From: Gemmatimonadales bacterium
GTDB taxonomy: Bacteria; Gemmatimonadota; Gemmatimonadetes; Gemmatimonadales; GWC2-71-9
Direction of reading: 5' to 3'
NCBI GenBank assembly: GCA_037189525.1
Contig: JBBCJC010000002.1
Location: forward strand, 800,001 to 864,000
DNA: 64,000 nucleotides
Below, piece by piece: positions 1-64,000 of the stretch (positions are counted from its first letter, which is position 1; each line of letters begins with the position of its first letter). A program made the position numbers and the translations under genes. The notes beneath the pieces are model-generated. The model saw only the letters and a program-made list of their open reading frames with translations, ran no database searches and had not been told where the DNA came from.

Positions 1-239
1 TGGCCGCAGGACAGGACGAAGCGGTCGCGATCGGCCCAGTCCGGCGTGTCTGGCGCATGGCGGAGGTGGCGGTGCCACAGCACGTAGGCCACCGGGGCGA
101 GCGCCATCGGCGTGCCGGGATGGCCGGACTTGGCCTGCTCGACGGCTTCCATCGAGAGGACCCTGATCGTGTTGATGGCGGACCACGCGGTGGCGCTGGT
201 CAGGTCGAGCGGCATGGCAGACGGGGCGGAGGCCGACAA
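1..239 (-). CDS. tkt: Transketolase, N-terminal part (runs off the left edge; not in the ORF track)
   Basis: Manual translation of the minus strand gives ...[60 protein letters not shown], containing the transketolase motifs SGHPG and [11 protein letters not shown]. In-frame TTG at 239 has AGGAGGAG 5 nt upstream; alternative ATG at 215. Confidence 0.95.
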
Positions 240-400
240 GCGCGCTCCTCCTCTATCGAAGCGGAAGGTCGATGGTGACGGAAAGCGGGGAATATAATCG
301 TCTGCGGGGCGGCCTCCGGCGGGAGCCGAGACGGCCCTCATTGGGGCGTTCGGGGGCCGGATGTCCCGTAATCCGACAAACTTTGTTATCTTTCTAATCT

Positions 401-799
401 GTGTCGAATACCAATCGTCGCCGCCGGGGCGGTCCTGCCCCCAGTGCGGCCCGCAGCTCGGAAACTCTTCGTCGTACGGGCAGTAAATCCTATCAGGCCC
501 ACCGGGACGTCTTGATGGCTCGGTTCGGGCCGGTGTGTGCCTATTGCGGCGAAACCTTTGCGCCGGAAGAGATCACGCTGGACCATGTTCAACCGCGTAA
601 GGGCAAGGTCGCTTACGACCGGTCGGACAACCTGGTGCTGGCGTGTAAGACCTGCAACGCCGCCAAGGCCGATATGCCCTTCCTGGGCTTCCTGCTCGCG
701 CGGCGCTCCCGCGGGGTGTTCCTGCTCCACTATGGAGAGCATCTGTCCGAGGGCATCCGGCAGACCGTTCGGGACCTGGTCGAGAAACCGATCCTCTAA
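401..799 (+). CDS. HNH endonuclease family protein (zinc-binding)
   Basis: CAYC ... TLDHVQP ... [13 protein letters not shown] matches the CxxC...DH...N...CxxCN HNH signature. Its stop overlaps the convergent PPTase stop (796-799). Confidence 0.88.
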
Positions 800-1524
800 A
801 AATGCGGCGGCGGGGTCGGGTCCCCGCTCTTATGGATGCGGACCGACCAGGCGGGATCGGTCCGCGCGACCGCGGCTGCGTAGCCATCGGGCGCCTCGAT
901 CCAGGCGCCGTGGACCGGCGAGGTCCCTTGGTTGGTGACGATGGTGAAACGGTCGCCGGGCCGAGCCTCGTCGAACGCCACCGAAAAGGCTTCGAGCGGG
1001 ATCGACAGCCCGCCGCCTAACGCCTTGATGTAGGCTTCCTTGGCAACCCAGTGCTGATAGAAGAGCGTCCGATGCCGCGCCGGGTCGGCCGCCGCCAGGC
1101 GGGCTCGTTCGCGCGGTGAGAAGACCGTCTCGGCCAGTTCGAGCAGGTCGAAATGATCGTGGCCGTGTTCGATGTCGATGCCGACGTCATGGTCGAGGGT
1201 CAGCGCGATCAGCGCCTCTGACCCCGAGTGCGACAGGTTGAATCGGATCTGGCTGCCCAGGTGGGGTGCGAGTTCCGGTTTCCCGTGCGGGCCCGTGACG
1301 ATCTCGACGTCGGCGGGGGCGAGGTCCAGGTAACTGCCGAGCACCTGGCGAAGGGTGCCGCGGGCGGTGACGTAGACCGACCGGTCCTTGTCGAAGACGA
1401 AGCGGGCGGCGCGTGTTCGTTCCGCGGCGGTGAGCGTCGAGTGCAGCGCGGCGGGAACGGTGGCCGGTACCGAGACCGGCCAGACCTCGATCCGGTCAGT
1501 GTGAAGCGGCGGAGGCGGCGTCAC
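796..1524 (-). CDS. Sfp-type 4'-phosphopantetheinyl transferase
   Basis: Motifs GKPEL, FNLSHS, VGIDIE and WVAKEAYIKALG. Probable GTG start at 1524 (VTPPPPLH...); the ORF-track extension to 1668 lies inside the ABC gene. Confidence 0.93.
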   Translation of the reverse strand: MTPPPPLHTDRIEVWPVSVPATVPAALHSTLTAAERTRAARFVFDKDRSVYVTARGTLRQVLGSYLDLAPADVEIVTGPHGKPELAPHLGSQIRFNLSHSGSEALIALTLDHDVGIDIEHGHDHFDLLELAETVFSPRERARLAAADPARHRTLFYQHWVAKEAYIKALGGGLSIPLEAFSVAFDEARPGDRFTIVTNQGTSPVHGAWIEAPDGYAAAVARTDPAWSVRIHKSGDPTPPPHF

Positions 1525-3142
1525 GTTGCTCGCTTGGTCGCCAGCTGTCGACGATCTGGCCGTAGTCCAGTTTGATGACGCGGTCGCCCAGGTCGAAATA
1601 TCGATCGTCGTGGGTGATGACGACGACCGTCTTGCCGCGGGCCTTGAGCTCGGGCAGCAGCTCCGCATAGAAAATCTGCCGATAGCCCGGGTCCTGATCG
1701 GCGGCCCATTCGTCGAAGACGTAGACGGGACGGTCTTCCAGGTATGCCGCCATCAGGGCGAGCCGGCGTTTCTGTCCCTGTGACAGCGCCGTCGTCGACA
1801 GGACGCCGTCCTTCACGCTCACCTTGTGGTCGAGGCCCAGGCGCACCAGGTATTCACGGGCGCGGGTGTCGATATCGCCGTCGCCCAGACCGGTGACGTC
1901 GGGGAACAGGAAAAAGTCGGAGAAGACGGTTGCGAACTGCTGGCGATAGTTCTCGCGGTTCGCCGCGGTGACGGTCTCGCCGTTCAGCGCGATCGATCCC
2001 TCATCGGGTGGGTACAAGCCCGTCAGCAGTTTGACGAAGGTCGATTTGCCGCTTCCGTTGCCGCCGATGATGAAGACGAGTTCGCCGGGATGCAGCGTCA
2101 GGTCGACGGGGCCTAGTCCGAAGCCGCCGTTTGGATCGGAGCGATCGTAGCGGAAGGCCACGTTGCGGAACTCGATGGTGGCGCCGGGGCGATCCGTTCC
2201 GGCGAGTGGCGCATCTTCGGTGACGCGCTCCAGCGAGAGGCCGAGTTCGTCGATCCGGGCCAGCGCCGTCTGGCCGCGGTGGAAGATCGGAAGCGCGCCT
2301 AGCAGGGACCAGACGGGCCCCATGGCGTAGAGCGCCACGAAGGCAAACCCGGTCAATGATCGAGTCGAGGTCTCGAAGATGGCGGGCAGGGCAAAGAGCA
2401 TGACCCCCATGATCAGGAAGAACATGCTCTGGGTCCAGCCGTCGGCGGCGAGGTAGTGACGGGCCGCGTCGAGGCTCAAGCCGCGCAATCGCTCGGTCGT
2501 CTCCGGGATACTACCAGCCAGCAGATGATCGCGCCGCGCGCGATTCATCTTGATCTCTTTGATACCTTCCGTGATGGTGCGGTAGTGCCGGAACAGGACA
2601 TCGCGTTCGCGCCGCGCCGCGGTGATGGCTCCCGAAGCTCGGCGCATCAGCACTTTGTAGCCGAGCGCGGCCAGGATTCCGAAGATCACGAGCGCCAGCG
2701 CCGACGCCCATGAGAGAGCGGCGAGGTAGATGGTGCATCCCAAGAGCACCGCCGCATTGGTGATCACGGTCGGGATGGCCTGGACCGATGCGGAAAGGGT
2801 CCCGACGTCGTCCGTCAACGTGGTCATGATGCGGGCGGCGCCGATCTCTTCGAGCGTCCGGAACGGCGTTTCGACGACACGCGCACTGAGTTGATTGCAG
2901 AGGCGCAGGATTGCCTGCTGCGCATAGGTCGCGAGGTTCCACTGAGCAATCAGGTTGGTCGCGATGCGCGCCAGCGCGACGGCGATGAAGCCGACGACGA
3001 TCAGCGGGAGATTGGTGGTGTGGAGGGCGGCATTGACCAGCGCCACGAACCCGGCGCTGGCCAGGCCGCCGACGATACCGGCCAGGATGACGGTGATGAT
3101 GCCGCGTCGTCCGGTCCGGAACAGGAAGGCCAGCAGGTTCAT
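1496..3142 (-). CDS. Cyclic peptide export ABC transporter, fused permease/ATPase (PvdE/SyrD/YojI family)
   Basis: Hydrophobic N-terminal TM region, Walker A GGNGSGKST, signature LSQGQKRR, family-typical Walker B region FDEWAADQDP and ITHDDRYF. ATGA overlap with the NRPS stop. Confidence 0.92.
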   Translation of the reverse strand: MNLLAFLFRTGRRGIITVILAGIVGGLASAGFVALVNAALHTTNLPLIVVGFIAVALARIATNLIAQWNLATYAQQAILRLCNQLSARVVETPFRTLEEIGAARIMTTLTDDVGTLSASVQAIPTVITNAAVLLGCTIYLAALSWASALALVIFGILAALGYKVLMRRASGAITAARRERDVLFRHYRTITEGIKEIKMNRARRDHLLAGSIPETTERLRGLSLDAARHYLAADGWTQSMFFLIMGVMLFALPAIFETSTRSLTGFAFVALYAMGPVWSLLGALPIFHRGQTALARIDELGLSLERVTEDAPLAGTDRPGATIEFRNVAFRYDRSDPNGGFGLGPVDLTLHPGELVFIIGGNGSGKSTFVKLLTGLYPPDEGSIALNGETVTAANRENYRQQFATVFSDFFLFPDVTGLGDGDIDTRAREYLVRLGLDHKVSVKDGVLSTTALSQGQKRRLALMAAYLEDRPVYVFDEWAADQDPGYRQIFYAELLPELKARGKTVVVITHDDRYFDLGDRVIKLDYGQIVDSWRPSEQRDAASAASH

Positions 3143-6100
3143 GCGGCTTCTCCGTCGGGTCGCCCTGGCTCGGAGCGATCCAGCACTTCGCTCAGGCGTT
3201 TCCCGAGGTTGACGACGTGCGGTCGTGTCAGCATCAGTCCGGAATCACCGCCCCCGATCGGGATGACTTCCTGGCCATCGGTTGCGCGCGCGGCCCAGGC
3301 GAGCCGCCGGTCACCCAGCCCTTCATCCGGTGCGCGGTCCGAGAAGAAGTGGACGATCCGCCCGCGATAGGTGCCGGGTGAATGGCTCTTCATCGCAAAA
3401 TAATTGGCTTGCTGCACGTCGGTCCGGGTTGCTTCCTGCGCACGGGCCTCGCGGATCGGTTCCGCCTTGGCCTCGGGTACCGGACGGAATACGGCGCGGA
3501 GCCGGGCCCAGCGCCGTTCCGCCGGTTGCTGCCACCAGACGAGCACCCGGTTGATCAGGCTGGCCGGCTTCCGCAGCATCCGATGGCGCGTCAGCTGGCG
3601 GCCGAGTCGGTCTCGCCAGGTGAGGGGACGAGGGGCGGGAACGTCGAGCAGGGCCAGAAGTTCGACCTGTTCCCCCGCCTGCTGGAGCTGAGTGGCCATC
3701 GTGTGAGCGATCATCCCGCCCATGCAGCCGCCCGCCAGGCGATACGGGCCATGCGGCTGTATCTCACGCAGCGCGGCGAGGTATTGCCGGGCCATCTCGT
3801 CGATGGTGCGCAGGAGCGGGGTCCGCCCGTCCAGGCCGATGGCCTGCAGGCCGTAGAACGGCTGCTCGGGGCCGAGTTCTCTCGCGAGGTCGACGTAGTT
3901 GAGGACGTTCCCGCCGATACCGTGGACGCAGAACAACGGCCGCCGGCTGCCACGGGATTCGATGGCGACCAGCGCGCCGGCCGGCCGGGCCGGGCCGGCA
4001 TTGCCCAGGACCTCTGCAAGCTGGGCAACCGTCGGAGCGGCCAACAGGGTCGCCAGCGAGAGCCGCTGACCGAACTCGCGCTCGATCGATGCAAACAGGC
4101 GCACCGCAACCAGGGAATGGCCGCCGAGGGAGAAGAAGTCGTCGTGGATGCCGACGGCCGGGACCTCGAGCGCCTCTTCCCAGAGGCGGCAGAGTCGCAG
4201 CTCGTTGGCGTTACGCGGCGGTGTCCGTTCGATGCTCGCGGGCGCCGACTGCAGTCGGGGAAGGGCGCGGAAGTCGACCTTGCCGTTCGGAGTCCGGGGC
4301 AACGCGGGCAGGATGCCGATGGCGCTGGGGACGGCGTAGGCCGGCAGTAGCGCAGCAAGCGCACGGCGGATCTCATCGAGGTCCGGTGGCGTGTCCCATG
4401 CGCCCGCCAGGTAGGCAACCAGGCGGATCTGGTCCGGCTCGGCGCCGTCGGTCGACGCAACGGTCTCGCGGACTCCCGGTATCCGAGCGAGGGCAGCTTC
4501 GACGTCGCCCAGCTCGACCCGGAATCCCCGGATCTTGATCTGCCGATCGGCGCGGCCGATGAAATCGATCGCGCCGTCGATGCGGTAGCGCCCCAGGTCG
4601 CCGGTGCGGTAGACCCGATCGTCGCTGAGCCCAGTGTATCCGTTTGGCGGGAACCGTTGCGCCGTGAGGTCGGGCTCCCGATGGTAGCCGGCGCTCAGGT
4701 AGGGCGTCCGGATCACGATTTCACCCGGTTCGCCGATCCCGGCGAGCTTGCCGTTCCGATCGAGGACCAGCAGTTGCACGTCGGCGATGCCGCGTCCGAT
4801 CGGAATGCTGCCCGTCTCCGGCGCAGCGGAACGATCGAGGTCGGCGTAACCCATCAATTGCGGCGTTTCGGTCGCGCCGTAGCCGTTCACGATCCGGGCC
4901 TCGGGTGCCAGCCGAGCGAACCGGTTGAGGCGGGCTCGGGTCAGCCGATCGCCGCCGAAGCAGACGAGGCGGAGCGAGGGAAGCGACAACGAGGCGTCGC
5001 CGGGATCCGCGATCAGTTCGACCATCGGCGGGGTCAGATGGGTGACGGTGACCCGCGCATCGCGCAGCCAGCGGCCGAGGTGGCCGGGGCCTTCGATCAG
5101 GTCACCGTCAGGTACGCACAGGGCGCCGCCGACCCAGATCGGCGCCAGCAGGTCACGCAGGAGCGGGTCGTGCGCCAGGCCGGACAGCATGCTGATCCGG
5201 TCCGACGGTCCGAGCTCGAAGGTTTCCTGGTACCACTCGCAGAAGTGGCCGAGTGGGCGGTGTGTGCCGACGATGCCTTTGGGCGTGCCGGTGGTTCCGG
5301 AGGTAAACGCCAGGTACGCAGTGTCGTCGGGTCCGACCTCGACGGCGAGTGGCGTTGCCGGGTGCTGCCGGGCGGCGGTGTGTGCCAGGTCGGCGCCGCT
5401 GCCGAGCGGAACGCGGGTCCAGCGTCGTTCGGCGATGATTGCTTCGAGGTCGGGGGCGAGCGGTGTCTTCTGATCGAGCCGGATCAGGATCGAGGGATCA
5501 GCCAGGTCGATGATCTGGGCCAGCCGTTCGGTCGGATAGGCCGGATCGAGGATCACGAACGCCGCACCGGTTTCCAGGGTGGCGAGGATCGCGAGCAGGA
5601 GGCTCGGATCGCGCGCAGCAAGCACTGCCACGACGGTGCCCGGACGAGCGCCCTCTTGCGCCAGCGCATTCGCGACGCGCCGGACCGCCTGATGCAACTC
5701 GCCATATCGCCACTGGTAAGCCCCGGCATCGAGCGCGATGTGGTCGGGGCTCTGCTCGGCGTGCCGAGCCAGCTGTGTGCCGACCGTGCCGGCCCAGGTG
5801 CTGGCCAGCGGAGCGACCGGGTCCGGAAGGACGGTTCGCGCCTGGGGCGTGACGAGGGAGATAGTCTCGATGGCGGCGTCCGGGTCCGAGGCGACGGCAT
5901 CGACCAGTTGGCTGTATTGTGCCAGCATCTCATCGATGCGGGCGGCGTCGAACAGGTCGGCGTTGTAGACCAGGGTCAACCGAAGCCCGGGACGATGGTC
6001 GACCGCGTACAGGGTCAGGTCGAACTTGGCCTCATCGGGAACGCCGCCACGGTGTTCGATGGCGACGCCGGGCAGCTGAAACGTATTGGTGGCAAACGCC

Positions 6101-7281
6101 AACAAGTTGAAGAACACCTGGAACAGCGGAGTCCGGCTCGGGTCGGGCGGCGGCTTCAACTCGGCGATGACGCGCTCGAGCGGGACGTCCTGGTGCAGGT
6201 GGGCTTCGCGGGTCGCGGTCCGCATCTGGCCCAGCAGGTCGCGGAAGCTGGGCCGGCCCTCGAATCGGGTGCGCAGCACGACCGTATTGACGAAGAACCC
6301 GATCAACCCCTCGGTTTCTGGGCGGCCGCGCCCGGCATATGGGGCGCCGATCAGAATATCGTCCTGGCCGGAGAGCCGATGCAGCAGGGCGCCGAACGCG
6401 CCAAGCAGCGCCGCGAACGGGGTCGTCTGTTCGGCTCGGCACAGCGTCAGCAGAGCCTGTTCGGTCGCTCCGCTCAGGTCGAAGGTGCGCTGTCCCGCCC
6501 GGAAGGTGCGCACGGGAGGACGGGGCCGGTCGGTCGGCAGGTCCAGCGCGGTCGGCGCGCCGGCCAGGCTGTCCCGCCAGTAGCGCACATGGGGCTCGGC
6601 ATCCGCACCTTCCGCCCAGGCGCGATGCCAGGCGGCGAAATCCCGGTACTGGATTGGCAAGTCGGGCAGGCTCGGCGCGCCGCCGGCGATCAGGGCCTTG
6701 TAATGGGCGGTCAGTTCGCGGAAGAAAACGTGAATCGACCAGCCATCCGAAATGATGTGATGGAATACCATCACGAAGATGTGGTCGTCCGGTCCGAGTC
6801 CAATCAGGGTAGGGCGGAACAGCGGTCCCTGGTGCAGGTCGAACGGCGCCGCCATCAATCGTTCCGCCGTGTTCCATCCCGCCTGCTCGCGCTCGCCTGG
6901 CGGGAGCGTCGTCAGGTCGATGGCCTCGATCGAGACGCTCTCGGGCGGGTGCGCGACCTGGGTGGCGCCCTCGGGTCCGGAGACGAACGTCGTCCGCAGG
7001 GTTTCATGACGGCGTACGATTTCGCGGATGGCCGCTTCGAAAGCCGGCCGATCGAGCGGTCCCCGGAGCCGGAATGCGAACGGGATGGTGTAGGCGGTAC
7101 CATCGGGTTGCAGCTGATCGGCCAGCCACAGGCGCTCTTGATAGAGGGAGAGCCGGGCGGGGCCGCTTCCGTCTACGCGGGGCAGGGTGGCCTTCGTCTG
7201 GTCCGAGCCGGCGGCGGCCCGCTCGAGCAACAGTTGCTTGAGCCGGCGGCGCTTTTCGGCAACCGGATCTGGCGTCGTCAT
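3139..7281 (-). CDS. Single-module NRPS: docking-C-A-PCP-TE (about 1380 aa)
   Basis: C domain HHIISDGWS; A domain FTSGTTGTPKG, NGYGATET, YRTGDLGR, QIKIRGFRVE, NGKVD; PCP FFSLGGHSL; TE LAGGCMGG. Start placed at ATG 7281 (MTTPDPVAEKRRRLKQLL) because the upstream 66 codons lie in AT-richer intergenic DNA. Confidence 0.95.
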   Translation of the reverse strand: MTTPDPVAEKRRRLKQLLLERAAAGSDQTKATLPRVDGSGPARLSLYQERLWLADQLQPDGTAYTIPFAFRLRGPLDRPAFEAAIREIVRRHETLRTTFVSGPEGATQVAHPPESVSIEAIDLTTLPPGEREQAGWNTAERLMAAPFDLHQGPLFRPTLIGLGPDDHIFVMVFHHIISDGWSIHVFFRELTAHYKALIAGGAPSLPDLPIQYRDFAAWHRAWAEGADAEPHVRYWRDSLAGAPTALDLPTDRPRPPVRTFRAGQRTFDLSGATEQALLTLCRAEQTTPFAALLGAFGALLHRLSGQDDILIGAPYAGRGRPETEGLIGFFVNTVVLRTRFEGRPSFRDLLGQMRTATREAHLHQDVPLERVIAELKPPPDPSRTPLFQVFFNLLAFATNTFQLPGVAIEHRGGVPDEAKFDLTLYAVDHRPGLRLTLVYNADLFDAARIDEMLAQYSQLVDAVASDPDAAIETISLVTPQARTVLPDPVAPLASTWAGTVGTQLARHAEQSPDHIALDAGAYQWRYGELHQAVRRVANALAQEGARPGTVVAVLAARDPSLLLAILATLETGAAFVILDPAYPTERLAQIIDLADPSILIRLDQKTPLAPDLEAIIAERRWTRVPLGSGADLAHTAARQHPATPLAVEVGPDDTAYLAFTSGTTGTPKGIVGTHRPLGHFCEWYQETFELGPSDRISMLSGLAHDPLLRDLLAPIWVGGALCVPDGDLIEGPGHLGRWLRDARVTVTHLTPPMVELIADPGDASLSLPSLRLVCFGGDRLTRARLNRFARLAPEARIVNGYGATETPQLMGYADLDRSAAPETGSIPIGRGIADVQLLVLDRNGKLAGIGEPGEIVIRTPYLSAGYHREPDLTAQRFPPNGYTGLSDDRVYRTGDLGRYRIDGAIDFIGRADRQIKIRGFRVELGDVEAALARIPGVRETVASTDGAEPDQIRLVAYLAGAWDTPPDLDEIRRALAALLPAYAVPSAIGILPALPRTPNGKVDFRALPRLQSAPASIERTPPRNANELRLCRLWEEALEVPAVGIHDDFFSLGGHSLVAVRLFASIEREFGQRLSLATLLAAPTVAQLAEVLGNAGPARPAGALVAIESRGSRRPLFCVHGIGGNVLNYVDLARELGPEQPFYGLQAIGLDGRTPLLRTIDEMARQYLAALREIQPHGPYRLAGGCMGGMIAHTMATQLQQAGEQVELLALLDVPAPRPLTWRDRLGRQLTRHRMLRKPASLINRVLVWWQQPAERRWARLRAVFRPVPEAKAEPIREARAQEATRTDVQQANYFAMKSHSPGTYRGRIVHFFSDRAPDEGLGDRRLAWAARATDGQEVIPIGGGDSGLMLTRPHVVNLGKRLSEVLDRSEPGRPDGEAA

Positions 7282-7898
7282 CGAAGGCCGAATCGGGTGG
7301 AGGACGTGATCATAGGCACGAATCGACCTAAGAAGTGCAATTTCTATGCACCATAAGATATGGTGTTGCTTAGAGGCATCACCTTCGCGTCGTTTTGCGA
7401 GAAACCTCGCTTTCAGCGGTCGCCCTGATGGCCGGGGACCGGTCAATATGGTCGGGTCTGCCGGAGCGCCGGGTCTCACTTCCTGTTGTGTTGATGTAAG
7501 TTATTGTAATATATGTAGCTTACGGTTCAGGTCATGAGGGGATTCCTGGGAGAGAATCGGGGTCGGGCAGGAACCTGACATGCGGCGCTGAGACTACACT
7601 GGAGTGCTCAGTCGTTGCATGCGCGCGACGACGACGTTAATTGGGGCGTGGTGTTTCGCCTGCGATAGACCCGAACGCCGTTGTCGGTTCCGGGGAAACC
7701 GAGGGGATGGCTTTCCCCTCTCCCTCGGCACAGTCGTTGCCTTATCTATGGGGTTGCGGGAGTTCTGGCCCTCGTCGGTTTACCGGACCACCTAGCGAAT
7801 GACTTGCGTTCGGGGCGTCGAAGGCTGGCCCGCGCCGGGGTCTCGTTCGCCTCCGTTGGTGGGAAATCCGGGCGAGGTTGCACAACCAAGGGCACTCA
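7282..7898. promoter_or_regulatory. Divergent promoter/leader region between the NRPS operon and the PKS operon
   Basis: About 600 bp with no credible ORF and visibly AT-richer stretches (7320-7380, 7480-7530). Contains a perfect palindrome CACCATA-AGA-TATGGTG (7349-7365), an imperfect inverted repeat GTAAGTTA-N12-TAGCTTAC (7496-7523) and hairpin-forming sequence at 7692-7728. Confidence 0.7.
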
Positions 7899-8699
7899 AT
7901 GTTGCGTCGCGAAGAAATCCAGGCATCGAACGGCTGGGTAGTCGCTGTCGGACGGAATCCGGCGGCGACGGTGCGCCTGGTGTGCTTCCCGCCTGCCGGG
8001 ACCGGGGCCGCATCCTACCGCGGCTGGTCTGAGTCGGCGCCTGGGTGGCTCGAAGTCTGTGCCGTTCAGTTGCCTGGCCGGGAAACCAGACTTCGCGATG
8101 TCCCGATGACTGACCTCGATCGGCTGATCCCGGAGCTCGGGAAAGCGCTGTTGCCGGTTCTGGACCGGCCGTTTGCCTTTTACGGGCACAGCCTGGGCTC
8201 GATCATCGCGTTCGAGACGGCGCGATGGCTCCGGCACCAGGGTGCTCCGCTGCCCGCAGCCATGTTCGTCGGCGCCAGCCGTCCTCCCCAGTTTCCGTGG
8301 CCCGATCCGCCGGTTCGGGATCTGCCGGACCTCGAGCTGCTCGAGGAGGTCAATCGCCGCTACGACTCGGTGCCCGATGTCGTGATGGCGGAACCGGAAC
8401 TCCGCACGCTGCTCACGCCCGCGCTTCGGGCCGACATGGCGTTGATCGAGACCTACCGGTATCGATCCGAAATGCCCTTCGATTTTCCGATTCAGGCCTT
8501 CTGGGGCGCCGCGGACCGGAAGGTGGCGCAGGCGGATATGGCACAGTGGCAGGAGCAGACGCTTGGTGCGTTCGAGCTCCAGCGCTTTGCGGATGGGCAT
8601 CTTTTCCTGTTGCCTCGCCGGCAGGACATCGTTGCGGCAGTCGCATCGCTGCTGACCCGATCGATGGCGGTCGGGTCTGAACGTCCCGGACGCCCCTGA
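7899..8699 (+). CDS. Type II (editing) thioesterase
   Basis: LVCFPPAGTGA, VQLPGRETR, FYGHSLG nucleophile motif, LRAD and C-terminal GHLF. ATG 7899 preferred over TTG 7878. TGATG overlap with PKS1. Confidence 0.93.
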   Translation: MLRREEIQASNGWVVAVGRNPAATVRLVCFPPAGTGAASYRGWSESAPGWLEVCAVQLPGRETRLRDVPMTDLDRLIPELGKALLPVLDRPFAFYGHSLGSIIAFETARWLRHQGAPLPAAMFVGASRPPQFPWPDPPVRDLPDLELLEEVNRRYDSVPDVVMAEPELRTLLTPALRADMALIETYRYRSEMPFDFPIQAFWGAADRKVAQADMAQWQEQTLGAFELQRFADGHLFLLPRRQDIVAAVASLLTRSMAVGSERPGRP

Positions 8700-11600
8700 T
8701 GACGGACGGCGTGTCGCCACCTCGAATCGAACCTCGCGCTCGCGCGCCGATTGCGGTGGTGGGTATCGGCTGCCGGTATCCCGGTGGGATCGTCGACGCG
8801 GCGTCGTTTTGGCGCGTCGTCGCCGGCGGTGTCGACACGATTACCGACATCCCGGCCGATCGCTTCGATCTGGCGCGCTGGTACGATGCCAGACCCGGGA
8901 TGCCGGGGCGGATCGGCAGTCGCAAGGGCGGATTCGTTGGGCCGGTCGATCGCTTCGATGCCTATCTGTTCGGAATTTCGCCGCGGGAGGCGGAGCGGCT
9001 GGATCCGCAGCAACGGTTGCTGCTCGAAGTGGCCTGGGAGGCCTTTCTCGACGCCGGGATGGATCCGTCGGGTCAGGAGGGCAGCCGCTGCGGCGTCTAT
9101 GTCGGCCAGTGGGTCGGCGAGTACGAAAGCCGCCTCTTTGCCGACCCGACCACGATCGACTTCCACTCGACCCAAGGCACCGGGCGGTACGCCAGCTCCG
9201 GACGATTGTCGTACACGTTTGGATTGTGCGGACCGAGCGTGACGCTCGATACGGCCTGCTCGTCGTCGCTGGTTGCTACGCACCTGGCGATCAACAGCCT
9301 GCGGTCGGGCGAAACGAATGCGGCCCTGGTCGGCGGCGTCAATCTGATCCTGCAGCCGCACACCACGATTGCCTACTCGCGCGGCCGGATGATGGCCTCC
9401 GATGGCCATTCGAAGTTCGGCGATGCCTCGGCCAACGGCTATGTCCGGGCGGAGGGGGCGGCGGTGCTGCTGCTCAAGCGGCTCGATGACGCCGAGCGCG
9501 ACGGCGACCGAGTCTATGCCGTGCTGCACGGCAGCGCGATCAACAACGATGGGCGCAGTTCCGGATTGTTCGGGCGACCGAGCCGGAGCGGCCAGGTCTC
9601 GCTCCTGGTCGATGCGTATCGGGACGCGGGAGTTCCAGCGCAGCAACTGAGTTTCGTCGAAGCGCACGGAACCGGTACCCGGGCCGGCGATCCGGTCGAG
9701 CTCGATGCGCTGGCCGAGGTGGTGGGGCGGGAGCGATCGGCGCCGCTCTGGGTCGGGTCGATCAAAACCAACATCGGGCACACGGAAGCGGCGGCCGGTC
9801 TGGCTGGTCTGATCAAAGCATCGCTCAGCCTCTATCACGGGGTGGTGCCGCCGAGTCTGCATTTCCGCGAACCGACATCGTCGTTCGACTGGAGCGCCTC
9901 GTCGTTGCAGGTGCCGACGGCGGCGGTGACGCTGGAGGGCGATCGCGACCGGTGGCTCGGTGGGGTGACCTCGTTCGGGATCTCCGGCACCAATGCCCAT
10001 GTCGTCGTCGGAACCGGTCCTCAGCGCGCTCCGGTTCCGGTGCGCTCGGCTGGGCTATTGCTTCCTCTTGCCGCGCATATCCCCGCGGCCCTGGGTCAGT
10101 ACGCAAAGGCTCTGGCCGATCGGTTCGAGCACGCTACCGCAGCGGAAGTCGCGCGGACGGCCGCTGTGCTCGCTCGGCGGTCGAGTCTGCCCCATCGCGC
10201 CGCGATTGTGGGTGGCGACGTAGCCGCCGTAGTCGCCGGGTTACGCGCGCTGGCGGACGGTGAACCGGCGGCGGGCCTGGTTACCGGGGAAGCACCGATC
10301 GAGGGGCGGCATCGGACGGCGCTGGTCTTTCCGGGCCAGGGTGGGCAGTGGCTCGGCATGGGGCGGCGACTGCTCGAGACCGAGCCGGTGTTTGCGCAGA
10401 CCGTGGCGGCAATCGATGAGGTGCTTGCTCCGCTGGTCGACTGGTCTGTGACCGAGCAGCTGCAGCTCGATCCGGCCGATCCCACGTGGCAGCTCGATCG
10501 CATCGACGTGATCCAGCCCGTGCTGGTGGCGCTGGAGATGGCGTATGCGGCGCTGCTGCGCGACTACGGGATCCGGGCGGACGGCGTGGTCGGGCATAGC
10601 ATGGGCGAGGTCGGCGCCGCCTGGTATGTGGGTGCACTTTCGCTGGCTGATGCGATGACGGTCATCGTACATCGGAGCCGGCTGCTGCGCACTGTGGCCG
10701 GCGCCGGAGCGATGGCGGTGGTCGAACTTGGTGATGCCGATGCTCGCGCGGCTATCGGAGCGCGGACCGACCGAGTCGGTGTGGCAGTTCGGAATGCGAG
10801 CAACAGTTCGGTCTTGAGCGGTGATCCCGATGCGGTGGGCGAAATCATCGCTGAACTGGAAGCACGCGGCGTTTTCACCAGGTATGTGAAGGTCGATGTC
10901 GCTTCGCACAGCCCGCAGATGGATGCGCTGACGGGTCCTCTGGTCGACGCATTGGGCGCCATCGTGCCTGGAGCGACGGCGATCGCGATGTATTCGACCG
11001 TACTGGCTGAGCCGCTGGCTGGCAGCGGAACGACGGCCGCGTACTGGGGACAGAATCTTCGCGAACCGGTCCGCTTTGCGGAGACGATCGACCGGATGCT
11101 GGCCGACGGCTACGACACTTTCATCGAGGTTGGTCCGCATCCGGTGCTCACGTCGGCGGTGACGCGCGTAGCTGAGGATCGCGGCGCCGAGGTGCGGGTG
11201 TTGTCCACCGGCCGCCGGGATGAGGATGCTCAACTCGAGTTCCTCAATCTCCTGGGTGAGTGCCATGTCGCCGGCCTTCCGGTCGACTGGCATCGGGTCT
11301 ATCCCGGGCCGATCGACCACGATCTCGAGTTGCCGCCGTTTCCGATGGTGCGGGAGCGTTACTGGTTCGATCCGGGGCTCGAGGCCGTTACCGAGGGCGG
11401 GGCAACCGGTCATCCGCTCTTGGTTGCGCCGTTCGCCGCGGCAGTCGGTGTACGCGGCTGGGAAGCCTCGGCGCAGCGGATCGGAACGACGTGGCTCGCG
11501 GATCATGTGGTGCGGCAGTCGGTTCTCTGGCCCGCTGCGGCGAGTGCGGAAGGGTTGCTGGCCGCCGTGTCGGATGCGGCAGGCGGCAACTGGTTTCTGC

Positions 11601-14600
11601 GCAATGTCCGGCTCCATGAGGCGCTGCCGGTCGAGCCGGCGCGGCCGGTCCGCCTGCAGTGGTCCGAACGGGGCGATGCCAAGGGGCGGCATGTCTCATT
11701 GCACGCGCGTGAAGGTGGTGACGAGTCCGGGTGGCGCCTGATTGCGGATGCGACAGCCATTCCGCGTGTATCGGACCGGCAGGCCGTAGCGATCGATGCG
11801 CCACACGCTGCTGATTTGGTCGAGTCCGGCGAGGATTTCTACCGCCGGTTGCGACTGCGCGGGTTGGAGTATGGGCCGGCTTTTCAGACGATTACGGAAG
11901 TCCGATCGGGTAAGGACAACGCGGAAAGTCGGTTGGCGTTGCCGCAGCCGGTCCTTACCGATCCGGGTCTCGAGCGCTATCGGGTGCATCCGGTCCTCAT
12001 CGATGCTGCGCTGCAGACGATCATCGCGGCTGCGGTTGGTCCGGATAACTCGAGGGTGACTACGCCGTTGCCGGTCCGCATCGGAACCTTCGAGGTCGGC
12101 TCGGCCTCGTGGCAGAGTGGGCCGCTCGCTGTGCGGGCGAGCGTTACCGATCGGTCGCCGGGCGGATTTACGGGCAATGCCGTTGTTTCGGATTCCGAGG
12201 GTCGGCTGATCGCGACCCTCGAATCGGCCGGGTTTGCCTGGACCGGAGTCGAGACAGGGACGATCGACGAGACGTTCTTCTCGCTCGATTGGGAGCCGGT
12301 GGAGTTGGTCAATGCCGAGGTGGAAGGGCGCCGGTTCGTCGTGATTGGCGATCGGGAAGCGAGCCTGGCCGGATCACTCCGGGCTCGGGGCGGCCAGGTC
12401 GACGCGGTGTCCTCGTTGGATGCGTTGACGGCCTTGGGGGACCTGCCCGGAGCGTGCGATGTCATCTGGTGCGTCGATGGCGAAGGATCGAGCCAGGATC
12501 AGGTAATGCGCGGCGAGCAGCTCGTCACGCAGGCGGTTCGCCTGGGGCAGTGGTGTACGGAACGAGACAGCCAGGTCGCGCGGGTTGTCGTGGTGACACG
12601 TGGCGCGGTTGGGTTTGGGGGTGACGGGGCCTGCGACGTCGCGGTTGCGGCCACACGCGCCGTCGGCCGGGTGCTCGGTCATGAGGTGCCGGGGCTGCTG
12701 GTTCAGGCGGTCGACTTGCCGGTCGATGGAAGCTGGGGAGAGGCGCTTCCGGCCTCGATCGCCGCGTCGGCCGATGCGGAGCTGGCGTATCGTGACGGCC
12801 GATGGTACGCCGCACGTTTGGGTTCGTTTGCGGTACCTGAGGCGCGAGTTGGCGTAGATGAGTCGTATCAGTTGACGCTCTTGTCTCCCGGATCGCCCGA
12901 TCAGCTCGAGTGGGTTGCTCGCGGGCGGCGCGCCCCGGGGGCTGGGATGGTCGAAGTCGAGGTCGAGGCGGTCGGCCTCAACTTCATGAATGCCCTGAGC
13001 GTGCTCGGCGCTTATCCCGGCGCGCCGAACGGGGTTGGTTCACTCGGCCTCGAAGGCGCCGGCCGAGTCTCTCGGGTTGGCGAAGGTATTAGCCATGTGG
13101 CCCCTGGCGATCGGGTGCTCTTCGTGGCGCCGGACGCCATGGCCCGCCATGTCGTGACCTCGGGTGAGTTGGTCGTACCGGCGCCGACCACCGATCCCGC
13201 CGAGGTTCTCGCGGCGCTGCCGATTGCGTACCTGACGGTCCACTACGGTTTGGGTGTTCTGGCGCGGCTCTGCCGGGGCGACCGCGTCCTGATTCACAGT
13301 GCCGCGGGCGGTGTCGGGCTCGCGGCCATTGCCTATGCCCGGATGTGCGGTGCAGAGGTCTATGCGACGGCGGGCACGGCCGAGAAGCGGGAATGGCTCA
13401 AGTCGCTCGGTGTGCATCATGTATTCGACTCGCGCTCGCTGGCCTGGGCCGATGCCGTGCTCGAGGCGACGGGTGGCGAGGGCGTCGATGTCGTGCTCAA
13501 CTCCCTGGCGGGTCAGGCGCAGGAGCGTGGCCTCGACGTGCTGCGGACGGATGGCCGTTTCGTCGAGATCGGCAAGCGTGACATCTATGATGATCGCGCG
13601 CTTTCGCTGGGGGCATTTCGGAACGGTCTTGCCTTCTTTGCCGTCGACCTGGACCGAATGATTCGGGAGCGTCCCGATCGGGTCGGAGCGATGCTGCGGG
13701 ACGTCAGCGTGATGATCGGGGCGGGGCAGCTCGAGCTTCTGCCGGTCGAAACGTTCCCGGCGGATCAGGTCGGCGATGCTTTCCGGCGGATGTTGCCAGG
13801 TACGCATCGCGGGAAGCTCGTGGTCTCGCTCGCGGTGGCGCCGTCGCGACTCGCGCTCGGCCCGGCCGTTGCGCCCATTCGGGATCATGGCACGTATCTC
13901 GTCACCGGCGGACTGGGCGCTTTGGGTCTGGTCGTGGCGTCGTGGCTGGTCGAGCGCGGTGCGGGCGCGATCGTCCTGGTCGGGCGTCGAGCGCCGGATC
14001 AGGCGACGAAAGCCAAACTCGACGAACTGGCCCGGCGGGGTACCAGGATCGAAACACGTGCATTCGATATCGGCGATCGCGATGCCGTGACGAGCCTGTT
14101 CGCTTCCCTGAGCGGGCTTCCGGCGCTTCGTGGCGTCTTCCACCTTGCCGGTACGCTCGACGATGCGCCGATCTCGGCGCTCACGCCCGAGCGGATTGCG
14201 GTGCCGTATCGGCCCAAGGCGGCGGGCGGGCTACATGTTCTCGATGCGGCGCGGGCGCATCCGCTCGATTTTGCGGTCGCGTTCTCGTCGGTGGCGTCGC
14301 GGTTCGGGACACCCGGGCAGGCCAATTACGCGGCGGCCAACGCCGTACTGGATGCGCGCGCGGCTAATACAGAAGCACGGTTGCTCAGCATCAACTTCGG
14401 GCCGTTCGCATCGATCGGTCTAGCCGCGGCAGACCCTGCGCGTTTGAGTGCGCTGGCGCGGCAGGGGTTCGGCGCGCTCGACGGCGAAGAGGCTCTGCTC
14501 GCGCTCGATCGGTTGCTCGGCGCGGGTGTTCGCGGGGCGGTGACGGTTGCGCGGTTCGATGCTGAGCGCTGGGTGTCGGGTAAGGACGACGCGGATCGGC

Positions 14601-15055
14601 GATGGGTGGCCCGATTGCTGGATGGCCGGACTGATGAACCTGCGCAGCCAGTGATGGTGTCGTGGCGGGGGCAGGTCGAGGCTATTCCGCCCGGGCGCCC
14701 GCGCCGCCGTGAGCTCGAACGGCTGGTGACTGCGGAGGCCGCTGCGGCGCTCCGCCTGCCGCCCGCGCAGATCGGAGTCGACCGCCCGCTGCGGACGCTG
14801 GGGATGGATTCGTTGCTGACACTCGAGTTTCGCAAGCGGCTCGAGCGCGCGACCGATCTCCGGGTCGGCGCCCCCGTCTTTTTCAGTCATCCCACGGTGG
14901 CGGCGTTGACCTCGTATCTGGCGGAGCGGTGGGAACTGCCGCTCGATGCCGCGGCGGTTGCGGACGATAGCGAGCTCGAGACGCTGCTCGACGATCTGTC
15001 GGCGCTGAGTGAGGAAGAACTCGATGCGTTGCTGGGCGACGGAGGTGGCGCGTGA
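8699..15055 (+). CDS. PKS1: KS-AT(methylmalonyl-type)-DH-ER-KR-ACP
   Basis: KS DTACSSS/HGTGT/KTNIGH; AT RIDVIQP, GHSMG, VDVASH; DH LADHVVRQSVLWP and [52 protein letters not shown]. Confidence 0.95.
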   Translation: MTDGVSPPRIEPRARAPIAVVGIGCRYPGGIVDAASFWRVVAGGVDTITDIPADRFDLARWYDARPGMPGRIGSRKGGFVGPVDRFDAYLFGISPREAERLDPQQRLLLEVAWEAFLDAGMDPSGQEGSRCGVYVGQWVGEYESRLFADPTTIDFHSTQGTGRYASSGRLSYTFGLCGPSVTLDTACSSSLVATHLAINSLRSGETNAALVGGVNLILQPHTTIAYSRGRMMASDGHSKFGDASANGYVRAEGAAVLLLKRLDDAERDGDRVYAVLHGSAINNDGRSSGLFGRPSRSGQVSLLVDAYRDAGVPAQQLSFVEAHGTGTRAGDPVELDALAEVVGRERSAPLWVGSIKTNIGHTEAAAGLAGLIKASLSLYHGVVPPSLHFREPTSSFDWSASSLQVPTAAVTLEGDRDRWLGGVTSFGISGTNAHVVVGTGPQRAPVPVRSAGLLLPLAAHIPAALGQYAKALADRFEHATAAEVARTAAVLARRSSLPHRAAIVGGDVAAVVAGLRALADGEPAAGLVTGEAPIEGRHRTALVFPGQGGQWLGMGRRLLETEPVFAQTVAAIDEVLAPLVDWSVTEQLQLDPADPTWQLDRIDVIQPVLVALEMAYAALLRDYGIRADGVVGHSMGEVGAAWYVGALSLADAMTVIVHRSRLLRTVAGAGAMAVVELGDADARAAIGARTDRVGVAVRNASNSSVLSGDPDAVGEIIAELEARGVFTRYVKVDVASHSPQMDALTGPLVDALGAIVPGATAIAMYSTVLAEPLAGSGTTAAYWGQNLREPVRFAETIDRMLADGYDTFIEVGPHPVLTSAVTRVAEDRGAEVRVLSTGRRDEDAQLEFLNLLGECHVAGLPVDWHRVYPGPIDHDLELPPFPMVRERYWFDPGLEAVTEGGATGHPLLVAPFAAAVGVRGWEASAQRIGTTWLADHVVRQSVLWPAAASAEGLLAAVSDAAGGNWFLRNVRLHEALPVEPARPVRLQWSERGDAKGRHVSLHAREGGDESGWRLIADATAIPRVSDRQAVAIDAPHAADLVESGEDFYRRLRLRGLEYGPAFQTITEVRSGKDNAESRLALPQPVLTDPGLERYRVHPVLIDAALQTIIAAAVGPDNSRVTTPLPVRIGTFEVGSASWQSGPLAVRASVTDRSPGGFTGNAVVSDSEGRLIATLESAGFAWTGVETGTIDETFFSLDWEPVELVNAEVEGRRFVVIGDREASLAGSLRARGGQVDAVSSLDALTALGDLPGACDVIWCVDGEGSSQDQVMRGEQLVTQAVRLGQWCTERDSQVARVVVVTRGAVGFGGDGACDVAVAATRAVGRVLGHEVPGLLVQAVDLPVDGSWGEALPASIAASADAELAYRDGRWYAARLGSFAVPEARVGVDESYQLTLLSPGSPDQLEWVARGRRAPGAGMVEVEVEAVGLNFMNALSVLGAYPGAPNGVGSLGLEGAGRVSRVGEGISHVAPGDRVLFVAPDAMARHVVTSGELVVPAPTTDPAEVLAALPIAYLTVHYGLGVLARLCRGDRVLIHSAAGGVGLAAIAYARMCGAEVYATAGTAEKREWLKSLGVHHVFDSRSLAWADAVLEATGGEGVDVVLNSLAGQAQERGLDVLRTDGRFVEIGKRDIYDDRALSLGAFRNGLAFFAVDLDRMIRERPDRVGAMLRDVSVMIGAGQLELLPVETFPADQVGDAFRRMLPGTHRGKLVVSLAVAPSRLALGPAVAPIRDHGTYLVTGGLGALGLVVASWLVERGAGAIVLVGRRAPDQATKAKLDELARRGTRIETRAFDIGDRDAVTSLFASLSGLPALRGVFHLAGTLDDAPISALTPERIAVPYRPKAAGGLHVLDAARAHPLDFAVAFSSVASRFGTPGQANYAAANAVLDARAANTEARLLSINFGPFASIGLAAADPARLSALARQGFGALDGEEALLALDRLLGAGVRGAVTVARFDAERWVSGKDDADRRWVARLLDGRTDEPAQPVMVSWRGQVEAIPPGRPRRRELERLVTAEAAAALRLPPAQIGVDRPLRTLGMDSLLTLEFRKRLERATDLRVGAPVFFSHPTVAALTSYLAERWELPLDAAAVADDSELETLLDDLSALSEEELDALLGDGGGA

Positions 15056-18000
15056 GCGACCTTCGGCAGCGCGTGGCATCGCTCACCCCGGAGCAGCGAG
15101 CGGCGCTGAGCAAACGTCTGGGGGAACGCACGGCCCCGGTTCGCGAGCCGATTGCGATCGTCGGTATGAGCTGCCGCCTGCCGGGTGCGGACGGGCTCGA
15201 TGCGTATTGGGACCTGCTGGTTGAGGGACGCGATGCCGTCGGCCCACCACCTCCAGGCCGGCGCGATCATCTGCGGACCGAGGCCGGGTATCTCAGCGCG
15301 GTCGATGGCTTCGACGCCGAGTTTTTCGGGGTGCCGGCGCGAGAGGCCAGGTCGATGGATCCGCAGCAGCGGCTCCTCCTCGAAGTGGCCTGGGAAGCGC
15401 TGGAGCATGCCGGAATACCCGCGGATCGGGTCCGGGGCAGCAGTGCGGGCGTGTTCGTCGGGATCCACAGTCACAGCAGCGACTACCACCTGCTCCAGCT
15501 TGCGACGCCGGGCGAGGTGGATCCGTACGGCAGCACGGGGGCAGCGCACAGCATCGTTGCGAATCGGCTGTCCTATTGGCTGGATCTGCGCGGGCCGTCG
15601 ATGGCGATCGATACCGCCTGTTCCTCATCGCTGGTCGCGGTGCATCAGGCCTGCCTGAGCTTGCGCGCCGGCGAAACCGATCTGGCGCTCGCGGGCGGTG
15701 TCAATCTGATCCTGCTCGAAGCGGCCACGACGGCATTCGACCGGCTGGGAATCCTCTCGCCTGGTGCGCGGTGCCGTGTCTTCGATGCGGCCGCCGACGG
15801 GATTGCGCGAGGCGAAGGGGTTGGCGTCGTCGTCCTCAAGCGGCTCTCGGATGCCGAGCGCGACGGCGACCGGATTCTGGCGGTGGTTCGGGGCAGCGGT
15901 GTCAATCAGGACGGCGCCAGCAACGGGCTCACCGCGCCTAACGGCGCGGCGCAGGTTGCGCTGCTCAAGAAAGTCTGGTCGGACAGCGGCATTTCCGGTG
16001 CGCAGCTTTCCTTGGTCGAGACCCATGGGACAGGGACGCCGCTGGGCGATCCGATCGAAGTGGCAGCCCTGTCGGATGCGATTGGCGCCGCCGGGGCTCA
16101 GGCTTCCATTTGGCTTGGCGCGGTCAAGTCGCAGATCGGCCATCTCGAGGCGGCAGCGGGAATTGCGGCACTGATCAAGGCGGTGCTCTGTCTCACCCGG
16201 CGGTTGGTTCCCGCGGTCTGTCACTTCCAGACCCTGAATCCGCAGATCGAGCTGGTGGGTTCCGGGCTTGCGGTTCCGACCCGAGTCGAGGCATTGCCTG
16301 CGCACGGCCGGCTCCTCGCGGGCGTCAGCTCGTTCGGGTTTGGAGGAACCAACGCGCACCTCTGCGTCGAATCGGGTCCGGAGCGAGCGATAGAGTCGGT
16401 TGAGCCCGCGCCTGTATTGGTGCTGCCGCTCTCGGCGCGCAGTGGATCGGCGGTGCGCGAGCTCGGTATGCAGCTGACCGGTCGGCTCCGATCGTCGAGC
16501 GACGCCGACCTTCGGAACATCGTCGCGACTGCCGCGCTCCGACGCACTCATCATGACCATCGTCTGGCGGCCGTCGGCGTTGATCGCGATTCGCTCGTTG
16601 CGGATCTGGAACGGCGGATGACCGATCCGGTCTGGCCGGCATCGCGTGACGGGATCGTCTTCGCTTTCGGGGGACAGGGCACCCAGTGGTCGGGGATGGG
16701 ACGTGAGCTGCGGGAGTCGGAGCGCGTTTTCCGGGCCACCTTCGATGCGATTGCGGATCGTTACCGCTCGCTTTCGGGTGTCGATCTCGTCGAACTGATC
16801 GACGGCCGCGATGCGGGACGCCTCGCGGAAACCGGATATGCGCAGCCGGCGATTTTCGCAGTGCAGGCGGGCCTGGTGGCGCTGCTCCGATCCTGGGGAA
16901 TCGTTCCTGATCGGGTTGTCGGGCACAGCGTTGGGGAGATCGCCGCGGCCCATGCGGCGGGTATTCTGTCGCTCGAGGCGGCGGTCGACGTCGTCTATCA
17001 CCGGGGCCGGCTGATGCAGTCGGTGCCGCGTGGCGGTGCGATGATTCAGGTTGGATTGGCAGAGGCGGAGCTTCGTGCTGTGCTCGACGGATTCGGCCCT
17101 GAGGTGGCTGTGGCCGCGCTCAACGCGCCGGCCGTCTCGGTTGCTGCGGGGCCGCGCGAGGTGGTCGATGCGCTCGCTTCCCGTCTCCAGGCAGACGGCG
17201 TCAGCGTTCAGCGAGTTCCGGTCGAGTATGCCTTCCACAGTCCCGCGGTTGCGCCGGTGACGGAGCCGTTAGTTCAGGCGCTACGGGGGGTCGTGCCCGG
17301 GGCGGGATCGATTCCGATCGTATCGACGGTCACGGGGTTGCCGGCGCGGGCCGGCGATTTCACCCCGGAGTACTGGGCTCGCAACGTCCGTGAGACAGTA
17401 CGGTTTGCGCCGGCGATCCGGCGCTCGCTGGAGGATGGGGCGGGCATCGTCCTCGAGATCTCGCCGCATCCCGCGTTGCTTGCCGGTGTCGCGGCGGTGG
17501 CCGATCAATTGGGTCGGCCGGTCGCCACGGTTGCCGTGATGCGCCGAGACCGGCCTGTTGCCCTGGCGCTGCGCCAAGCGGTAGCTGCGCTTTATGCGGC
17601 TGGGGTTGATCCAGATTGGTCCGCGCTGGTCGCGGCAGGTGCGCCGGTGGACCTGCCCCGCTATCCCTGGCAGCGCACCCGGCACTGGCTGGGCGCGCCG
17701 GATGTCCGCGCTCTCGGTAACAACGTACTCGGCACTGGTTCGACTGTGCCGGGAGTGACCTATCGAGTGGAGTGGCAGGCGTCGGCTGCGCAGGTAGGGC
17801 TGCCGTCGTCCGGCGAGCCAGTTGCGGTTCCGTCGATTTCGATGCCGCCGACTGAGGATGAAGGCGCGTTGCTGGCGTCCCTCGAGCGACGATCGGGAGT
17901 GTTGATTGCAGAGGCCTTTGCGCGCCTTGGGGTGCTGGACCTTGCCGATCCGATTTCGTGGGATACGGCGATGGGTCTCGGTGTATTGCCGCGCTATCGC

Positions 18001-20691
18001 CGGCTGTGGGAGCGGTCCTGCCGGATTCTGGCCGATGACGGTGTGCTGGCCGAGTCGGGGCGTGGGAGCTGGCGGGTGGTCGGGAAACCGTCGGGTCAGT
18101 CGGCTGTGGTGGCTGGAGTCGAAGGGGCGCTGCTCGAACAATGCGCCGCTCCGCTGGCCGATGTGCTGGTGGGGCGGGCCGATCCGCTGGCGCTGCTCTT
18201 TCCCGAGGGCGGGACGGTGTCTGCAGCGGCCATCTACACTTCGACGGCCAGTGCGCGGCGATTGAACGAGGCGGTGGCTGCCGCGGTGCGCCAGATCGTG
18301 ACGAATCGCGGCGGCGCGCCGGTGCGGATCGTCGAAGTGGGTGCCGGTACCGGGGCCACGACCGCGCACGTGCTTCCCATCCTGCCGTCGGGAAGTCGCT
18401 ATCTCGCGACCGACGTGTCGCCGACGTTGCTCGAAGGGCTGGCCCAGCGGTTCGGCGCGGTCGAGGGGGCGTCGTTCCATCGTCTGGATGCCGAACGGTC
18501 GCCTCGCGCGCAAGGATTGCCGACGCAGTGTGCCGATCTGGTGATTGCCTCGAACGTCCTGCACGCGACCAGAAATCTCAACGAGACACTGGCCCATGTG
18601 CGTAGCTTGCTCGCACCCGGTGGCTTGCTCATCCTGATCGAGACCACGGCGCCGAGACGATGGATCGACCTGACTTTCGGCTTGACCGAGGGGTGGTGGC
18701 GCTACGACGATCGCCGGACCGACTCGGCGCTGCTCGACCCCGCCGGCTGGGCAGCGGAGCTCGAGCAATCCGGGTTCGAGTCTGCCGCCGCATTGGGACA
18801 TGACGCAGGCGCCGTGCATGCGCAGGCCCTGATCATGGCGCGCCGCGATCGGTCGCCCCAGCGTATGGGGCCGATCTGGACGCTCACCGCCGCTGATGGA
18901 GCGCCGGCGGAGTGGCACGATCGGTTAGATCGATTCGTTTCCGTCGATCCGGTCGACTCGAGTGCGGGCACGACGGATTGGTCGGCCGAGGTTGCGAAGG
19001 CAGTCGCGCGTCATGGCGAACGGTGGGCGGGAATCGTTTATGACGCATCCCGGCTCCCTGATACGCCGACTGCTGCGGTTCAGGCTGCGCATCAGATAGC
19101 CCGGATTACTACCGCGCTTCGCGCCAAGACCGGCAGCGCGGCCCGGCTTGTCGTGGTCACCAACGGGTCGATAGCAACCAGTGGCGCCGAATCTTCGCAT
19201 GCTGCGCAGGCGACGCTCTGGGGGATGGGCCGGTCGATTGCGTTGGAAGCATCGTCGATCTGGGGCGGGTTGATCGATCTCGATCCGAGCCACGATGCCG
19301 CTCGGCAGGCCGGAACCGTTGCCGCGGGCTTGCTCGATCCGGATGAGGAGGATCAGGTGGTCTGGCGCGCCGGATCGCGGCTGGTACCCCGCTTGGTGCC
19401 GGATCGTGATCCGGCCCCGGTCGCACTGTCGCTTCGGGCAGACGCCAGCTATCTGGTTACCGGCGCGTTCGGCGGGTTGGGTCCCAAGCTGATTCGATGG
19501 CTGGCCCGCAGTGGCGCGCGGCATCTGATCCTGATCGGTCGCTCCGCACCGTTGCCATCCGACTGGTCGTCTGTCGCCCCCGACTCGGCGTCGGGTAAAG
19601 CGATCACCGAGATTCGCGCCGCTGAGGCCGATGGGGTGCAGTGCACGGTGGTTGCGGCTGACGTGGGGAATCACGACGCCATGGCGAGGATCTTCGATGA
19701 AGCTCGCGGACGCGGCTATCCGGTACGAGGGGTCGTCCATGCGGCGGCATCGATTCGGTTTGCGGGACTCGAGGAGCTCACCGAGGCCCGTCTCGAGGAA
19801 GCTCTGCATGCCAAGTCCTCCGGCGCCCTGGTCCTCGATGCCCTGACGCGCGATGGCCTGAACGATTTCCTCGTCTTCTTCTCCTCTGGCACCACGATCC
19901 TGGGGGCCAGTAAGCTTGCTGCGTATGCTGCGGCCAATCAGTTCCTGGCTGCCGTGGCCCAGGAGCGGGTCCGGGCCGGGTATCCGGCCACCGTGGTCGA
20001 CTGGGGCGCCTGGGACGAGATTCGCCTGCTTGGCAGCGATGGTACGGAATCGATGGCGGCGCTCGGATTCGAGGTGCTGGATGACGCGCGCGCGCTGGCG
20101 ACGCTGGCCGGGTTGATCGGGGAGAACAGCCCGCCGCGTTTCGTGGCAGCGCTCGACATCGGCCGGCTTCGGGAGGCGTATCAGGTGCATCGGCGGCGAC
20201 CGATGCTCGATGGTTTGCCGGCGGCAACGACGTCGGCAGCCGAGGAGATCACCCCGGCGGCGACACCGGCATCGAGTCCGTCGGCATCACTTACCGCCTT
20301 GATTGCCGGGTGTACGCCGTCTCGAGCATTGGCTCGGCTCACGGATTTCGTGGTCGGTTCGGTCGCCCATGTGCTGGGAGTCGCGCCGGATACGGTCGAT
20401 CCTTCGCGCGGGCTCTTCGATCTGGGGCTCGACTCCCTGATGGCAGTGGGACTCCGAAACCGACTCGAAGCGGCCGGCGCCGGGTCGTTACCGGCCACGC
20501 TGGTCTTCAACTATCCGACGGCCGCGGCCATTGCGGAGTTGCTGAACACCCGGCTTGGCGCGTCGGTCGCATCAGGTGACGATGTCGTGGCGGTCGAGCC
20601 GGCGAGTGCGGTGGCGGCTGAAGCCGATGAGGATGTGCGGGCGCAGCTCCTGGCCGAGCTCAAGTCGATCGATCTCGGAGTCGAAACGTGA
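15052..20691 (+). CDS. PKS2: KS-AT(malonyl-type)-cMT-KR-ACP
   Basis: KS DTACSSS; AT GHSVG, YAFH; no DH motif; C-MT VEVGAGTGATT, NVLHAT, FGLTEGWW; KR GAFGGLG, lacks LDD, AAYAAAN; ACP GLDSL. GTGA overlap and GGAGG SD. Confidence 0.94.
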   Translation: MSDLRQRVASLTPEQRAALSKRLGERTAPVREPIAIVGMSCRLPGADGLDAYWDLLVEGRDAVGPPPPGRRDHLRTEAGYLSAVDGFDAEFFGVPAREARSMDPQQRLLLEVAWEALEHAGIPADRVRGSSAGVFVGIHSHSSDYHLLQLATPGEVDPYGSTGAAHSIVANRLSYWLDLRGPSMAIDTACSSSLVAVHQACLSLRAGETDLALAGGVNLILLEAATTAFDRLGILSPGARCRVFDAAADGIARGEGVGVVVLKRLSDAERDGDRILAVVRGSGVNQDGASNGLTAPNGAAQVALLKKVWSDSGISGAQLSLVETHGTGTPLGDPIEVAALSDAIGAAGAQASIWLGAVKSQIGHLEAAAGIAALIKAVLCLTRRLVPAVCHFQTLNPQIELVGSGLAVPTRVEALPAHGRLLAGVSSFGFGGTNAHLCVESGPERAIESVEPAPVLVLPLSARSGSAVRELGMQLTGRLRSSSDADLRNIVATAALRRTHHDHRLAAVGVDRDSLVADLERRMTDPVWPASRDGIVFAFGGQGTQWSGMGRELRESERVFRATFDAIADRYRSLSGVDLVELIDGRDAGRLAETGYAQPAIFAVQAGLVALLRSWGIVPDRVVGHSVGEIAAAHAAGILSLEAAVDVVYHRGRLMQSVPRGGAMIQVGLAEAELRAVLDGFGPEVAVAALNAPAVSVAAGPREVVDALASRLQADGVSVQRVPVEYAFHSPAVAPVTEPLVQALRGVVPGAGSIPIVSTVTGLPARAGDFTPEYWARNVRETVRFAPAIRRSLEDGAGIVLEISPHPALLAGVAAVADQLGRPVATVAVMRRDRPVALALRQAVAALYAAGVDPDWSALVAAGAPVDLPRYPWQRTRHWLGAPDVRALGNNVLGTGSTVPGVTYRVEWQASAAQVGLPSSGEPVAVPSISMPPTEDEGALLASLERRSGVLIAEAFARLGVLDLADPISWDTAMGLGVLPRYRRLWERSCRILADDGVLAESGRGSWRVVGKPSGQSAVVAGVEGALLEQCAAPLADVLVGRADPLALLFPEGGTVSAAAIYTSTASARRLNEAVAAAVRQIVTNRGGAPVRIVEVGAGTGATTAHVLPILPSGSRYLATDVSPTLLEGLAQRFGAVEGASFHRLDAERSPRAQGLPTQCADLVIASNVLHATRNLNETLAHVRSLLAPGGLLILIETTAPRRWIDLTFGLTEGWWRYDDRRTDSALLDPAGWAAELEQSGFESAAALGHDAGAVHAQALIMARRDRSPQRMGPIWTLTAADGAPAEWHDRLDRFVSVDPVDSSAGTTDWSAEVAKAVARHGERWAGIVYDASRLPDTPTAAVQAAHQIARITTALRAKTGSAARLVVVTNGSIATSGAESSHAAQATLWGMGRSIALEASSIWGGLIDLDPSHDAARQAGTVAAGLLDPDEEDQVVWRAGSRLVPRLVPDRDPAPVALSLRADASYLVTGAFGGLGPKLIRWLARSGARHLILIGRSAPLPSDWSSVAPDSASGKAITEIRAAEADGVQCTVVAADVGNHDAMARIFDEARGRGYPVRGVVHAAASIRFAGLEELTEARLEEALHAKSSGALVLDALTRDGLNDFLVFFSSGTTILGASKLAAYAAANQFLAAVAQERVRAGYPATVVDWGAWDEIRLLGSDGTESMAALGFEVLDDARALATLAGLIGENSPPRFVAALDIGRLREAYQVHRRRPMLDGLPAATTSAAEEITPAATPASSPSASLTALIAGCTPSRALARLTDFVVGSVAHVLGVAPDTVDPSRGLFDLGLDSLMAVGLRNRLEAAGAGSLPATLVFNYPTAAAIAELLNTRLGASVASGDDVVAVEPASAVAAEADEDVRAQLLAELKSIDLGVET

Positions 20692-23600
20692 CCGATCCGA
20701 CTTCTGTCGAACGTCAAGCGCTGGCTGCGATTCGGCAGCTCCGCGATAAGCTCGAATCGATCGAGCGGGCGCGGCGGGAACCGATTGCCATCGTCGGGGT
20801 GGGCTGCCGGATGCCGGGTGCGCCGTCGCCTGCCGCGTTTTGGGATCTGCTGGTTGGCGGCCGGGAAGCGATTCGGCCGCTGCCCGCCGAGCGGTGGGGC
20901 GGTTCGCCGGCTGAGGAGTCGGCGGGGTTCGAAGCGGGGGTCCTGGATCAGGTCGACGGGTTCGACGCCGAGTTCTTCGGGATCTCGCCGAGGGAGGCGC
21001 GCTTTACCGACCCGCAGCAGCGCCTGTTCCTCGAAGTTGCCTGGGAGGCGCTCGAGGACGCCGGAATTGCGCCGACGTCGCTCAAGGGGTCGGCGACCGG
21101 TGTCTTCGTCGGTACCACGACGACCGACTATCTCGATCTGGTGTTCAGGCATACGCCGCTCGACGCGCTCGATGCCTATGTCGTCTCCGGCAACACCTTG
21201 AACGCCGTTGCGGGTCGAGTCGCCTTCACGCTTGGTCTGCAGGGCCCCGCGATCGCGATGGATACGGCATGCTCGAGTTCGCTGGTGGCGATCGATCGGG
21301 CGTGCCGGAGTTTGCGCGACGGCGAAAGCTCGATGGCGATCGCGGGCGGCGTCAATCTGATCCTCGGGCCCGAGATCCTCGCATCGCTCGCGAAGTGGGG
21401 CATGTTGTCGCCGGCGAGCCGTTGCAAGACGTTCGACGCATCGGCCGACGGGTTCGTGCGAGGCGAAGGGTGTGGCGCTCTCGTACTCAAGCGCCTGTCG
21501 GATGCGGAGCGTGATGGTGACCCGATTCGTGCCGTGATCCTGGGCAGCGCGGTCAATCAGGACGGCGCGAGCGCCGGATTCTCCGTACCAAACGGATTGG
21601 CCCAGGAAGCGGTGATCCGCGCTGCACTCGCATCGGCCGGGATTCGCGCGGGCGAGGTCGGGTACGTCGAAACTCACGGGACCGGAACGCCGCTCGGCGA
21701 CCCGATCGAGATCGAAGCTCTCACCTCGGTGTTCGGCGACGGTCGCGCCATGGATCGGCCGCTTCTGGTTGGTTCGGTCAAGACCAACATCGGCCATCTG
21801 GAGGCGGCGGCCGGTGTGGCCGGCCTCCTCAAGGTCGTTCTGTCGCTGCAGCATGGGACGATTCCTCCGCATCTCAACCTGCGAACCCCGAATCCTCACA
21901 TTCCATGGGAGCGGATTCCGATCTCTGTACCCGGAGAGGCAACGGGCTGGGATCCGATCGGAAATCGCCGGATTGGCGCGGTCAGCTCCTTCGGGTTCAG
22001 TGGCACCAACGTCCACATCGTCCTTGCCGAGGCGGGAGCGGCGGTTGCTGTGCCGCCGGCGGAGCAGTCGACCCATCTCGTTACGCTCTCGGCCCGGTCC
22101 AAAGCGGGGCGCGGCGCCGTGGCCCAGGCGTATGCTGACGCGCTCGAATCGGGCGCTATCGAGGTTCGTGATCTGGGCCTGGCGGTAAGTGCGGGCAGGG
22201 CTGCCTTGCCGGTTCGGGCCGCCGTCGTCGGCGCCGATCGTGCGGAGGTAGTGGCCGGGCTTCGGCAGGTAGCGGAACAGACCGACGATCGGACCGGTGT
22301 GATCGCGACCGGGACCGCGCGCCGCGATACGGTCGGGTTCCTCTTTACCGGGCAAGGGTCACAGTATGTCGGGATGGCGAGTGATCTCGCCGCCAACTGT
22401 GATGCGTTCCGCGCCGCGTTCGATGAGGCGGTGGCTGCGCTCGATCCGGAACTCGATGCGCCCTTGGCCGTGGTCATGAATGCGTCGGACGGTCGGATCG
22501 ATCAGACCCGGTACACGCAGCCCGCGCTGTTTGCGCTCCAGTACGGTCTGGTGGCGGCCTGGCGGTCGTTCGGGGTCGAGCCGGCGGTCGTGCTCGGTCA
22601 TTCGATCGGCGAGTATGCCGCGGCTTGCTGTGCTGGCGTCCTCGACCTCGCGACGGCGTCCCGTCTCGTGGCCGCGCGTGCCCGGCTGATGGGCGAGTTG
22701 CCGGCGGGCGGCGCCATGGCGGCAGTTGCCGCGGACGCAGAGCGGGTCGCGGCTGTTCTCCGTAGCGCCGCCGGTATCGTCTCGATTGCGGCGACCAACG
22801 CGCCGGACGAAACGGTGATCTCGGGCGACGCCGCGGCCGTGCGCGCTGTCGTTCGCGAGCTCGAAGGCCAGGGGATTCGCGTACGGCCGCTCACGGTATC
22901 GCACGCGTTCCATTCTCCGCTGATGGAGCCGATGCTGCCCACCTTCCTACGCGCTGTCGAACCGGTGACCAGGCGCGATCCGCGCCTGACCGTCATCTCG
23001 ACTGTTTCAGGAGCGCCTGCCGACGCCGAATTTGGCACGGCACGGTATTGGGCGGAGCAGATCAGGGCGCCGGTGCGTTATGCGGACGCCGTCCGATCGC
23101 TTGCTGCGGCTGGAGTCAGTCTGGCAATCGAGATCGGTCCGCATCCCGTGCTGACCGGCCTGCTGGAACGGAACGGAGTCGCTGCGCGACCGCTGGCTTC
23201 GCTGCGTCGCGGTCAGGACGGATGGCGCACGCTGCTCGCCGCCGTGGGCGAATCGTTCGTTCGGGGCGTCGTCGACGATTGGAGCGGGGCCGACGGGGCT
23301 CGCCGCCGAGGACGCGTCGCGGTGCCGACGTACCCCTTCCAGCGCGTCAGACATTGGATTGCCGATCAGCCGCGGACCGCCGGTGTGAGTGTTACCGGTA
23401 CGTCGGTGCATCCGCTGTTGGGCGTGCGCTTGCCTGTTGCGCTCGACGAGCGGATCTACCACCGCTTCCTGAGCCTGGGCGACGCGGGAACTCTGGCGGA
23501 GCATCGGCTCGGAGACCGGGCCGTGTTGCCGGCAGCTGCGCTGCTGGATCTGTTTGCGGCCGTCGGGCGCGAGGGCCGGGTGTCAGGTTCGGTTTCGATC

Positions 23601-26600
23601 GGTCAGGTCGAATTCCGCCGGCCGCTCGAGATCATGGACGTTCCGCTCGAATTGGAAACGATCGTTCGACCGCGAGTCGATGGCGGGCTCGAGGTTCAGG
23701 TTAAAGGGCGCCGCTCGGCGGATGACGGCTGGGAAACGTATGCCGGCGCTGTCGTCGCGCCGTCCACGCCGGCCTCCGGTGAGGTGGTTGCATCCGCACC
23801 GGCTGATGCCGCATCGATCGATCTTCAAGATTGGTATGACCGCTTGGAGGCGGTCGGCGCCCATTTCGGTCCGGGGTTCCGGTCGCTGGACGCTGCGTGG
23901 CAAGAGGATGGTGTTGCCTGGGGCCGAGTCCGGGCTTCAGGGGCATGGTCGTCGGGATGGGCGCTTACGCCGACCTTGCTCGACGGGTGTATTCAGGTCG
24001 GCAATCTCGCCATCGGTGGCGACGAGCGATTGCTGATGCCGGCGGCGATGGCGGGGTATCACTTCTTCGGTGTCCGCAGCGAAGGCCCCTTGGTCGTGCG
24101 CGGCGAGCGGAGCGGAGCGTTGACGGTCAACCTCGATATTGGCACCGTGGACGGAACCCCGGTCGCCAGATTCGAGGGGCTTCGCTTTGCCGTGCCCCTG
24201 GCGCGCGATCGGGATGAGCTTCCCGAATTCGAGACGCGCTGGGTGCCGGCCGAACTGCCTGTGGGTACGGGGCCGGGCGGGTGGAGCGTCGTCGGTAGCT
24301 CCGCGGATGCCGTACTGGGCGAACAGTTGGCAACACAGTTGCGCGCGATTGGCGTCGACGCGGCGTGGCAGGATTGGGCCGGGCTCGAGATCGCTGGACG
24401 TGACAATGTTGCCGTCCTTCAAGTGGCATCGATCGATCCGCTGTCGGATGGCCTCGCCATCGCAAAACGGCTCGGTGCGGCATCGGTCAGCCGCGTCGTG
24501 CTGCTGACCTCCGGAGCGCAAGCGGTGCGCGATGGTGAGCGCCCGCGTGTCGAGGCGGCCGGTCTGTGGGGATTGTGGCGGGCGGCGCAGCTCGAGTCTC
24601 CCGCCGTCGCGACTCAGCGGATCGATCTCGATCCCGATGGTACCGATGCCGACATCGTAACCGTGGCCCGATGGCTTGCGGCGCCGGCGGCGGGTGAAAC
24701 GGAGCTCGCGCTCCGCCGAGGTGAGGCCCTTGCTGCGCGGCTTCTGCCACGATCGCGCTGGCGACAACCGACTCGGCTCGTGGTCGGCCGGCCGGGTGAG
24801 CTCGAGTCGATCGGGTTTTCGTCGTTCGAGCCGCGGACCGTCGGCCCCGACGAGGTGGCGATCGCAGTCGAAGCGGCCGGGCTCAATTTCCGAGACGTGC
24901 TTGCCGCGCTCGGGATGTTCGGCGGTGCCGACACCGTGCTCGGCGGTGAATCCAGCGGCCGCATCACCGCAGTCGGCTCGGCTGTCACCGACCTGCAGGT
25001 GGGTGATCCGGTCATCGCGCTGGCGCCGGGCGGGCTTGCGACGGAAGTGGTGGTGCCTAGAGCGGCGGTCATTCGCCGGCCGGCATTGCTGTCGCCGGCA
25101 CGTGCCGCGGGTGTGCCGGTGGCGTACCTGACCGCCATGCTCGGCCTCGAGGTCCTTGCGCGGATCAAGCCCGGCGAGCGGGTCCTGGTCCACGCCGGTG
25201 CTGGCGGAGTCGGCCAGGCGGCCATCCGCATTGCGCAGCGGGCAGGGTGTGAGGTCTACGCGACTGCGGGATCCGAGACCAAGCGCCGCCTGGTCGAGTC
25301 GTTAGGCGTGACGGGGGTGCACGATTCCCGATCGACCTCGTTCCGCGATTGGATCCTGGACCGGACCCGGGGCGAGGGTGTCGACGTCGTGGTCAACTCG
25401 CTGTCGGGACCGGCCATCGACGCCGGTTTCGAGGTCCTCCGGCCCGGCGGACGATTCCTGGAATTGGGTAAGCGGGGCATCTGGACGAGTGAGCAGGCGC
25501 ATCGCGCCTTCCCGATGGTTCGGTATCTCCCGTTCGATCTGGGTGAAATGACGGCGGCCGATCCCGACCTGCTGTCCCATCTCATGGCGCGCCTCGAAGC
25601 GGGGCTCGGGGATGGATCGATTACGCCGTTGCCCGTGACCGCGCACCGCCTGTCGCAGCCCGTCGATGCGTTCCGGGTCATGGCGCAGGGCCGGCATACC
25701 GGAAAACTCGTCTTCGTTCAGGACCTCCGACCGGTTCCCGGCCGAGTGCAGCCAGACGCGACGTATCTGATCTCCGGAGGAACCGGGGGAATTGGCTTGG
25801 AAGTTGCCCGCGAGTTGGCGCGCAGCGGAGCCAAATCGCTGGTCCTGCTTTCCAGGCAGGGGGGCGATGTTGCGCAGGCGGCAGTGGAGCGGCTGGCTGA
25901 CACTGGCGCAACCGTCCAGGTGATCGCAGTCGATCTGGCCCGTGGCGAGCGCGCGACGACGGCGTTGCGCGCGGCGCTCCAGACGGTGCCACCGGTTCGC
26001 GGGGTGATTCACGCCGCGGGTTTTGCCGTCGACGGACCGATTCAGGAACAGTCCGCGGAGTCTCTGGCGGCGACCTGGGCGGTCAAGGTCGACGGTGCGC
26101 AGGTACTGCTGGACGCGGTGGACGCCCGGGGTCTCGATTTCTTCGTCACTTTCGGCGCTGGGGCTGCGACCCTGGGGTCGGCGGGTCAAGCGACCTACGC
26201 TGCGGCAAATGCGGGGCTCGAGGCCTGGACACTCGCTCGCTTCGCATCCGGAGATGCAGCCTCGGTCGTGGCCTGGGGGCGCTGGGCCGATGTGGGCATG
26301 GCGGCCCGGTTGCGTTTGGTCGATCAGGATCGCCTCACCAGACTGGGCATCGGGACCATCGAACCGAATGCCGGTGTGTCGGTGCTCATGGATGTGATCG
26401 CTCGCTCCGTACGCGATACTGCCGTGTTACCGATGGACTGGGCCCGGTATCTCCGGGAATCCGGCCGGCAGGGCGATCGGCGGTTTCAGGAACTGGGAGG
26501 GAGCGGCACTGGCGGGAAGGCTGAATCGTTGCTCGAGCGGATCGGCGCACTTCCGGTGCGCGAGCGGCGCGCGGCCGTACGCGCGGCTGTGGAAGCGGCA

Positions 26601-26918
26601 TCGCGTCGCGTGCTCGGTGCTGCGCCCCATCTCGTGATCGATCCCGGTATCGCGCTTCGTGACTTGGGGCTCGACTCGCTGCTGGCGGTGGAGCTTCGCA
26701 ACGCGTTGGTCGCGGCGTTCGGACGACCTTTGCCGACGACGGTGGCCTTCGATCACCCCACGATCGATGCGCTGACCGATCTGGTAGGTGCGGATCTGGT
26801 CGAGGCGCCGCCGGCCGGCACGGAGTCGCGAGAGCCGGCGGAAGTCCTGGCCATGTCCGACGCGGAAGCGGAGGCGGCGCTGTTGCGGGAACTCGAAGCG
26901 GGAGAGCCGGGGCGATGA
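20688..26918 (+). CDS. PKS3: KS-AT(malonyl)-DH-ER-KR-ACP
   Basis: KS DTACSSS; AT GHSIG, HAFH; DH LAEHRLGDRAVLP and LLDGCIQ; ER HAGAGGVG; KR GGTGGIG, FGA in place of FSS, ATYAAAN; ACP GLDSL. Confidence 0.94.
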   Translation: MTDPTSVERQALAAIRQLRDKLESIERARREPIAIVGVGCRMPGAPSPAAFWDLLVGGREAIRPLPAERWGGSPAEESAGFEAGVLDQVDGFDAEFFGISPREARFTDPQQRLFLEVAWEALEDAGIAPTSLKGSATGVFVGTTTTDYLDLVFRHTPLDALDAYVVSGNTLNAVAGRVAFTLGLQGPAIAMDTACSSSLVAIDRACRSLRDGESSMAIAGGVNLILGPEILASLAKWGMLSPASRCKTFDASADGFVRGEGCGALVLKRLSDAERDGDPIRAVILGSAVNQDGASAGFSVPNGLAQEAVIRAALASAGIRAGEVGYVETHGTGTPLGDPIEIEALTSVFGDGRAMDRPLLVGSVKTNIGHLEAAAGVAGLLKVVLSLQHGTIPPHLNLRTPNPHIPWERIPISVPGEATGWDPIGNRRIGAVSSFGFSGTNVHIVLAEAGAAVAVPPAEQSTHLVTLSARSKAGRGAVAQAYADALESGAIEVRDLGLAVSAGRAALPVRAAVVGADRAEVVAGLRQVAEQTDDRTGVIATGTARRDTVGFLFTGQGSQYVGMASDLAANCDAFRAAFDEAVAALDPELDAPLAVVMNASDGRIDQTRYTQPALFALQYGLVAAWRSFGVEPAVVLGHSIGEYAAACCAGVLDLATASRLVAARARLMGELPAGGAMAAVAADAERVAAVLRSAAGIVSIAATNAPDETVISGDAAAVRAVVRELEGQGIRVRPLTVSHAFHSPLMEPMLPTFLRAVEPVTRRDPRLTVISTVSGAPADAEFGTARYWAEQIRAPVRYADAVRSLAAAGVSLAIEIGPHPVLTGLLERNGVAARPLASLRRGQDGWRTLLAAVGESFVRGVVDDWSGADGARRRGRVAVPTYPFQRVRHWIADQPRTAGVSVTGTSVHPLLGVRLPVALDERIYHRFLSLGDAGTLAEHRLGDRAVLPAAALLDLFAAVGREGRVSGSVSIGQVEFRRPLEIMDVPLELETIVRPRVDGGLEVQVKGRRSADDGWETYAGAVVAPSTPASGEVVASAPADAASIDLQDWYDRLEAVGAHFGPGFRSLDAAWQEDGVAWGRVRASGAWSSGWALTPTLLDGCIQVGNLAIGGDERLLMPAAMAGYHFFGVRSEGPLVVRGERSGALTVNLDIGTVDGTPVARFEGLRFAVPLARDRDELPEFETRWVPAELPVGTGPGGWSVVGSSADAVLGEQLATQLRAIGVDAAWQDWAGLEIAGRDNVAVLQVASIDPLSDGLAIAKRLGAASVSRVVLLTSGAQAVRDGERPRVEAAGLWGLWRAAQLESPAVATQRIDLDPDGTDADIVTVARWLAAPAAGETELALRRGEALAARLLPRSRWRQPTRLVVGRPGELESIGFSSFEPRTVGPDEVAIAVEAAGLNFRDVLAALGMFGGADTVLGGESSGRITAVGSAVTDLQVGDPVIALAPGGLATEVVVPRAAVIRRPALLSPARAAGVPVAYLTAMLGLEVLARIKPGERVLVHAGAGGVGQAAIRIAQRAGCEVYATAGSETKRRLVESLGVTGVHDSRSTSFRDWILDRTRGEGVDVVVNSLSGPAIDAGFEVLRPGGRFLELGKRGIWTSEQAHRAFPMVRYLPFDLGEMTAADPDLLSHLMARLEAGLGDGSITPLPVTAHRLSQPVDAFRVMAQGRHTGKLVFVQDLRPVPGRVQPDATYLISGGTGGIGLEVARELARSGAKSLVLLSRQGGDVAQAAVERLADTGATVQVIAVDLARGERATTALRAALQTVPPVRGVIHAAGFAVDGPIQEQSAESLAATWAVKVDGAQVLLDAVDARGLDFFVTFGAGAATLGSAGQATYAAANAGLEAWTLARFASGDAASVVAWGRWADVGMAARLRLVDQDRLTRLGIGTIEPNAGVSVLMDVIARSVRDTAVLPMDWARYLRESGRQGDRRFQELGGSGTGGKAESLLERIGALPVRERRAAVRAAVEAASRRVLGAAPHLVIDPGIALRDLGLDSLLAVELRNALVAAFGRPLPTTVAFDHPTIDALTDLVGADLVEAPPAGTESREPAEVLAMSDAEAEAALLRELEAGEPGR

Positions 26919-29900
26919 CCGAACCAGCGGGGGAGATGTCGGCGGTCAAACGCGCCCTGGTCGAGATTCGCGATCTCCGGGCCCGGCTTGCCCGCGCCGA
27001 ATCGGCGGCGCGCGAACCGATCGCGGTCATCGGGCTGGGCTGTCGTTTTCCGGGTGGTGTCACGGGCCCCGAGGAACTCTGGTCGCTGCTCGAGTCGGGG
27101 ACGGACGCGGTTGGTCCGGTGCCGGACGATCGATGGGATCGTGACGGCCTTTACCATCCCGATCCGGATCATCCCGGCACGATGGTGACGACTCAGGGTG
27201 GGTTCATCGCCGGTGTCGACCGCTTCGATGCGGAGTTCTTCGGGATTGCCCCCATCGAGGCGGCGTCGATGGATCCGCAGCAACGGCTCTTGCTCGAGGT
27301 GGCCTGGGAAGCGCTCGAACGAGCCGGAATTGCGCCGGATGCGCTGCGAGGGTCGCCGACCGGCGTGTTCATTGGGATCGGGAACAGCGACTACTGGCGG
27401 ATGATGTTCTCCGCGCGTGACCGATTGGATGCTTACGCTGGGTCTGGAGGAAGCTACGCCGTGACCGCCGGTCGGTTGGCCTATACGCTCGGTCTGCAGG
27501 GGCCGGCTATGGCGATCGACACGGCATGCTCCGCATCGCTCGTCGCAATTCACAATGCCTGTCAGAGTCTCCGCAGCGGCGAGTCGAACCTGGCGCTCGC
27601 GGGCGGCGTCAATCTGATCCTGAGTCCGGAGGCGCATATCGCGTTCTCGAAGGCCAGGATGATGGCACCGGACGGGCGCTGCAAGACGTTCGATGCCTCC
27701 GCCGACGGCTATGGACGTGGCGAAGGGTGCGGCATCGTCGTCTTGCGTCGACTCTCGGATGCGGTGGCGGGGGGCGACAGGATCCTCGCGGTGGTTCGAG
27801 GGTCGGCTCTCAACCAGGACGGCAGGAGTGGTGGCCTGACCGTTCCGAACGGTCCTGCACAGGTTGCGGTAATTCGGGCGGCGCTCGCGATGGGCGGTCT
27901 GGCGCCAGCAGACGTCGACCTGGTCGAGGCCCATGGTACCGGAACTCCGCTTGGCGACCCGATCGAGCTGGGTGCGCTCGCGACCGCCTATGGTGAAGGC
28001 CGTTCGGCCGATCGGCGTCTGCTCGTTTCATCGCTCAAGACCAACTTCGGTCATCTCGAGGCGGCGGCGGGAATCGCGGGGTTCATCAAAGCGGTGCTCG
28101 CGGTGGAGCGGGGTACCGTGCCGGCTCATCTGCACTTCCGGACGCCGAGTCCGCACGTCGACTGGGCCGCGCTGCCGGTTCGAGTGCCGGCCGTGTCGGA
28201 GCCTTGGCCTGAGGTCGGCAGTCGTCCTCGTCGCGTCGGCGTCAGCTCGTTCGGCTTCAGCGGTACCAATGCGCATGTGATCGTGGAGCAGGCACCCGCG
28301 GTCGATCAGCCCGCGGTCCCGCCTTCCCGGTGGGTGCTGAGCGGTTCGGCGCGATCGGAGGCCGCCTTGGCGCAGCTTGCGGCGCAGTATGCCGATGCCG
28401 TCGCCGGTTCCGACGATGGCGGGGCATCGCTCGCGGTGGTCAGCGGCGTCGGGCGGGCTGCCCTGCGCCATCGGTTTGCGCTTCCCATGGCGGAGCCGGG
28501 CACCCTGATCGATTCGCTGCGCACACTTGCCGAGGGCGGACGACCGTCGTTGGGACACGTGGGTGCAGTCACGCCGGGCCAGTCGCCGCGCATCGCGTTC
28601 CTGTTCTCGGGTCAGGGGTCTCAGTACGCCGGGATGGGGGCCGAGTTGTACCGGACCGAGCAGGTCTTTCAGGCCGCGGTCGATCGCGCCATTCGTGCCG
28701 CCGGCGAGATCGGGCCCACCGTACTCGGTGCGCTGCTCGGCAGTCCGGGTATCGATGCGGTTGAGCCCAGGATTGCGCAGCCGGCGTTGCTTACGCTCCA
28801 GTATGGTTTGCTCGAGTTGTGGCGCTCCTGGGGCGTCGAGCCGGCCCTTGTCGCCGGCCACAGTCTCGGGGAATTCGCGGCGGCGGTTGCTGCAGGCGTG
28901 CTCGATATCGAGATCGCGATGTCCATCGTCCGAATCCGGGGTCGGATGATGCAGGCGCTTCCCGCGGGTGGCGGCATGCTCGTGGTCGAGACCGGCGAAC
29001 AGGGGGTGCAAGGCGTGCTCCAACGTTTCCCTGAGCTCGAGCTATCCGCCGTGAATGGAACGGCTCAGGCGGTGGTGGGCGGCCCATTGGATACGATTGC
29101 CGCAGCAACCGAAGCACTCCAAGCGGAGGGGATTCGCGCGAGACCGTTGGCCTTGTCGCATGCCTATCACACCAGCGCCATGGATCCGATGCTGGAGGAG
29201 TTCGTGGCGGCTATCGGCAGTTACGGCGTGTCCCGTCCGCTGCTGCCTGTGGTGTCTTCTCTCACGGGAATCGAGGCCGATGCGACCTTCGCCACGCCGA
29301 GTTACTGGGCCAGTCAGATCCGATCGACCGTTCGGTTTTCCAATGCGCTAGGGAAGGTTCTCGATGCGGGCGCCACACATCTGATCGAGATCGGTCCGCA
29401 CCCCGTGTTACTCAGTCTGGCCGCCGATCGCGCCGGAGTCACCCCGCTGCCGTCGCTCAGGCGCGAGACGCCGGTCTGGCCCGTATTGCTCGATGGGGTC
29501 GCCGCGCTCTTCGTCGACGGCGTCCCCGTGCGCTGGCGTAATGTTCAGTCCGGCGGCGCCTGGCGTCCCGATACAGCGCCAACGTATCCGTTCGAACGGC
29601 GCCGGTATTGGATCGACGCGGTCGATGCGGATGCTCGTTACTCGTCTGCTCAGCGGTGGGATGCGGTCGTAGCCGCAGCACAACGGCAATCCGAACAGGC
29701 GCCGCTCAGGTATCGGGCCGATACGATCGGGGAGACGTGGGCTTCGCTCGCACGACTGACCTGGGCTCACGCGGCTGAGACGTTCCGGCGACTCGGTGCT
29801 TTCGATGATGCGCCGCTCGGGCGATCCGTCGATGAAGTCGTCGAGCGGACGGGGATCAAGCCGCTCTACCGCCATCTGATCGAGCGTTGGCTCGAGCGCC

Positions 29901-31269
29901 TTGTGGACACCGGACGCCTCGAACGGGTCGGGCCGCGCTACCGGCCGGCGGGAGGCTCGCTTGCCGCGGTTTCACTTGGGCCGGTGTGGCAGGAAGCTCA
30001 GGGCCGGCTGGCATCCGATCCTGCGCTGCTTACCTACCTCGAAGGATGCGGCCGACTGCTGCCCGCGGTGCTGACAGGCGAGGTCAGTCCGCTCGAAACC
30101 CTCTTTCCGAACGGATCGTCGACGCTGGCCGAAGCGCTCTACGCCGAAACGGGCGTGATGCGATACGTCAATCTGATCGCAGCCGCCGCAATCGAAGCCG
30201 CCGCATCTCGGACTCGTAGCGGTCGACTTCGCGTGCTGGAGATCGGTGCGGGGACCGGTGGCACGACGGTGGCCGTCGCGCCGCGTCTCGATCCGGAGCG
30301 AACCGACTACTGGTTTACCGACGTATCGGATCTTTTTCTGGCCCGTGCATCGGAACGGTTTGGTACCGCGTCGCAGTTCCGCTACGCTACGCTCGACCTC
30401 GATCGGGATCCTTTCGATCAGGGCTTCACGGTCGATTCGTTCGACATCGTCTTGGCGACCAACGCAGTGCACGCCACCAAGGATCTGCGCGCCAGCCTGC
30501 GGCGAATCCACGACCTGCTGGCTCCCGGGGGGGTGCTTGTTCTGGTCGAGAGTACCGAGCACCTCGACTGGTTCGATATGAGCACGGGCCTGATCGAAGG
30601 GTGGCAACACTTTGAGGACGACCTCCGGGGCGACAACCCGCTGCTCGAGCCGGCGCAATGGCGTGGTGCGCTGGGCGCCGCAGGATTTGCTGCGGTAGTC
30701 GTGGCGCCGGAGGATGACTCACCCGCGTCGGCAGGTGGGCAGCGTGTGATTCTCGCGCGGAAGCCGGGCGAAGATGTCCCGACCCGGATCGATCAGGACG
30801 CGCCCGGACAGGCTCGGGTCGCGGGGAAACCTGTGCCGGCGGTCGATCCGGCAGCATCGTTGCTCGAAATGCTTCGGGATGCGCCGTCGGATGAACGCGA
30901 ATCGATCCTGATCGGCTTTGTGCGCGACCATGTGATGCGAACCCTTCGCCTGGCTCCCGACGCGGAGCCGGGGCGAACCGACCGGCTGCTCGATATCGGC
31001 TTCGATTCGTTGATGGCAGTGCAGTTCCGCAATGCGCTCGGCGCCGGTCTGGGCCTCGATGCGCCGTTGTCCGCCACGTTGCTGTTCGATCACCCTACCA
31101 TCGAGGCGATCGCGCGCTTCCTGTTGGGCCGGCTCGGTCTCGCGGCCAGTCCTGCTGCTGCGCCGGTATCGGCTTCCGAGCCGGGTGCGGCACTCAGCGA
31201 GGCGGATCTCGCGGCCATGACCGATGACGAAGTAGCCATTTTCCTGGAACGTCGTTTGGGCGAGGGGAC

Positions 31270-31273
<4 letters not shown>
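26915..31273 (+). CDS. PKS4: KS-AT-cMT-ACP (no reductive domains)
   Basis: KS DTACSAS; AT GHSLG, HAYH; C-MT LEIGAGTGGTT, NAVHAT, GLIEGW; ACP GFDSL. No KR Rossmann motif between MT and ACP. Confidence 0.94.
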
Positions 31274-38813
<7,540 letters not shown>

Positions 38814-38817
<4 letters not shown>

Positions 38818-41800
38818 ACGACTTCCTGGATCGGGTCGGCCAGCTATCGCCCAAGCGCCTGGCGCTCCTGGCGCTGGAGCTCAAAGAGCAGGTCGATGCG
38901 CAGCGGAGTCCCATCGCGGTGGTTGGAATCGGCTGCCGATTCCCCGGCGGCGCGGATTCGCCCGATGCGTATTGGTCGCTGCTCGAGCAGGGACGTGACG
39001 TGACACGTCCCCTGCCTCGGGATCGATGGAACTCCGAGGCCTGGTATGACCCTGATCCCACCGTTCCCGGACGGATCGGCGCTCGGCACGGCGGGTATCT
39101 CGACGAGATCTTCGATTTCGACCCCGCTTTCTTCGGTATTTCGCCGCGCGAAGCGGTCACCATGGATCCGCAGCAGCGTTTGCTGCTCGAGGTGGCTTGG
39201 GAAGCGCTCGAAGATGCCGGAATCGCGCCGGAGCGCTTGGCGGGCACGCCGACCGGTGTCTTCGTCGGGCTCTGTAACAACGATCATATGTACCGGGTGC
39301 TGGGCCAGGGACGCGATCGGCTGGATGCGTATGTGGCGTCCGGCAACGCGCCCAGTGTCGCGGCCGGTCGGATCAGCTATGTCCTGGGGTTCCGCGGTCC
39401 CGCGCTGACGGTCGACACCGCATGTTCATCGTCGCTGGTGTCGCTCCACCTGGCCTGCCGGAGCCTGCGCAGCGGTGAAAGCCGAGTCGCGCTGGCGGCG
39501 GGTGTCAACGTCATCTGTACTCCTGAGCCCAGCGTGGCGCTGACGAAGTCGCAGATGCTGGCGCCCGACGGCCGGTGCAAGACGTTCGATGCCGCCGCCG
39601 ACGGGTTTGCGCGTGGTGAGGGATGTGGTGTCTTGGTCCTCAAGCGGCTGGAAGACGCCGAGGCCGACGGAGACCGGATTCTGGCGGTCATCCGCGGCAC
39701 GGCCATCAACCAGGACGGCCGGAGTGGCGGGCTGACCGTGCCGAACGGCCCTGCGCAGGAGGCGGTCATTCGGGCGGCGCTGGCCGATGCCGGTGTCGAT
39801 CCTGCCGAAGTCGACTACATCGAAGCACACGGCACCGGCACCGTACTCGGTGATCCGATCGAGATTCGCGCCATCGGCGCCTCCCTTGGCAAGGGACGTG
39901 ATCGGAATCGTCCGGTGCTGGTGGGTTCCGTCAAGACCAACATGGGGCACCTCGAGTCGGCTGCGGGGGTGGCGGGTGTCATCAAGACCGTGCTCGCGCT
40001 GGCGCATGAACGGATTCCGTCGCATCTCCATTTCAAGACACCGAACCCGCACATCGAATGGGGCTCGATTCCCGTCGAGGTTGTCGCAGCGGGTCGGGCC
40101 TGGCCCCGAACGGAACGCCCTCGCTACGCCGGCGTCAGTTCGTTCGGGTTCAGCGGGACCAACGCGCATATCGTCATCGGAGAGGCGCCGTCCGATTCGG
40201 CTGCTCGCGGTCCAGCCGCGGAACGGATCGTCGTTCCGGTATCGGGGCAGAGCGAGCAGGCTCTTCGTCGGCTCGCGCGTTCTTACCGCGACGTTCTCGA
40301 TGACGAGGTGTCTGCTGCCGACCTGGCGCGGACGGCGGCGCTTGGTCGTTCGCACCTGACCCATCGTGCGGCGGTCGTCGTCTCCGGTGACGCTGAGGCT
40401 CGGAGCGCGCTCGAGCACCTGGCTGCGGGTACGCCGGATGCGCGAATCGCGCTGGGGCAGGCGATTCCGGGCCAGATGCTGGAGCCCGTCTTTCTCTTTA
40501 CCGGGCAGGGCTCGCAGTATCCGGGAATGGCCAAGGCGGTTTATGACGCATCACCGGTATTCCGCGAGGTGATCGACCGGGCCGATCAGTTGCTTGGCCC
40601 GGATCGTCTGGGCCGGACGCTCAAGGCTGTTCTTTGGTCGGATGCCTCGGCTGCGTCAGAGTCAGCGCCGATTCACGAGACCGACTGGACTCAGCCAGCG
40701 CTCTTCGCGGTCGAGTACGGGTTCGCCGCGCTATGGCAGTCGTGGGGCATCGTTCCGGCTGCGGTCATCGGCCATTCGGTCGGCGAGTATGTCGCCGCGT
40801 GCGTGGCTGGCGTCTTCTCGTTCGAAGACGGCCTCCGACTGATCGCGGAACGCGGGCGAATCATGCATGCGCTTCCGCCCGGGGGAACCATGGCCGCGGT
40901 GTTTGCGCCGCAGTCCATGGTGACTGAAGTGATTCAGCCCTGGCGGGATCGCCTCGCCATCGCCGCGGTCAACGCGGACGACAGCGTCGTGATTTCCGGG
41001 GCGACCGATGCCGTGGATGCCGCGCTGGCTGCGCTCCAGGCGCGGCAGGTCGAAGGGCATCGCCTCTATATCTCGCTGGCAGCGCATTCGCCGCTGACGG
41101 AACCGATCCTGGATGCCATGGAAGGGGCCGCGGCCAAGGTCCCGATGGTGGCGCCTCGGATTCCGGTGGCGTGGAACCTGACCGGTGGTGCGCTCGGAGC
41201 CGGCGCCGTGCCGGATGCGCGATACTGGCGGCGCCACCTGCGCGAATCGGTCCGTTTTGCCGACGGTCTGCGCTGGTTGTATGGCCAGGGTTTCCGGACC
41301 TTCCTGGAAGTAGGCCCGCATCCGACGCTCACGGCGCTGGCGGCCCGGACTCTGCCGGAAAGCGACACCTTGCTGGTCGGGTCGATTCGTCGCGGCAAGG
41401 ACGACTGGACTGAGCTCTACACCAGTCTGGCGACGCTGTATGCTCGCGGCGGCCGAATCGACTGGGAAGCCGTGTCGGCGTCTTGGGGCGGCCATCGGGT
41501 TCGGATGCCGACCTATCCGTTCGAACGCCGCCGCTTTGCCGTGGCCAGTCCGACCGGCTCCCGCAATGACGGAGAGACGGTTTCGTTAGGCGCGCTGCCG
41601 CCGTTCCGCCGGCTCGACACTCCCGACCCGATCATCGAGTTCCGGTTGACACCGGACACGCCTGCATGGCTCGGCGATCACCGAGTGTTCGGTCGGATCA
41701 TTGCGCCGGGGCCGTTGCTGATCGAAGCGGCGCAGATTGCTCATGTCGCGGTGTATGGCAAGGCGGCTGGTGCCGTCGAACGGTTCGTGATTCGCGGCGC

Positions 41801-44800
41801 TCTCGAAGTGGGTGACGAGGGCGTCAGCCTTCAGGTCGGCCTGACCGAAGCTGGTGATCATACCAGTTTCCGAATCCACGCCAAGGCAGCCGGCCGTGAT
41901 GCGTGGCAACTGATCGGCGAGGGCCAGCTCCGGTCGGCGGCGAGTACGGCGGAACCCACAACCGCTCCGTTGGGCGCGGTGCAATCGACGGCGACGGGCG
42001 CCGACTTCTATGATCGGCTTCGGAGTCTCGGCATCGATCTAGGCCCGGCGTTCCAGGGGCTGACTGCAATTCGGCGGATGGAACATGGCGCGATCGTCGA
42101 TCTCGACTTGCCGTTCGATGCCGAACGTGCAGCCGGCGGTGGGCACCCGACCCAGCTCGATGCCGTGCTCCAGGCGGTGGGAGCCGCGCTCGATACCGGT
42201 TCGAGCGAAGCGGCGCTGCTGGTCGGAGTCGATCGCATTGCGCTGACCGGACCGTTGCCCCGTCAGCTTCGGTGCCTGGTTCAGGTCCGGCCGCAACCCG
42301 ATGCCGATACCTGGCGTGCCGATGTCGCCCTGGAAAGCCCGAGCGGCGCGCACTGCGGCGTGGTCGAAGGTGTCACCCTTCGGCGTGCCTCTCCGGCCGC
42401 GCCGTCATCGGCGGCGGAGCAGTTGGGCTTTTACCGCGTGGCCTGGCATCCGGTCGCCGGCGCGGCCGAACTGCCCGATCCGAAGGGTGTCGTCGGCCCG
42501 TTGCTCAACGGATTCGGAGCGCGCGCGGAGCGGCACGGTCTGCGCAGCTACGATCAGGTACTGCCTCGGCTCGATCAGCTGTCGCTGCACTATATCCTCA
42601 CGGCGCTGACCGAACTCGGCTTCGACGATACACCGGGTCGCGTGGTGCAGCTTCGTCGGGAGTGTGATCAGCTGCGGATTGCCCCGCAGCACGATCGCCT
42701 CTTCGACCGGCTGCTCGATATTCTGGAAGAGGAAGGGTACCTCGTAAGTCAGGCGGGCGCGCGCAGTGTTGCTCGGCGGCTGCCCGAGACCGGATCGCTC
42801 GAGCCGTGGCCCACTGCTACGGGATGGCCCGACGGAGAGTATCGCGTGCTCGCCAGGTGCGGGCCCTCGCTGGCCCGCGTCCTCCGCGGCGAGGTGGACC
42901 CGCTGCATCTGCTCTTTCCGGGCGGATCGTTTGCGGAAGCGCGGACGTTGTATGTCGAATCGGCCTTTGCGCAGACCTACAACGGGGTGGTTGCCGACGC
43001 GGTCCGGCGCCTGGCCGAGGCCTCGCCCGATCGCCCGCTGCGCATTCTGGAAATCGGGGCCGGCACCGGAGGAACCACGACATACGTGCTTCCGGCGCTT
43101 CCGTCCGGTCCGGTCGACTACACCTTCACGGATGTCTCTCCGCTGTTTCTCGAACGAGCCCAGGAGGCGTTCGGGGAGCGGCCCGGTTTCCAGACCGCGT
43201 TGCTCGATATCGAACGTGATCCCGCCGAACAGGGTTTCGAGACCGGAAGCTACGATCTCGTCATCGCAGCCAACGTGCTGCATGCGACCGCCGATCTGGC
43301 TCGGGCGGTCGAGCACGCTCGTTCGCTCCTGCGACCCGGCGGCTGGTTGAGTCTGATCGAGGGCGTGGCTCCGGAGCGCTGGGTCGACCTCACGTTCGGG
43401 CTCACCGACGGTTGGTGGCGATTCACCGATCGCGAATTGCGCGCGCGCTATCCGCTCGTTTCAGTAGCGCAGTGGGAGACAGTGCTGCGGGATCGCGGGT
43501 TTGCGTCCTCGATGGCCGTTCCCGGTCCTGATGCGACAAGCCGAGCCGCTCGTCAGCAGGCGATTCTCTTTGCCCAGGCGCGCCCGAACGCAGCATCTCG
43601 TGCCTGGACCGTGGTCGGCGCGCGGACCGAACTGGTCGACCGTCTATCCGCGCGCCTCACCGCCCGCGGTGATACGGTGACGGTTCTCGGTGCGGACACC
43701 GATCCGACGGCGTGGACCGCTGCGGGCGGCGACCTGATCTACCTCGATGCGCTCGCGCTCGTCGGTACGCCATCCACGCCGGATGCGGTTTCGGTCGAGC
43801 AGCGCGCCGGTGTCCTCCCGCTCCGCTGGCTGGCTCGCGCGACCTTGCTCGGCGCCAATCGCGTCTGGTTCGTAACGTCCGGTACGCAGGCCGTGCGTGC
43901 CGCGGCAGACGTCGTCAATCCGAGCCAAGCGCCTATCTGGGGGCTGGGACGAGCATTTGCCCTGGAAGAGCCCGAACGCTGGGGTGGAGAGATCGATCTG
44001 GCCTCCGAAAGCTCTGCCGAGGAAGCGGCGCTGCAGATCGTGACCGCGATAGCCGCCGAAGACGGCGAAGATCAGACAGCCTGGCGCGATGGCCGGCGCT
44101 ACATGGCGCGGCTCGAGCGGGTTCCGGAGCCTGAGGCATCGCCGGTCCGGGTTGATCGTTCGGGTGCGTACCTGGTCACGGGCGGTTTCGGCGGGCTAGG
44201 CCTCCTCGTCGGCCGATGGCTTGCCGAGCAAGGGGCCGGTGTGGTTGCGCTGCTCGGTCGCAATCCGGACCTGTCGCTCGACGGTGTTCGGGCCATTGAG
44301 GCGCTGGGCACTCGGGTCGTAGGCATTCGCGGCGACGTGAGTGACCCGGCCGCGGTGGCGGAAGCCATATCGCGATTCGGAGCCGATTTGCCTCAGTTGC
44401 GCGGTATCGTGCACACCGCGGCGGCTTTGTCGACCGGTCGAGTCGGCGACCTCGATGAAGCAACCATCGTTGCCATGTACCGGGCCAAGGTTGCCGGCAC
44501 GCTCGCGCTGGCCGATGCGCTTCGGGGACGCCCACTCGACTTCGCCGTGTTGTTCTCGTCCTCGACGGCGTTGTTGGGCGCGGGGGGCTTTGCGCACTAC
44601 GCGGGCGCCAATCAGTTCCTGGATGCCTATGCGCAGTCGCAAACGTCGTCACCTGCGCACTGGGTGGCCATCGATTGGGGCACTTGGGAGGTCATGCGGC
44701 TCGCGTCCGCCGATGCGCAGCGCGACTACCGCCGTTCGGGCCTCTTGCCGATGCGCGCCGAGGCGGCGCTCGACGCCATGGCACGGTTGGCGGGTCAGGG

Positions 44801-45362
44801 CGATCCGCAGACGATGGTCGCGAGTATCGATTGGTCTGTTCTGCGTCCCTTGCATGAGGCCCGTCGCACCCGTCCCTTGCTCGCGGCGCTGGTCACCCGC
44901 GCGGTCGCTCCAACGCCGGGCACACGGACGGCCGTGTCGGCGCGAGTCTCGCTCGAGGACCAGCTGAATCTGGCGCAGGGTTTGTCGCGTCGGGATGTCA
45001 TCCTGCGGTTCGTATCGGGCGAAGTCGCCGGGGTTCTCGGCCTGGAGGCTGGAGCGTTCGTTTCTCCGGCCGTCGGTCTGTTCGAACTGGGCATGGACTC
45101 GCTGATGTCGGTGGAACTGAAACGGCGGCTGGAACAGGGCACCGGGCGTACTCTGCCGTCGACCCTGACGTTCAACTATCCGAACGTCGGGGCGCTGACC
45201 GGGTTTCTGGAACAGCTCTTTCCCGAGCAAGCGCCGGATCCGATCGCCAATCCGTCGAATCGTGTTGGGCAATCTGGGCCGCCGGAATCGCAGCCCGATG
45301 CGAATGAGGACGTCGATGACATCGCCGCCCGGCTCCGCGCGGCGCTGGAGGATATCGGCTGA
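38814..45362 (+). CDS. PKS6: KS-AT(atypical)-DH-cMT-KR-ACP
   Basis: KS DTACSSS; AT GHSVG, ISLAAHS; DH DHRVFGRIIAP and HPTQLDAVLQ; C-MT LEIGAGTGGTT, NVLHAT, FGLTDGWW; KR GGFGGLG, lacks LDD, AHYAGAN; ACP GMDSL. Confidence 0.94.
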
Positions 45363-46264
45363 TGCCGGCGAGCCGGGTCGAACGATCGCTGGTAACGCGG
45401 TTAGGCGCGGGGCGCACCGCCGTTCTCGCCATGGCGATTGCCATGGTGGGATGGGTGGCGGTGGAGGCCGCGGGCGTAGCCGTGATTGCCAGGATTCCGG
45501 CCCTGCAGCTGATCTGGTCCCGGTATCTCGTCCATCTGCTGTTCATGGCGGTGTTCGTCATCCCCCGGGTGGGGACCGGATGCCTCCGAACCCGCCACCC
45601 GTTCGTCCAGATCGGCCGATCGCTGCTCATGCTCGGCATGCCGGCGGCCTGGCTTGCCGCGGCCGATCGGCTCAGTCTGAGCACGGTGATGGGCATCTTC
45701 TGGCTGACCCCGATCGTGGCCATGGTCGGTGCGCTGATCTTCCTGCGCGAGCGTGTAACGGTTAGCCAGATTGCCATCGCCGGGGTCGGGTACGCAGCGA
45801 CCGTTGCGATCCTTCGGCCCGCCTTTCCAGGGGATCTCCTCGGCGTGCTACTGGTCGGGGCGATGCTCGGCTGCTTCGCGGGGTACATCGTGCTGACCCG
45901 GTGGCTCCGGCGCGAGCCGACGGAGACCAATCTGTTCTATACGGCGCTGGGTGTCTTTGTCGCCATGCTCGTGTTCATTCCCTCGATCTGGCAACCGGTG
46001 CCCACCGAGTTGTGGCTCCCGATCGTCGCGATCGGCCTGCTGGGGTACCTCGTGCTGCATCAGCTCGATCGCGCGCTTCACCTCGCCCCGGTGGCATTCG
46101 TGGCGCCGGTGGTGTTCCTTCAGCCGCTGCTCGAGGTCATGGTCCGCGCCGGGAAGAACCCGGGCGCGCTGATTCTGCGACAATGGGTCGGTTTTGCGAT
46201 GCTCCTGGCGGTCGGATTCGTGGTGCTGCGTCTGGCGCGAGATGTGCGCGAGGAGGCCGTATGA
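45362..46264 (+). CDS. DMT/EamA family membrane transporter
   Basis: 300 aa, very hydrophobic, with roughly ten TM-like segments in two similar halves and EamA-like motifs (LIWSRY, QIGRSLL, FWLTP...FLRERV). Overlaps both neighbours (TGATG and ATGA). Confidence 0.85.
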
Positions 46265-49200
46265 CCGATTCCAGCCATCGCGAGCTTCTGAAGGAGTCGC
46301 TGGCGGCCATCGACCGGCTCAAGGCGCGGCTCGCCGCAGCTGAGGAGGCCCGGCGCGAGCCGATTGCGATCGTCGGCCTGGGCTGCCGGTATCCAGGCGC
46401 CGATTCCCCGGCGGCGCTCTGGACCCTGCTCGACGAGGGCCGCGACGCCGTATGCGAGGTGCCCGCGGACCGGTGGGACGGCGATGCGCTCTACGATCCC
46501 GATCCGAAGGCGCCCGGCAAGTCCATCACCAAGCGAGGCGGCTTCATCGGTCGGGTGGACGGTTTTGACGCCGGGTTCTTCGGCATTAGCCCTCGCGAGG
46601 CCGCCACGCTCGATCCGCAGCAGCGGCTGCTGCTCGAAGTCGCCTGGGAAACGCTCGAGGATGCCGGGATCGCTCCGGACTCGCTCGGTGCGACGTCGAC
46701 CGGCGTCTATGTCGGCATCACTACCAGTGACTACGCCCAGCGTCTCAAACTCGGCACGGCATCGGATTCGGATGTCTACGCAGCCACCGGCAACGCTCTC
46801 AACGCGGCGGCCGGCCGGGTTGCGTTCGTGCTCGGTTTGCAGGGGCCGTGCCTCGCTATCGATACGGCGTGCTCGTCGTCGCTCGTGGCGGTCCACCAGG
46901 CCTGTCAGGCGCTGCGGGCCGGTGAATGCGACCTTGCGCTTGCGGGCGGCGTCAACGTGATGCTCTCATCGGCGCCATTCGTGCTTTTTTCCAAGTGGGG
47001 CATGCTCGCTCCGGACGGACGCTGCAAGGCGTTCGACGCCGAGGCCGATGGGATGGTGCGCGCCGAGGGGTGCGGTATGATCGCGCTCAAGCGGCTGAGC
47101 GACGCCCAGGCCGCGGGAGATACCGTCCTGGCGGTGATTCGTGGCTCGGCCGTCAACCACGACGGGCGGAGCAGCGGCCTCACGGTCCCGAACGGCCCTG
47201 CGCAGCAGGCAGTGATCCGGCGAGCCTTGGCGGCAGCCGGCGTCGACCCGGCCGACATCGATTACGTCGAGACGCACGGCACCGGTACCCCGCTCGGCGA
47301 TCCGATCGAAGCCGAAGCGCTGGGCGAGGCTTTGCGCCCCGGGCGTCCCGCCGATCGTCCGGCGCTGATCGGGTCGATCAAGACGAACATCGGGCATACC
47401 GAGTCGGCATCGGGGTTGGCGGGACTGCTCAAGGTGGTGTTGGCATTGCGACACCAGCGGATTCCGGCGCAACTGCATTTCCGGACGCCCAGCCCGCGGA
47501 TTCCGTGGAGTACCTTGCCGCTGGCCGTTGCCGCCGAGGCCAAACCATGGCCCGCCGACGGGGCTCGGCCTCGGCTGGCCGGGGTCAGTTCGTTCGGGTT
47601 CAGCGGGACCAATGCGCACGTCGTGCTGGGCGAGGCGCCTCGAGCCGGCTCGTCCGCAGCGGCGGCGCCCGATCGCCCTGCGCACCTGCTGTCCTTTTCC
47701 GCCAGGACTCCGACCGCGCTCCGCAGCACCGCGGAAGCGTATCGCGATCTCCTGGTCGACCCCAATGCGGACCTGGCGGCAATTGCGACGGCGGCTGGGA
47801 CCGGTCGGGCCAGGCTACCCGAACGTCTGGCACTGGGTGCCGTGAATGCGGCGGACGCCGGGCAACAGCTCGAGCGGTGGCTGGCGGGTGAGCTGAGTGC
47901 CGCGGTCACGGGTCGTGTCGAGGCCGGGCACGAGCCTCGGGTGGCCTGGCTCTTTACCGGGCAGGGCTCGCAGTATCTCGGGATGGGCGAGGAACTGTAT
48001 CGAACCGCGCCGGTTTTCCGCGCCGCGATCGATCGCTGCGCAGGACTGCTGGCCGCCGAGCGCGCTGAGTCGCTGACCGATGTGCTGTTCGGCCATGCCA
48101 GCCTGGCGCCCGATCTGATGGATCAGACGGGGTGGACCCAGCCTGCGCTCTTTGCTCTCGAATATGGGTTGACCGAGCTGCTGCGTTCGTGGGGACTCCG
48201 ACCCTCCGCGGTGATCGGCCACTCGATCGGTGAATTCGTCGCGGCAACCGTCGCAGGCGTGTTGCCCCTCGAATCCGCCGTGCGTCTCGTGGCGGCCCGG
48301 GCGGCGTTGATGCAATCGCTTCCGGCGGGCGGCGGGATGGCGGCGTTGGACCTCGACGAGGCGGCGGTGCGGGCGCTGCCGGAGGTCGCAACCGGCCAAC
48401 TGTCCGTGGCGGCCGTGAACGGTCCGACCAATCTGGTTGTATCGGGTCCGGCGGCAATCGTTGGCGCGGTCGCCGATCGCATTGCGGCGACGGGAGGACG
48501 AGCCACGCGGCTGACCGTATCCCATGCGTTCCACTCATCGCTGATGGATCCGGTGCTGGCGGAGTTCCGTTCGGTCGCCGCGCAGCAGCGGTTTGGACGT
48601 TCGCAGCTTCCGCTCGCCACCAACGTCACGGGCGCGCTGGCCGGTCCGGACGACCTCGATGCCGAATACTGGGTCAATCAGTTACGCGGTACGGTCCGCT
48701 TCGCCGACGGGGTCCGCACGCTGGGGACACTCGGCTGTGATGCCTTCCTGGAGATCGGGCCGCATCCGGTCCTGCTTCCAATGGCCCGGCAGAGCCTGGG
48801 CGACCGGCCCGGTGCCGCGTGGCTACCGAGCTTGCGTAAAGGCCGTGGCGCTTGGACCACGATGCTGGAAAGTATGGCCGCGTTGCTCGCACGAGGCGCC
48901 GGCTTCGATTGGACCGGCTTCGATGGGGGTGTGCGACGTGCCCGGGTCACGGTGCCTGGGACCTCATTCGAGCGGCGACCGCACTGGATCGAGGCCGGAT
49001 CGGGCGCTGCGCACGCGCCCGGGGCGCGGGATACCGGACATCCGTTGCTCGGTCATCGCATGGCCGGTCCGGGAGAGGCGGCACGGTTCGTCTCCGAAGT
49101 GTCCGTCGAGACCATACCCTTCCTGCGCGACCATGTCGTTGCCGGGCTGACGGTGTTCCCGGGCACGGGATACCTGGAGCTTGCCGCGGCCGCGATGCGC

Positions 49201-52200
49201 GCCGAGCACGGGGGCTCCCCGATTCTGGTCGACAATTTCGAGATTGCGCAGCCTCTGATTCTCCGGGAGGGCGAGCGGTCTCTGGTGCATGTCACCCTCA
49301 CGCGCGACGCAATCGGCGCCACGGCGTCGATTGCTTCGTCGTCGGGTGATACGACGCAATGGCGCGACCACGCGACCGCACGGGTTCGGGTTGGCAGTCC
49401 GGCCGCTTCCAATCAGGCCGGGCCGTTTGTTCAGGTTCGCGGTGCAGGGTCGACCACCGTCGATGTGCCCGCCTATTACGATGCCTGCGCAGCCCTCGGC
49501 CTGGAGTACGGTCCGACGTTCCGGGGTCTCGAGGCGCTGGGCTTTGGTCCCGACGGCGCGTGGGGCACGATTGCCGTTCCGTCGGACGCCGCCGACGGTA
49601 GCGCCTGGATCCTGCACCCCGCCGTACTGGATGCCTGCTTTCACGTGCTCGGCGCGCAGCTGATGCATGAAGCCCAAGGTCAGGCTCGCCGCATCTACCT
49701 CCCTGTCGGCATCGACCAGGTCGCGGTATTCGGTGCCGTCGGGCGCCGAGTGCATTGCAGTGCGCGTGTCGTCCCGGCCTCGAGCGATGCCGGGGTTCGC
49801 CAGGTCGATCTGCGTCTCGAAGATGAGCAAGGTCTGGTCGTTGCGCTGATCACCGGCCTGCGGTTACGGGCAACCGATCCGGATCAGGCGCGGCAGCTGC
49901 TCCAGGCCGAGGGAACCAAGCCCGAAGGGCTAGTGCGCAGCTGGGATCAGTTGACCGATGTCAAATCGCCGCCCCGGCTGGCGGGCCACACGGTGCTGAT
50001 CGGTGCGAGCGACGGCGTGGCCGGAATGGTGGCTATCGACTGGATGACGCGCGGCATCGGATGCGACATCATTGCCCCTCAGGAGATTGCGGGGCTGGAC
50101 CGGGCGGGGCTGGCTGCCCGTATGGCCGGTCCCGACGGCGCCGCTCCGGTCTGGGTCATCGACTGCGCGGCAACCGACCTCGATGCATGGACCGGCGGCG
50201 ACCCCGAGGCGGAATCCGCGCGGCAGTTCGAACGGTTCCTGACGGTGAGCCAGACGCTGGTGGAGGCCTATCCGTCGGCGGGGCTCGGCCTCGTGACCCG
50301 GGTCGCTCACGGCGTCGTTCCCACCGATCGTCCCGATGTCCGGCAGGCAACGCTTCTGGGTCTGGCTCGAACGGCCGCGGTCGAACGATCGGGAGCGCCA
50401 GCGTTCCGGCTCGATCTGGCATCGGACGACGATCTCAATCCTGCGGAAGCCCTGCTGCTCGCCATCGCGAGGTGTGGTGAGGATGGCGAAACGGCAGTGC
50501 GTGGCAAGCGAACGTTCGGGGACCGGCTCGATCCGTCGGTTGCGCTCGAGGGCGCGGGGCGGCGTTCGGTCCTCCGGATTCGTGAGCGCGGGGTGCTCGA
50601 GAATCTCGACGTTGCCGTCGAGAATCGCCGCCGCCCCGGGGCGGGTGAGGTCGAGATCGAGGTGCGTGCCGCTGGCCTCAACTTCCGTGATGTCCTGAAC
50701 GCGCTCGGCGCGTATCCCGGCGATGCGGGACCACTCGGCAGCGAATGCAGCGGTCTCATCGTCGCTGTCGGCGAGGGTGTCGAGGGTCTGTCTCCGGGCG
50801 ACCGGGTCGTGGCCTTTGCCTCGGAATCGATCGCCTCGCATGTGACCACCTCGGCGGAACTGGTGTTGCGTTTGCCGGATCACGTCGATTTCGATGCCGC
50901 GGTCGCGATTCCCAATGCCTACGTCACGGCCAGCTATGCGCTGGAGGCGGTGGCCGGGTTGCGCTCCGGGCAACGGGTCCTGATTCACGCGGCGGCCGGT
51001 GGAGTCGGTCTCGCGGCCGTGCGGTTGGCGCGCAGCCTCGGTGCGGAGGTGATTGCGACCGCCGGGTCGCCGGAGAAGCGAAGCCGCGTCCTGGCTGAAG
51101 GCGCGATGCGGGTCTTCGATTCCCGTTCGCCGGATTTTGCGGATGCGGTGCTCGAAGTCACCGGCGGCAAGGGTGTCGATGTCGTCCTCAACTCGCTGGC
51201 AGGCCCCTTCATTGCCGAGAGCTTCCGCGCGCTCGCGCAGGGCGGTGTGTTTCTGGAGATCGGCAAGAGCGGGATCTGGACTCCCGACGAAGCTGCCGGC
51301 CGCGCTCCGGGTGTTCGCTATGAGATCATCGATGTGGGACAGGTCATCCAGACCGACCTGCCGGTGATTCGACGCATCTTCGAGCGCGCGGTCGAGCGCG
51401 TGGCGTCTGGAGAGTGCCCGGCGCTGCCGACCGAGCCCTTTGCCCTCGACGATGCGGTCGCAGCGTTTCGTCACATGGCCATGGCCCGCCACGTCGGGAA
51501 GATCGTCCTGCATCCCAAACGCAGCGTGACGATCCGCGGTGACGCGACCTATCTCGTCACGGGCGCATTCGGCGGGCTCGGTTGGGCAATGGCCGAATGG
51601 CTCGTGGACAATGGCGCCCGACATCTGGTGCTGGTCGGTCGGCGGGGTGGAGCAGGGCACGAGGTCGAGATCGGAGCACTGGTGGCGCAGGGCGTGACCG
51701 TCCATGCGGTGGCTGCGGATGTCGGAAGCCGGGCAGCCGTTGCGCGCATCTGGCAGGATGTGCTGACCAGGACGCCGCCGCTCCGCGGGATCGTGCATGC
51801 GGCCGGCGTGGTGGACGACGCATTGCTTCCGTTGCAATCTCGAGAGCGCTACGACACCGTTGCGGGCCCCAAGTCGATTGCGGCGTGGCACCTTCATGAC
51901 GCCTCACGCGGCAACGAATTGGACTTCTTCGCGCTCTTCTCTTCGGCGTCGGCTGCGATGGGAGCGCCCGGGCAAGCCAACTACGCCGCGGCCAATGCGT
52001 CGCTCGACACGCTGGCGAGCTGGCGGAGGCGTGAGGGTCATCCGGCCACCAGCATTGCCTGGGGTCCATGGGCTGAAGTCGGAATGGCCGCGCGAGTAGA
52101 CGAATCGGCGCGACGCCGGTGGGCCGAGATCGGTCTGACGCCGATTACGCCCGAGGTGGGTCGCGCTGCGTTCGGTGCAATCCTGGCAGCCGATACGGAG

Positions 52201-52716
52201 TATGTCGCCGTCCTGGCCATGGATCGGACTCGATTCGGCCGGCAGGCGAGTCCAGCACTTCGGTCGCTGCTTCGATTGTCCGGTGCCGAAGGGGGGCCGT
52301 CCGCCAGTGGCGACGGTGCGCTCGAAGCCGAACTCACTGCCCGGCGCGGGCGTGCGCGCTACGACTATCTGGCCGATCGGATTCGCGGGCAGGTCTGCGC
52401 GGTGCTCGGCCTGTCTGATACGCAGCTGGCGTCGGACAATGAAGGGTTGACGGTGCTCGGGATGGACTCGTTGATGGCGATGGAACTGCGGACCCGACTG
52501 CAGCAGCTCACGGGACGTTCCTTCCCGGCCACCATCGCGTTTGAGCACCCCACCGTGGCGGCGCTGACGACCGTGGTACTGTCGGCGCTGGCGTTGCCGG
52601 ATGACGGGCCGGAGGACTCGGGAGACTCGACCGACGGTACCGAAGACGAGGCTGATCTCGCGGCGGATGAGATTGCCCGGCTGCTCAACGAAGAACTCGA
52701 TCGCGGGGGATTCTGA
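46261..52716 (+). CDS. PKS7: KS-AT(malonyl)-DH-ER-KR-ACP (about 2151 aa)
   Basis: ATG 46261 has a GAGGAGG SD and a docking helix ([24 protein letters not shown]). [33 protein letters not shown] and [42 protein letters not shown]. Confidence 0.95.
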
Positions 52717-52720
52717 CCGC

Positions 52721-55700
52721 ATGACCGATCCGAAGACCGATCGCGGTACGGATGCCGCCGCGCTGCGTCGTGCGTTAGGCGCGATTCGTGACCTGCGAAG
52801 CCGGCTGGATCAGGCGGAGCGGGCCAGCCGGGAGCCGATTGCCGTGGTGGGGTTGGGCTGCCGCTTCCCCGGTGGCGCCGATACGCCGGAGCGGTTGTGG
52901 GAGATCCTCGAGAACCGTCGCGACGTCGTCCGCGAAGTGCCGCGCGACCGCTGGGACATCGATGCCTTTTACGATCCGAATCCGGAAGCGGTGGGTCGGA
53001 TGTACTGTCGGGACGGCGGATTCCTCGATTCGCCGCTCGATCGGTTCGACTCCCGGTTCTTTGCGATGCCGCCCCGGGAAGCCCGAAGCCTCGATCCGCA
53101 GCAGCGCCTGATCCTCGAAACGTCGTGGGAAGCGCTCGAGCATGCGGGCATCGCACCCGCGAGCCTGGCGGGGACGGACGTGGGCATTTTCGTCGGCGTG
53201 AGCTCGAGCGACTATGGCATGATGCGGCAGCGGTATGCCGACGGCAAAGAGCTCGATCCGTACATGGGCACCGGTGGGGCCTTCAGCACGGTGTCCGGCC
53301 GGGTGGGTCACTTCCTGGGCGTACACGGGCCCAATCTGATCCTCGATACCGCCTGCTCGTCCTCGTTGGTGACGATTGCGCTTGCCGTGCAGTCGCTGCG
53401 GGCCGGCGCGTGTTCGCTGGCGCTGGCGGGCGGCGTCAATGTCATGCTGTCGCCGTACACCACGGTGCTGATGTGCAACCTCCGCGCGCTGTCGCCCACC
53501 GGGCGGTGCCGCAGCTTCGAGAGCCGGGCCGACGGATACGTGCGCGGTGAAGGGGCCGGGATGGTGGCCTTGAAGCGCCTGTCCGACGCCGAGCGAGATG
53601 GCGACCGGATCATGGCCGTGATTCGTGGCGTGGCGATCAATCACGACGGCCGCAGCTCCGGGCTCACGGTGCCTAACGGCGCGGCGCAGCAGCGGGTCAT
53701 CCGGGCAGCGCTCGAGGATGCCGGCCTGTCGCCGGACGAGGTGCAGTACGTCGAGGCGCACGGGACCGGAACCGCCTTGGGCGATCCGATCGAGGTCCGC
53801 GCGCTGGGTGAGGTCTTTGCGCGCGGAAACGGCGCTCCGCCGCTCCTGGTCGGCGCGATCAAGACCAACATTGGCCACCTCGAAGCGGCGGCCGGCATCT
53901 CCGGCGTGGCCAAGTGCCTGCTGGCGCTCGAGCACGATCTGATTCCTCCGCAGATCCATTTCGAAACGCCAAGCCCGCATGTCGACTGGGAGGCTGTGGG
54001 GGTCCGGGTGGTTGCGGAGCCGACGGCGTGGCGTCCCGGTCGCCGGATTGCGGGGATCAGCGGCTTCGGCATCAGCGGGACCAATGCGCATCTGATTTTC
54101 GAGTCCGCCCCTGCTCGTACCCGCGAGCCGGCCGCGCCCTATCCGATCCAGGTCGTTCCGGTCTCGGGGGTAACGACCCAGGCTGTTGCCGACCTGGCAG
54201 GCCGATTCGCTGACCGTCTGGATGCCGCGCCGCTGCCGCTCGGTGATGTGGCGGCGACCGCCGCGCTCGGCCGCTCACACTTCGATACCCGGGCCGCGAT
54301 TGTCGCTGCGGACGCCGAGGAGGCTGCCGGCAAACTGCGCCGACTGGCGGCTGGAACCGGAGACGGCGTCGTGACCGGCACGGTGGGCGCGGCGCCTCGG
54401 ATCGCGTTCATGTTCACCGGTCAGGGGTCGCAGTACGTCGGGATGGCCCGGGCGCTCTATCAGTCGTTGCCCGCCTTCCGCGCCGCGGTCGATCGCTGCG
54501 CGGAATCGATCGATCCCCGCCTGACCGTTCCCCTCAGGCAGGCCCTCTTCGAGGGAGACGACAACGCCCAAGCCGCGATCCATCAGACCGCGCTGACGCA
54601 GCCGGCGCTGTTCGTCGTCGAATATGCCCTGGCCGATGTCCTTCGCGGTCTAGGCATTCGCCCCGACGTGGTGCTTGGCCATTCGATCGGTGAGTATGTC
54701 GCAGCCGTCGTGGCGGGGGCGTTGCCGCTCGAACAGGCGCTCGCGCTGGTGGTCGAACGCGGGCGACTGATGCAGAGCACCGCCGCGGGCGGAGCAATGG
54801 CAGCGGTTGCGCTCGATCAAACGTCGGTTGCGGCGCTCTGTGCGCAGCACGGGGTCGATCTGGCTGCCGTCAACGGGCCGGCCAGCTGTGTCATTGCCGG
54901 CGCGGCCGAGGCCGTCGATGCCGCCGTGGCAGCAGCCAAGGCGCGAGGCGCGCGTGCGACGAGACTGACCGTCTCTCACGCCTTTCATTCCCGGCTGATG
55001 GACCCGATCCTCGATGCCTTCGAGCAAGCGGCCGAGGGGCTCACGGCGACCGACCCGGCCGTGCCGGTCATTTCCAATCGGACGGCAGCTGCGCTGACTC
55101 GCCAACAACTCCAGGATCCCAAGTACTGGCGCGACCACCTTCGCGGTACCGTCCGGTTCGCGGATGGCGTGGCTGAGCTGGCCCGCCGCGGGGTCGATCT
55201 GGTCGTCGAAATCGGGCCGACCCCGGCATTGACTCCCGCGGCGACCGAGTCGTATCCGGAATCCAGCGTGCGCTGGCTTTCGACCCTCCGAAAGGGGCGG
55301 GATGACTGGCGCGCCTTCGGTGAATGCCTGGCCGGTTTGTACGTCGCCGGAGCGCCGATCGACTGGAAGCGCTGGATTGGGCCGCAGAACGGTGAGCGGG
55401 TCCCGATGCCCAGCTACCCATTCCAGTCGGAGCCGCTCTGGATTGGCTGGACGCCCCCGCGTCCCTTCGATGTCGAGTGGTCCGAGCGTAAGGGCGGGGC
55501 CCTGATCCGGCAGAGCGGACACCATCCGTTAATCGGTGGCCGGCTCGATAGCGCCATGACGATCCATCAGGGTGCCATCGACCTGAGCGAACTTCCCTAC
55601 CTGGCCGACCACCGGATCTATGACGTTGCCCTGTTTCCGGGAACCGGTTTCCTGGAAGTCGCCTTGGCGTCACTCGGCGACGGTCAGCAAACGGACCTGC

Positions 55701-58700
55701 CGCTGGTACGTAATGTCTCGGTCGTACAGCCGCTGCTGTTGGATGACGATGCACCGAGTGCGCTGCAGGTGGTTCGATCGCCGGATGGCAGGCAGCTGCA
55801 GATCTTCGGCCGCGCCGGTCAGGACGGTGGAGACGCCACTTGGACACTGCACGCGTCGGCGGAAATCGGAGACCGCTTCGCAGGTCCCGCTGCCGACATC
55901 AAGTCTGTCGAGTCGGTTGCCGCCCGTTGTGACGAGCGCATCGACGTGGCGGCGCATTACGCGCGTCTGGCCGAGGTCGGCGCCAACTACGGTCCGGCAT
56001 TTCAGGGCATTGCGCAGCTGACCCGCCACGACGGCGAGGCGCTGGCCAGGTTGGCGCTGCCCGCGTCGGTGCGCGACGGAGCCGCCGACTATCTCGTCCA
56101 CCCGGCCCTGCTCGATGCGGCCCTCCAGGCCTTGTCCGCGGCCGTACCGACCGATGTCGCGAGCGGGTTGACGGAGATCTTCGTTCCGGTCGGGATGGAG
56201 CAGGTTCGGGTGCACCGCGCTGGCGTTGCGGACGCCTGGTGCCATGTCACCCTCACGACGGCGCTGTCTGCAGCGTCCGATTCGTTGCGGGCCGATATCG
56301 TGCTGACCGCGGACGACGGCGCGCCCGTCATCGAGATCCGCGGCCTCGAAGCGCGGCGGATCAGTCGGGCCACGCTGGTACGGCTGCTTGGTGCACGCGC
56401 CGAGCGGGCGTTGACGTACGAAGTGGCCTGGCGCGCGGTCGATGCGCCGGCCGCCCCGAGCGACGAATCGAAGGGCAGCTGGCTGATCGTGGGCGACGAC
56501 GCATCCCTGACTGCCGATCTGGCGGGTGAACTCGGCCGGCTCGGACACCGCGTCCATCGGGCCGCGTTCGGTACCGTCCTCGATACGGGATCAGAAACCT
56601 GGACCGTCGATCCCACTGATCCGAGCCAGGTCCGCAGTCTGGTCGACGCGCTGCACGCAGGAGGCGCCACGGTTCGCGGGGTGGCCTATCTGCCCGAGGC
56701 ACACGATGCATTGGCGTCCGACCAGAACGATGATGCAGCGCTTCGCCGGTCGCGGCAGCTCGCGGGTCTGTTTCATCTTGCGCAGCAGCTGGCGGACGGG
56801 CGCGGTTGGTTGCTCACCCGAGGTGCGACGCCTGCCGCGGGTACCGTACCCGACCCGGATCAAGCGGCCCTCTGGGGCCTAGCAGGTGTGGCCGCAGCCG
56901 AGTACCCGTCGACCGGTTGGCGCCGGATCGATCTCGATCCCGCTCTGGCATCTCCTGACAATGCGGTGCGGGCCGCGGCGGCGCTGCTCGCGACCGACGA
57001 GGAAACCCAGATCGCCTTGCGCGGCGCCGTGCGCTATGCACCGCGCTTGGTGAGAAAAACGGTCACACCGGTTTCCGATGCGGTGAGCCTCGAGATCCGA
57101 AATCGCGGGATGCTCGAGAACCTGTCACTCGACGCCTTGAATCGGGCAGCGCCCGGGCCGCGTGAGGTCGAGATCCAGGTCCACGCCTCGGGCCTCAATT
57201 TCCGGGACGTCCTCAACGCGCTCGGCATGTATCCCGGCGATCCCGGTCCGCTCGGCAACGAGGTGGCCGGTATCGTCACCGCCATTGGCGCCGAGGTCAC
57301 GACGCTGTCCCTCGGCGACGAGGTCATCGCGATGCCTCGGCGCGGGATGGCGAGCTACGTCATCGCCTCCGAAACGCTCACGGTTCGCAAACCGGCGTCG
57401 CTCTCGTTTGCCGAGGCGGCGACCATCCCGGTCACGTTCCTGACGGCCGATTTCTCTCTCCATCGTCTTGCGAAGCTTGCTCCAGGGCAGCGGGTTCTGA
57501 TCCATGCCGCCACCGGTGGCGTCGGTATGGCGGCGATTCAGCTCGCCAAGCGCGCGGGCGCGGAGATCATCGGCACGGCGGGATCGCCGGCCAAACGGGC
57601 GCTGGCGCGACAGCTGGGCGCCGACCATGTCTTCGACTCGCGGTCGGTCAGTTTTGCGAGCGATGTGGAGCAGCTCGTCGGGTCGCGAGGTGTGGATGTC
57701 GCCGTCAATTCGCTGGCCGGAGACTTCATTCCGGCGACCCTGCGCCTGATTCGTGAGGGCGGCCATTTCATCGAACTGGGCAAGACCGGAGTCTGGGACG
57801 AAGCCTCCGTGGCGCGCGAGTACCCTGGGGTCGGCTACCACGTCTTCTTCCTGGGCGAGGTCGCGGTCACCGATCCGGAGTTGGTCCGCAGCCGGTTGCT
57901 TGCGCTGCTGGCGGACTTCGAGTCGGGCGCGCTGACGCCGTTGCCGCAGCATGTCTTCCCGCTGTCGGAAGCAATCGACGCCTTCCGGTTCATGGCGCAA
58001 GCCAAGCATACCGGCAAGGTGGTGCTGACGCAGCGCCATGGCCCGATCGTGCGCGACGATGCCAGCTACCTGATTACCGGGGGGCTGGGTGGACTCGGGT
58101 TGGCGGTCACCGGGTGGCTGGCCGATCAGGGCGCGCGCCACCTTGCATTGATCGGGAGACGGGCGCCCTCGGCCGAGGCTGCCGATACGCTCGCTGCGCT
58201 CCGCGACCGCGGAGTTCGCGTCGAAGTCTTCCAGGCGGATATCTCGGTCGCGGCCGACGTTGCCCGCGTCATGGATCGGGTGAAAGCCACCATGCCCGCG
58301 CTCCGCGGCGTCGTGCATGCGGCCGGGGTCCTCGACGACCGGACCATTGCCGAACAGCAATGGGCGTCGTTCCCGGTGGCGTTGGCGCCCAAGGTCGACG
58401 GCAGCCTCAATCTGCATCGGGCCACGGCGGGCCTGCCGCTCGATTTCTTCGTGCTGTTCTCCTCGGTGGCGCCGCTCTTCGGTTCGCCGGGGCAGAGCAG
58501 CTATGCGGCCGGCAACAGCTTCATGGACGGCCTGGCACACGCGCGCCGCGGCCGAGGTCTGCCAGCTCTGAGCATCAACTGGGGTAGTTGGGCGGAAGTG
58601 GGCATGGCGGCCGGGGTGGATGAGGCGCACCGCCGTCGATGGGCCTCGATGGGAATGGAGATGCTCCGGCCCGATGAGGCGCTTGCCACGCTGGGTCGTC

Positions 58701-59242
58701 TGCTGGGAGGCAATGCCGGCGCCCAGGCGGCGGTGATTCCGATCGTGGCGAATAAGCTCGGCGGCGGACGGCCCAATCCCTTCCTGAGCGAACTGGTCCG
58801 GACCGCGCCGGCCGCTCCGTCTGCTCGAGGGAACATCCGCGCTCGGCTCGGCGAGGTCGCGCCCGATCAGCGTCTGCCGATGTTGATCGATCATCTGCGC
58901 GGGCAGCTCGCGCAGGTGCTGGCGCTCGACCTCGCCGCGGTCGACGCCGACCGGTCTATCGTCGAGTTGGGTCTCGACTCGCTGATGGCGATGGAGCTGC
59001 GGAATCGTCTGGAGTCGCAGCTCAAGCTTGCCGTCCCGGTTGCGGACCTCCTCGAAGGTCCGTCGCCCCGCCGGCTCGCAACCATCGTGGCCGATCGGAT
59101 GCAGCTGGGCACCGATGCCGGCTCCGAAACCAGCGCCGAAGACGAAGCGGCGCGACTGCTGGAACAGATCGACGAGCTTTCCGAGGCAGATCTGGATGCG
59201 CAGCTCGCTCGGCTGCTGGCCGAACGGGGCGATCCGTCGTAG
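52721..59242 (+). CDS. PKS8: KS-AT(malonyl)-DH-ER-KR-ACP with C-terminal docking helix, no TE (about 2173 aa)
   Basis: ATG 52721 follows the PKS7 stop after a 4-nt gap. KS DTACSSS; AT GHSIG, HAFH; DH DHRIYDVALFP and HPALLDAALQ; ER HAATGGVG; KR GGLGGLG, LDD, GQSSYAAGN; ACP GLDSL; ends LLEQIDELSEADLDAQLARLL. Confidence 0.95.
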   Translation: MTDPKTDRGTDAAALRRALGAIRDLRSRLDQAERASREPIAVVGLGCRFPGGADTPERLWEILENRRDVVREVPRDRWDIDAFYDPNPEAVGRMYCRDGGFLDSPLDRFDSRFFAMPPREARSLDPQQRLILETSWEALEHAGIAPASLAGTDVGIFVGVSSSDYGMMRQRYADGKELDPYMGTGGAFSTVSGRVGHFLGVHGPNLILDTACSSSLVTIALAVQSLRAGACSLALAGGVNVMLSPYTTVLMCNLRALSPTGRCRSFESRADGYVRGEGAGMVALKRLSDAERDGDRIMAVIRGVAINHDGRSSGLTVPNGAAQQRVIRAALEDAGLSPDEVQYVEAHGTGTALGDPIEVRALGEVFARGNGAPPLLVGAIKTNIGHLEAAAGISGVAKCLLALEHDLIPPQIHFETPSPHVDWEAVGVRVVAEPTAWRPGRRIAGISGFGISGTNAHLIFESAPARTREPAAPYPIQVVPVSGVTTQAVADLAGRFADRLDAAPLPLGDVAATAALGRSHFDTRAAIVAADAEEAAGKLRRLAAGTGDGVVTGTVGAAPRIAFMFTGQGSQYVGMARALYQSLPAFRAAVDRCAESIDPRLTVPLRQALFEGDDNAQAAIHQTALTQPALFVVEYALADVLRGLGIRPDVVLGHSIGEYVAAVVAGALPLEQALALVVERGRLMQSTAAGGAMAAVALDQTSVAALCAQHGVDLAAVNGPASCVIAGAAEAVDAAVAAAKARGARATRLTVSHAFHSRLMDPILDAFEQAAEGLTATDPAVPVISNRTAAALTRQQLQDPKYWRDHLRGTVRFADGVAELARRGVDLVVEIGPTPALTPAATESYPESSVRWLSTLRKGRDDWRAFGECLAGLYVAGAPIDWKRWIGPQNGERVPMPSYPFQSEPLWIGWTPPRPFDVEWSERKGGALIRQSGHHPLIGGRLDSAMTIHQGAIDLSELPYLADHRIYDVALFPGTGFLEVALASLGDGQQTDLPLVRNVSVVQPLLLDDDAPSALQVVRSPDGRQLQIFGRAGQDGGDATWTLHASAEIGDRFAGPAADIKSVESVAARCDERIDVAAHYARLAEVGANYGPAFQGIAQLTRHDGEALARLALPASVRDGAADYLVHPALLDAALQALSAAVPTDVASGLTEIFVPVGMEQVRVHRAGVADAWCHVTLTTALSAASDSLRADIVLTADDGAPVIEIRGLEARRISRATLVRLLGARAERALTYEVAWRAVDAPAAPSDESKGSWLIVGDDASLTADLAGELGRLGHRVHRAAFGTVLDTGSETWTVDPTDPSQVRSLVDALHAGGATVRGVAYLPEAHDALASDQNDDAALRRSRQLAGLFHLAQQLADGRGWLLTRGATPAAGTVPDPDQAALWGLAGVAAAEYPSTGWRRIDLDPALASPDNAVRAAAALLATDEETQIALRGAVRYAPRLVRKTVTPVSDAVSLEIRNRGMLENLSLDALNRAAPGPREVEIQVHASGLNFRDVLNALGMYPGDPGPLGNEVAGIVTAIGAEVTTLSLGDEVIAMPRRGMASYVIASETLTVRKPASLSFAEAATIPVTFLTADFSLHRLAKLAPGQRVLIHAATGGVGMAAIQLAKRAGAEIIGTAGSPAKRALARQLGADHVFDSRSVSFASDVEQLVGSRGVDVAVNSLAGDFIPATLRLIREGGHFIELGKTGVWDEASVAREYPGVGYHVFFLGEVAVTDPELVRSRLLALLADFESGALTPLPQHVFPLSEAIDAFRFMAQAKHTGKVVLTQRHGPIVRDDASYLITGGLGGLGLAVTGWLADQGARHLALIGRRAPSAEAADTLAALRDRGVRVEVFQADISVAADVARVMDRVKATMPALRGVVHAAGVLDDRTIAEQQWASFPVALAPKVDGSLNLHRATAGLPLDFFVLFSSVAPLFGSPGQSSYAAGNSFMDGLAHARRGRGLPALSINWGSWAEVGMAAGVDEAHRRRWASMGMEMLRPDEALATLGRLLGGNAGAQAAVIPIVANKLGGGRPNPFLSELVRTAPAAPSARGNIRARLGEVAPDQRLPMLIDHLRGQLAQVLALDLAAVDADRSIVELGLDSLMAMELRNRLESQLKLAVPVADLLEGPSPRRLATIVADRMQLGTDAGSETSAEDEAARLLEQIDELSEADLDAQLARLLAERGDPS

Positions 59243-59266
59243 CTCATCGCGCGGCTCGAACATGCA

Positions 59267-59303
59267 AGAAGGGGCCGGTCTCTGTGTGAGACCGGCCCCT
59301 TCT
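59267..59303. terminator. Probable bidirectional terminator hairpin closing the PKS operon
   Basis: Perfect 16-bp stem AGAAGGGGCCGGTCTC-TGTGT-GAGACCGGCCCCTTCT between the convergent PKS8 and amidohydrolase stops; U-tracts are short. Confidence 0.8.
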
Positions 59304-59322
59304 CAATCTGATGCACTATGTC

Positions 59323-60609
59323 CTACTGGGCGGCAGGGCCTTTGACCACCTTGCCCGCGTGCATCACCCAGCTGACCCGCTCCGTTACCGTGATGTCCTG
59401 GAGCGGATCGCCGGGCACGGCAATCAGGTCTGCCAGCCGCCCGGCCTCGATCACACCGCGGTCGGTCTTGCCCAACGCATCCGCTGCGTTCACCGTGGCC
59501 GTGCGCAGGGCATCGATCGATGACAGCCCGTATTTGACGTAGAGCGCCAGCTCCTTGGCATTCTCGCCGTGCGGGTAGACGCCGGCATCCGTTCCGAACC
59601 CGATCTTCACGCCCGCCGCGATGGCTTTCTTGAGGCTCTCTTGCGCAATCGGCAGGATCGTCTCCGCTTTCTTGCGGATCAGGGCAGGCAGCACGGCAAG
59701 ATTGATCCGTCCGACGAGATAGGTGGTCGGAACCAGATAGGTACCGTGCTGCTTCATCAGCTGGATCGCCTCGTCATCGAGTTCCGAGCCGTGCTCGATC
59801 GAGGTGACGCCGGCGCGCACCGCCGCTTTGATCCCGGCGTTGCCGTGCGAATGGGCCGCCACGCGGACCCCGTGGCGCGCGGCCTCATCCACCATCGCCT
59901 TGAGTTCTTCGTAGCTGTACTGCTGCGCGCCAACCGGACCCTCGAGCGACAGGACGCCGGCGGTTGCGCAGGTCTTGATGACTTGCGCCCCGTGCTTGAT
60001 CTGATACCGGACGGCCCGGACCACGTCCCACGGCCCATCCGCCACGCCATCCTCGACGCGCTGCTCCAGCACACCGGGCGCGAATCCGGTCAGGTCGCAA
60101 TGTCCGCCCGTAATGCCGAGCGCGTTGCGGGAGGGAATCACGTGCGGGCCGGTGATGATCCCCTTCTCGATGGCATGGCCGAGCGCCACGGTGTTGTCGC
60201 CGCCGAAATCGCGGACCGTGGTCACGCCCGCGTTGATGGTCCGCAGGGCGTACTGCACCGTGTTGAACGCTTCGGCGGCCGGCGTCGTCGTCGCGGCGGC
60301 GGTAAACGAGCTCGCGCCGATTTCCCCGGAAAGGTGGGTGTGCAGGTCGATCAGGCCGGGCAGCAGCGTCACGTCGCCCAGATCGATGGTGCGCGCGCCG
60401 CGGGGGGCCGAGGCCGGATTGACGGCCTTGATCCGGTCGCCCTCGATCACGAGGACGGGGTTGCGCACCAGCTGGCCTCCGACCACGTCGACCATTCGGG
60501 CGGCGCGGATCACGATCGGGGTGGCAGCTTGCTGCGCGCCGAGTGGCGTGATCTCGCCTGCTGCGCTGGTGAGGATCAGGGCGGACAGGGCGACTGCGGA
60601 CAGACGCAT
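59323..60609 (-). CDS. Secreted metal-dependent amidohydrolase (Xaa-Pro dipeptidase / carboxypeptidase-like, HutI-related superfamily)
   Basis: N-terminal signal-peptide-like segment; PGLIDLHTH, GVTTVRD, IKTCATAGV, AAHSHG, SIEHG and FGTDAG binuclear metal-site motifs. Confidence 0.9.
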   Translation of the reverse strand: MRLSAVALSALILTSAAGEITPLGAQQAATPIVIRAARMVDVVGGQLVRNPVLVIEGDRIKAVNPASAPRGARTIDLGDVTLLPGLIDLHTHLSGEIGASSFTAAATTTPAAEAFNTVQYALRTINAGVTTVRDFGGDNTVALGHAIEKGIITGPHVIPSRNALGITGGHCDLTGFAPGVLEQRVEDGVADGPWDVVRAVRYQIKHGAQVIKTCATAGVLSLEGPVGAQQYSYEELKAMVDEAARHGVRVAAHSHGNAGIKAAVRAGVTSIEHGSELDDEAIQLMKQHGTYLVPTTYLVGRINLAVLPALIRKKAETILPIAQESLKKAIAAGVKIGFGTDAGVYPHGENAKELALYVKYGLSSIDALRTATVNAADALGKTDRGVIEAGRLADLIAVPGDPLQDITVTERVSWVMHAGKVVKGPAAQ

Positions 60610-60647
60610 GGATTCCTCCGAAGGGCAATCAACGAATATCGTGGGTC

Positions 60648-60679
60648 ACAAAGAAAACGGGGGGCTTGGGGGCCCCCCG
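60648..60679 (-). terminator. Intrinsic terminator downstream of kgd/sucA
   Basis: 8-bp GC stem CGGGGGGC/GCCCCCCG (60658-60679) followed on the minus strand by TTTTCTTTGT, starting 12 nt after the kgd stop. Confidence 0.8.
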
Positions 60680-60690
60680 CGGGAGTCGCG

Positions 60691-63600
60691 TCAGGTCAGT
60701 GCTTCGTTGACGATCCGTTCCTGCTCGATCGCATGCGCGTAGGTGTTGCCCTCGGCCGGGCTGGCCCGATCGGGCCGGCCGACATACCGGAGTGACATCC
60801 GTTCGGGCAGGAGCCGGTGCAGGCGCGGCGCGACGAAGGTCCAGGCGCCCATGTTGCGCGGCTCTTCCTGGCACCAGACGAGTTCGGTCGCGTTGGGATA
60901 CGCGGCCAGGGCCTCGCTGACCTCGGATTCCGGGAAGACGTAGAGCTGTTCCACCCGTACCAGCGCCGGACGCGGGCTGCTGGACTTTTCGGCCGCCGCC
61001 AGCAGATCGTAGTAGACCTTGCCCGAGCACATCACCACGCGCGTGACCGCATCGGCCTGTTGCAGCGCCGTCGGGTCGTTCAAGACCGGATGGAACTTGC
61101 CTTCCGAGAGCTCGCTCAGCGTGGACGAGGCCTGGGACAGACGCAACAGGCTCTTGGGTGTGAAGATCACCATCGGCCGCTGCCGCTTGCGGTGTGCCTG
61201 CTGGCGCAGCGTGTGGAAGTACTGCGCCGACGTGGTGCAGTTGCGGAGGCGTATGTTGTCTTCGGCTGCGAGCTGGAGGAACCGTTCCATCCGGGCGCTC
61301 GAATGCTCGGGGCCCTGGCCTTCGTACCCGTGCGGCAGCAGCAGCGTGAGGCGCGAGGTGACACCCCACTTCGACAGACTCGCCGTCATGAACTGGTCGA
61401 CGATGACCTGGGCGCCGTTGATGAAGTCGCCGAACTGCGCTTCCCAGAGCACCATCGCTTCGCGCGCCGCAACGTTGTAGCCGTACTCGAAACCCAGCGT
61501 CGCGAGCTCGGAGAGCGGGCTGTTGTGTACTTCGAACGACGCCGTGGCGCCCGGCAGATGTTGCATCGGGCAGGTCGTGGCGCCGTTGACGGCGTCGTGC
61601 AGGACCAGATGGCGATGGCTGAACGTGCCGCGCTCCGAGTCCTGTCCGGTCAGCCGGATCGGAATTCCCTCGGTCACCAGCGAGGCAAAGGCGAGCGCTT
61701 CGGCATGGCCCCAGTCGATTCCGCCCTCCGGACCCATCGTCGTACGGCGACGCTCCAACTGGCGGACCAGCTTCGGGTGGACCGTGAAGCCTTCCGGGTA
61801 GGTGAGCAGCTGATCGTTGAGCGCAATCAGCGTTTCCGCCGGGACCGCCGTTACCGGCTCCTCGCGCGAGACCTTGTTCGGCGGGGCTTCGGCCTGCGCG
61901 GGCTGTGCCTGCGAGGCCTTGAATCGCTGCTGCAGGTCGACCAGATGCTGATAGGCCGCTTCATACCGGCGCTCGGCGTCCTCGGCGGTGAGGATGCCCT
62001 CGCTGACCAGGCTTGCCGCGTATCGGGCGCGAACGGTGGGATGGTTCTTGATCCGTTCGTACATCGTCGGCTGGGTGTAGCCGGGTTCGTCGCCCTCGTT
62101 GTGGCCGTGGCGCCGATAGCCGACCAGGTCGATCACGACGTCTTCGCGGAACCGCTCTCGATACATCATGGCCAGGCGTACGGCAGCCAGGCAGGCTTCC
62201 GCATCGTCGGCATTGACGTGGATGATCGGAATGTCGAAGCCCTTGGCCAGATCGCTGGCATGCTGGGTCGACCGCGAATCGAGCGCGTCGGTGGTAAAGC
62301 CGACCTGATTGTTGGTGATGATGTGGATCGTGCCGCCCGTCGCGTAGCCGCGCAGCACGCCCAGGTTGAGCGTTTCCTGGACCACGCCCTGGCCGGCGAA
62401 GGCGGCGTCGCCATGGATGACGATCGGCAGCGCAGCCGTCGGGTCATGATAGCCGCCGCCACTCTTCCGCTGGGTCTGCTTGGCGCGTGCCCAGCCGTCG
62501 ACCACGGGGCCGACGAACTCGAGATGGCTCGGGTTGTGGGCCAGGGACACGGCAATCGACCGGCCCGTCTTCGACACGAACGCGCCCTCGGCGCCGTGAT
62601 GATACTTGACGTCGCCGGTGCCGACGTCTTCACCTTCTTCGCCCGGCTTCTTGCCGTCGAACTGCGCAAAGACGGTGACATAGGGACGGCTCAGCGTGTG
62701 GACCAGCACGTTGAGACGGCCCCGGTGCGCCATACCCAGCCCGACGTCGCGGGCGCCCTGCTCGGCGGCCATCTCGATCGCGGTGTCGAGCATCGGAACC
62801 AGCAGGTCGACGCCCTCGATCGAGAACCGCTTCTGGCCCAGGTAGGCCTTGTGCAGGAAGCGCTCGAACGCCTCGACCTGGATCAGCCGGTCGAGCAGGG
62901 TGAGCTTGGCATCGCGGTCGAGCGGAACCCGATGGGTGCCGGATTCGATCTGCTGGCGGAGCCAGACCCGCTGGTCGTGACTCGCCAGATGCTCGACTTC
63001 GTAGGCGAGGGTTCCGCAGTAGGTCGCATGCAGGTTCGGCAGCGCCTCCGCCAGCGTCGCGCCCGGGACGGCGGTGCGCAGGATGCTCGACGGGATCCGC
63101 GCCATCCGCGCTTCATCGAGGCCAAGTGACGTCGGATCCATCGCGGAGTCGCCGATGGGGGTGCCGCTCAGCGGGTCGAGCCGCGCGGCCAGATGCCCGT
63201 GGGTCCGGAAGCCCTTGAGCAGGCTCATGGCGGCGGATACGGCTTCCAGGTCGTCCAGCGTCGCGGCGGCGCCGTACGCCGCGCTCGGCCGCCCGGTCCG
63301 CGCCACCGGCGCAGTCGGGGCCGGGGCGACGGCCTCGGCGGCCGGCGCCGCGCCGAGTTGCACACCGAGCGACGCCGCCACGGCGGCGTAGAAGTCGTCC
63401 TGGCCCTGGAGCATTTGCTCCATGGTGCGCAGGAACTCGCCCGATTCGGCGCCCTGGATGATCCGATGATCGTAGGTGCTGGTGATCATCATCACCTTCG
63501 ACACGCCCAGCGCTTTGACGGCCTCCGCCGACAGGTTGCTGTACTCGGGCGGGTAGCCGATGGCGCCGACGGCGATGATGCTGCCCTGGCCCGCCATCAG

Positions 63601-64000
63601 CCGAGGCACCGAAGCCACCGTCCCGATCCCGCCGGGATTGGTGAGCGACATGGTGGCGCCCGCGAAGTCATCCGGCATCAGCTTGCTGGTGCGGGCCTTC
63701 TCGATCAGCGTTTCATAGGCCGCGTGGAATCCGGCAAAATCGAACTGCTCGGCATGCTTGATGACCGGGACCACCAGTCCGCGGCTGCCGTCCTTGCGCT
63801 GCGCATCGACCGCGATGCCCAGATTGACGCCGGCCGGATCGACCCGGTGCGGGGCGCCGTCCACGGAGGCGAACGTATGGGTCATGACCGGATGGGTTGC
63901 CGCCGCGCGGACCAGCGCGTACCCGATCAGGTGCGTGAACGAAATCTTGGTGTCGCGGCCCGCCGCCTTGAGCGCGTTGTTGAGGGCGGTCCGGTTCTGC
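60691..64000 (-). CDS. kgd: Multifunctional 2-oxoglutarate dehydrogenase/decarboxylase, E2-like acyltransferase fused to E1 (Kgd/OdhA type); 5' end beyond the window
   Basis: E2-like motifs KISFTHLIGYA (read upstream of the ORF-track start; frame stays open to 64000) and TYDHRIIQGAESG. E1 motifs GMAHRGRLN, GDVKYH, HGDAAFAGQG, WEAQFGDF, HGYEGQGPEHSS. Confidence 0.95.
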   Translation of the reverse strand, partial: QNRTALNNALKAAGRDTKISFTHLIGYALVRAAATHPVMTHTFASVDGAPHRVDPAGVNLGIAVDAQRKDGSRGLVVPVIKHAEQFDFAGFHAAYETLIEKARTSKLMPDDFAGATMSLTNPGGIGTVASVPRLMAGQGSIIAVGAIGYPPEYSNLSAEAVKALGVSKVMMITSTYDHRIIQGAESGEFLRTMEQMLQGQDDFYAAVAASLGVQLGAAPAAEAVAPAPTAPVARTGRPSAAYGAAATLDDLEAVSAAMSLLKGFRTHGHLAARLDPLSGTPIGDSAMDPTSLGLDEARMARIPSSILRTAVPGATLAEALPNLHATYCGTLAYEVEHLASHDQRVWLRQQIESGTHRVPLDRDAKLTLLDRLIQVEAFERFLHKAYLGQKRFSIEGVDLLVPMLDTAIEMAAEQGARDVGLGMAHRGRLNVLVHTLSRPYVTVFAQFDGKKPGEEGEDVGTGDVKYHHGAEGAFVSKTGRSIAVSLAHNPSHLEFVGPVVDGWARAKQTQRKSGGGYHDPTAALPIVIHGDAAFAGQGVVQETLNLGVLRGYATGGTIHIITNNQVGFTTDALDSRSTQHASDLAKGFDIPIIHVNADDAEACLAAVRLAMMYRERFREDVVIDLVGYRRHGHNEGDEPGYTQPTMYERIKNHPTVRARYAASLVSEGILTAEDAERRYEAAYQHLVDLQQRFKASQAQPAQAEAPPNKVSREEPVTAVPAETLIALNDQLLTYPEGFTVHPKLVRQLERRRTTMGPEGGIDWGHAEALAFASLVTEGIPIRLTGQDSERGTFSHRHLVLHDAVNGATTCPMQHLPGATASFEVHNSPLSELATLGFEYGYNVAAREAMVLWEAQFGDFINGAQVIVDQFMTASLSKWGVTSRLTLLLPHGYEGQGPEHSSARMERFLQLAAEDNIRLRNCTTSAQYFHTLRQQAHRKRQRPMVIFTPKSLLRLSQASSTLSELSEGKFHPVLNDPTALQQADAVTRVVMCSGKVYYDLLAAAEKSSSPRPALVRVEQLYVFPESEVSEALAAYPNATELVWCQEEPRNMGAWTFVAPRLHRLLPERMSLRYVGRPDRASPAEGNTYAHAIEQERIVNEALT

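Follow-up and report, generated by a model that had tools for sequence, protein, structure and literature searches.

The question raised by this locus is what its assembly line makes. The window, a stretch of 64,000 nucleotides from a Gemmatimonadales bacterium, had been described in a first-pass annotation as holding a complete, orphan PKS-NRPS line that, if colinear, would make a polymethylated, highly reduced acyl chain in amide linkage to a single amino acid. Colinearity and the amidated, polymethylated chain are supported by our analysis, and the simple reduced chain is not. We put at about 50% the probability that an intact colinear line makes a methyl-branched C18-type acyl chain that closes to a 6,6-spiroketal, is joined as an amide to a residue that is likely Glu- or aminoadipate-like, and is exported. 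Domain content, motifs, family-wide module order and mosaic ancestry are shown by the sequence data, and every chemical outcome given below is predicted from them.

Pfam searches and our own alignments identified eight single-module cis-AT PKS genes and one C-A-T-TE NRPS gene, along with the TEII, PPTase and two transporters listed previously. The NRPS, ABC exporter and PPTase genes are transcribed divergently from the PKS genes, and the TEII gene lies upstream of M1. Starts were corrected for the NRPS (7281), M7 (46261), M8 (52721) and probably the PPTase, where a GTG at 1524 is the probable start and the version from the ORF caller extends to 1668. The features are as follows.

796..1524, minus strand: Sfp-type phosphopantetheinyl transferase (PPTase; Pfam ACPS and AASDHPPT_N)
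1496..3142, minus strand: cyclic-peptide-export (PvdE/SyrD-type) ABC transporter (TIGR01194, 470.7 bits against a cut-off of 286.2)
3139..7281, minus strand: terminal NRPS C-A-T-TE, 1380 aa (C motif HHIISDG, A code DPRHCGGQLK, TE GGCMGG)
7726..7740, plus strand: sigma-54-type (-24/-12) promoter-like site, ~150 bp before TEII, 9/10 consensus match
7878..8699, plus strand: type II thioesterase TEII, GHSLG (Pfam Thioesterase)
8699..15055, plus strand: M1, KS-AT(VASH, methylmalonyl)-DH-ER-KR(LDD)-ACP (Pfam, alignments)
15052..20691, plus strand: M2, KS-AT(YAFH)-cMT-KR(non-LDD)-ACP, predicted alpha-methyl, beta-hydroxy (C15-OH)
20688..26918, plus strand: M3, KS-AT-DH-ER-KR-ACP, catalytic Ser of the KR replaced by Ala, predicted saturated
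26915..31273, plus strand: M4, KS-AT(HAYH)-cMT-ACP, no KR, predicted C11 ketone with C10 probably gem-dimethyl
31270..38817, plus strand: M5, KS-AT-DH-cMT-ER-KR(Tyr to His)-ACP, predicted to give a methyl-branched, saturated unit, with the lineage switch just after the KS
38814..45362, plus strand: M6, KS-AT(LAAH)-DH(eroded)-cMT-KR(non-LDD)-ACP, predicted methyl/hydroxyl (C7-OH)
45362..46264, plus strand: EamA/DMT transporter, in the imported block (Pfam EamA)
46261..52716, plus strand: M7, KS-AT-DH-ER-KR-ACP, missing from 7-module sister alleles
52721..59242, plus strand: M8, KS-AT-DH-ER-KR-ACP with a C-terminal docking helix
59267..59303, unstranded: perfect inverted repeat of 16 bp read from the sequence, probably a terminator that separates M8 from the amidohydrolase

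Each of the eight modules has a KS, its own AT and an ACP with intact catalytic residues; in the alignments, Cys-His-His is kept in 8/8 KS, GHS in 8/8 AT and DSL in 8/8 ACP domains. No frameshift or internal stop was seen in the cluster genes, and the PPTase query had a single tblastn match in the genome. Among the genes between the cluster boundaries there is no oxidase, glycosyltransferase, halogenase or regulator, in agreement with the earlier description, and no sign of an NRPS siderophore pathway (chelator-forming enzymes, TonB receptor). Genes for extender supply are also absent. On the left, the cluster is bordered by an HNH gene (515-799) and then transketolase, and on the right by the inverted repeat at 59267-59303, followed by the amidohydrolase and sucA. 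Of the other 19 genomes in the genus, 15 have transketolase and sucA on a single contig with 0.6-4.7 kb between them, three have the genes on different contigs and one has no transketolase match; the cluster is thus an insertion whose two boundaries lie inside the window, as first proposed. The site near TEII was scored against the sigma-54-type consensus; in this genome, a match of this quality would arise by chance ~0.007 times per 500 nt. The site is kept in genomes G021 and G005, and among 19 TEII upstream regions a 9/10 match was seen only in the three sister genomes and G361. Regulation probably acts in trans through a sigma-54-type promoter.

M2 to M6 are predicted to leave a hydroxyl, CH2, ketone, CH2 and probable hydroxyl in turn, which would put hydroxyls at C15 and C7 and a ketone at C11, as expected of a 6,6-spiroketal precursor; a cyclic ketal is thus predicted in place of a simple highly reduced fatty acyl chain. 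Four positions of this string are clear from the domains, and the fifth hinges on DH6 being idle. In a held-out set of eight further Gemmatimonadales clusters, found by the MT4 domain alone, the order KR-only, DH-ER-KR, KR-less MT, DH-MT-ER-KR was present in 8/8, and the fifth module was ER-less in all seven clusters where it was visible. Across the family, the methyl/OH unit upstream is built in two ways, by a methylmalonyl AT with a KR or by a cMT with a KR, and two routes to the same unit point to selection on the product. No spirocyclase gene lies between the boundaries. Several spiroketal pathways use one (PMC6490886), but in the account of the pteridic acids a dihydroxy-ketone is proposed to close spontaneously, with no dedicated spirocyclase required there (PMC10652019).

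The methyl branches were assigned from the methyltransferases. The best PDB matches of MT4 were the C-methyltransferases CurJ (E 1e-62) and DisA, AprA MT2 was also matched, and none of its 20 PDB matches was a PKS O-MT. Together with the N(V/A)xHAT motif common to all four MTs in the alignment, this rules out M2 and M4 as O-methyltransferase modules; judged by these matches and motifs, all four enzymes are C-type, as had been assumed. The earlier count of five to six methyls holds as a minimum but not as a ceiling, seven being possible, and of the two options given for M4, gem-dimethyl is more likely than monomethyl. Many M4 orthologues carry a YASH-like AT. AT6 reads LAAH, which might hint at a special extender; two orthologues have a dead AT at that position. 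An inactive KR5 was considered and ruled out, as its Tyr-to-His change occurs in 9/9 DH-MT-ER-KR modules; the change is a known active variant (PMC7327777).

On the preferred reading, a short acyl starter would prime KS1, which has no loading domain ahead of it. M1 would add methylmalonyl with full reduction, M2 would give an alpha-methyl/beta-OH unit, M3 would reduce fully, M4 would methylate, probably twice, and leave its ketone, and M5 would methylate and reduce fully. M6 would methylate and leave its beta-OH because DH6 is probably idle, and M7 and M8 would supply a (CH2)4 spacer. M8 would then dock on the NRPS, whose C domain would make the amide, and the Cys-TE would release or transfer the product for export by the ABC transporter. 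Counted from the amide carbonyl, methyls are expected at C6, C8, C10 (one or two), C14 and C16. For an illustrative product (acetyl starter, six methyls, Glu), the computed formula is C29H51NO7, with [M-H]- at 524.359.

If DH6 works, the chain would instead carry a C6-C7 alkene, and the C15-OH and C11 ketone would form a single hemiketal ring. This corresponds to the primary M6 reading of the first-pass annotation (alkene, or hydroxyl), and we regard it as rather unlikely. DH6 of the window keeps the catalytic His, motif Pro and Asp, which would allow a dehydrated, possibly Z, product, but its HPLLG and LP motifs are lost. In favour of a working DH, the position-5 DHs of G021, G005, G042, G136 and G168 make up a conserved subtype that has both His and Asp and is paired with LDD-type KRs in G021, G005 and G042. 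Against it, KR6 of the window is non-LDD. Elsewhere in the core, the DH His, Pro, Asp and LP proline are intact in 18/18 domains at position 2 and 19/19 at position 4. Position 5 differs: 5/19 clusters have no DH there and the LP proline is lost in 14/14 of the rest, with the His lost in two, the HxxxGxxxxP Pro in three and one more domain cut by a frameshift. Among close orthologues, G043 and G046 have no DH, and G048 and G050 have one without the His. KS7 groups with KS3 (95 SH-aLRT in a quick KS tree, 76 in a second), KS3 follows the DH-less M2, and the two share an xTTx loop, the loop through which KS domains are described as selecting upstream chemistry (PMC11321453). The loop motifs here differ from the published actinomycete ones, so the loop is read by analogy, and by that analogy the likeness of KS7 to KS3 speaks for a hydroxyl at M6. 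DH erosion and this likeness make a hydroxyl more likely than an alkene. Separately, we note that with DH6 active, oxa-Michael closure onto the enoyl could still give a spiroketal.

At the terminus, the A-domain code DPRHCGGQLK is Glu/aminoadipate-like; McyE (Glu) and Lys2 carry DPRH codes. This exact code was not found in the literature searched, and listed DPRH-type codes include DPRHLALLAK for aminoadipate and DPRHVSLLAK for Asn (PMC12283262, PMC3547906). The activated amino acid is tentatively read as Glu- or aminoadipate-like. The TE keeps its Cys nucleophile and Asp and has Ser (GGDSG) at the position of the catalytic His, and its model shows a TE fold. Such His-less Cys-TEs form a clade of 23 among 214 TE-like domains, always with Cys, and a PvdE-type ABC exporter is present in 7/7 clusters with a Cys/His-less TE. 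With so unusual a terminal TE, release by simple hydrolysis should not be taken for granted.

The acyl-amino acid might be handed to a surface acceptor such as exopolysaccharide, with the His-less Cys-TE as acyl carrier or transferase and a locus that varies like a capsule locus. We consider this unlikely; it concerns product fate only and is compatible with the chain of the preferred reading. Within the family, the TE and a hydrolase pair related to TIGR03100/03101 (exosortase-A-associated) are mutually exclusive: of 20 clusters, 9 have the pair, 9 the TE, and 2 neither in the range examined, although the TIGR matches fall below the curated cut-offs. A Wzx flippase or EPS genes flank the clusters of G042, G043, G046, G047, G048 and G050, and the cluster proteins are 43-65% identical to those of sister species versus 90-98% for flanking genes. 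The present cluster, on the other hand, has no exosortase-A/EPS markers (hydrolase 1/2 pair, glycan genes), and its exporter is of the small-molecule kind that accompanies the Cys/His-less TE throughout. A hydrolase pair does occur in an EPS locus on C1 of the same genome, but those hydrolases follow their own self-starting NRPS-PKS. That C1 locus was also considered as a missing tail of the present line and ruled out, as it opens with A-PCP and lacks a C domain that could act as acceptor.

Colinearity bears on chain length. M1 opens with a KS that keeps its active Cys and is preceded by no ACP, AT or FAAL; the first modules of the family are built alike, and TEII adjoins them in most clusters. 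The cluster holds no KSQ or other loading module and no FAAL, and M1 has no N-terminal docking helix. It is doubtful that M1 takes a long fatty acyl-CoA as its primer or works iteratively, or that the line skips M7, to give lipids of varied length. M1 does have the domain order of mycocerosic acid synthase, which is also among the KS1 PDB matches, but that match is no better than those to DEBS or CurL, and KS1 groups with first modules of the family that are mostly KR-only and unlikely to iterate. Similarly, N-terminal docking helices are alike in M7 and M8, and C-terminal ones in M1 and M8, yet the helices fit the gene order and the M8 tail matches the last module of G021 and G005. Least probable is an inactive KR3 leaving a C13 ketone (a 1,3-diketone with C11), or a decaying cluster stalled by a dead TE: Ser-to-Ala can abolish KR activity (PMC7327777) and the TE has its His-to-Ser change, but the KR change is shared by 9/11 orthologues, all with an intact DH and an ER, the Cys-TEs without His form a conserved clade and all frames are intact. 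M3, earlier left as saturated or keto, is more likely saturated.

The cluster belongs to a family, of which we examined 20 members from at least five phyla. "Orphan" therefore applies to the product but not to the cluster, and two sister species have 7-module lines at the same site. After KS5, the window copy groups with a different lineage (AU p<1e-3), and its back half is likely of different origin from its front half; the switch falls just after the KS, at the updated module boundary. EamA is closest to that of G280 (43% versus 29% for G021). The KS-AT of M8 was ruled out as an orthologue of the last module of G021 (AU p 2e-6), and placement p values for its ER, KR and ACP are 0.25-0.37. 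These trees were quick (LG+G4), and the groups tested were picked after identities had been seen, so the AU p-values are somewhat optimistic. An assembly chimera is ruled out by independent activated-sludge contigs of ~97-98% identity that span KS5 into M5, M5-M6 and M6-EamA-M7, each joint on a contig of its own rather than all on one. A plasmid search gave best identities of <50%, with no family member among the 15 matches listed, and a metagenome scan with the A domain gave two weak matches only.

As a tentative wider reading, the five-module spiroketal cassette may be among the common but uncharacterised PKS units of Gram-negative soil and sludge bacteria, with swappable heads and tails and blocks exchanged between lineages after the KS, ending in EPS-attaching hydrolase pairs or in an undescribed His-less Cys-TE with an exporter. 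If so, the compounds made would form a new class, either spiroketal lipo-amino acids or decorations on glycans. Rhizobacter sp. OV335 and Chelatococcus reniformis, both in culture, belong to the family, so the chemistry can be tested without growing a Gemmatimonadales host. Three alleles at one chromosomal site offer a natural experiment in assembly-line recombination, and the Cys thioesterase without a His and the starter KS without a loader both lend themselves to enzymological tests.

The line is of the modular cis-AT type I PKS-NRPS kind. No named product was found for the family in the literature and databases searched, which took in few subscription journals, and of 120 M4 homologues listed, the 61 that are full-length have generic names or none, in keeping with the earlier statement that no characterised pathway was recognised. 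Curacin (CurJ)- and gephyronic-acid-type cis-AT lines likewise have single-module proteins and SAM-dependent C-methylation, and the CurJ CMT is the best PDB match of MT4, but they differ in module order and termini; to our knowledge, the gephyronic acid line has no NRPS. Epothilone module 8 and yersiniabactin HMWP1 are gem-dimethylating KS-AT-MT-ACP modules without a KR; here, in contrast, the ketone lies between two fully reducing and two hydroxyl modules. ObiF and SulM are Cys-nucleophile NRPS thioesterases that, like AB3403, keep the catalytic His, in contrast to the Ser (DSG) here. AB3403 (PDB 4ZXH) shares with the present TE a Cys nucleophile, the GxCxG elbow and the TE fold.

Gemmatimonadales BGC2 is described as a PPTase, a TEII, six PKS and two NRPS modules and then an alpha/beta hydrolase, with Rhizobacter sp. 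OV335 among its PKS best matches (Waschulin et al., PMC8692599); the cluster of that strain is one of the family members examined here. Compared by description, BGC2 very probably belongs to the family. It differs in its hydrolase tail, in place of C-A-T-TE, and was proposed, with no product, as a possible siderophore; the text consulted gives no module chemistry and no family analysis (PMC8692599).

The lines for the PKS-programmed 6,6-spiroketals calcimycin, the pteridic acids and ossamycin/oligomycin are actinomycete, multimodular and methylmalonyl-using, have no such amino-acid terminus and show no sign of homology to this one beyond generic domains. In the pteridic acids (PMC10652019) and ossamycin/oligomycin (PMC6490886), as predicted here, the dihydroxy-ketone is described as set by the module string; ossamycin-type clusters have a candidate spirocyclase (PMC6490886), in contrast to this one. 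Lagriamide and bistramide are described as combining a spiroketal with two glycine NRPS modules, resembling the Gly-PKS-Gly tails of several relatives, but on a trans-AT line of 17 modules with the spiroacetal proposed to form post-PKS (PMC6018673).

The first-pass annotation, which described a complete orphan PKS-NRPS line predicted to make a polymethylated acyl-amino acid, was sound in its general reading, and its cluster anatomy was borne out by an ORF list and a Pfam scan of the window, which agreed on these features.

8699 to 59242, + strand: eight PKS genes, each a single module, M1 to M8 (ORF list, Pfam)
Between M6 and M7: EamA gene (Pfam)
Ahead of the eight PKS genes: TEII (Pfam)
Minus strand: NRPS, ABC exporter and PPTase (ORF list, Pfam)

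In alignments, the KS, AT and ACP active sites were intact in 8/8 modules. The cluster is an insertion between transketolase and sucA, because these flanking genes are nearly adjacent (gap of 0.6 to 4.7 kb) in 15 of the 19 other genomes of the genus; an NRPS homologue at E<=1e-90 was detected in 3/22 genomes. On the left, the flank is marked by a small HNH-domain gene at 515-799, 96 to 98% conserved across the three sister genomes. For sucA, at 60691-63999 and beyond, Pfam places an E2-like acyltransferase domain at the N terminus (a fused KGD-type enzyme). Near homologues of one flanking gene bear Gemmatimonadales names. A more informative view of the cluster is that of a recombined allele of a conserved cross-phylum cassette, probably spiroketal-forming, with an unusual thioesterase.

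The cassette is the five-module core M2-M6, and the family sharing it was first collected by an M4 scan of GTDB species and then by domain annotation. The same core occurs in Rhizobacter sp. OV335, Chelatococcus reniformis, Rhodopila, Polyangiaceae, Steroidobacteraceae, Verrucomicrobiota, a deltaproteobacterium and Gemmatimonadales, and in part only in Ardenticatenaceae. Since the nine initial clusters and one fragment (G049) had been picked once their neighbours had been seen, we conducted a held-out test with an MT4-only search across the order, which gave matches in 12 of 401 genomes; eight clusters with an MT4-type best match were taken, and G385 and G261 were left out. The module order KR-only, DH-ER-KR, KR-less MT, DH-MT-ER-KR was found in all eight, and the fifth module was MT-KR without ER wherever visible (7/7); these clusters are kin and hence not independent, and the order is also kept across phyla. 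Heads and tails vary, and Gly-coded NRPS modules are present in most relatives. The tail is a hydrolase pair in nine clusters, with matches to TIGR03100/03101 that stay below cut-off, and a TE in nine others, with no family cluster examined having both. Among the 120 M4 matches listed, 61 were full-length homologues of 48 to 59% identity, with generic or missing names.

AT1 carries VASH, a methylmalonyl-type motif (PMC7327777), and the genome encodes methylmalonyl-CoA mutase homologues. The other ATs are malonyl-like in alignments, AT6 (LAAH) being the odd one. One motif is common to all four MTs; MT4 matches the C-methyltransferases CurJ and DisA and forms a clade of its own, in a module without a KR. 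A small residue at the malonyl-AT Phe position in 7 of the 10 M4 orthologues compared favors, by analogy with the gem-dimethylating epothilone module 8, a gem-dimethyl ketone as the M4 product. LDD is absent from KR2 and KR6. In KR3, Ala replaces Ser, a change shared by 9/11 orthologues, whose DHs are intact; in KR5 the Tyr is replaced by His, as in 9/9 modules of the DH-MT-ER-KR type. Across the family KR alignment, Tyr-to-His goes with LDD-type KRs having a C-methyltransferase in the same module, and MT-less orthologues (G043, G046) keep the Tyr. The fifth cassette module of these two genomes (L103-L106, L123-L126) has lost the AT active-site motif (GDADG/GSADG), which implies loading in trans in lines that are otherwise cis-AT.

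Of 19 clusters, 5 have no DH at cassette position 5, that of M6, and each of the 14 DHs present there lacks a proline kept by 37/37 position-2 and -4 DHs; two of the 14 have lost the His and three the motif Pro. KS7 clusters with KS3, which comes after the DH-less M2, and has the same loop motif; KS domains select for, and co-migrate with, upstream chemistry, according to PMC11321453. An active DH6 would agree with the His, Pro and Asp that this domain retains, but we consider it likely that DH6 is idle and that M6 leaves a hydroxyl. Numbered from the amide carbonyl, the domain content predicts a hydroxyl at C15 and a ketone at C11, with a second hydroxyl at C7 in the case of an idle DH6; both hydroxyls would be positioned for six-membered ring closure on C11. 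We put a spiroketal product at a probability of roughly 0.5; that the product is an acyl-amino acid is highly probable.

The A-domain code is DPRHCGGQLK in the window and in the sister species G021, and DPRHCGFQAK in the sister species G005. The DPRH-type code of McyE specifies Glu. From its code, the amino acid is likely acidic; related DPRH codes are assigned to aminoadipate or Asn in PMC12283262 and PMC3547906. The TE has the motifs GGCMGG and GGDSG, the latter at the GDH position of canonical TEs, and was modeled confidently as a TE fold (pLDDT 88). A search of 1.8 billion proteins showed the His-less loop in 23 of 214 TE-like domains, with Cys in all 23, and a PvdE-type exporter was present in 7/7 family clusters having the His-less TE. 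A literature search gave no account of turnover by a His-less Cys TE. Tandem TE-like domains with Asp, Gly, Ala or Asn as nucleophile were seen in P0273, P0279, P0281 and other proteins.

The cluster has no loading domain, and KS1 lies in a first-module clade common to the family, without a docking helix. A sigma-54-type site ∼150 bp upstream of TEII is conserved in the three sister genomes, and a sigma-54 activator model matches the genome 11 times; such control may account for the lack of a cluster regulator. A separate self-starting NRPS-PKS (A-PCP-C-A-PCP; KS-AT-KR-DH-PCP) lies at C1:223364-236789 (L134-L135) of the same genome (G000), followed by a hydrolase 2/1 pair; its surroundings resemble an exosortase/exopolysaccharide locus, position 239176 bears a sigma-54-type site (10/10), and units of this kind were many of the actinomycete matches in the M4 scan of GTDB species. 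At C2:1087117-1096733 (L137), an enterobactin/bacillibactin-like NRPS gene set has iron-uptake-like neighbors; no PPTase of the window's type was matched near it, and it may use that of the window.

The nearest relatives, G021 (complete) and G005 (on two contigs), have a seven-module line at the same site. Flanking proteins are 90 to 98% identical among all three. Beginning with M5, proteins of the window share 36 to 52% identity with those of G021/G005, compared with 76 to 83% between G021 and G005. Identity crosses over directly after KS5. In AU tests on quick LG+G4 trees, somewhat optimistic because the groups were picked after identities had been seen, KS5 grouping with the compared genome G044 was rejected (p 7e-5), and grouping with G021/G005 was rejected for M5 after KS5 and for the whole of M6 (p 4e-5, 5e-4 and 7e-8); KS5 itself falls with G021/G005 (SH-aLRT 99). 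The nearest relative of EamA, M7 and the M8 KS-AT is a block in G280, from a different family of the order. In G280 (L146-L147), this EamA and two reducing modules are inverted, converging on the remaining line. M1-M4 are likewise more diverged than the flanks, so that there may have been an earlier exchange or rapid evolution in this part. Contigs from an independent sludge metagenome cross the joints, and the front part is covered by such contigs too.

Among published systems, an Antarctic Gemmatimonadales cluster, for which PMC8692599 suggests a siderophore product, probably belongs to the cassette family.

Follow-up and report, generated by a model that had tools for sequence, protein, structure and literature searches.

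The window analysed here, a 64,000-nt stretch of contig JBBCJC010000002.1 from a Gemmatimonadales bacterium, contains a nonribosomal peptide synthetase (NRPS) gene whose terminal thioesterase (TE) combines a Cys nucleophile with the absence of His from the canonical catalytic site, which raises the question of how the finished chain is released. The gene (ORF 3139-7479, minus strand) codes for a C-A-PCP-TE protein. Residue 1 is the GTG codon at 7479; translation probably begins at the ATG at 7281, matching orthologue P0002.

The biosynthetic locus and its predicted substrate

The minus-strand ORF contains a C domain with an intact HHIISDG motif (5836..7155), a Lys2-like A domain with the code DPRHCGGQLK (4279..5769; TIGR03443, 344 bits), a PCP with the motif GGHSL (4009..4197) and the TE domain (3142..3963, residues 1173-1446). 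Immediately 3′ of the TE there is, on the same strand, an ABC exporter of the cyclic-peptide type (1496..3142; TIGR01194, 471 bits), a homologue of which occurs in nine of 16 loci containing related TEs; beyond it lies a phosphopantetheinyl transferase gene (796..1668). The plus strand carries a type II TE with intact GHSLG, GAAD and DGHL motifs (7878..8699), followed by polyketide synthase (PKS) modules M1-M6, one per gene (8699..45362), an EamA-like transporter within the PKS operon (45362..46264) and modules M7 and M8 (46261..59242). Module M2 (KS-AT-MT-KR, without DH) leaves the only predicted free hydroxyl of the PKS line, and M4 has an MT and no KR. From gene order and the look of the docking domains, M8 (KS-AT-DH-ER-KR-ACP) is predicted to be the last PKS module, passing the chain to the NRPS. 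Its DH, ER and KR motifs are all intact, and tetramate formation by Dieckmann closure, which needs a β-keto group on the acyl chain, was rejected for this cluster because this module is fully reducing.

The A domain is predicted from its code to activate the side-chain carboxyl of Asp, Glu or aminoadipate. The DPRH code is also found in zeamine Zmn16 A1, which installs γ-Asp, and no row with this code appears in the supplement of PMC12283262. We considered a rule by which side-chain activation implies a special TE, and discarded it: 19 of 20 DPRH-type modules lying directly 5′ of a TE are followed by a normal His TE, so that a TE like that of the window is not required by this unusual kind of A domain.

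Active-site residues and a group of His-less Cys thioesterases

The fold of the domain and its place C-terminal of the PCP are those of an NRPS type I TE (Pfam PF00975), with an α/β-hydrolase fold in the AF2 model (pLDDT 92) and in its structural matches. Cys1252 (codon TGC, 3724..3726, minus strand, as are all the TE residues below) lies in the nucleophile elbow LAGGCMGG, where the sequence-only reading had placed it. The acid is Asp1279 (LLDVP, 3643..3645), at position I after β6 and aligned with the Asp of AB3403 and EntF; across the group described below, this position is Glu in 95 and Asp in 42 of 140 sequences. The catalytic His expected after β8 is missing: Asp1412-Ser1413-Gly1414 (3238..3246), within GGDSGLML (3252-3229), stands in place of its loop. 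Alignment of a TE-only profile to AB3403 (4ZXH) and the Skyxy TE (7CRN) puts Asp1412 in the His column, where 365 of the 370 normal TEs in a 544-domain alignment carry His. The earlier claim that GGDSGLML has no His at the canonical site thus stands, with the slot occupied by Asp1412 and not by Ser1413. Two further residues are group-specific: Arg1382 (3334..3336), right after β7, is present in 137/140 group members against an equivalent Arg in 47/370 normal TEs, 112 of which are gapped there, and Arg1392 (DRRLAW, 3304..3306) in 128/140 against 9 % of normal TEs.

This signature is common to 139 other retrieved TEs, from Gemmatimonadota, Nitrospirota, Proteobacteria and Rokubacteria. Judged by sequence, they form with the window TE a group of His-less Cys TEs (the DSG group; n = 140) sharing the Cys, the D/N-S-G loop, Arg1382 and Arg1392. 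The Cys was a condition of membership, and five sequences with GHDSG were counted as members and not as His-bearing TEs. Position 1412 is Asp in 118 and Asn in 16 members (together 134/140), and is followed by Ser in 132 and Gly in 135, indicating that new residues were fixed alongside the loss of His. After leaving out two truncated domains, 542 remained, in a sample enriched by profile search; His is missing from 162 of 226 Cys TEs and from one of 307 Ser TEs, so its loss goes with Cys. In a sample chosen on A-domain similarity, His is missing in 4/10 Cys TEs and 0/39 Ser TEs. Every His column is filled in at most 86 of the 140 members, and the TE of P0019 does not contain a single His. Of 132 protein records, 121 end with the TE. 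The substrates indicated for the group are diverse: the A-domain codes are of Val, Gly or dicarboxylic type, some A domains are of a non-amino-acid kind, and the chain comes from either a FAAL or a PKS donor. In a plasmid search, none of the best 15 of 901 matches exceeded 37 % over the full domain.

The Cys and the D-S pair, whose conservation the sequence-only reading had proposed to check, are kept in four orthologues (P0002, 93 % identity; P0003, 79 %; P0004, 74 %; G048, 75 %), each with Cys and GGGDSGLMLTRPHV. The TE evolves under purifying selection, with dN/dS of 0.16-0.20 along the domain; against G048, the values are 0.19 for the TE, 0.20 for the C domain and 0.47 for the A domain. 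Within the group, the window copy is placed by its residues in a divergent sub-lineage, which lacks several marks of the main group (a Pro, here His1186, Glu1279, Trp1281 and a lid RGD), has His residues of its own (1186, 1259, 1299, 1366 and 1377) and is alone in having Asp1381. Free trees set this lineage apart from the main group with weak support, and a single origin has a p-AU of 0.46. Two clusters, G349 and G296, have a layout like that of the window but a TE of the main group.

Routes of product release

What has been demonstrated is the identity and conservation of the residues, the fold and the purifying selection; from these we consider an active, His-free site working by acyl transfer to Cys to be likely. 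Resolution of the acyl-Cys by an amine or amide nitrogen appears the most likely outcome, and we put it forward tentatively. By this nitrogen route, the polyketide-acylated amino acid would move from the PCP to Cys1252 as a thioester through a Ppant-to-Cys thiol-thioester exchange, for which a thiolate would suffice, stabilised by Arg1382 and Arg1392 and not by His. Asp1412 and Asp1279 would then bind and deprotonate the incoming amine, which should be enough because thioesters are attacked by amines without a His base. The substrate would be a mostly reduced eight-module polyketide in amide linkage to an Asp or Glu that is bound through its side-chain carboxyl. The product would be a side-chain amide with an external amine, with an N-acyl pyroglutamate imide as the less likely alternative; a route to the imide would not be family-wide because most group members are predicted to load Val-like or Gly-like residues. 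In other folds, His-free Cys acyl-enzymes with a carboxylate and a cation are found in the nitrilase and isochorismatase families.

The effect of His mutations in known Cys TEs counts for the nitrogen route: in the accessible parts of the sources, activity is described as "reduced" in H218A of MacB-TE, which cyclises through an amine (PMC13288461), whereas in ObiF1, which cyclises through a hydroxyl, H1284A equals the Cys mutant C1146A in its loss of activity, about 80-fold (PMC6668435, PMC11298585). Members with the layout FAAL-ACP-C-A-PCP-TE (L027, L080), without an obvious internal hydroxyl or amine, also speak for it. Against it, no amine-making or acceptor gene is common to the examined group loci. 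As to a sugar acceptor, no glycosyltransferase was found among the scanned ORFs of the window or 17 kb upstream, and polysaccharide genes lie near one (L028) of seven named loci scanned. The preferred reading is further weakened by the window lineage, without several of the main-group marks and with His residues of its own, and by the dispensability of ObiF1 R1263, an Arg nine residues past the position-II Asp.

The main rival is plain hydrolysis at the same His-free site, with Asp1412 activating water and a free N-acyl amino acid being released. It is the single outcome possible for all substrate types in the group and would fit the lack of a shared acceptor gene; nevertheless, we regard it as rather unlikely, because an ordinary triad would suffice for it, leaving the conserved Arg pair without explanation, and because, in what is accessible of their descriptions, characterised Cys TEs avoid hydrolysis, which does occur in the Cys-to-Ser mutants MacB C89S and ObiF1 C1146S. 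Macrolactonisation, by attack of the M2 hydroxyl (about C15) on the Cys thioester to give a 20-21-membered ring via the amino acid side chain, would agree with an M2 module without DH, with the neighbouring exporter and with the KS-AT-KR module that precedes many group members (L028, L053, L120-L122, G349). It seems improbable, given that methyls on both sides are predicted to hinder the M2 alcohol, that a hydroxyl of this kind is missing from the FAAL-type members and a KR from L123, and that ObiF1, as far as its accessible description goes, required His for hydroxyl attack.

Slightly less probable still is a dead domain with a binding or structural role, the chain being offloaded by a type II TE or by solvent. 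This would accord with the near-essential His of ObiF1, as partially available, and with the intact type II TE in the window cluster, G048, G349 and G296. However, the DSG loop is found in 0/307 Ser TEs while Cys is invariant (140/140, by definition of the group), selection along the TE is purifying, and a type II TE occurs in only three of 16 group loci, the other 13 being without one in the retrieved DNA, of which some pieces are short. A triad completed by a relocated His is very unlikely, whether the His is that of RPHV (His1421, 3217..3219; motif at 3225-3214), as suggested earlier, or one specific to the window lineage, for example lid His1299. Residues 1421, 1299, 1259, 1366 and 1377 are indeed retained in all five window-lineage sequences, but these are closely related. 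His1421, which we judge not catalytic, opens the last helix (H249-264 in the AF2 model), nine residues beyond the His slot, and "PHV" is a generic motif, with His in this column in 164/370 normal TEs and 86/140 group members, and Asn, Tyr or Cys in many of the 54 without it. An assembly error can be practically dismissed, since P0002-P0004 and G048 have identical residues while nearby codons differ synonymously.

Non-standard release, as the sequence-only reading had proposed, is plausible, and the site is conserved; the release could take place by transfer to an external nucleophile or by lactam/imide formation. The relocated base, the inactive domain and the analogy with ObiF and SulM that it also put forward have been weakened. 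A wider generalisation of the nitrogen route, which we hold to be doubtful, is that the DSG class is a His-free ligase, whose Cys/Asp/Arg/Arg site would join products to a free amine or an amino acid held by Asp and Arg: here this would give a branched polyketide-acylated isopeptide, and in A-PCP-TE-TPP fusions the acyl group would be passed to the product of the thiamine enzyme.

Comparison with characterised thioesterases

The characterised NRPS TEs compared in the accessible literature, Ser or Cys, rely on His, and the window TE is likely to release its product by a chemistry undescribed for these enzymes. No His-less NRPS TE was found in searches of open-access literature; His losses may be mentioned in the supplementary files of PMC13288461 or PMC11298585, or in an earlier Cys-TE sequence survey cited by the former. 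A conserved His-free group would alter the prediction of release for many clusters of uncultured bacteria, where annotation would label such TEs as broken or as ordinary hydrolases, and an aminolytic ligase, if confirmed, would be a candidate tool for C-terminal amidation.

ObiF1 (6N8E) and SulM (8W2D), the β-lactone and β-lactam TEs, share with the window TE the Cys nucleophile and are known for non-hydrolytic release. They cluster, however, with type II TEs and, in the accessible text of PMC11298585 and PMC6668435, combine His with an acid at position II and none at position I; the window TE has no His and has Asp1279 at position I, the conserved post-β7 residue is Arg1382, with Asp1381 found only in the window lineage, and identity with this type was rejected. 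The marks of a SulM-type β-lactam are also absent, with Gly-Cys-Met instead of Gln-Cys-Asn, a DPRH code instead of a Dap-type one and no sulfotransferase in 19 ORFs scanned. The structural matches are likewise better with Skyxy (7CRN, Z 24.5) and AB3403 (4ZXI, Z 24.3) than with ObiF1 (Z 19.2) and SulM (Z 18.4).

The Dol15F TE, proposed in the accessible part of PMC13643306 as an amide-nitrogen cyclase, is a precedent for five-membered N-acyl ring closure as in pyroglutamate formation, but acts on a β-keto PKS product; the likeness is one of reaction and does not extend to active-site residues. MacB-TE and PmxB-TE have in common with the window TE a Cys nucleophile and, as far as the available text of PMC13288461 goes, undergo amine attack on the Cys thioester with a tolerant acid position; they macrolactamise decapeptides with a complete Cys-His-Asp triad, which the window TE lacks. 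The best match in both sequence and structure (profile E 2e-37) is the bifunctional Skyxy TE (7CRN/7DXO), an epimerase/cyclase with a Ser nucleophile and His. Alike in organisation is AB3403 from Acinetobacter baumannii (4ZXH/4ZXI; rmsd 4.0 over 232 aligned residues for 4ZXI), from a pathway with no defined product in the accessible text of PMC10510592: it is also a C-A-PCP-TE protein with a Cys elbow (GWCFGG) and a position-I Asp, but it keeps the His (PGDHSS) where the window TE has Asp, and the Arg pair is found only in the latter.

Residues and maintenance of the window thioesterase

The ORF at 3139–7479 (minus strand) encodes, according to a domain search, a C-A-PCP-TE NRPS with a terminal thioesterase (TE). 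By translation, Cys1252 (3726–3724, minus strand) lies in the elbow GGCMGG, and the His loop reads GGDSGLML (3252–3229, minus strand; GGGDSGLML in full), with RPHV after it (3225–3214, minus strand); the alignment gives Asp1279 as the position-I acid. The sequence-only reading had claimed a Cys nucleophile and no His at the canonical position, and both parts hold. With a TE-only profile against solved structures, the catalytic His of AB3403 (PGDHSS) and of the Skyxy TE aligns to Asp1412. Several searches together supplied 544 distinct TE domains, and in their alignment 365 of 370 normal TEs have His at this position; His has therefore been replaced by Asp, with a fixed Ser-Gly after it. The predicted structure (AF2 model, pLDDT 92, 75-row alignment) shows the usual TE fold, in which beta8 spans 231–236, a short helix covers 241–244 and the last helix begins at His1421; it best matches the Skyxy TE (Z 24.5) and AB3403 (24.3), with ObiF1 (19.2) and SulM (18.4) behind.

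TE identity to the window is 93, 79 and 74% in three database orthologues and 75% in a congener genome, G048, whose neighborhood is conserved (transketolase, PPTase, ABC exporter, type II TE (71%), and PKS modules M1 and M2). Conservation of the Cys and of the Asp-Ser pair in homologues, proposed earlier as a check, was confirmed, because all four relatives retain the Cys elbow, Asp1279, GGGDSGLML and RPHV. Against G048, dN/dS of the TE (0.19) is at the level of the C domain (0.20) and under that of the A domain (0.47). Since these residues are kept in four relatives and dN/dS is low, the observation is genuine and the domain is maintained. The chance of an assembly error is practically nil, with the same residues in the orthologues and G048. 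The window contains zero N bases. The TE of orthologue P0002 is the 93% identical one, yet its last 50 NRPS residues nearly match those of orthologue P0004 (74%), which looks like recombination between orthologous clusters.

The RPHV His, previously suggested as a relocated base, was rejected as such: the motif is generic, as 164 of 370 normal TEs have His in this column and so do 86 of the 140 members of the DSG group (Cys TEs without the catalytic His that share an Asp-Ser-Gly loop and two Arg); the column is Asn in 29 of these members, Tyr in 7 and Cys in 5. Any other alignment column has His in at most 42 of the 140, and the TE of P0019, another member, is entirely without His. That a relocated His completes the site, such as one specific to the five closely related sequences of the window lineage (the window, its three orthologues and G048), is highly improbable.

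The DSG group among thioesterases

The 542 untruncated domains, a sample enriched by its own profile search so that counts are not natural frequencies, comprised 306 with Ser and His, 64 with Cys and His, 162 with Cys and no His, one with Ser and no His, and nine with another elbow residue. The pattern agrees in a sample picked by A-domain similarity, where His was absent from 4/10 Cys TEs and 0/39 Ser TEs. A signature is common to 140 of the 162 His-less Cys TEs: Arg1382 (137), Arg1392 (128), Asp/Asn1412 (134), Ser1413 (132) and Gly1414 (135); named members are from Gemmatimonadota, Rokubacteria, Steroidobacteraceae, Lysobacterales and Nitrospirota. The Arg pair is missing from the remaining 22, apparently cases of independent loss. 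In the family of the window genome, small PCP-TE proteins of ca. 370–430 aa (L007, L009, L010, L011) combine a Cys elbow with a GPxGC-type loop; three have no His in the loop and the Arg pair is absent, making a separate His-less group. Another His-less Cys group has a PVYPAGML-type loop (L037, L046, L054, L073, L081, L085, P0058, P0204), often in ca. 400-aa PCP-TE proteins, and tandem TEs in P0141, P0146, P0147 and P0148 include one copy that lacks His and carries Asp as its nucleophile-elbow residue.

The window lineage has the catalytic-site signature and lacks Pro1186, Glu1279, Trp1281 and the lid RGD of the main group (the rest of the DSG group); the N-terminal half of its TE is no closer to the DSG group (mean 0.52) than to Ser TEs (0.51). 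Trees built without the motif columns set it apart with weak support, and an AU test using 39 of the 544 rows did not reject a single origin with the main group (p 0.46). Two genomes from the same order, G349 and G296, share the divergent layout (NRPS-ABC-PPTase opposite TEII-PKS) and carry a main-group TE, which would favour common descent over convergence. Their clusters (G349:C7:35322–85066; G296:C13:347833–392297) have fewer PKS modules (M1-, M5- and M6-like in both, M4-like in G349), an internal NRPS module and the terminal A codes DVRRFGTINK/DVRRLGTINK. In the divergent window sub-lineage the Asp and the HG loop are still those of normal TEs, which leaves Cys, the Arg pair and DSG as the minimal signature.

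Of 132 DSG-group protein records, 121 stop at the TE, and the other 11 have a long tail that is a thiamine-diphosphate enzyme where annotated; layouts include NRPS-PKS(KR)-C-A-PCP-TE, FAAL-ACP-C-A-PCP-TE and A-PCP-TE-TPP. About two thirds of the A codes read (100 of 140 members) belong to the DAFWLGGTFK family, which we take to be Val-like, followed by the DILQLG type, presumably Gly-like, 11 codes of a non-amino-acid type and the 5 DPRH codes of the window lineage. Of 16 loci, 9 contain a homologue of the cyclic-peptide exporter and 3 a type II TE; no acceptor-making gene common to the examined loci was seen. The fusions to thiamine-diphosphate enzymes (L014:7919–12574; P0274, P0292, P0310, P0315–P0317, P0340, P0344) have A domains without the amine-binding Asp (SAAHAARLLK/SATHAARLLK), and suggest acyl transfer to an acyloin-type product.

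Assembly line and tethered substrate

Eight single-module PKS genes (M1–M8) span 8699–59242 on the plus strand. All four methyltransferases resemble C-methyltransferases, M2 lacks a DH (leaving a hydroxyl), M4 lacks a KR (leaving a ketone), and in M8 the motifs of DH, ER and KR are all intact. From gene order and the appearance of the docking domains, we infer that M8 hands the chain to the NRPS. The M7 and M8 ORFs (45901–52716 and 52601–59242) probably start further in than the longest-ORF starts, M7 at 46261, where it overlaps the EamA stop, and M8 at 52721. The first PKS (8699–15055) has a normal KS Cys and a methylmalonyl-like AT motif but neither a docking domain nor a loading module; Pks2/Mas-like models give the best scores for its G048 orthologue, and the window cluster showed no gene for starter activation. 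Two genes that flank the cluster on the opposite strand (59323–63999) are probably unrelated: one encodes an amidohydrolase that looks secreted, the other a 2-oxoglutarate dehydrogenase in which E2-like and E1 domains are fused.

The A domain is Lys2-like (TIGR03443, 344 bits) with the code DPRHCGGQLK. In the passages concerned, the zeamine A1 domain has the code DPRHLALLAK (PMC3547906) and installs a side-chain-linked Asp (PMC5811116); by analogy, the window NRPS probably tethers an N-acyl dicarboxylic amino acid through the side chain. A DPRH A domain does not by itself demand a special TE, since 19 of 20 such modules preceding a TE carry a His TE and one (P0400) a DSG TE. The window A domain (4279–5769) diverges faster than its neighbors (54–55% versus 69–70% for the C domain), and its code differs between orthologues (DPRHCGGQLK versus DPRHCGFQAK), making a substrate shift or domain swap possible.

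Mechanism and comparison with known Cys thioesterases

That TEs in nature lose the His almost exclusively when the nucleophile is Cys is consistent with a thiol-thioester exchange, from Ppant to Cys, that would require no strong base. The Cys-thioester would then be deacylated by a nucleophile needing little activation, which would suit an amine; Asp1412 and Asp1279 could bind the incoming amine, and Arg1382/Arg1392 could organise the site or grip a carboxylate. The window TE likely has an active His-free site, and we tentatively suggest that a nitrogen nucleophile resolves the acyl-Cys. Water at this same site, giving hydrolysis, is a somewhat less likely nucleophile, and a chain hydroxyl a decidedly unlikely one: in ObiF1, with a hydroxyl nucleophile, the excerpted data put H1284A ca. 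80-fold down, like C1146A (PMC6668435). An inactive TE is very unlikely.

For MacB, with an amine nucleophile, the source passage describes H218A as ‘reduced’ and the acid as replaceable (PMC13288461). The characterised Cys TEs ObiF1, MacB and SulM keep the His in the accounts seen of them, whereas Asp1412 occupies its column here; likewise, ObiF1 and SulM are described with the acid at position II (PMC11298585), whereas the window TE has Asp1279 at position I. A 2023 review lists, in the relevant part, only Asp-His-Ser/Cys triads (PMC10510592), and a search of open-access papers found no description of a His-less NRPS TE. The window adds a divergent sub-lineage whose TE here terminates an eight-module PKS assembly line that includes an unusual A domain.
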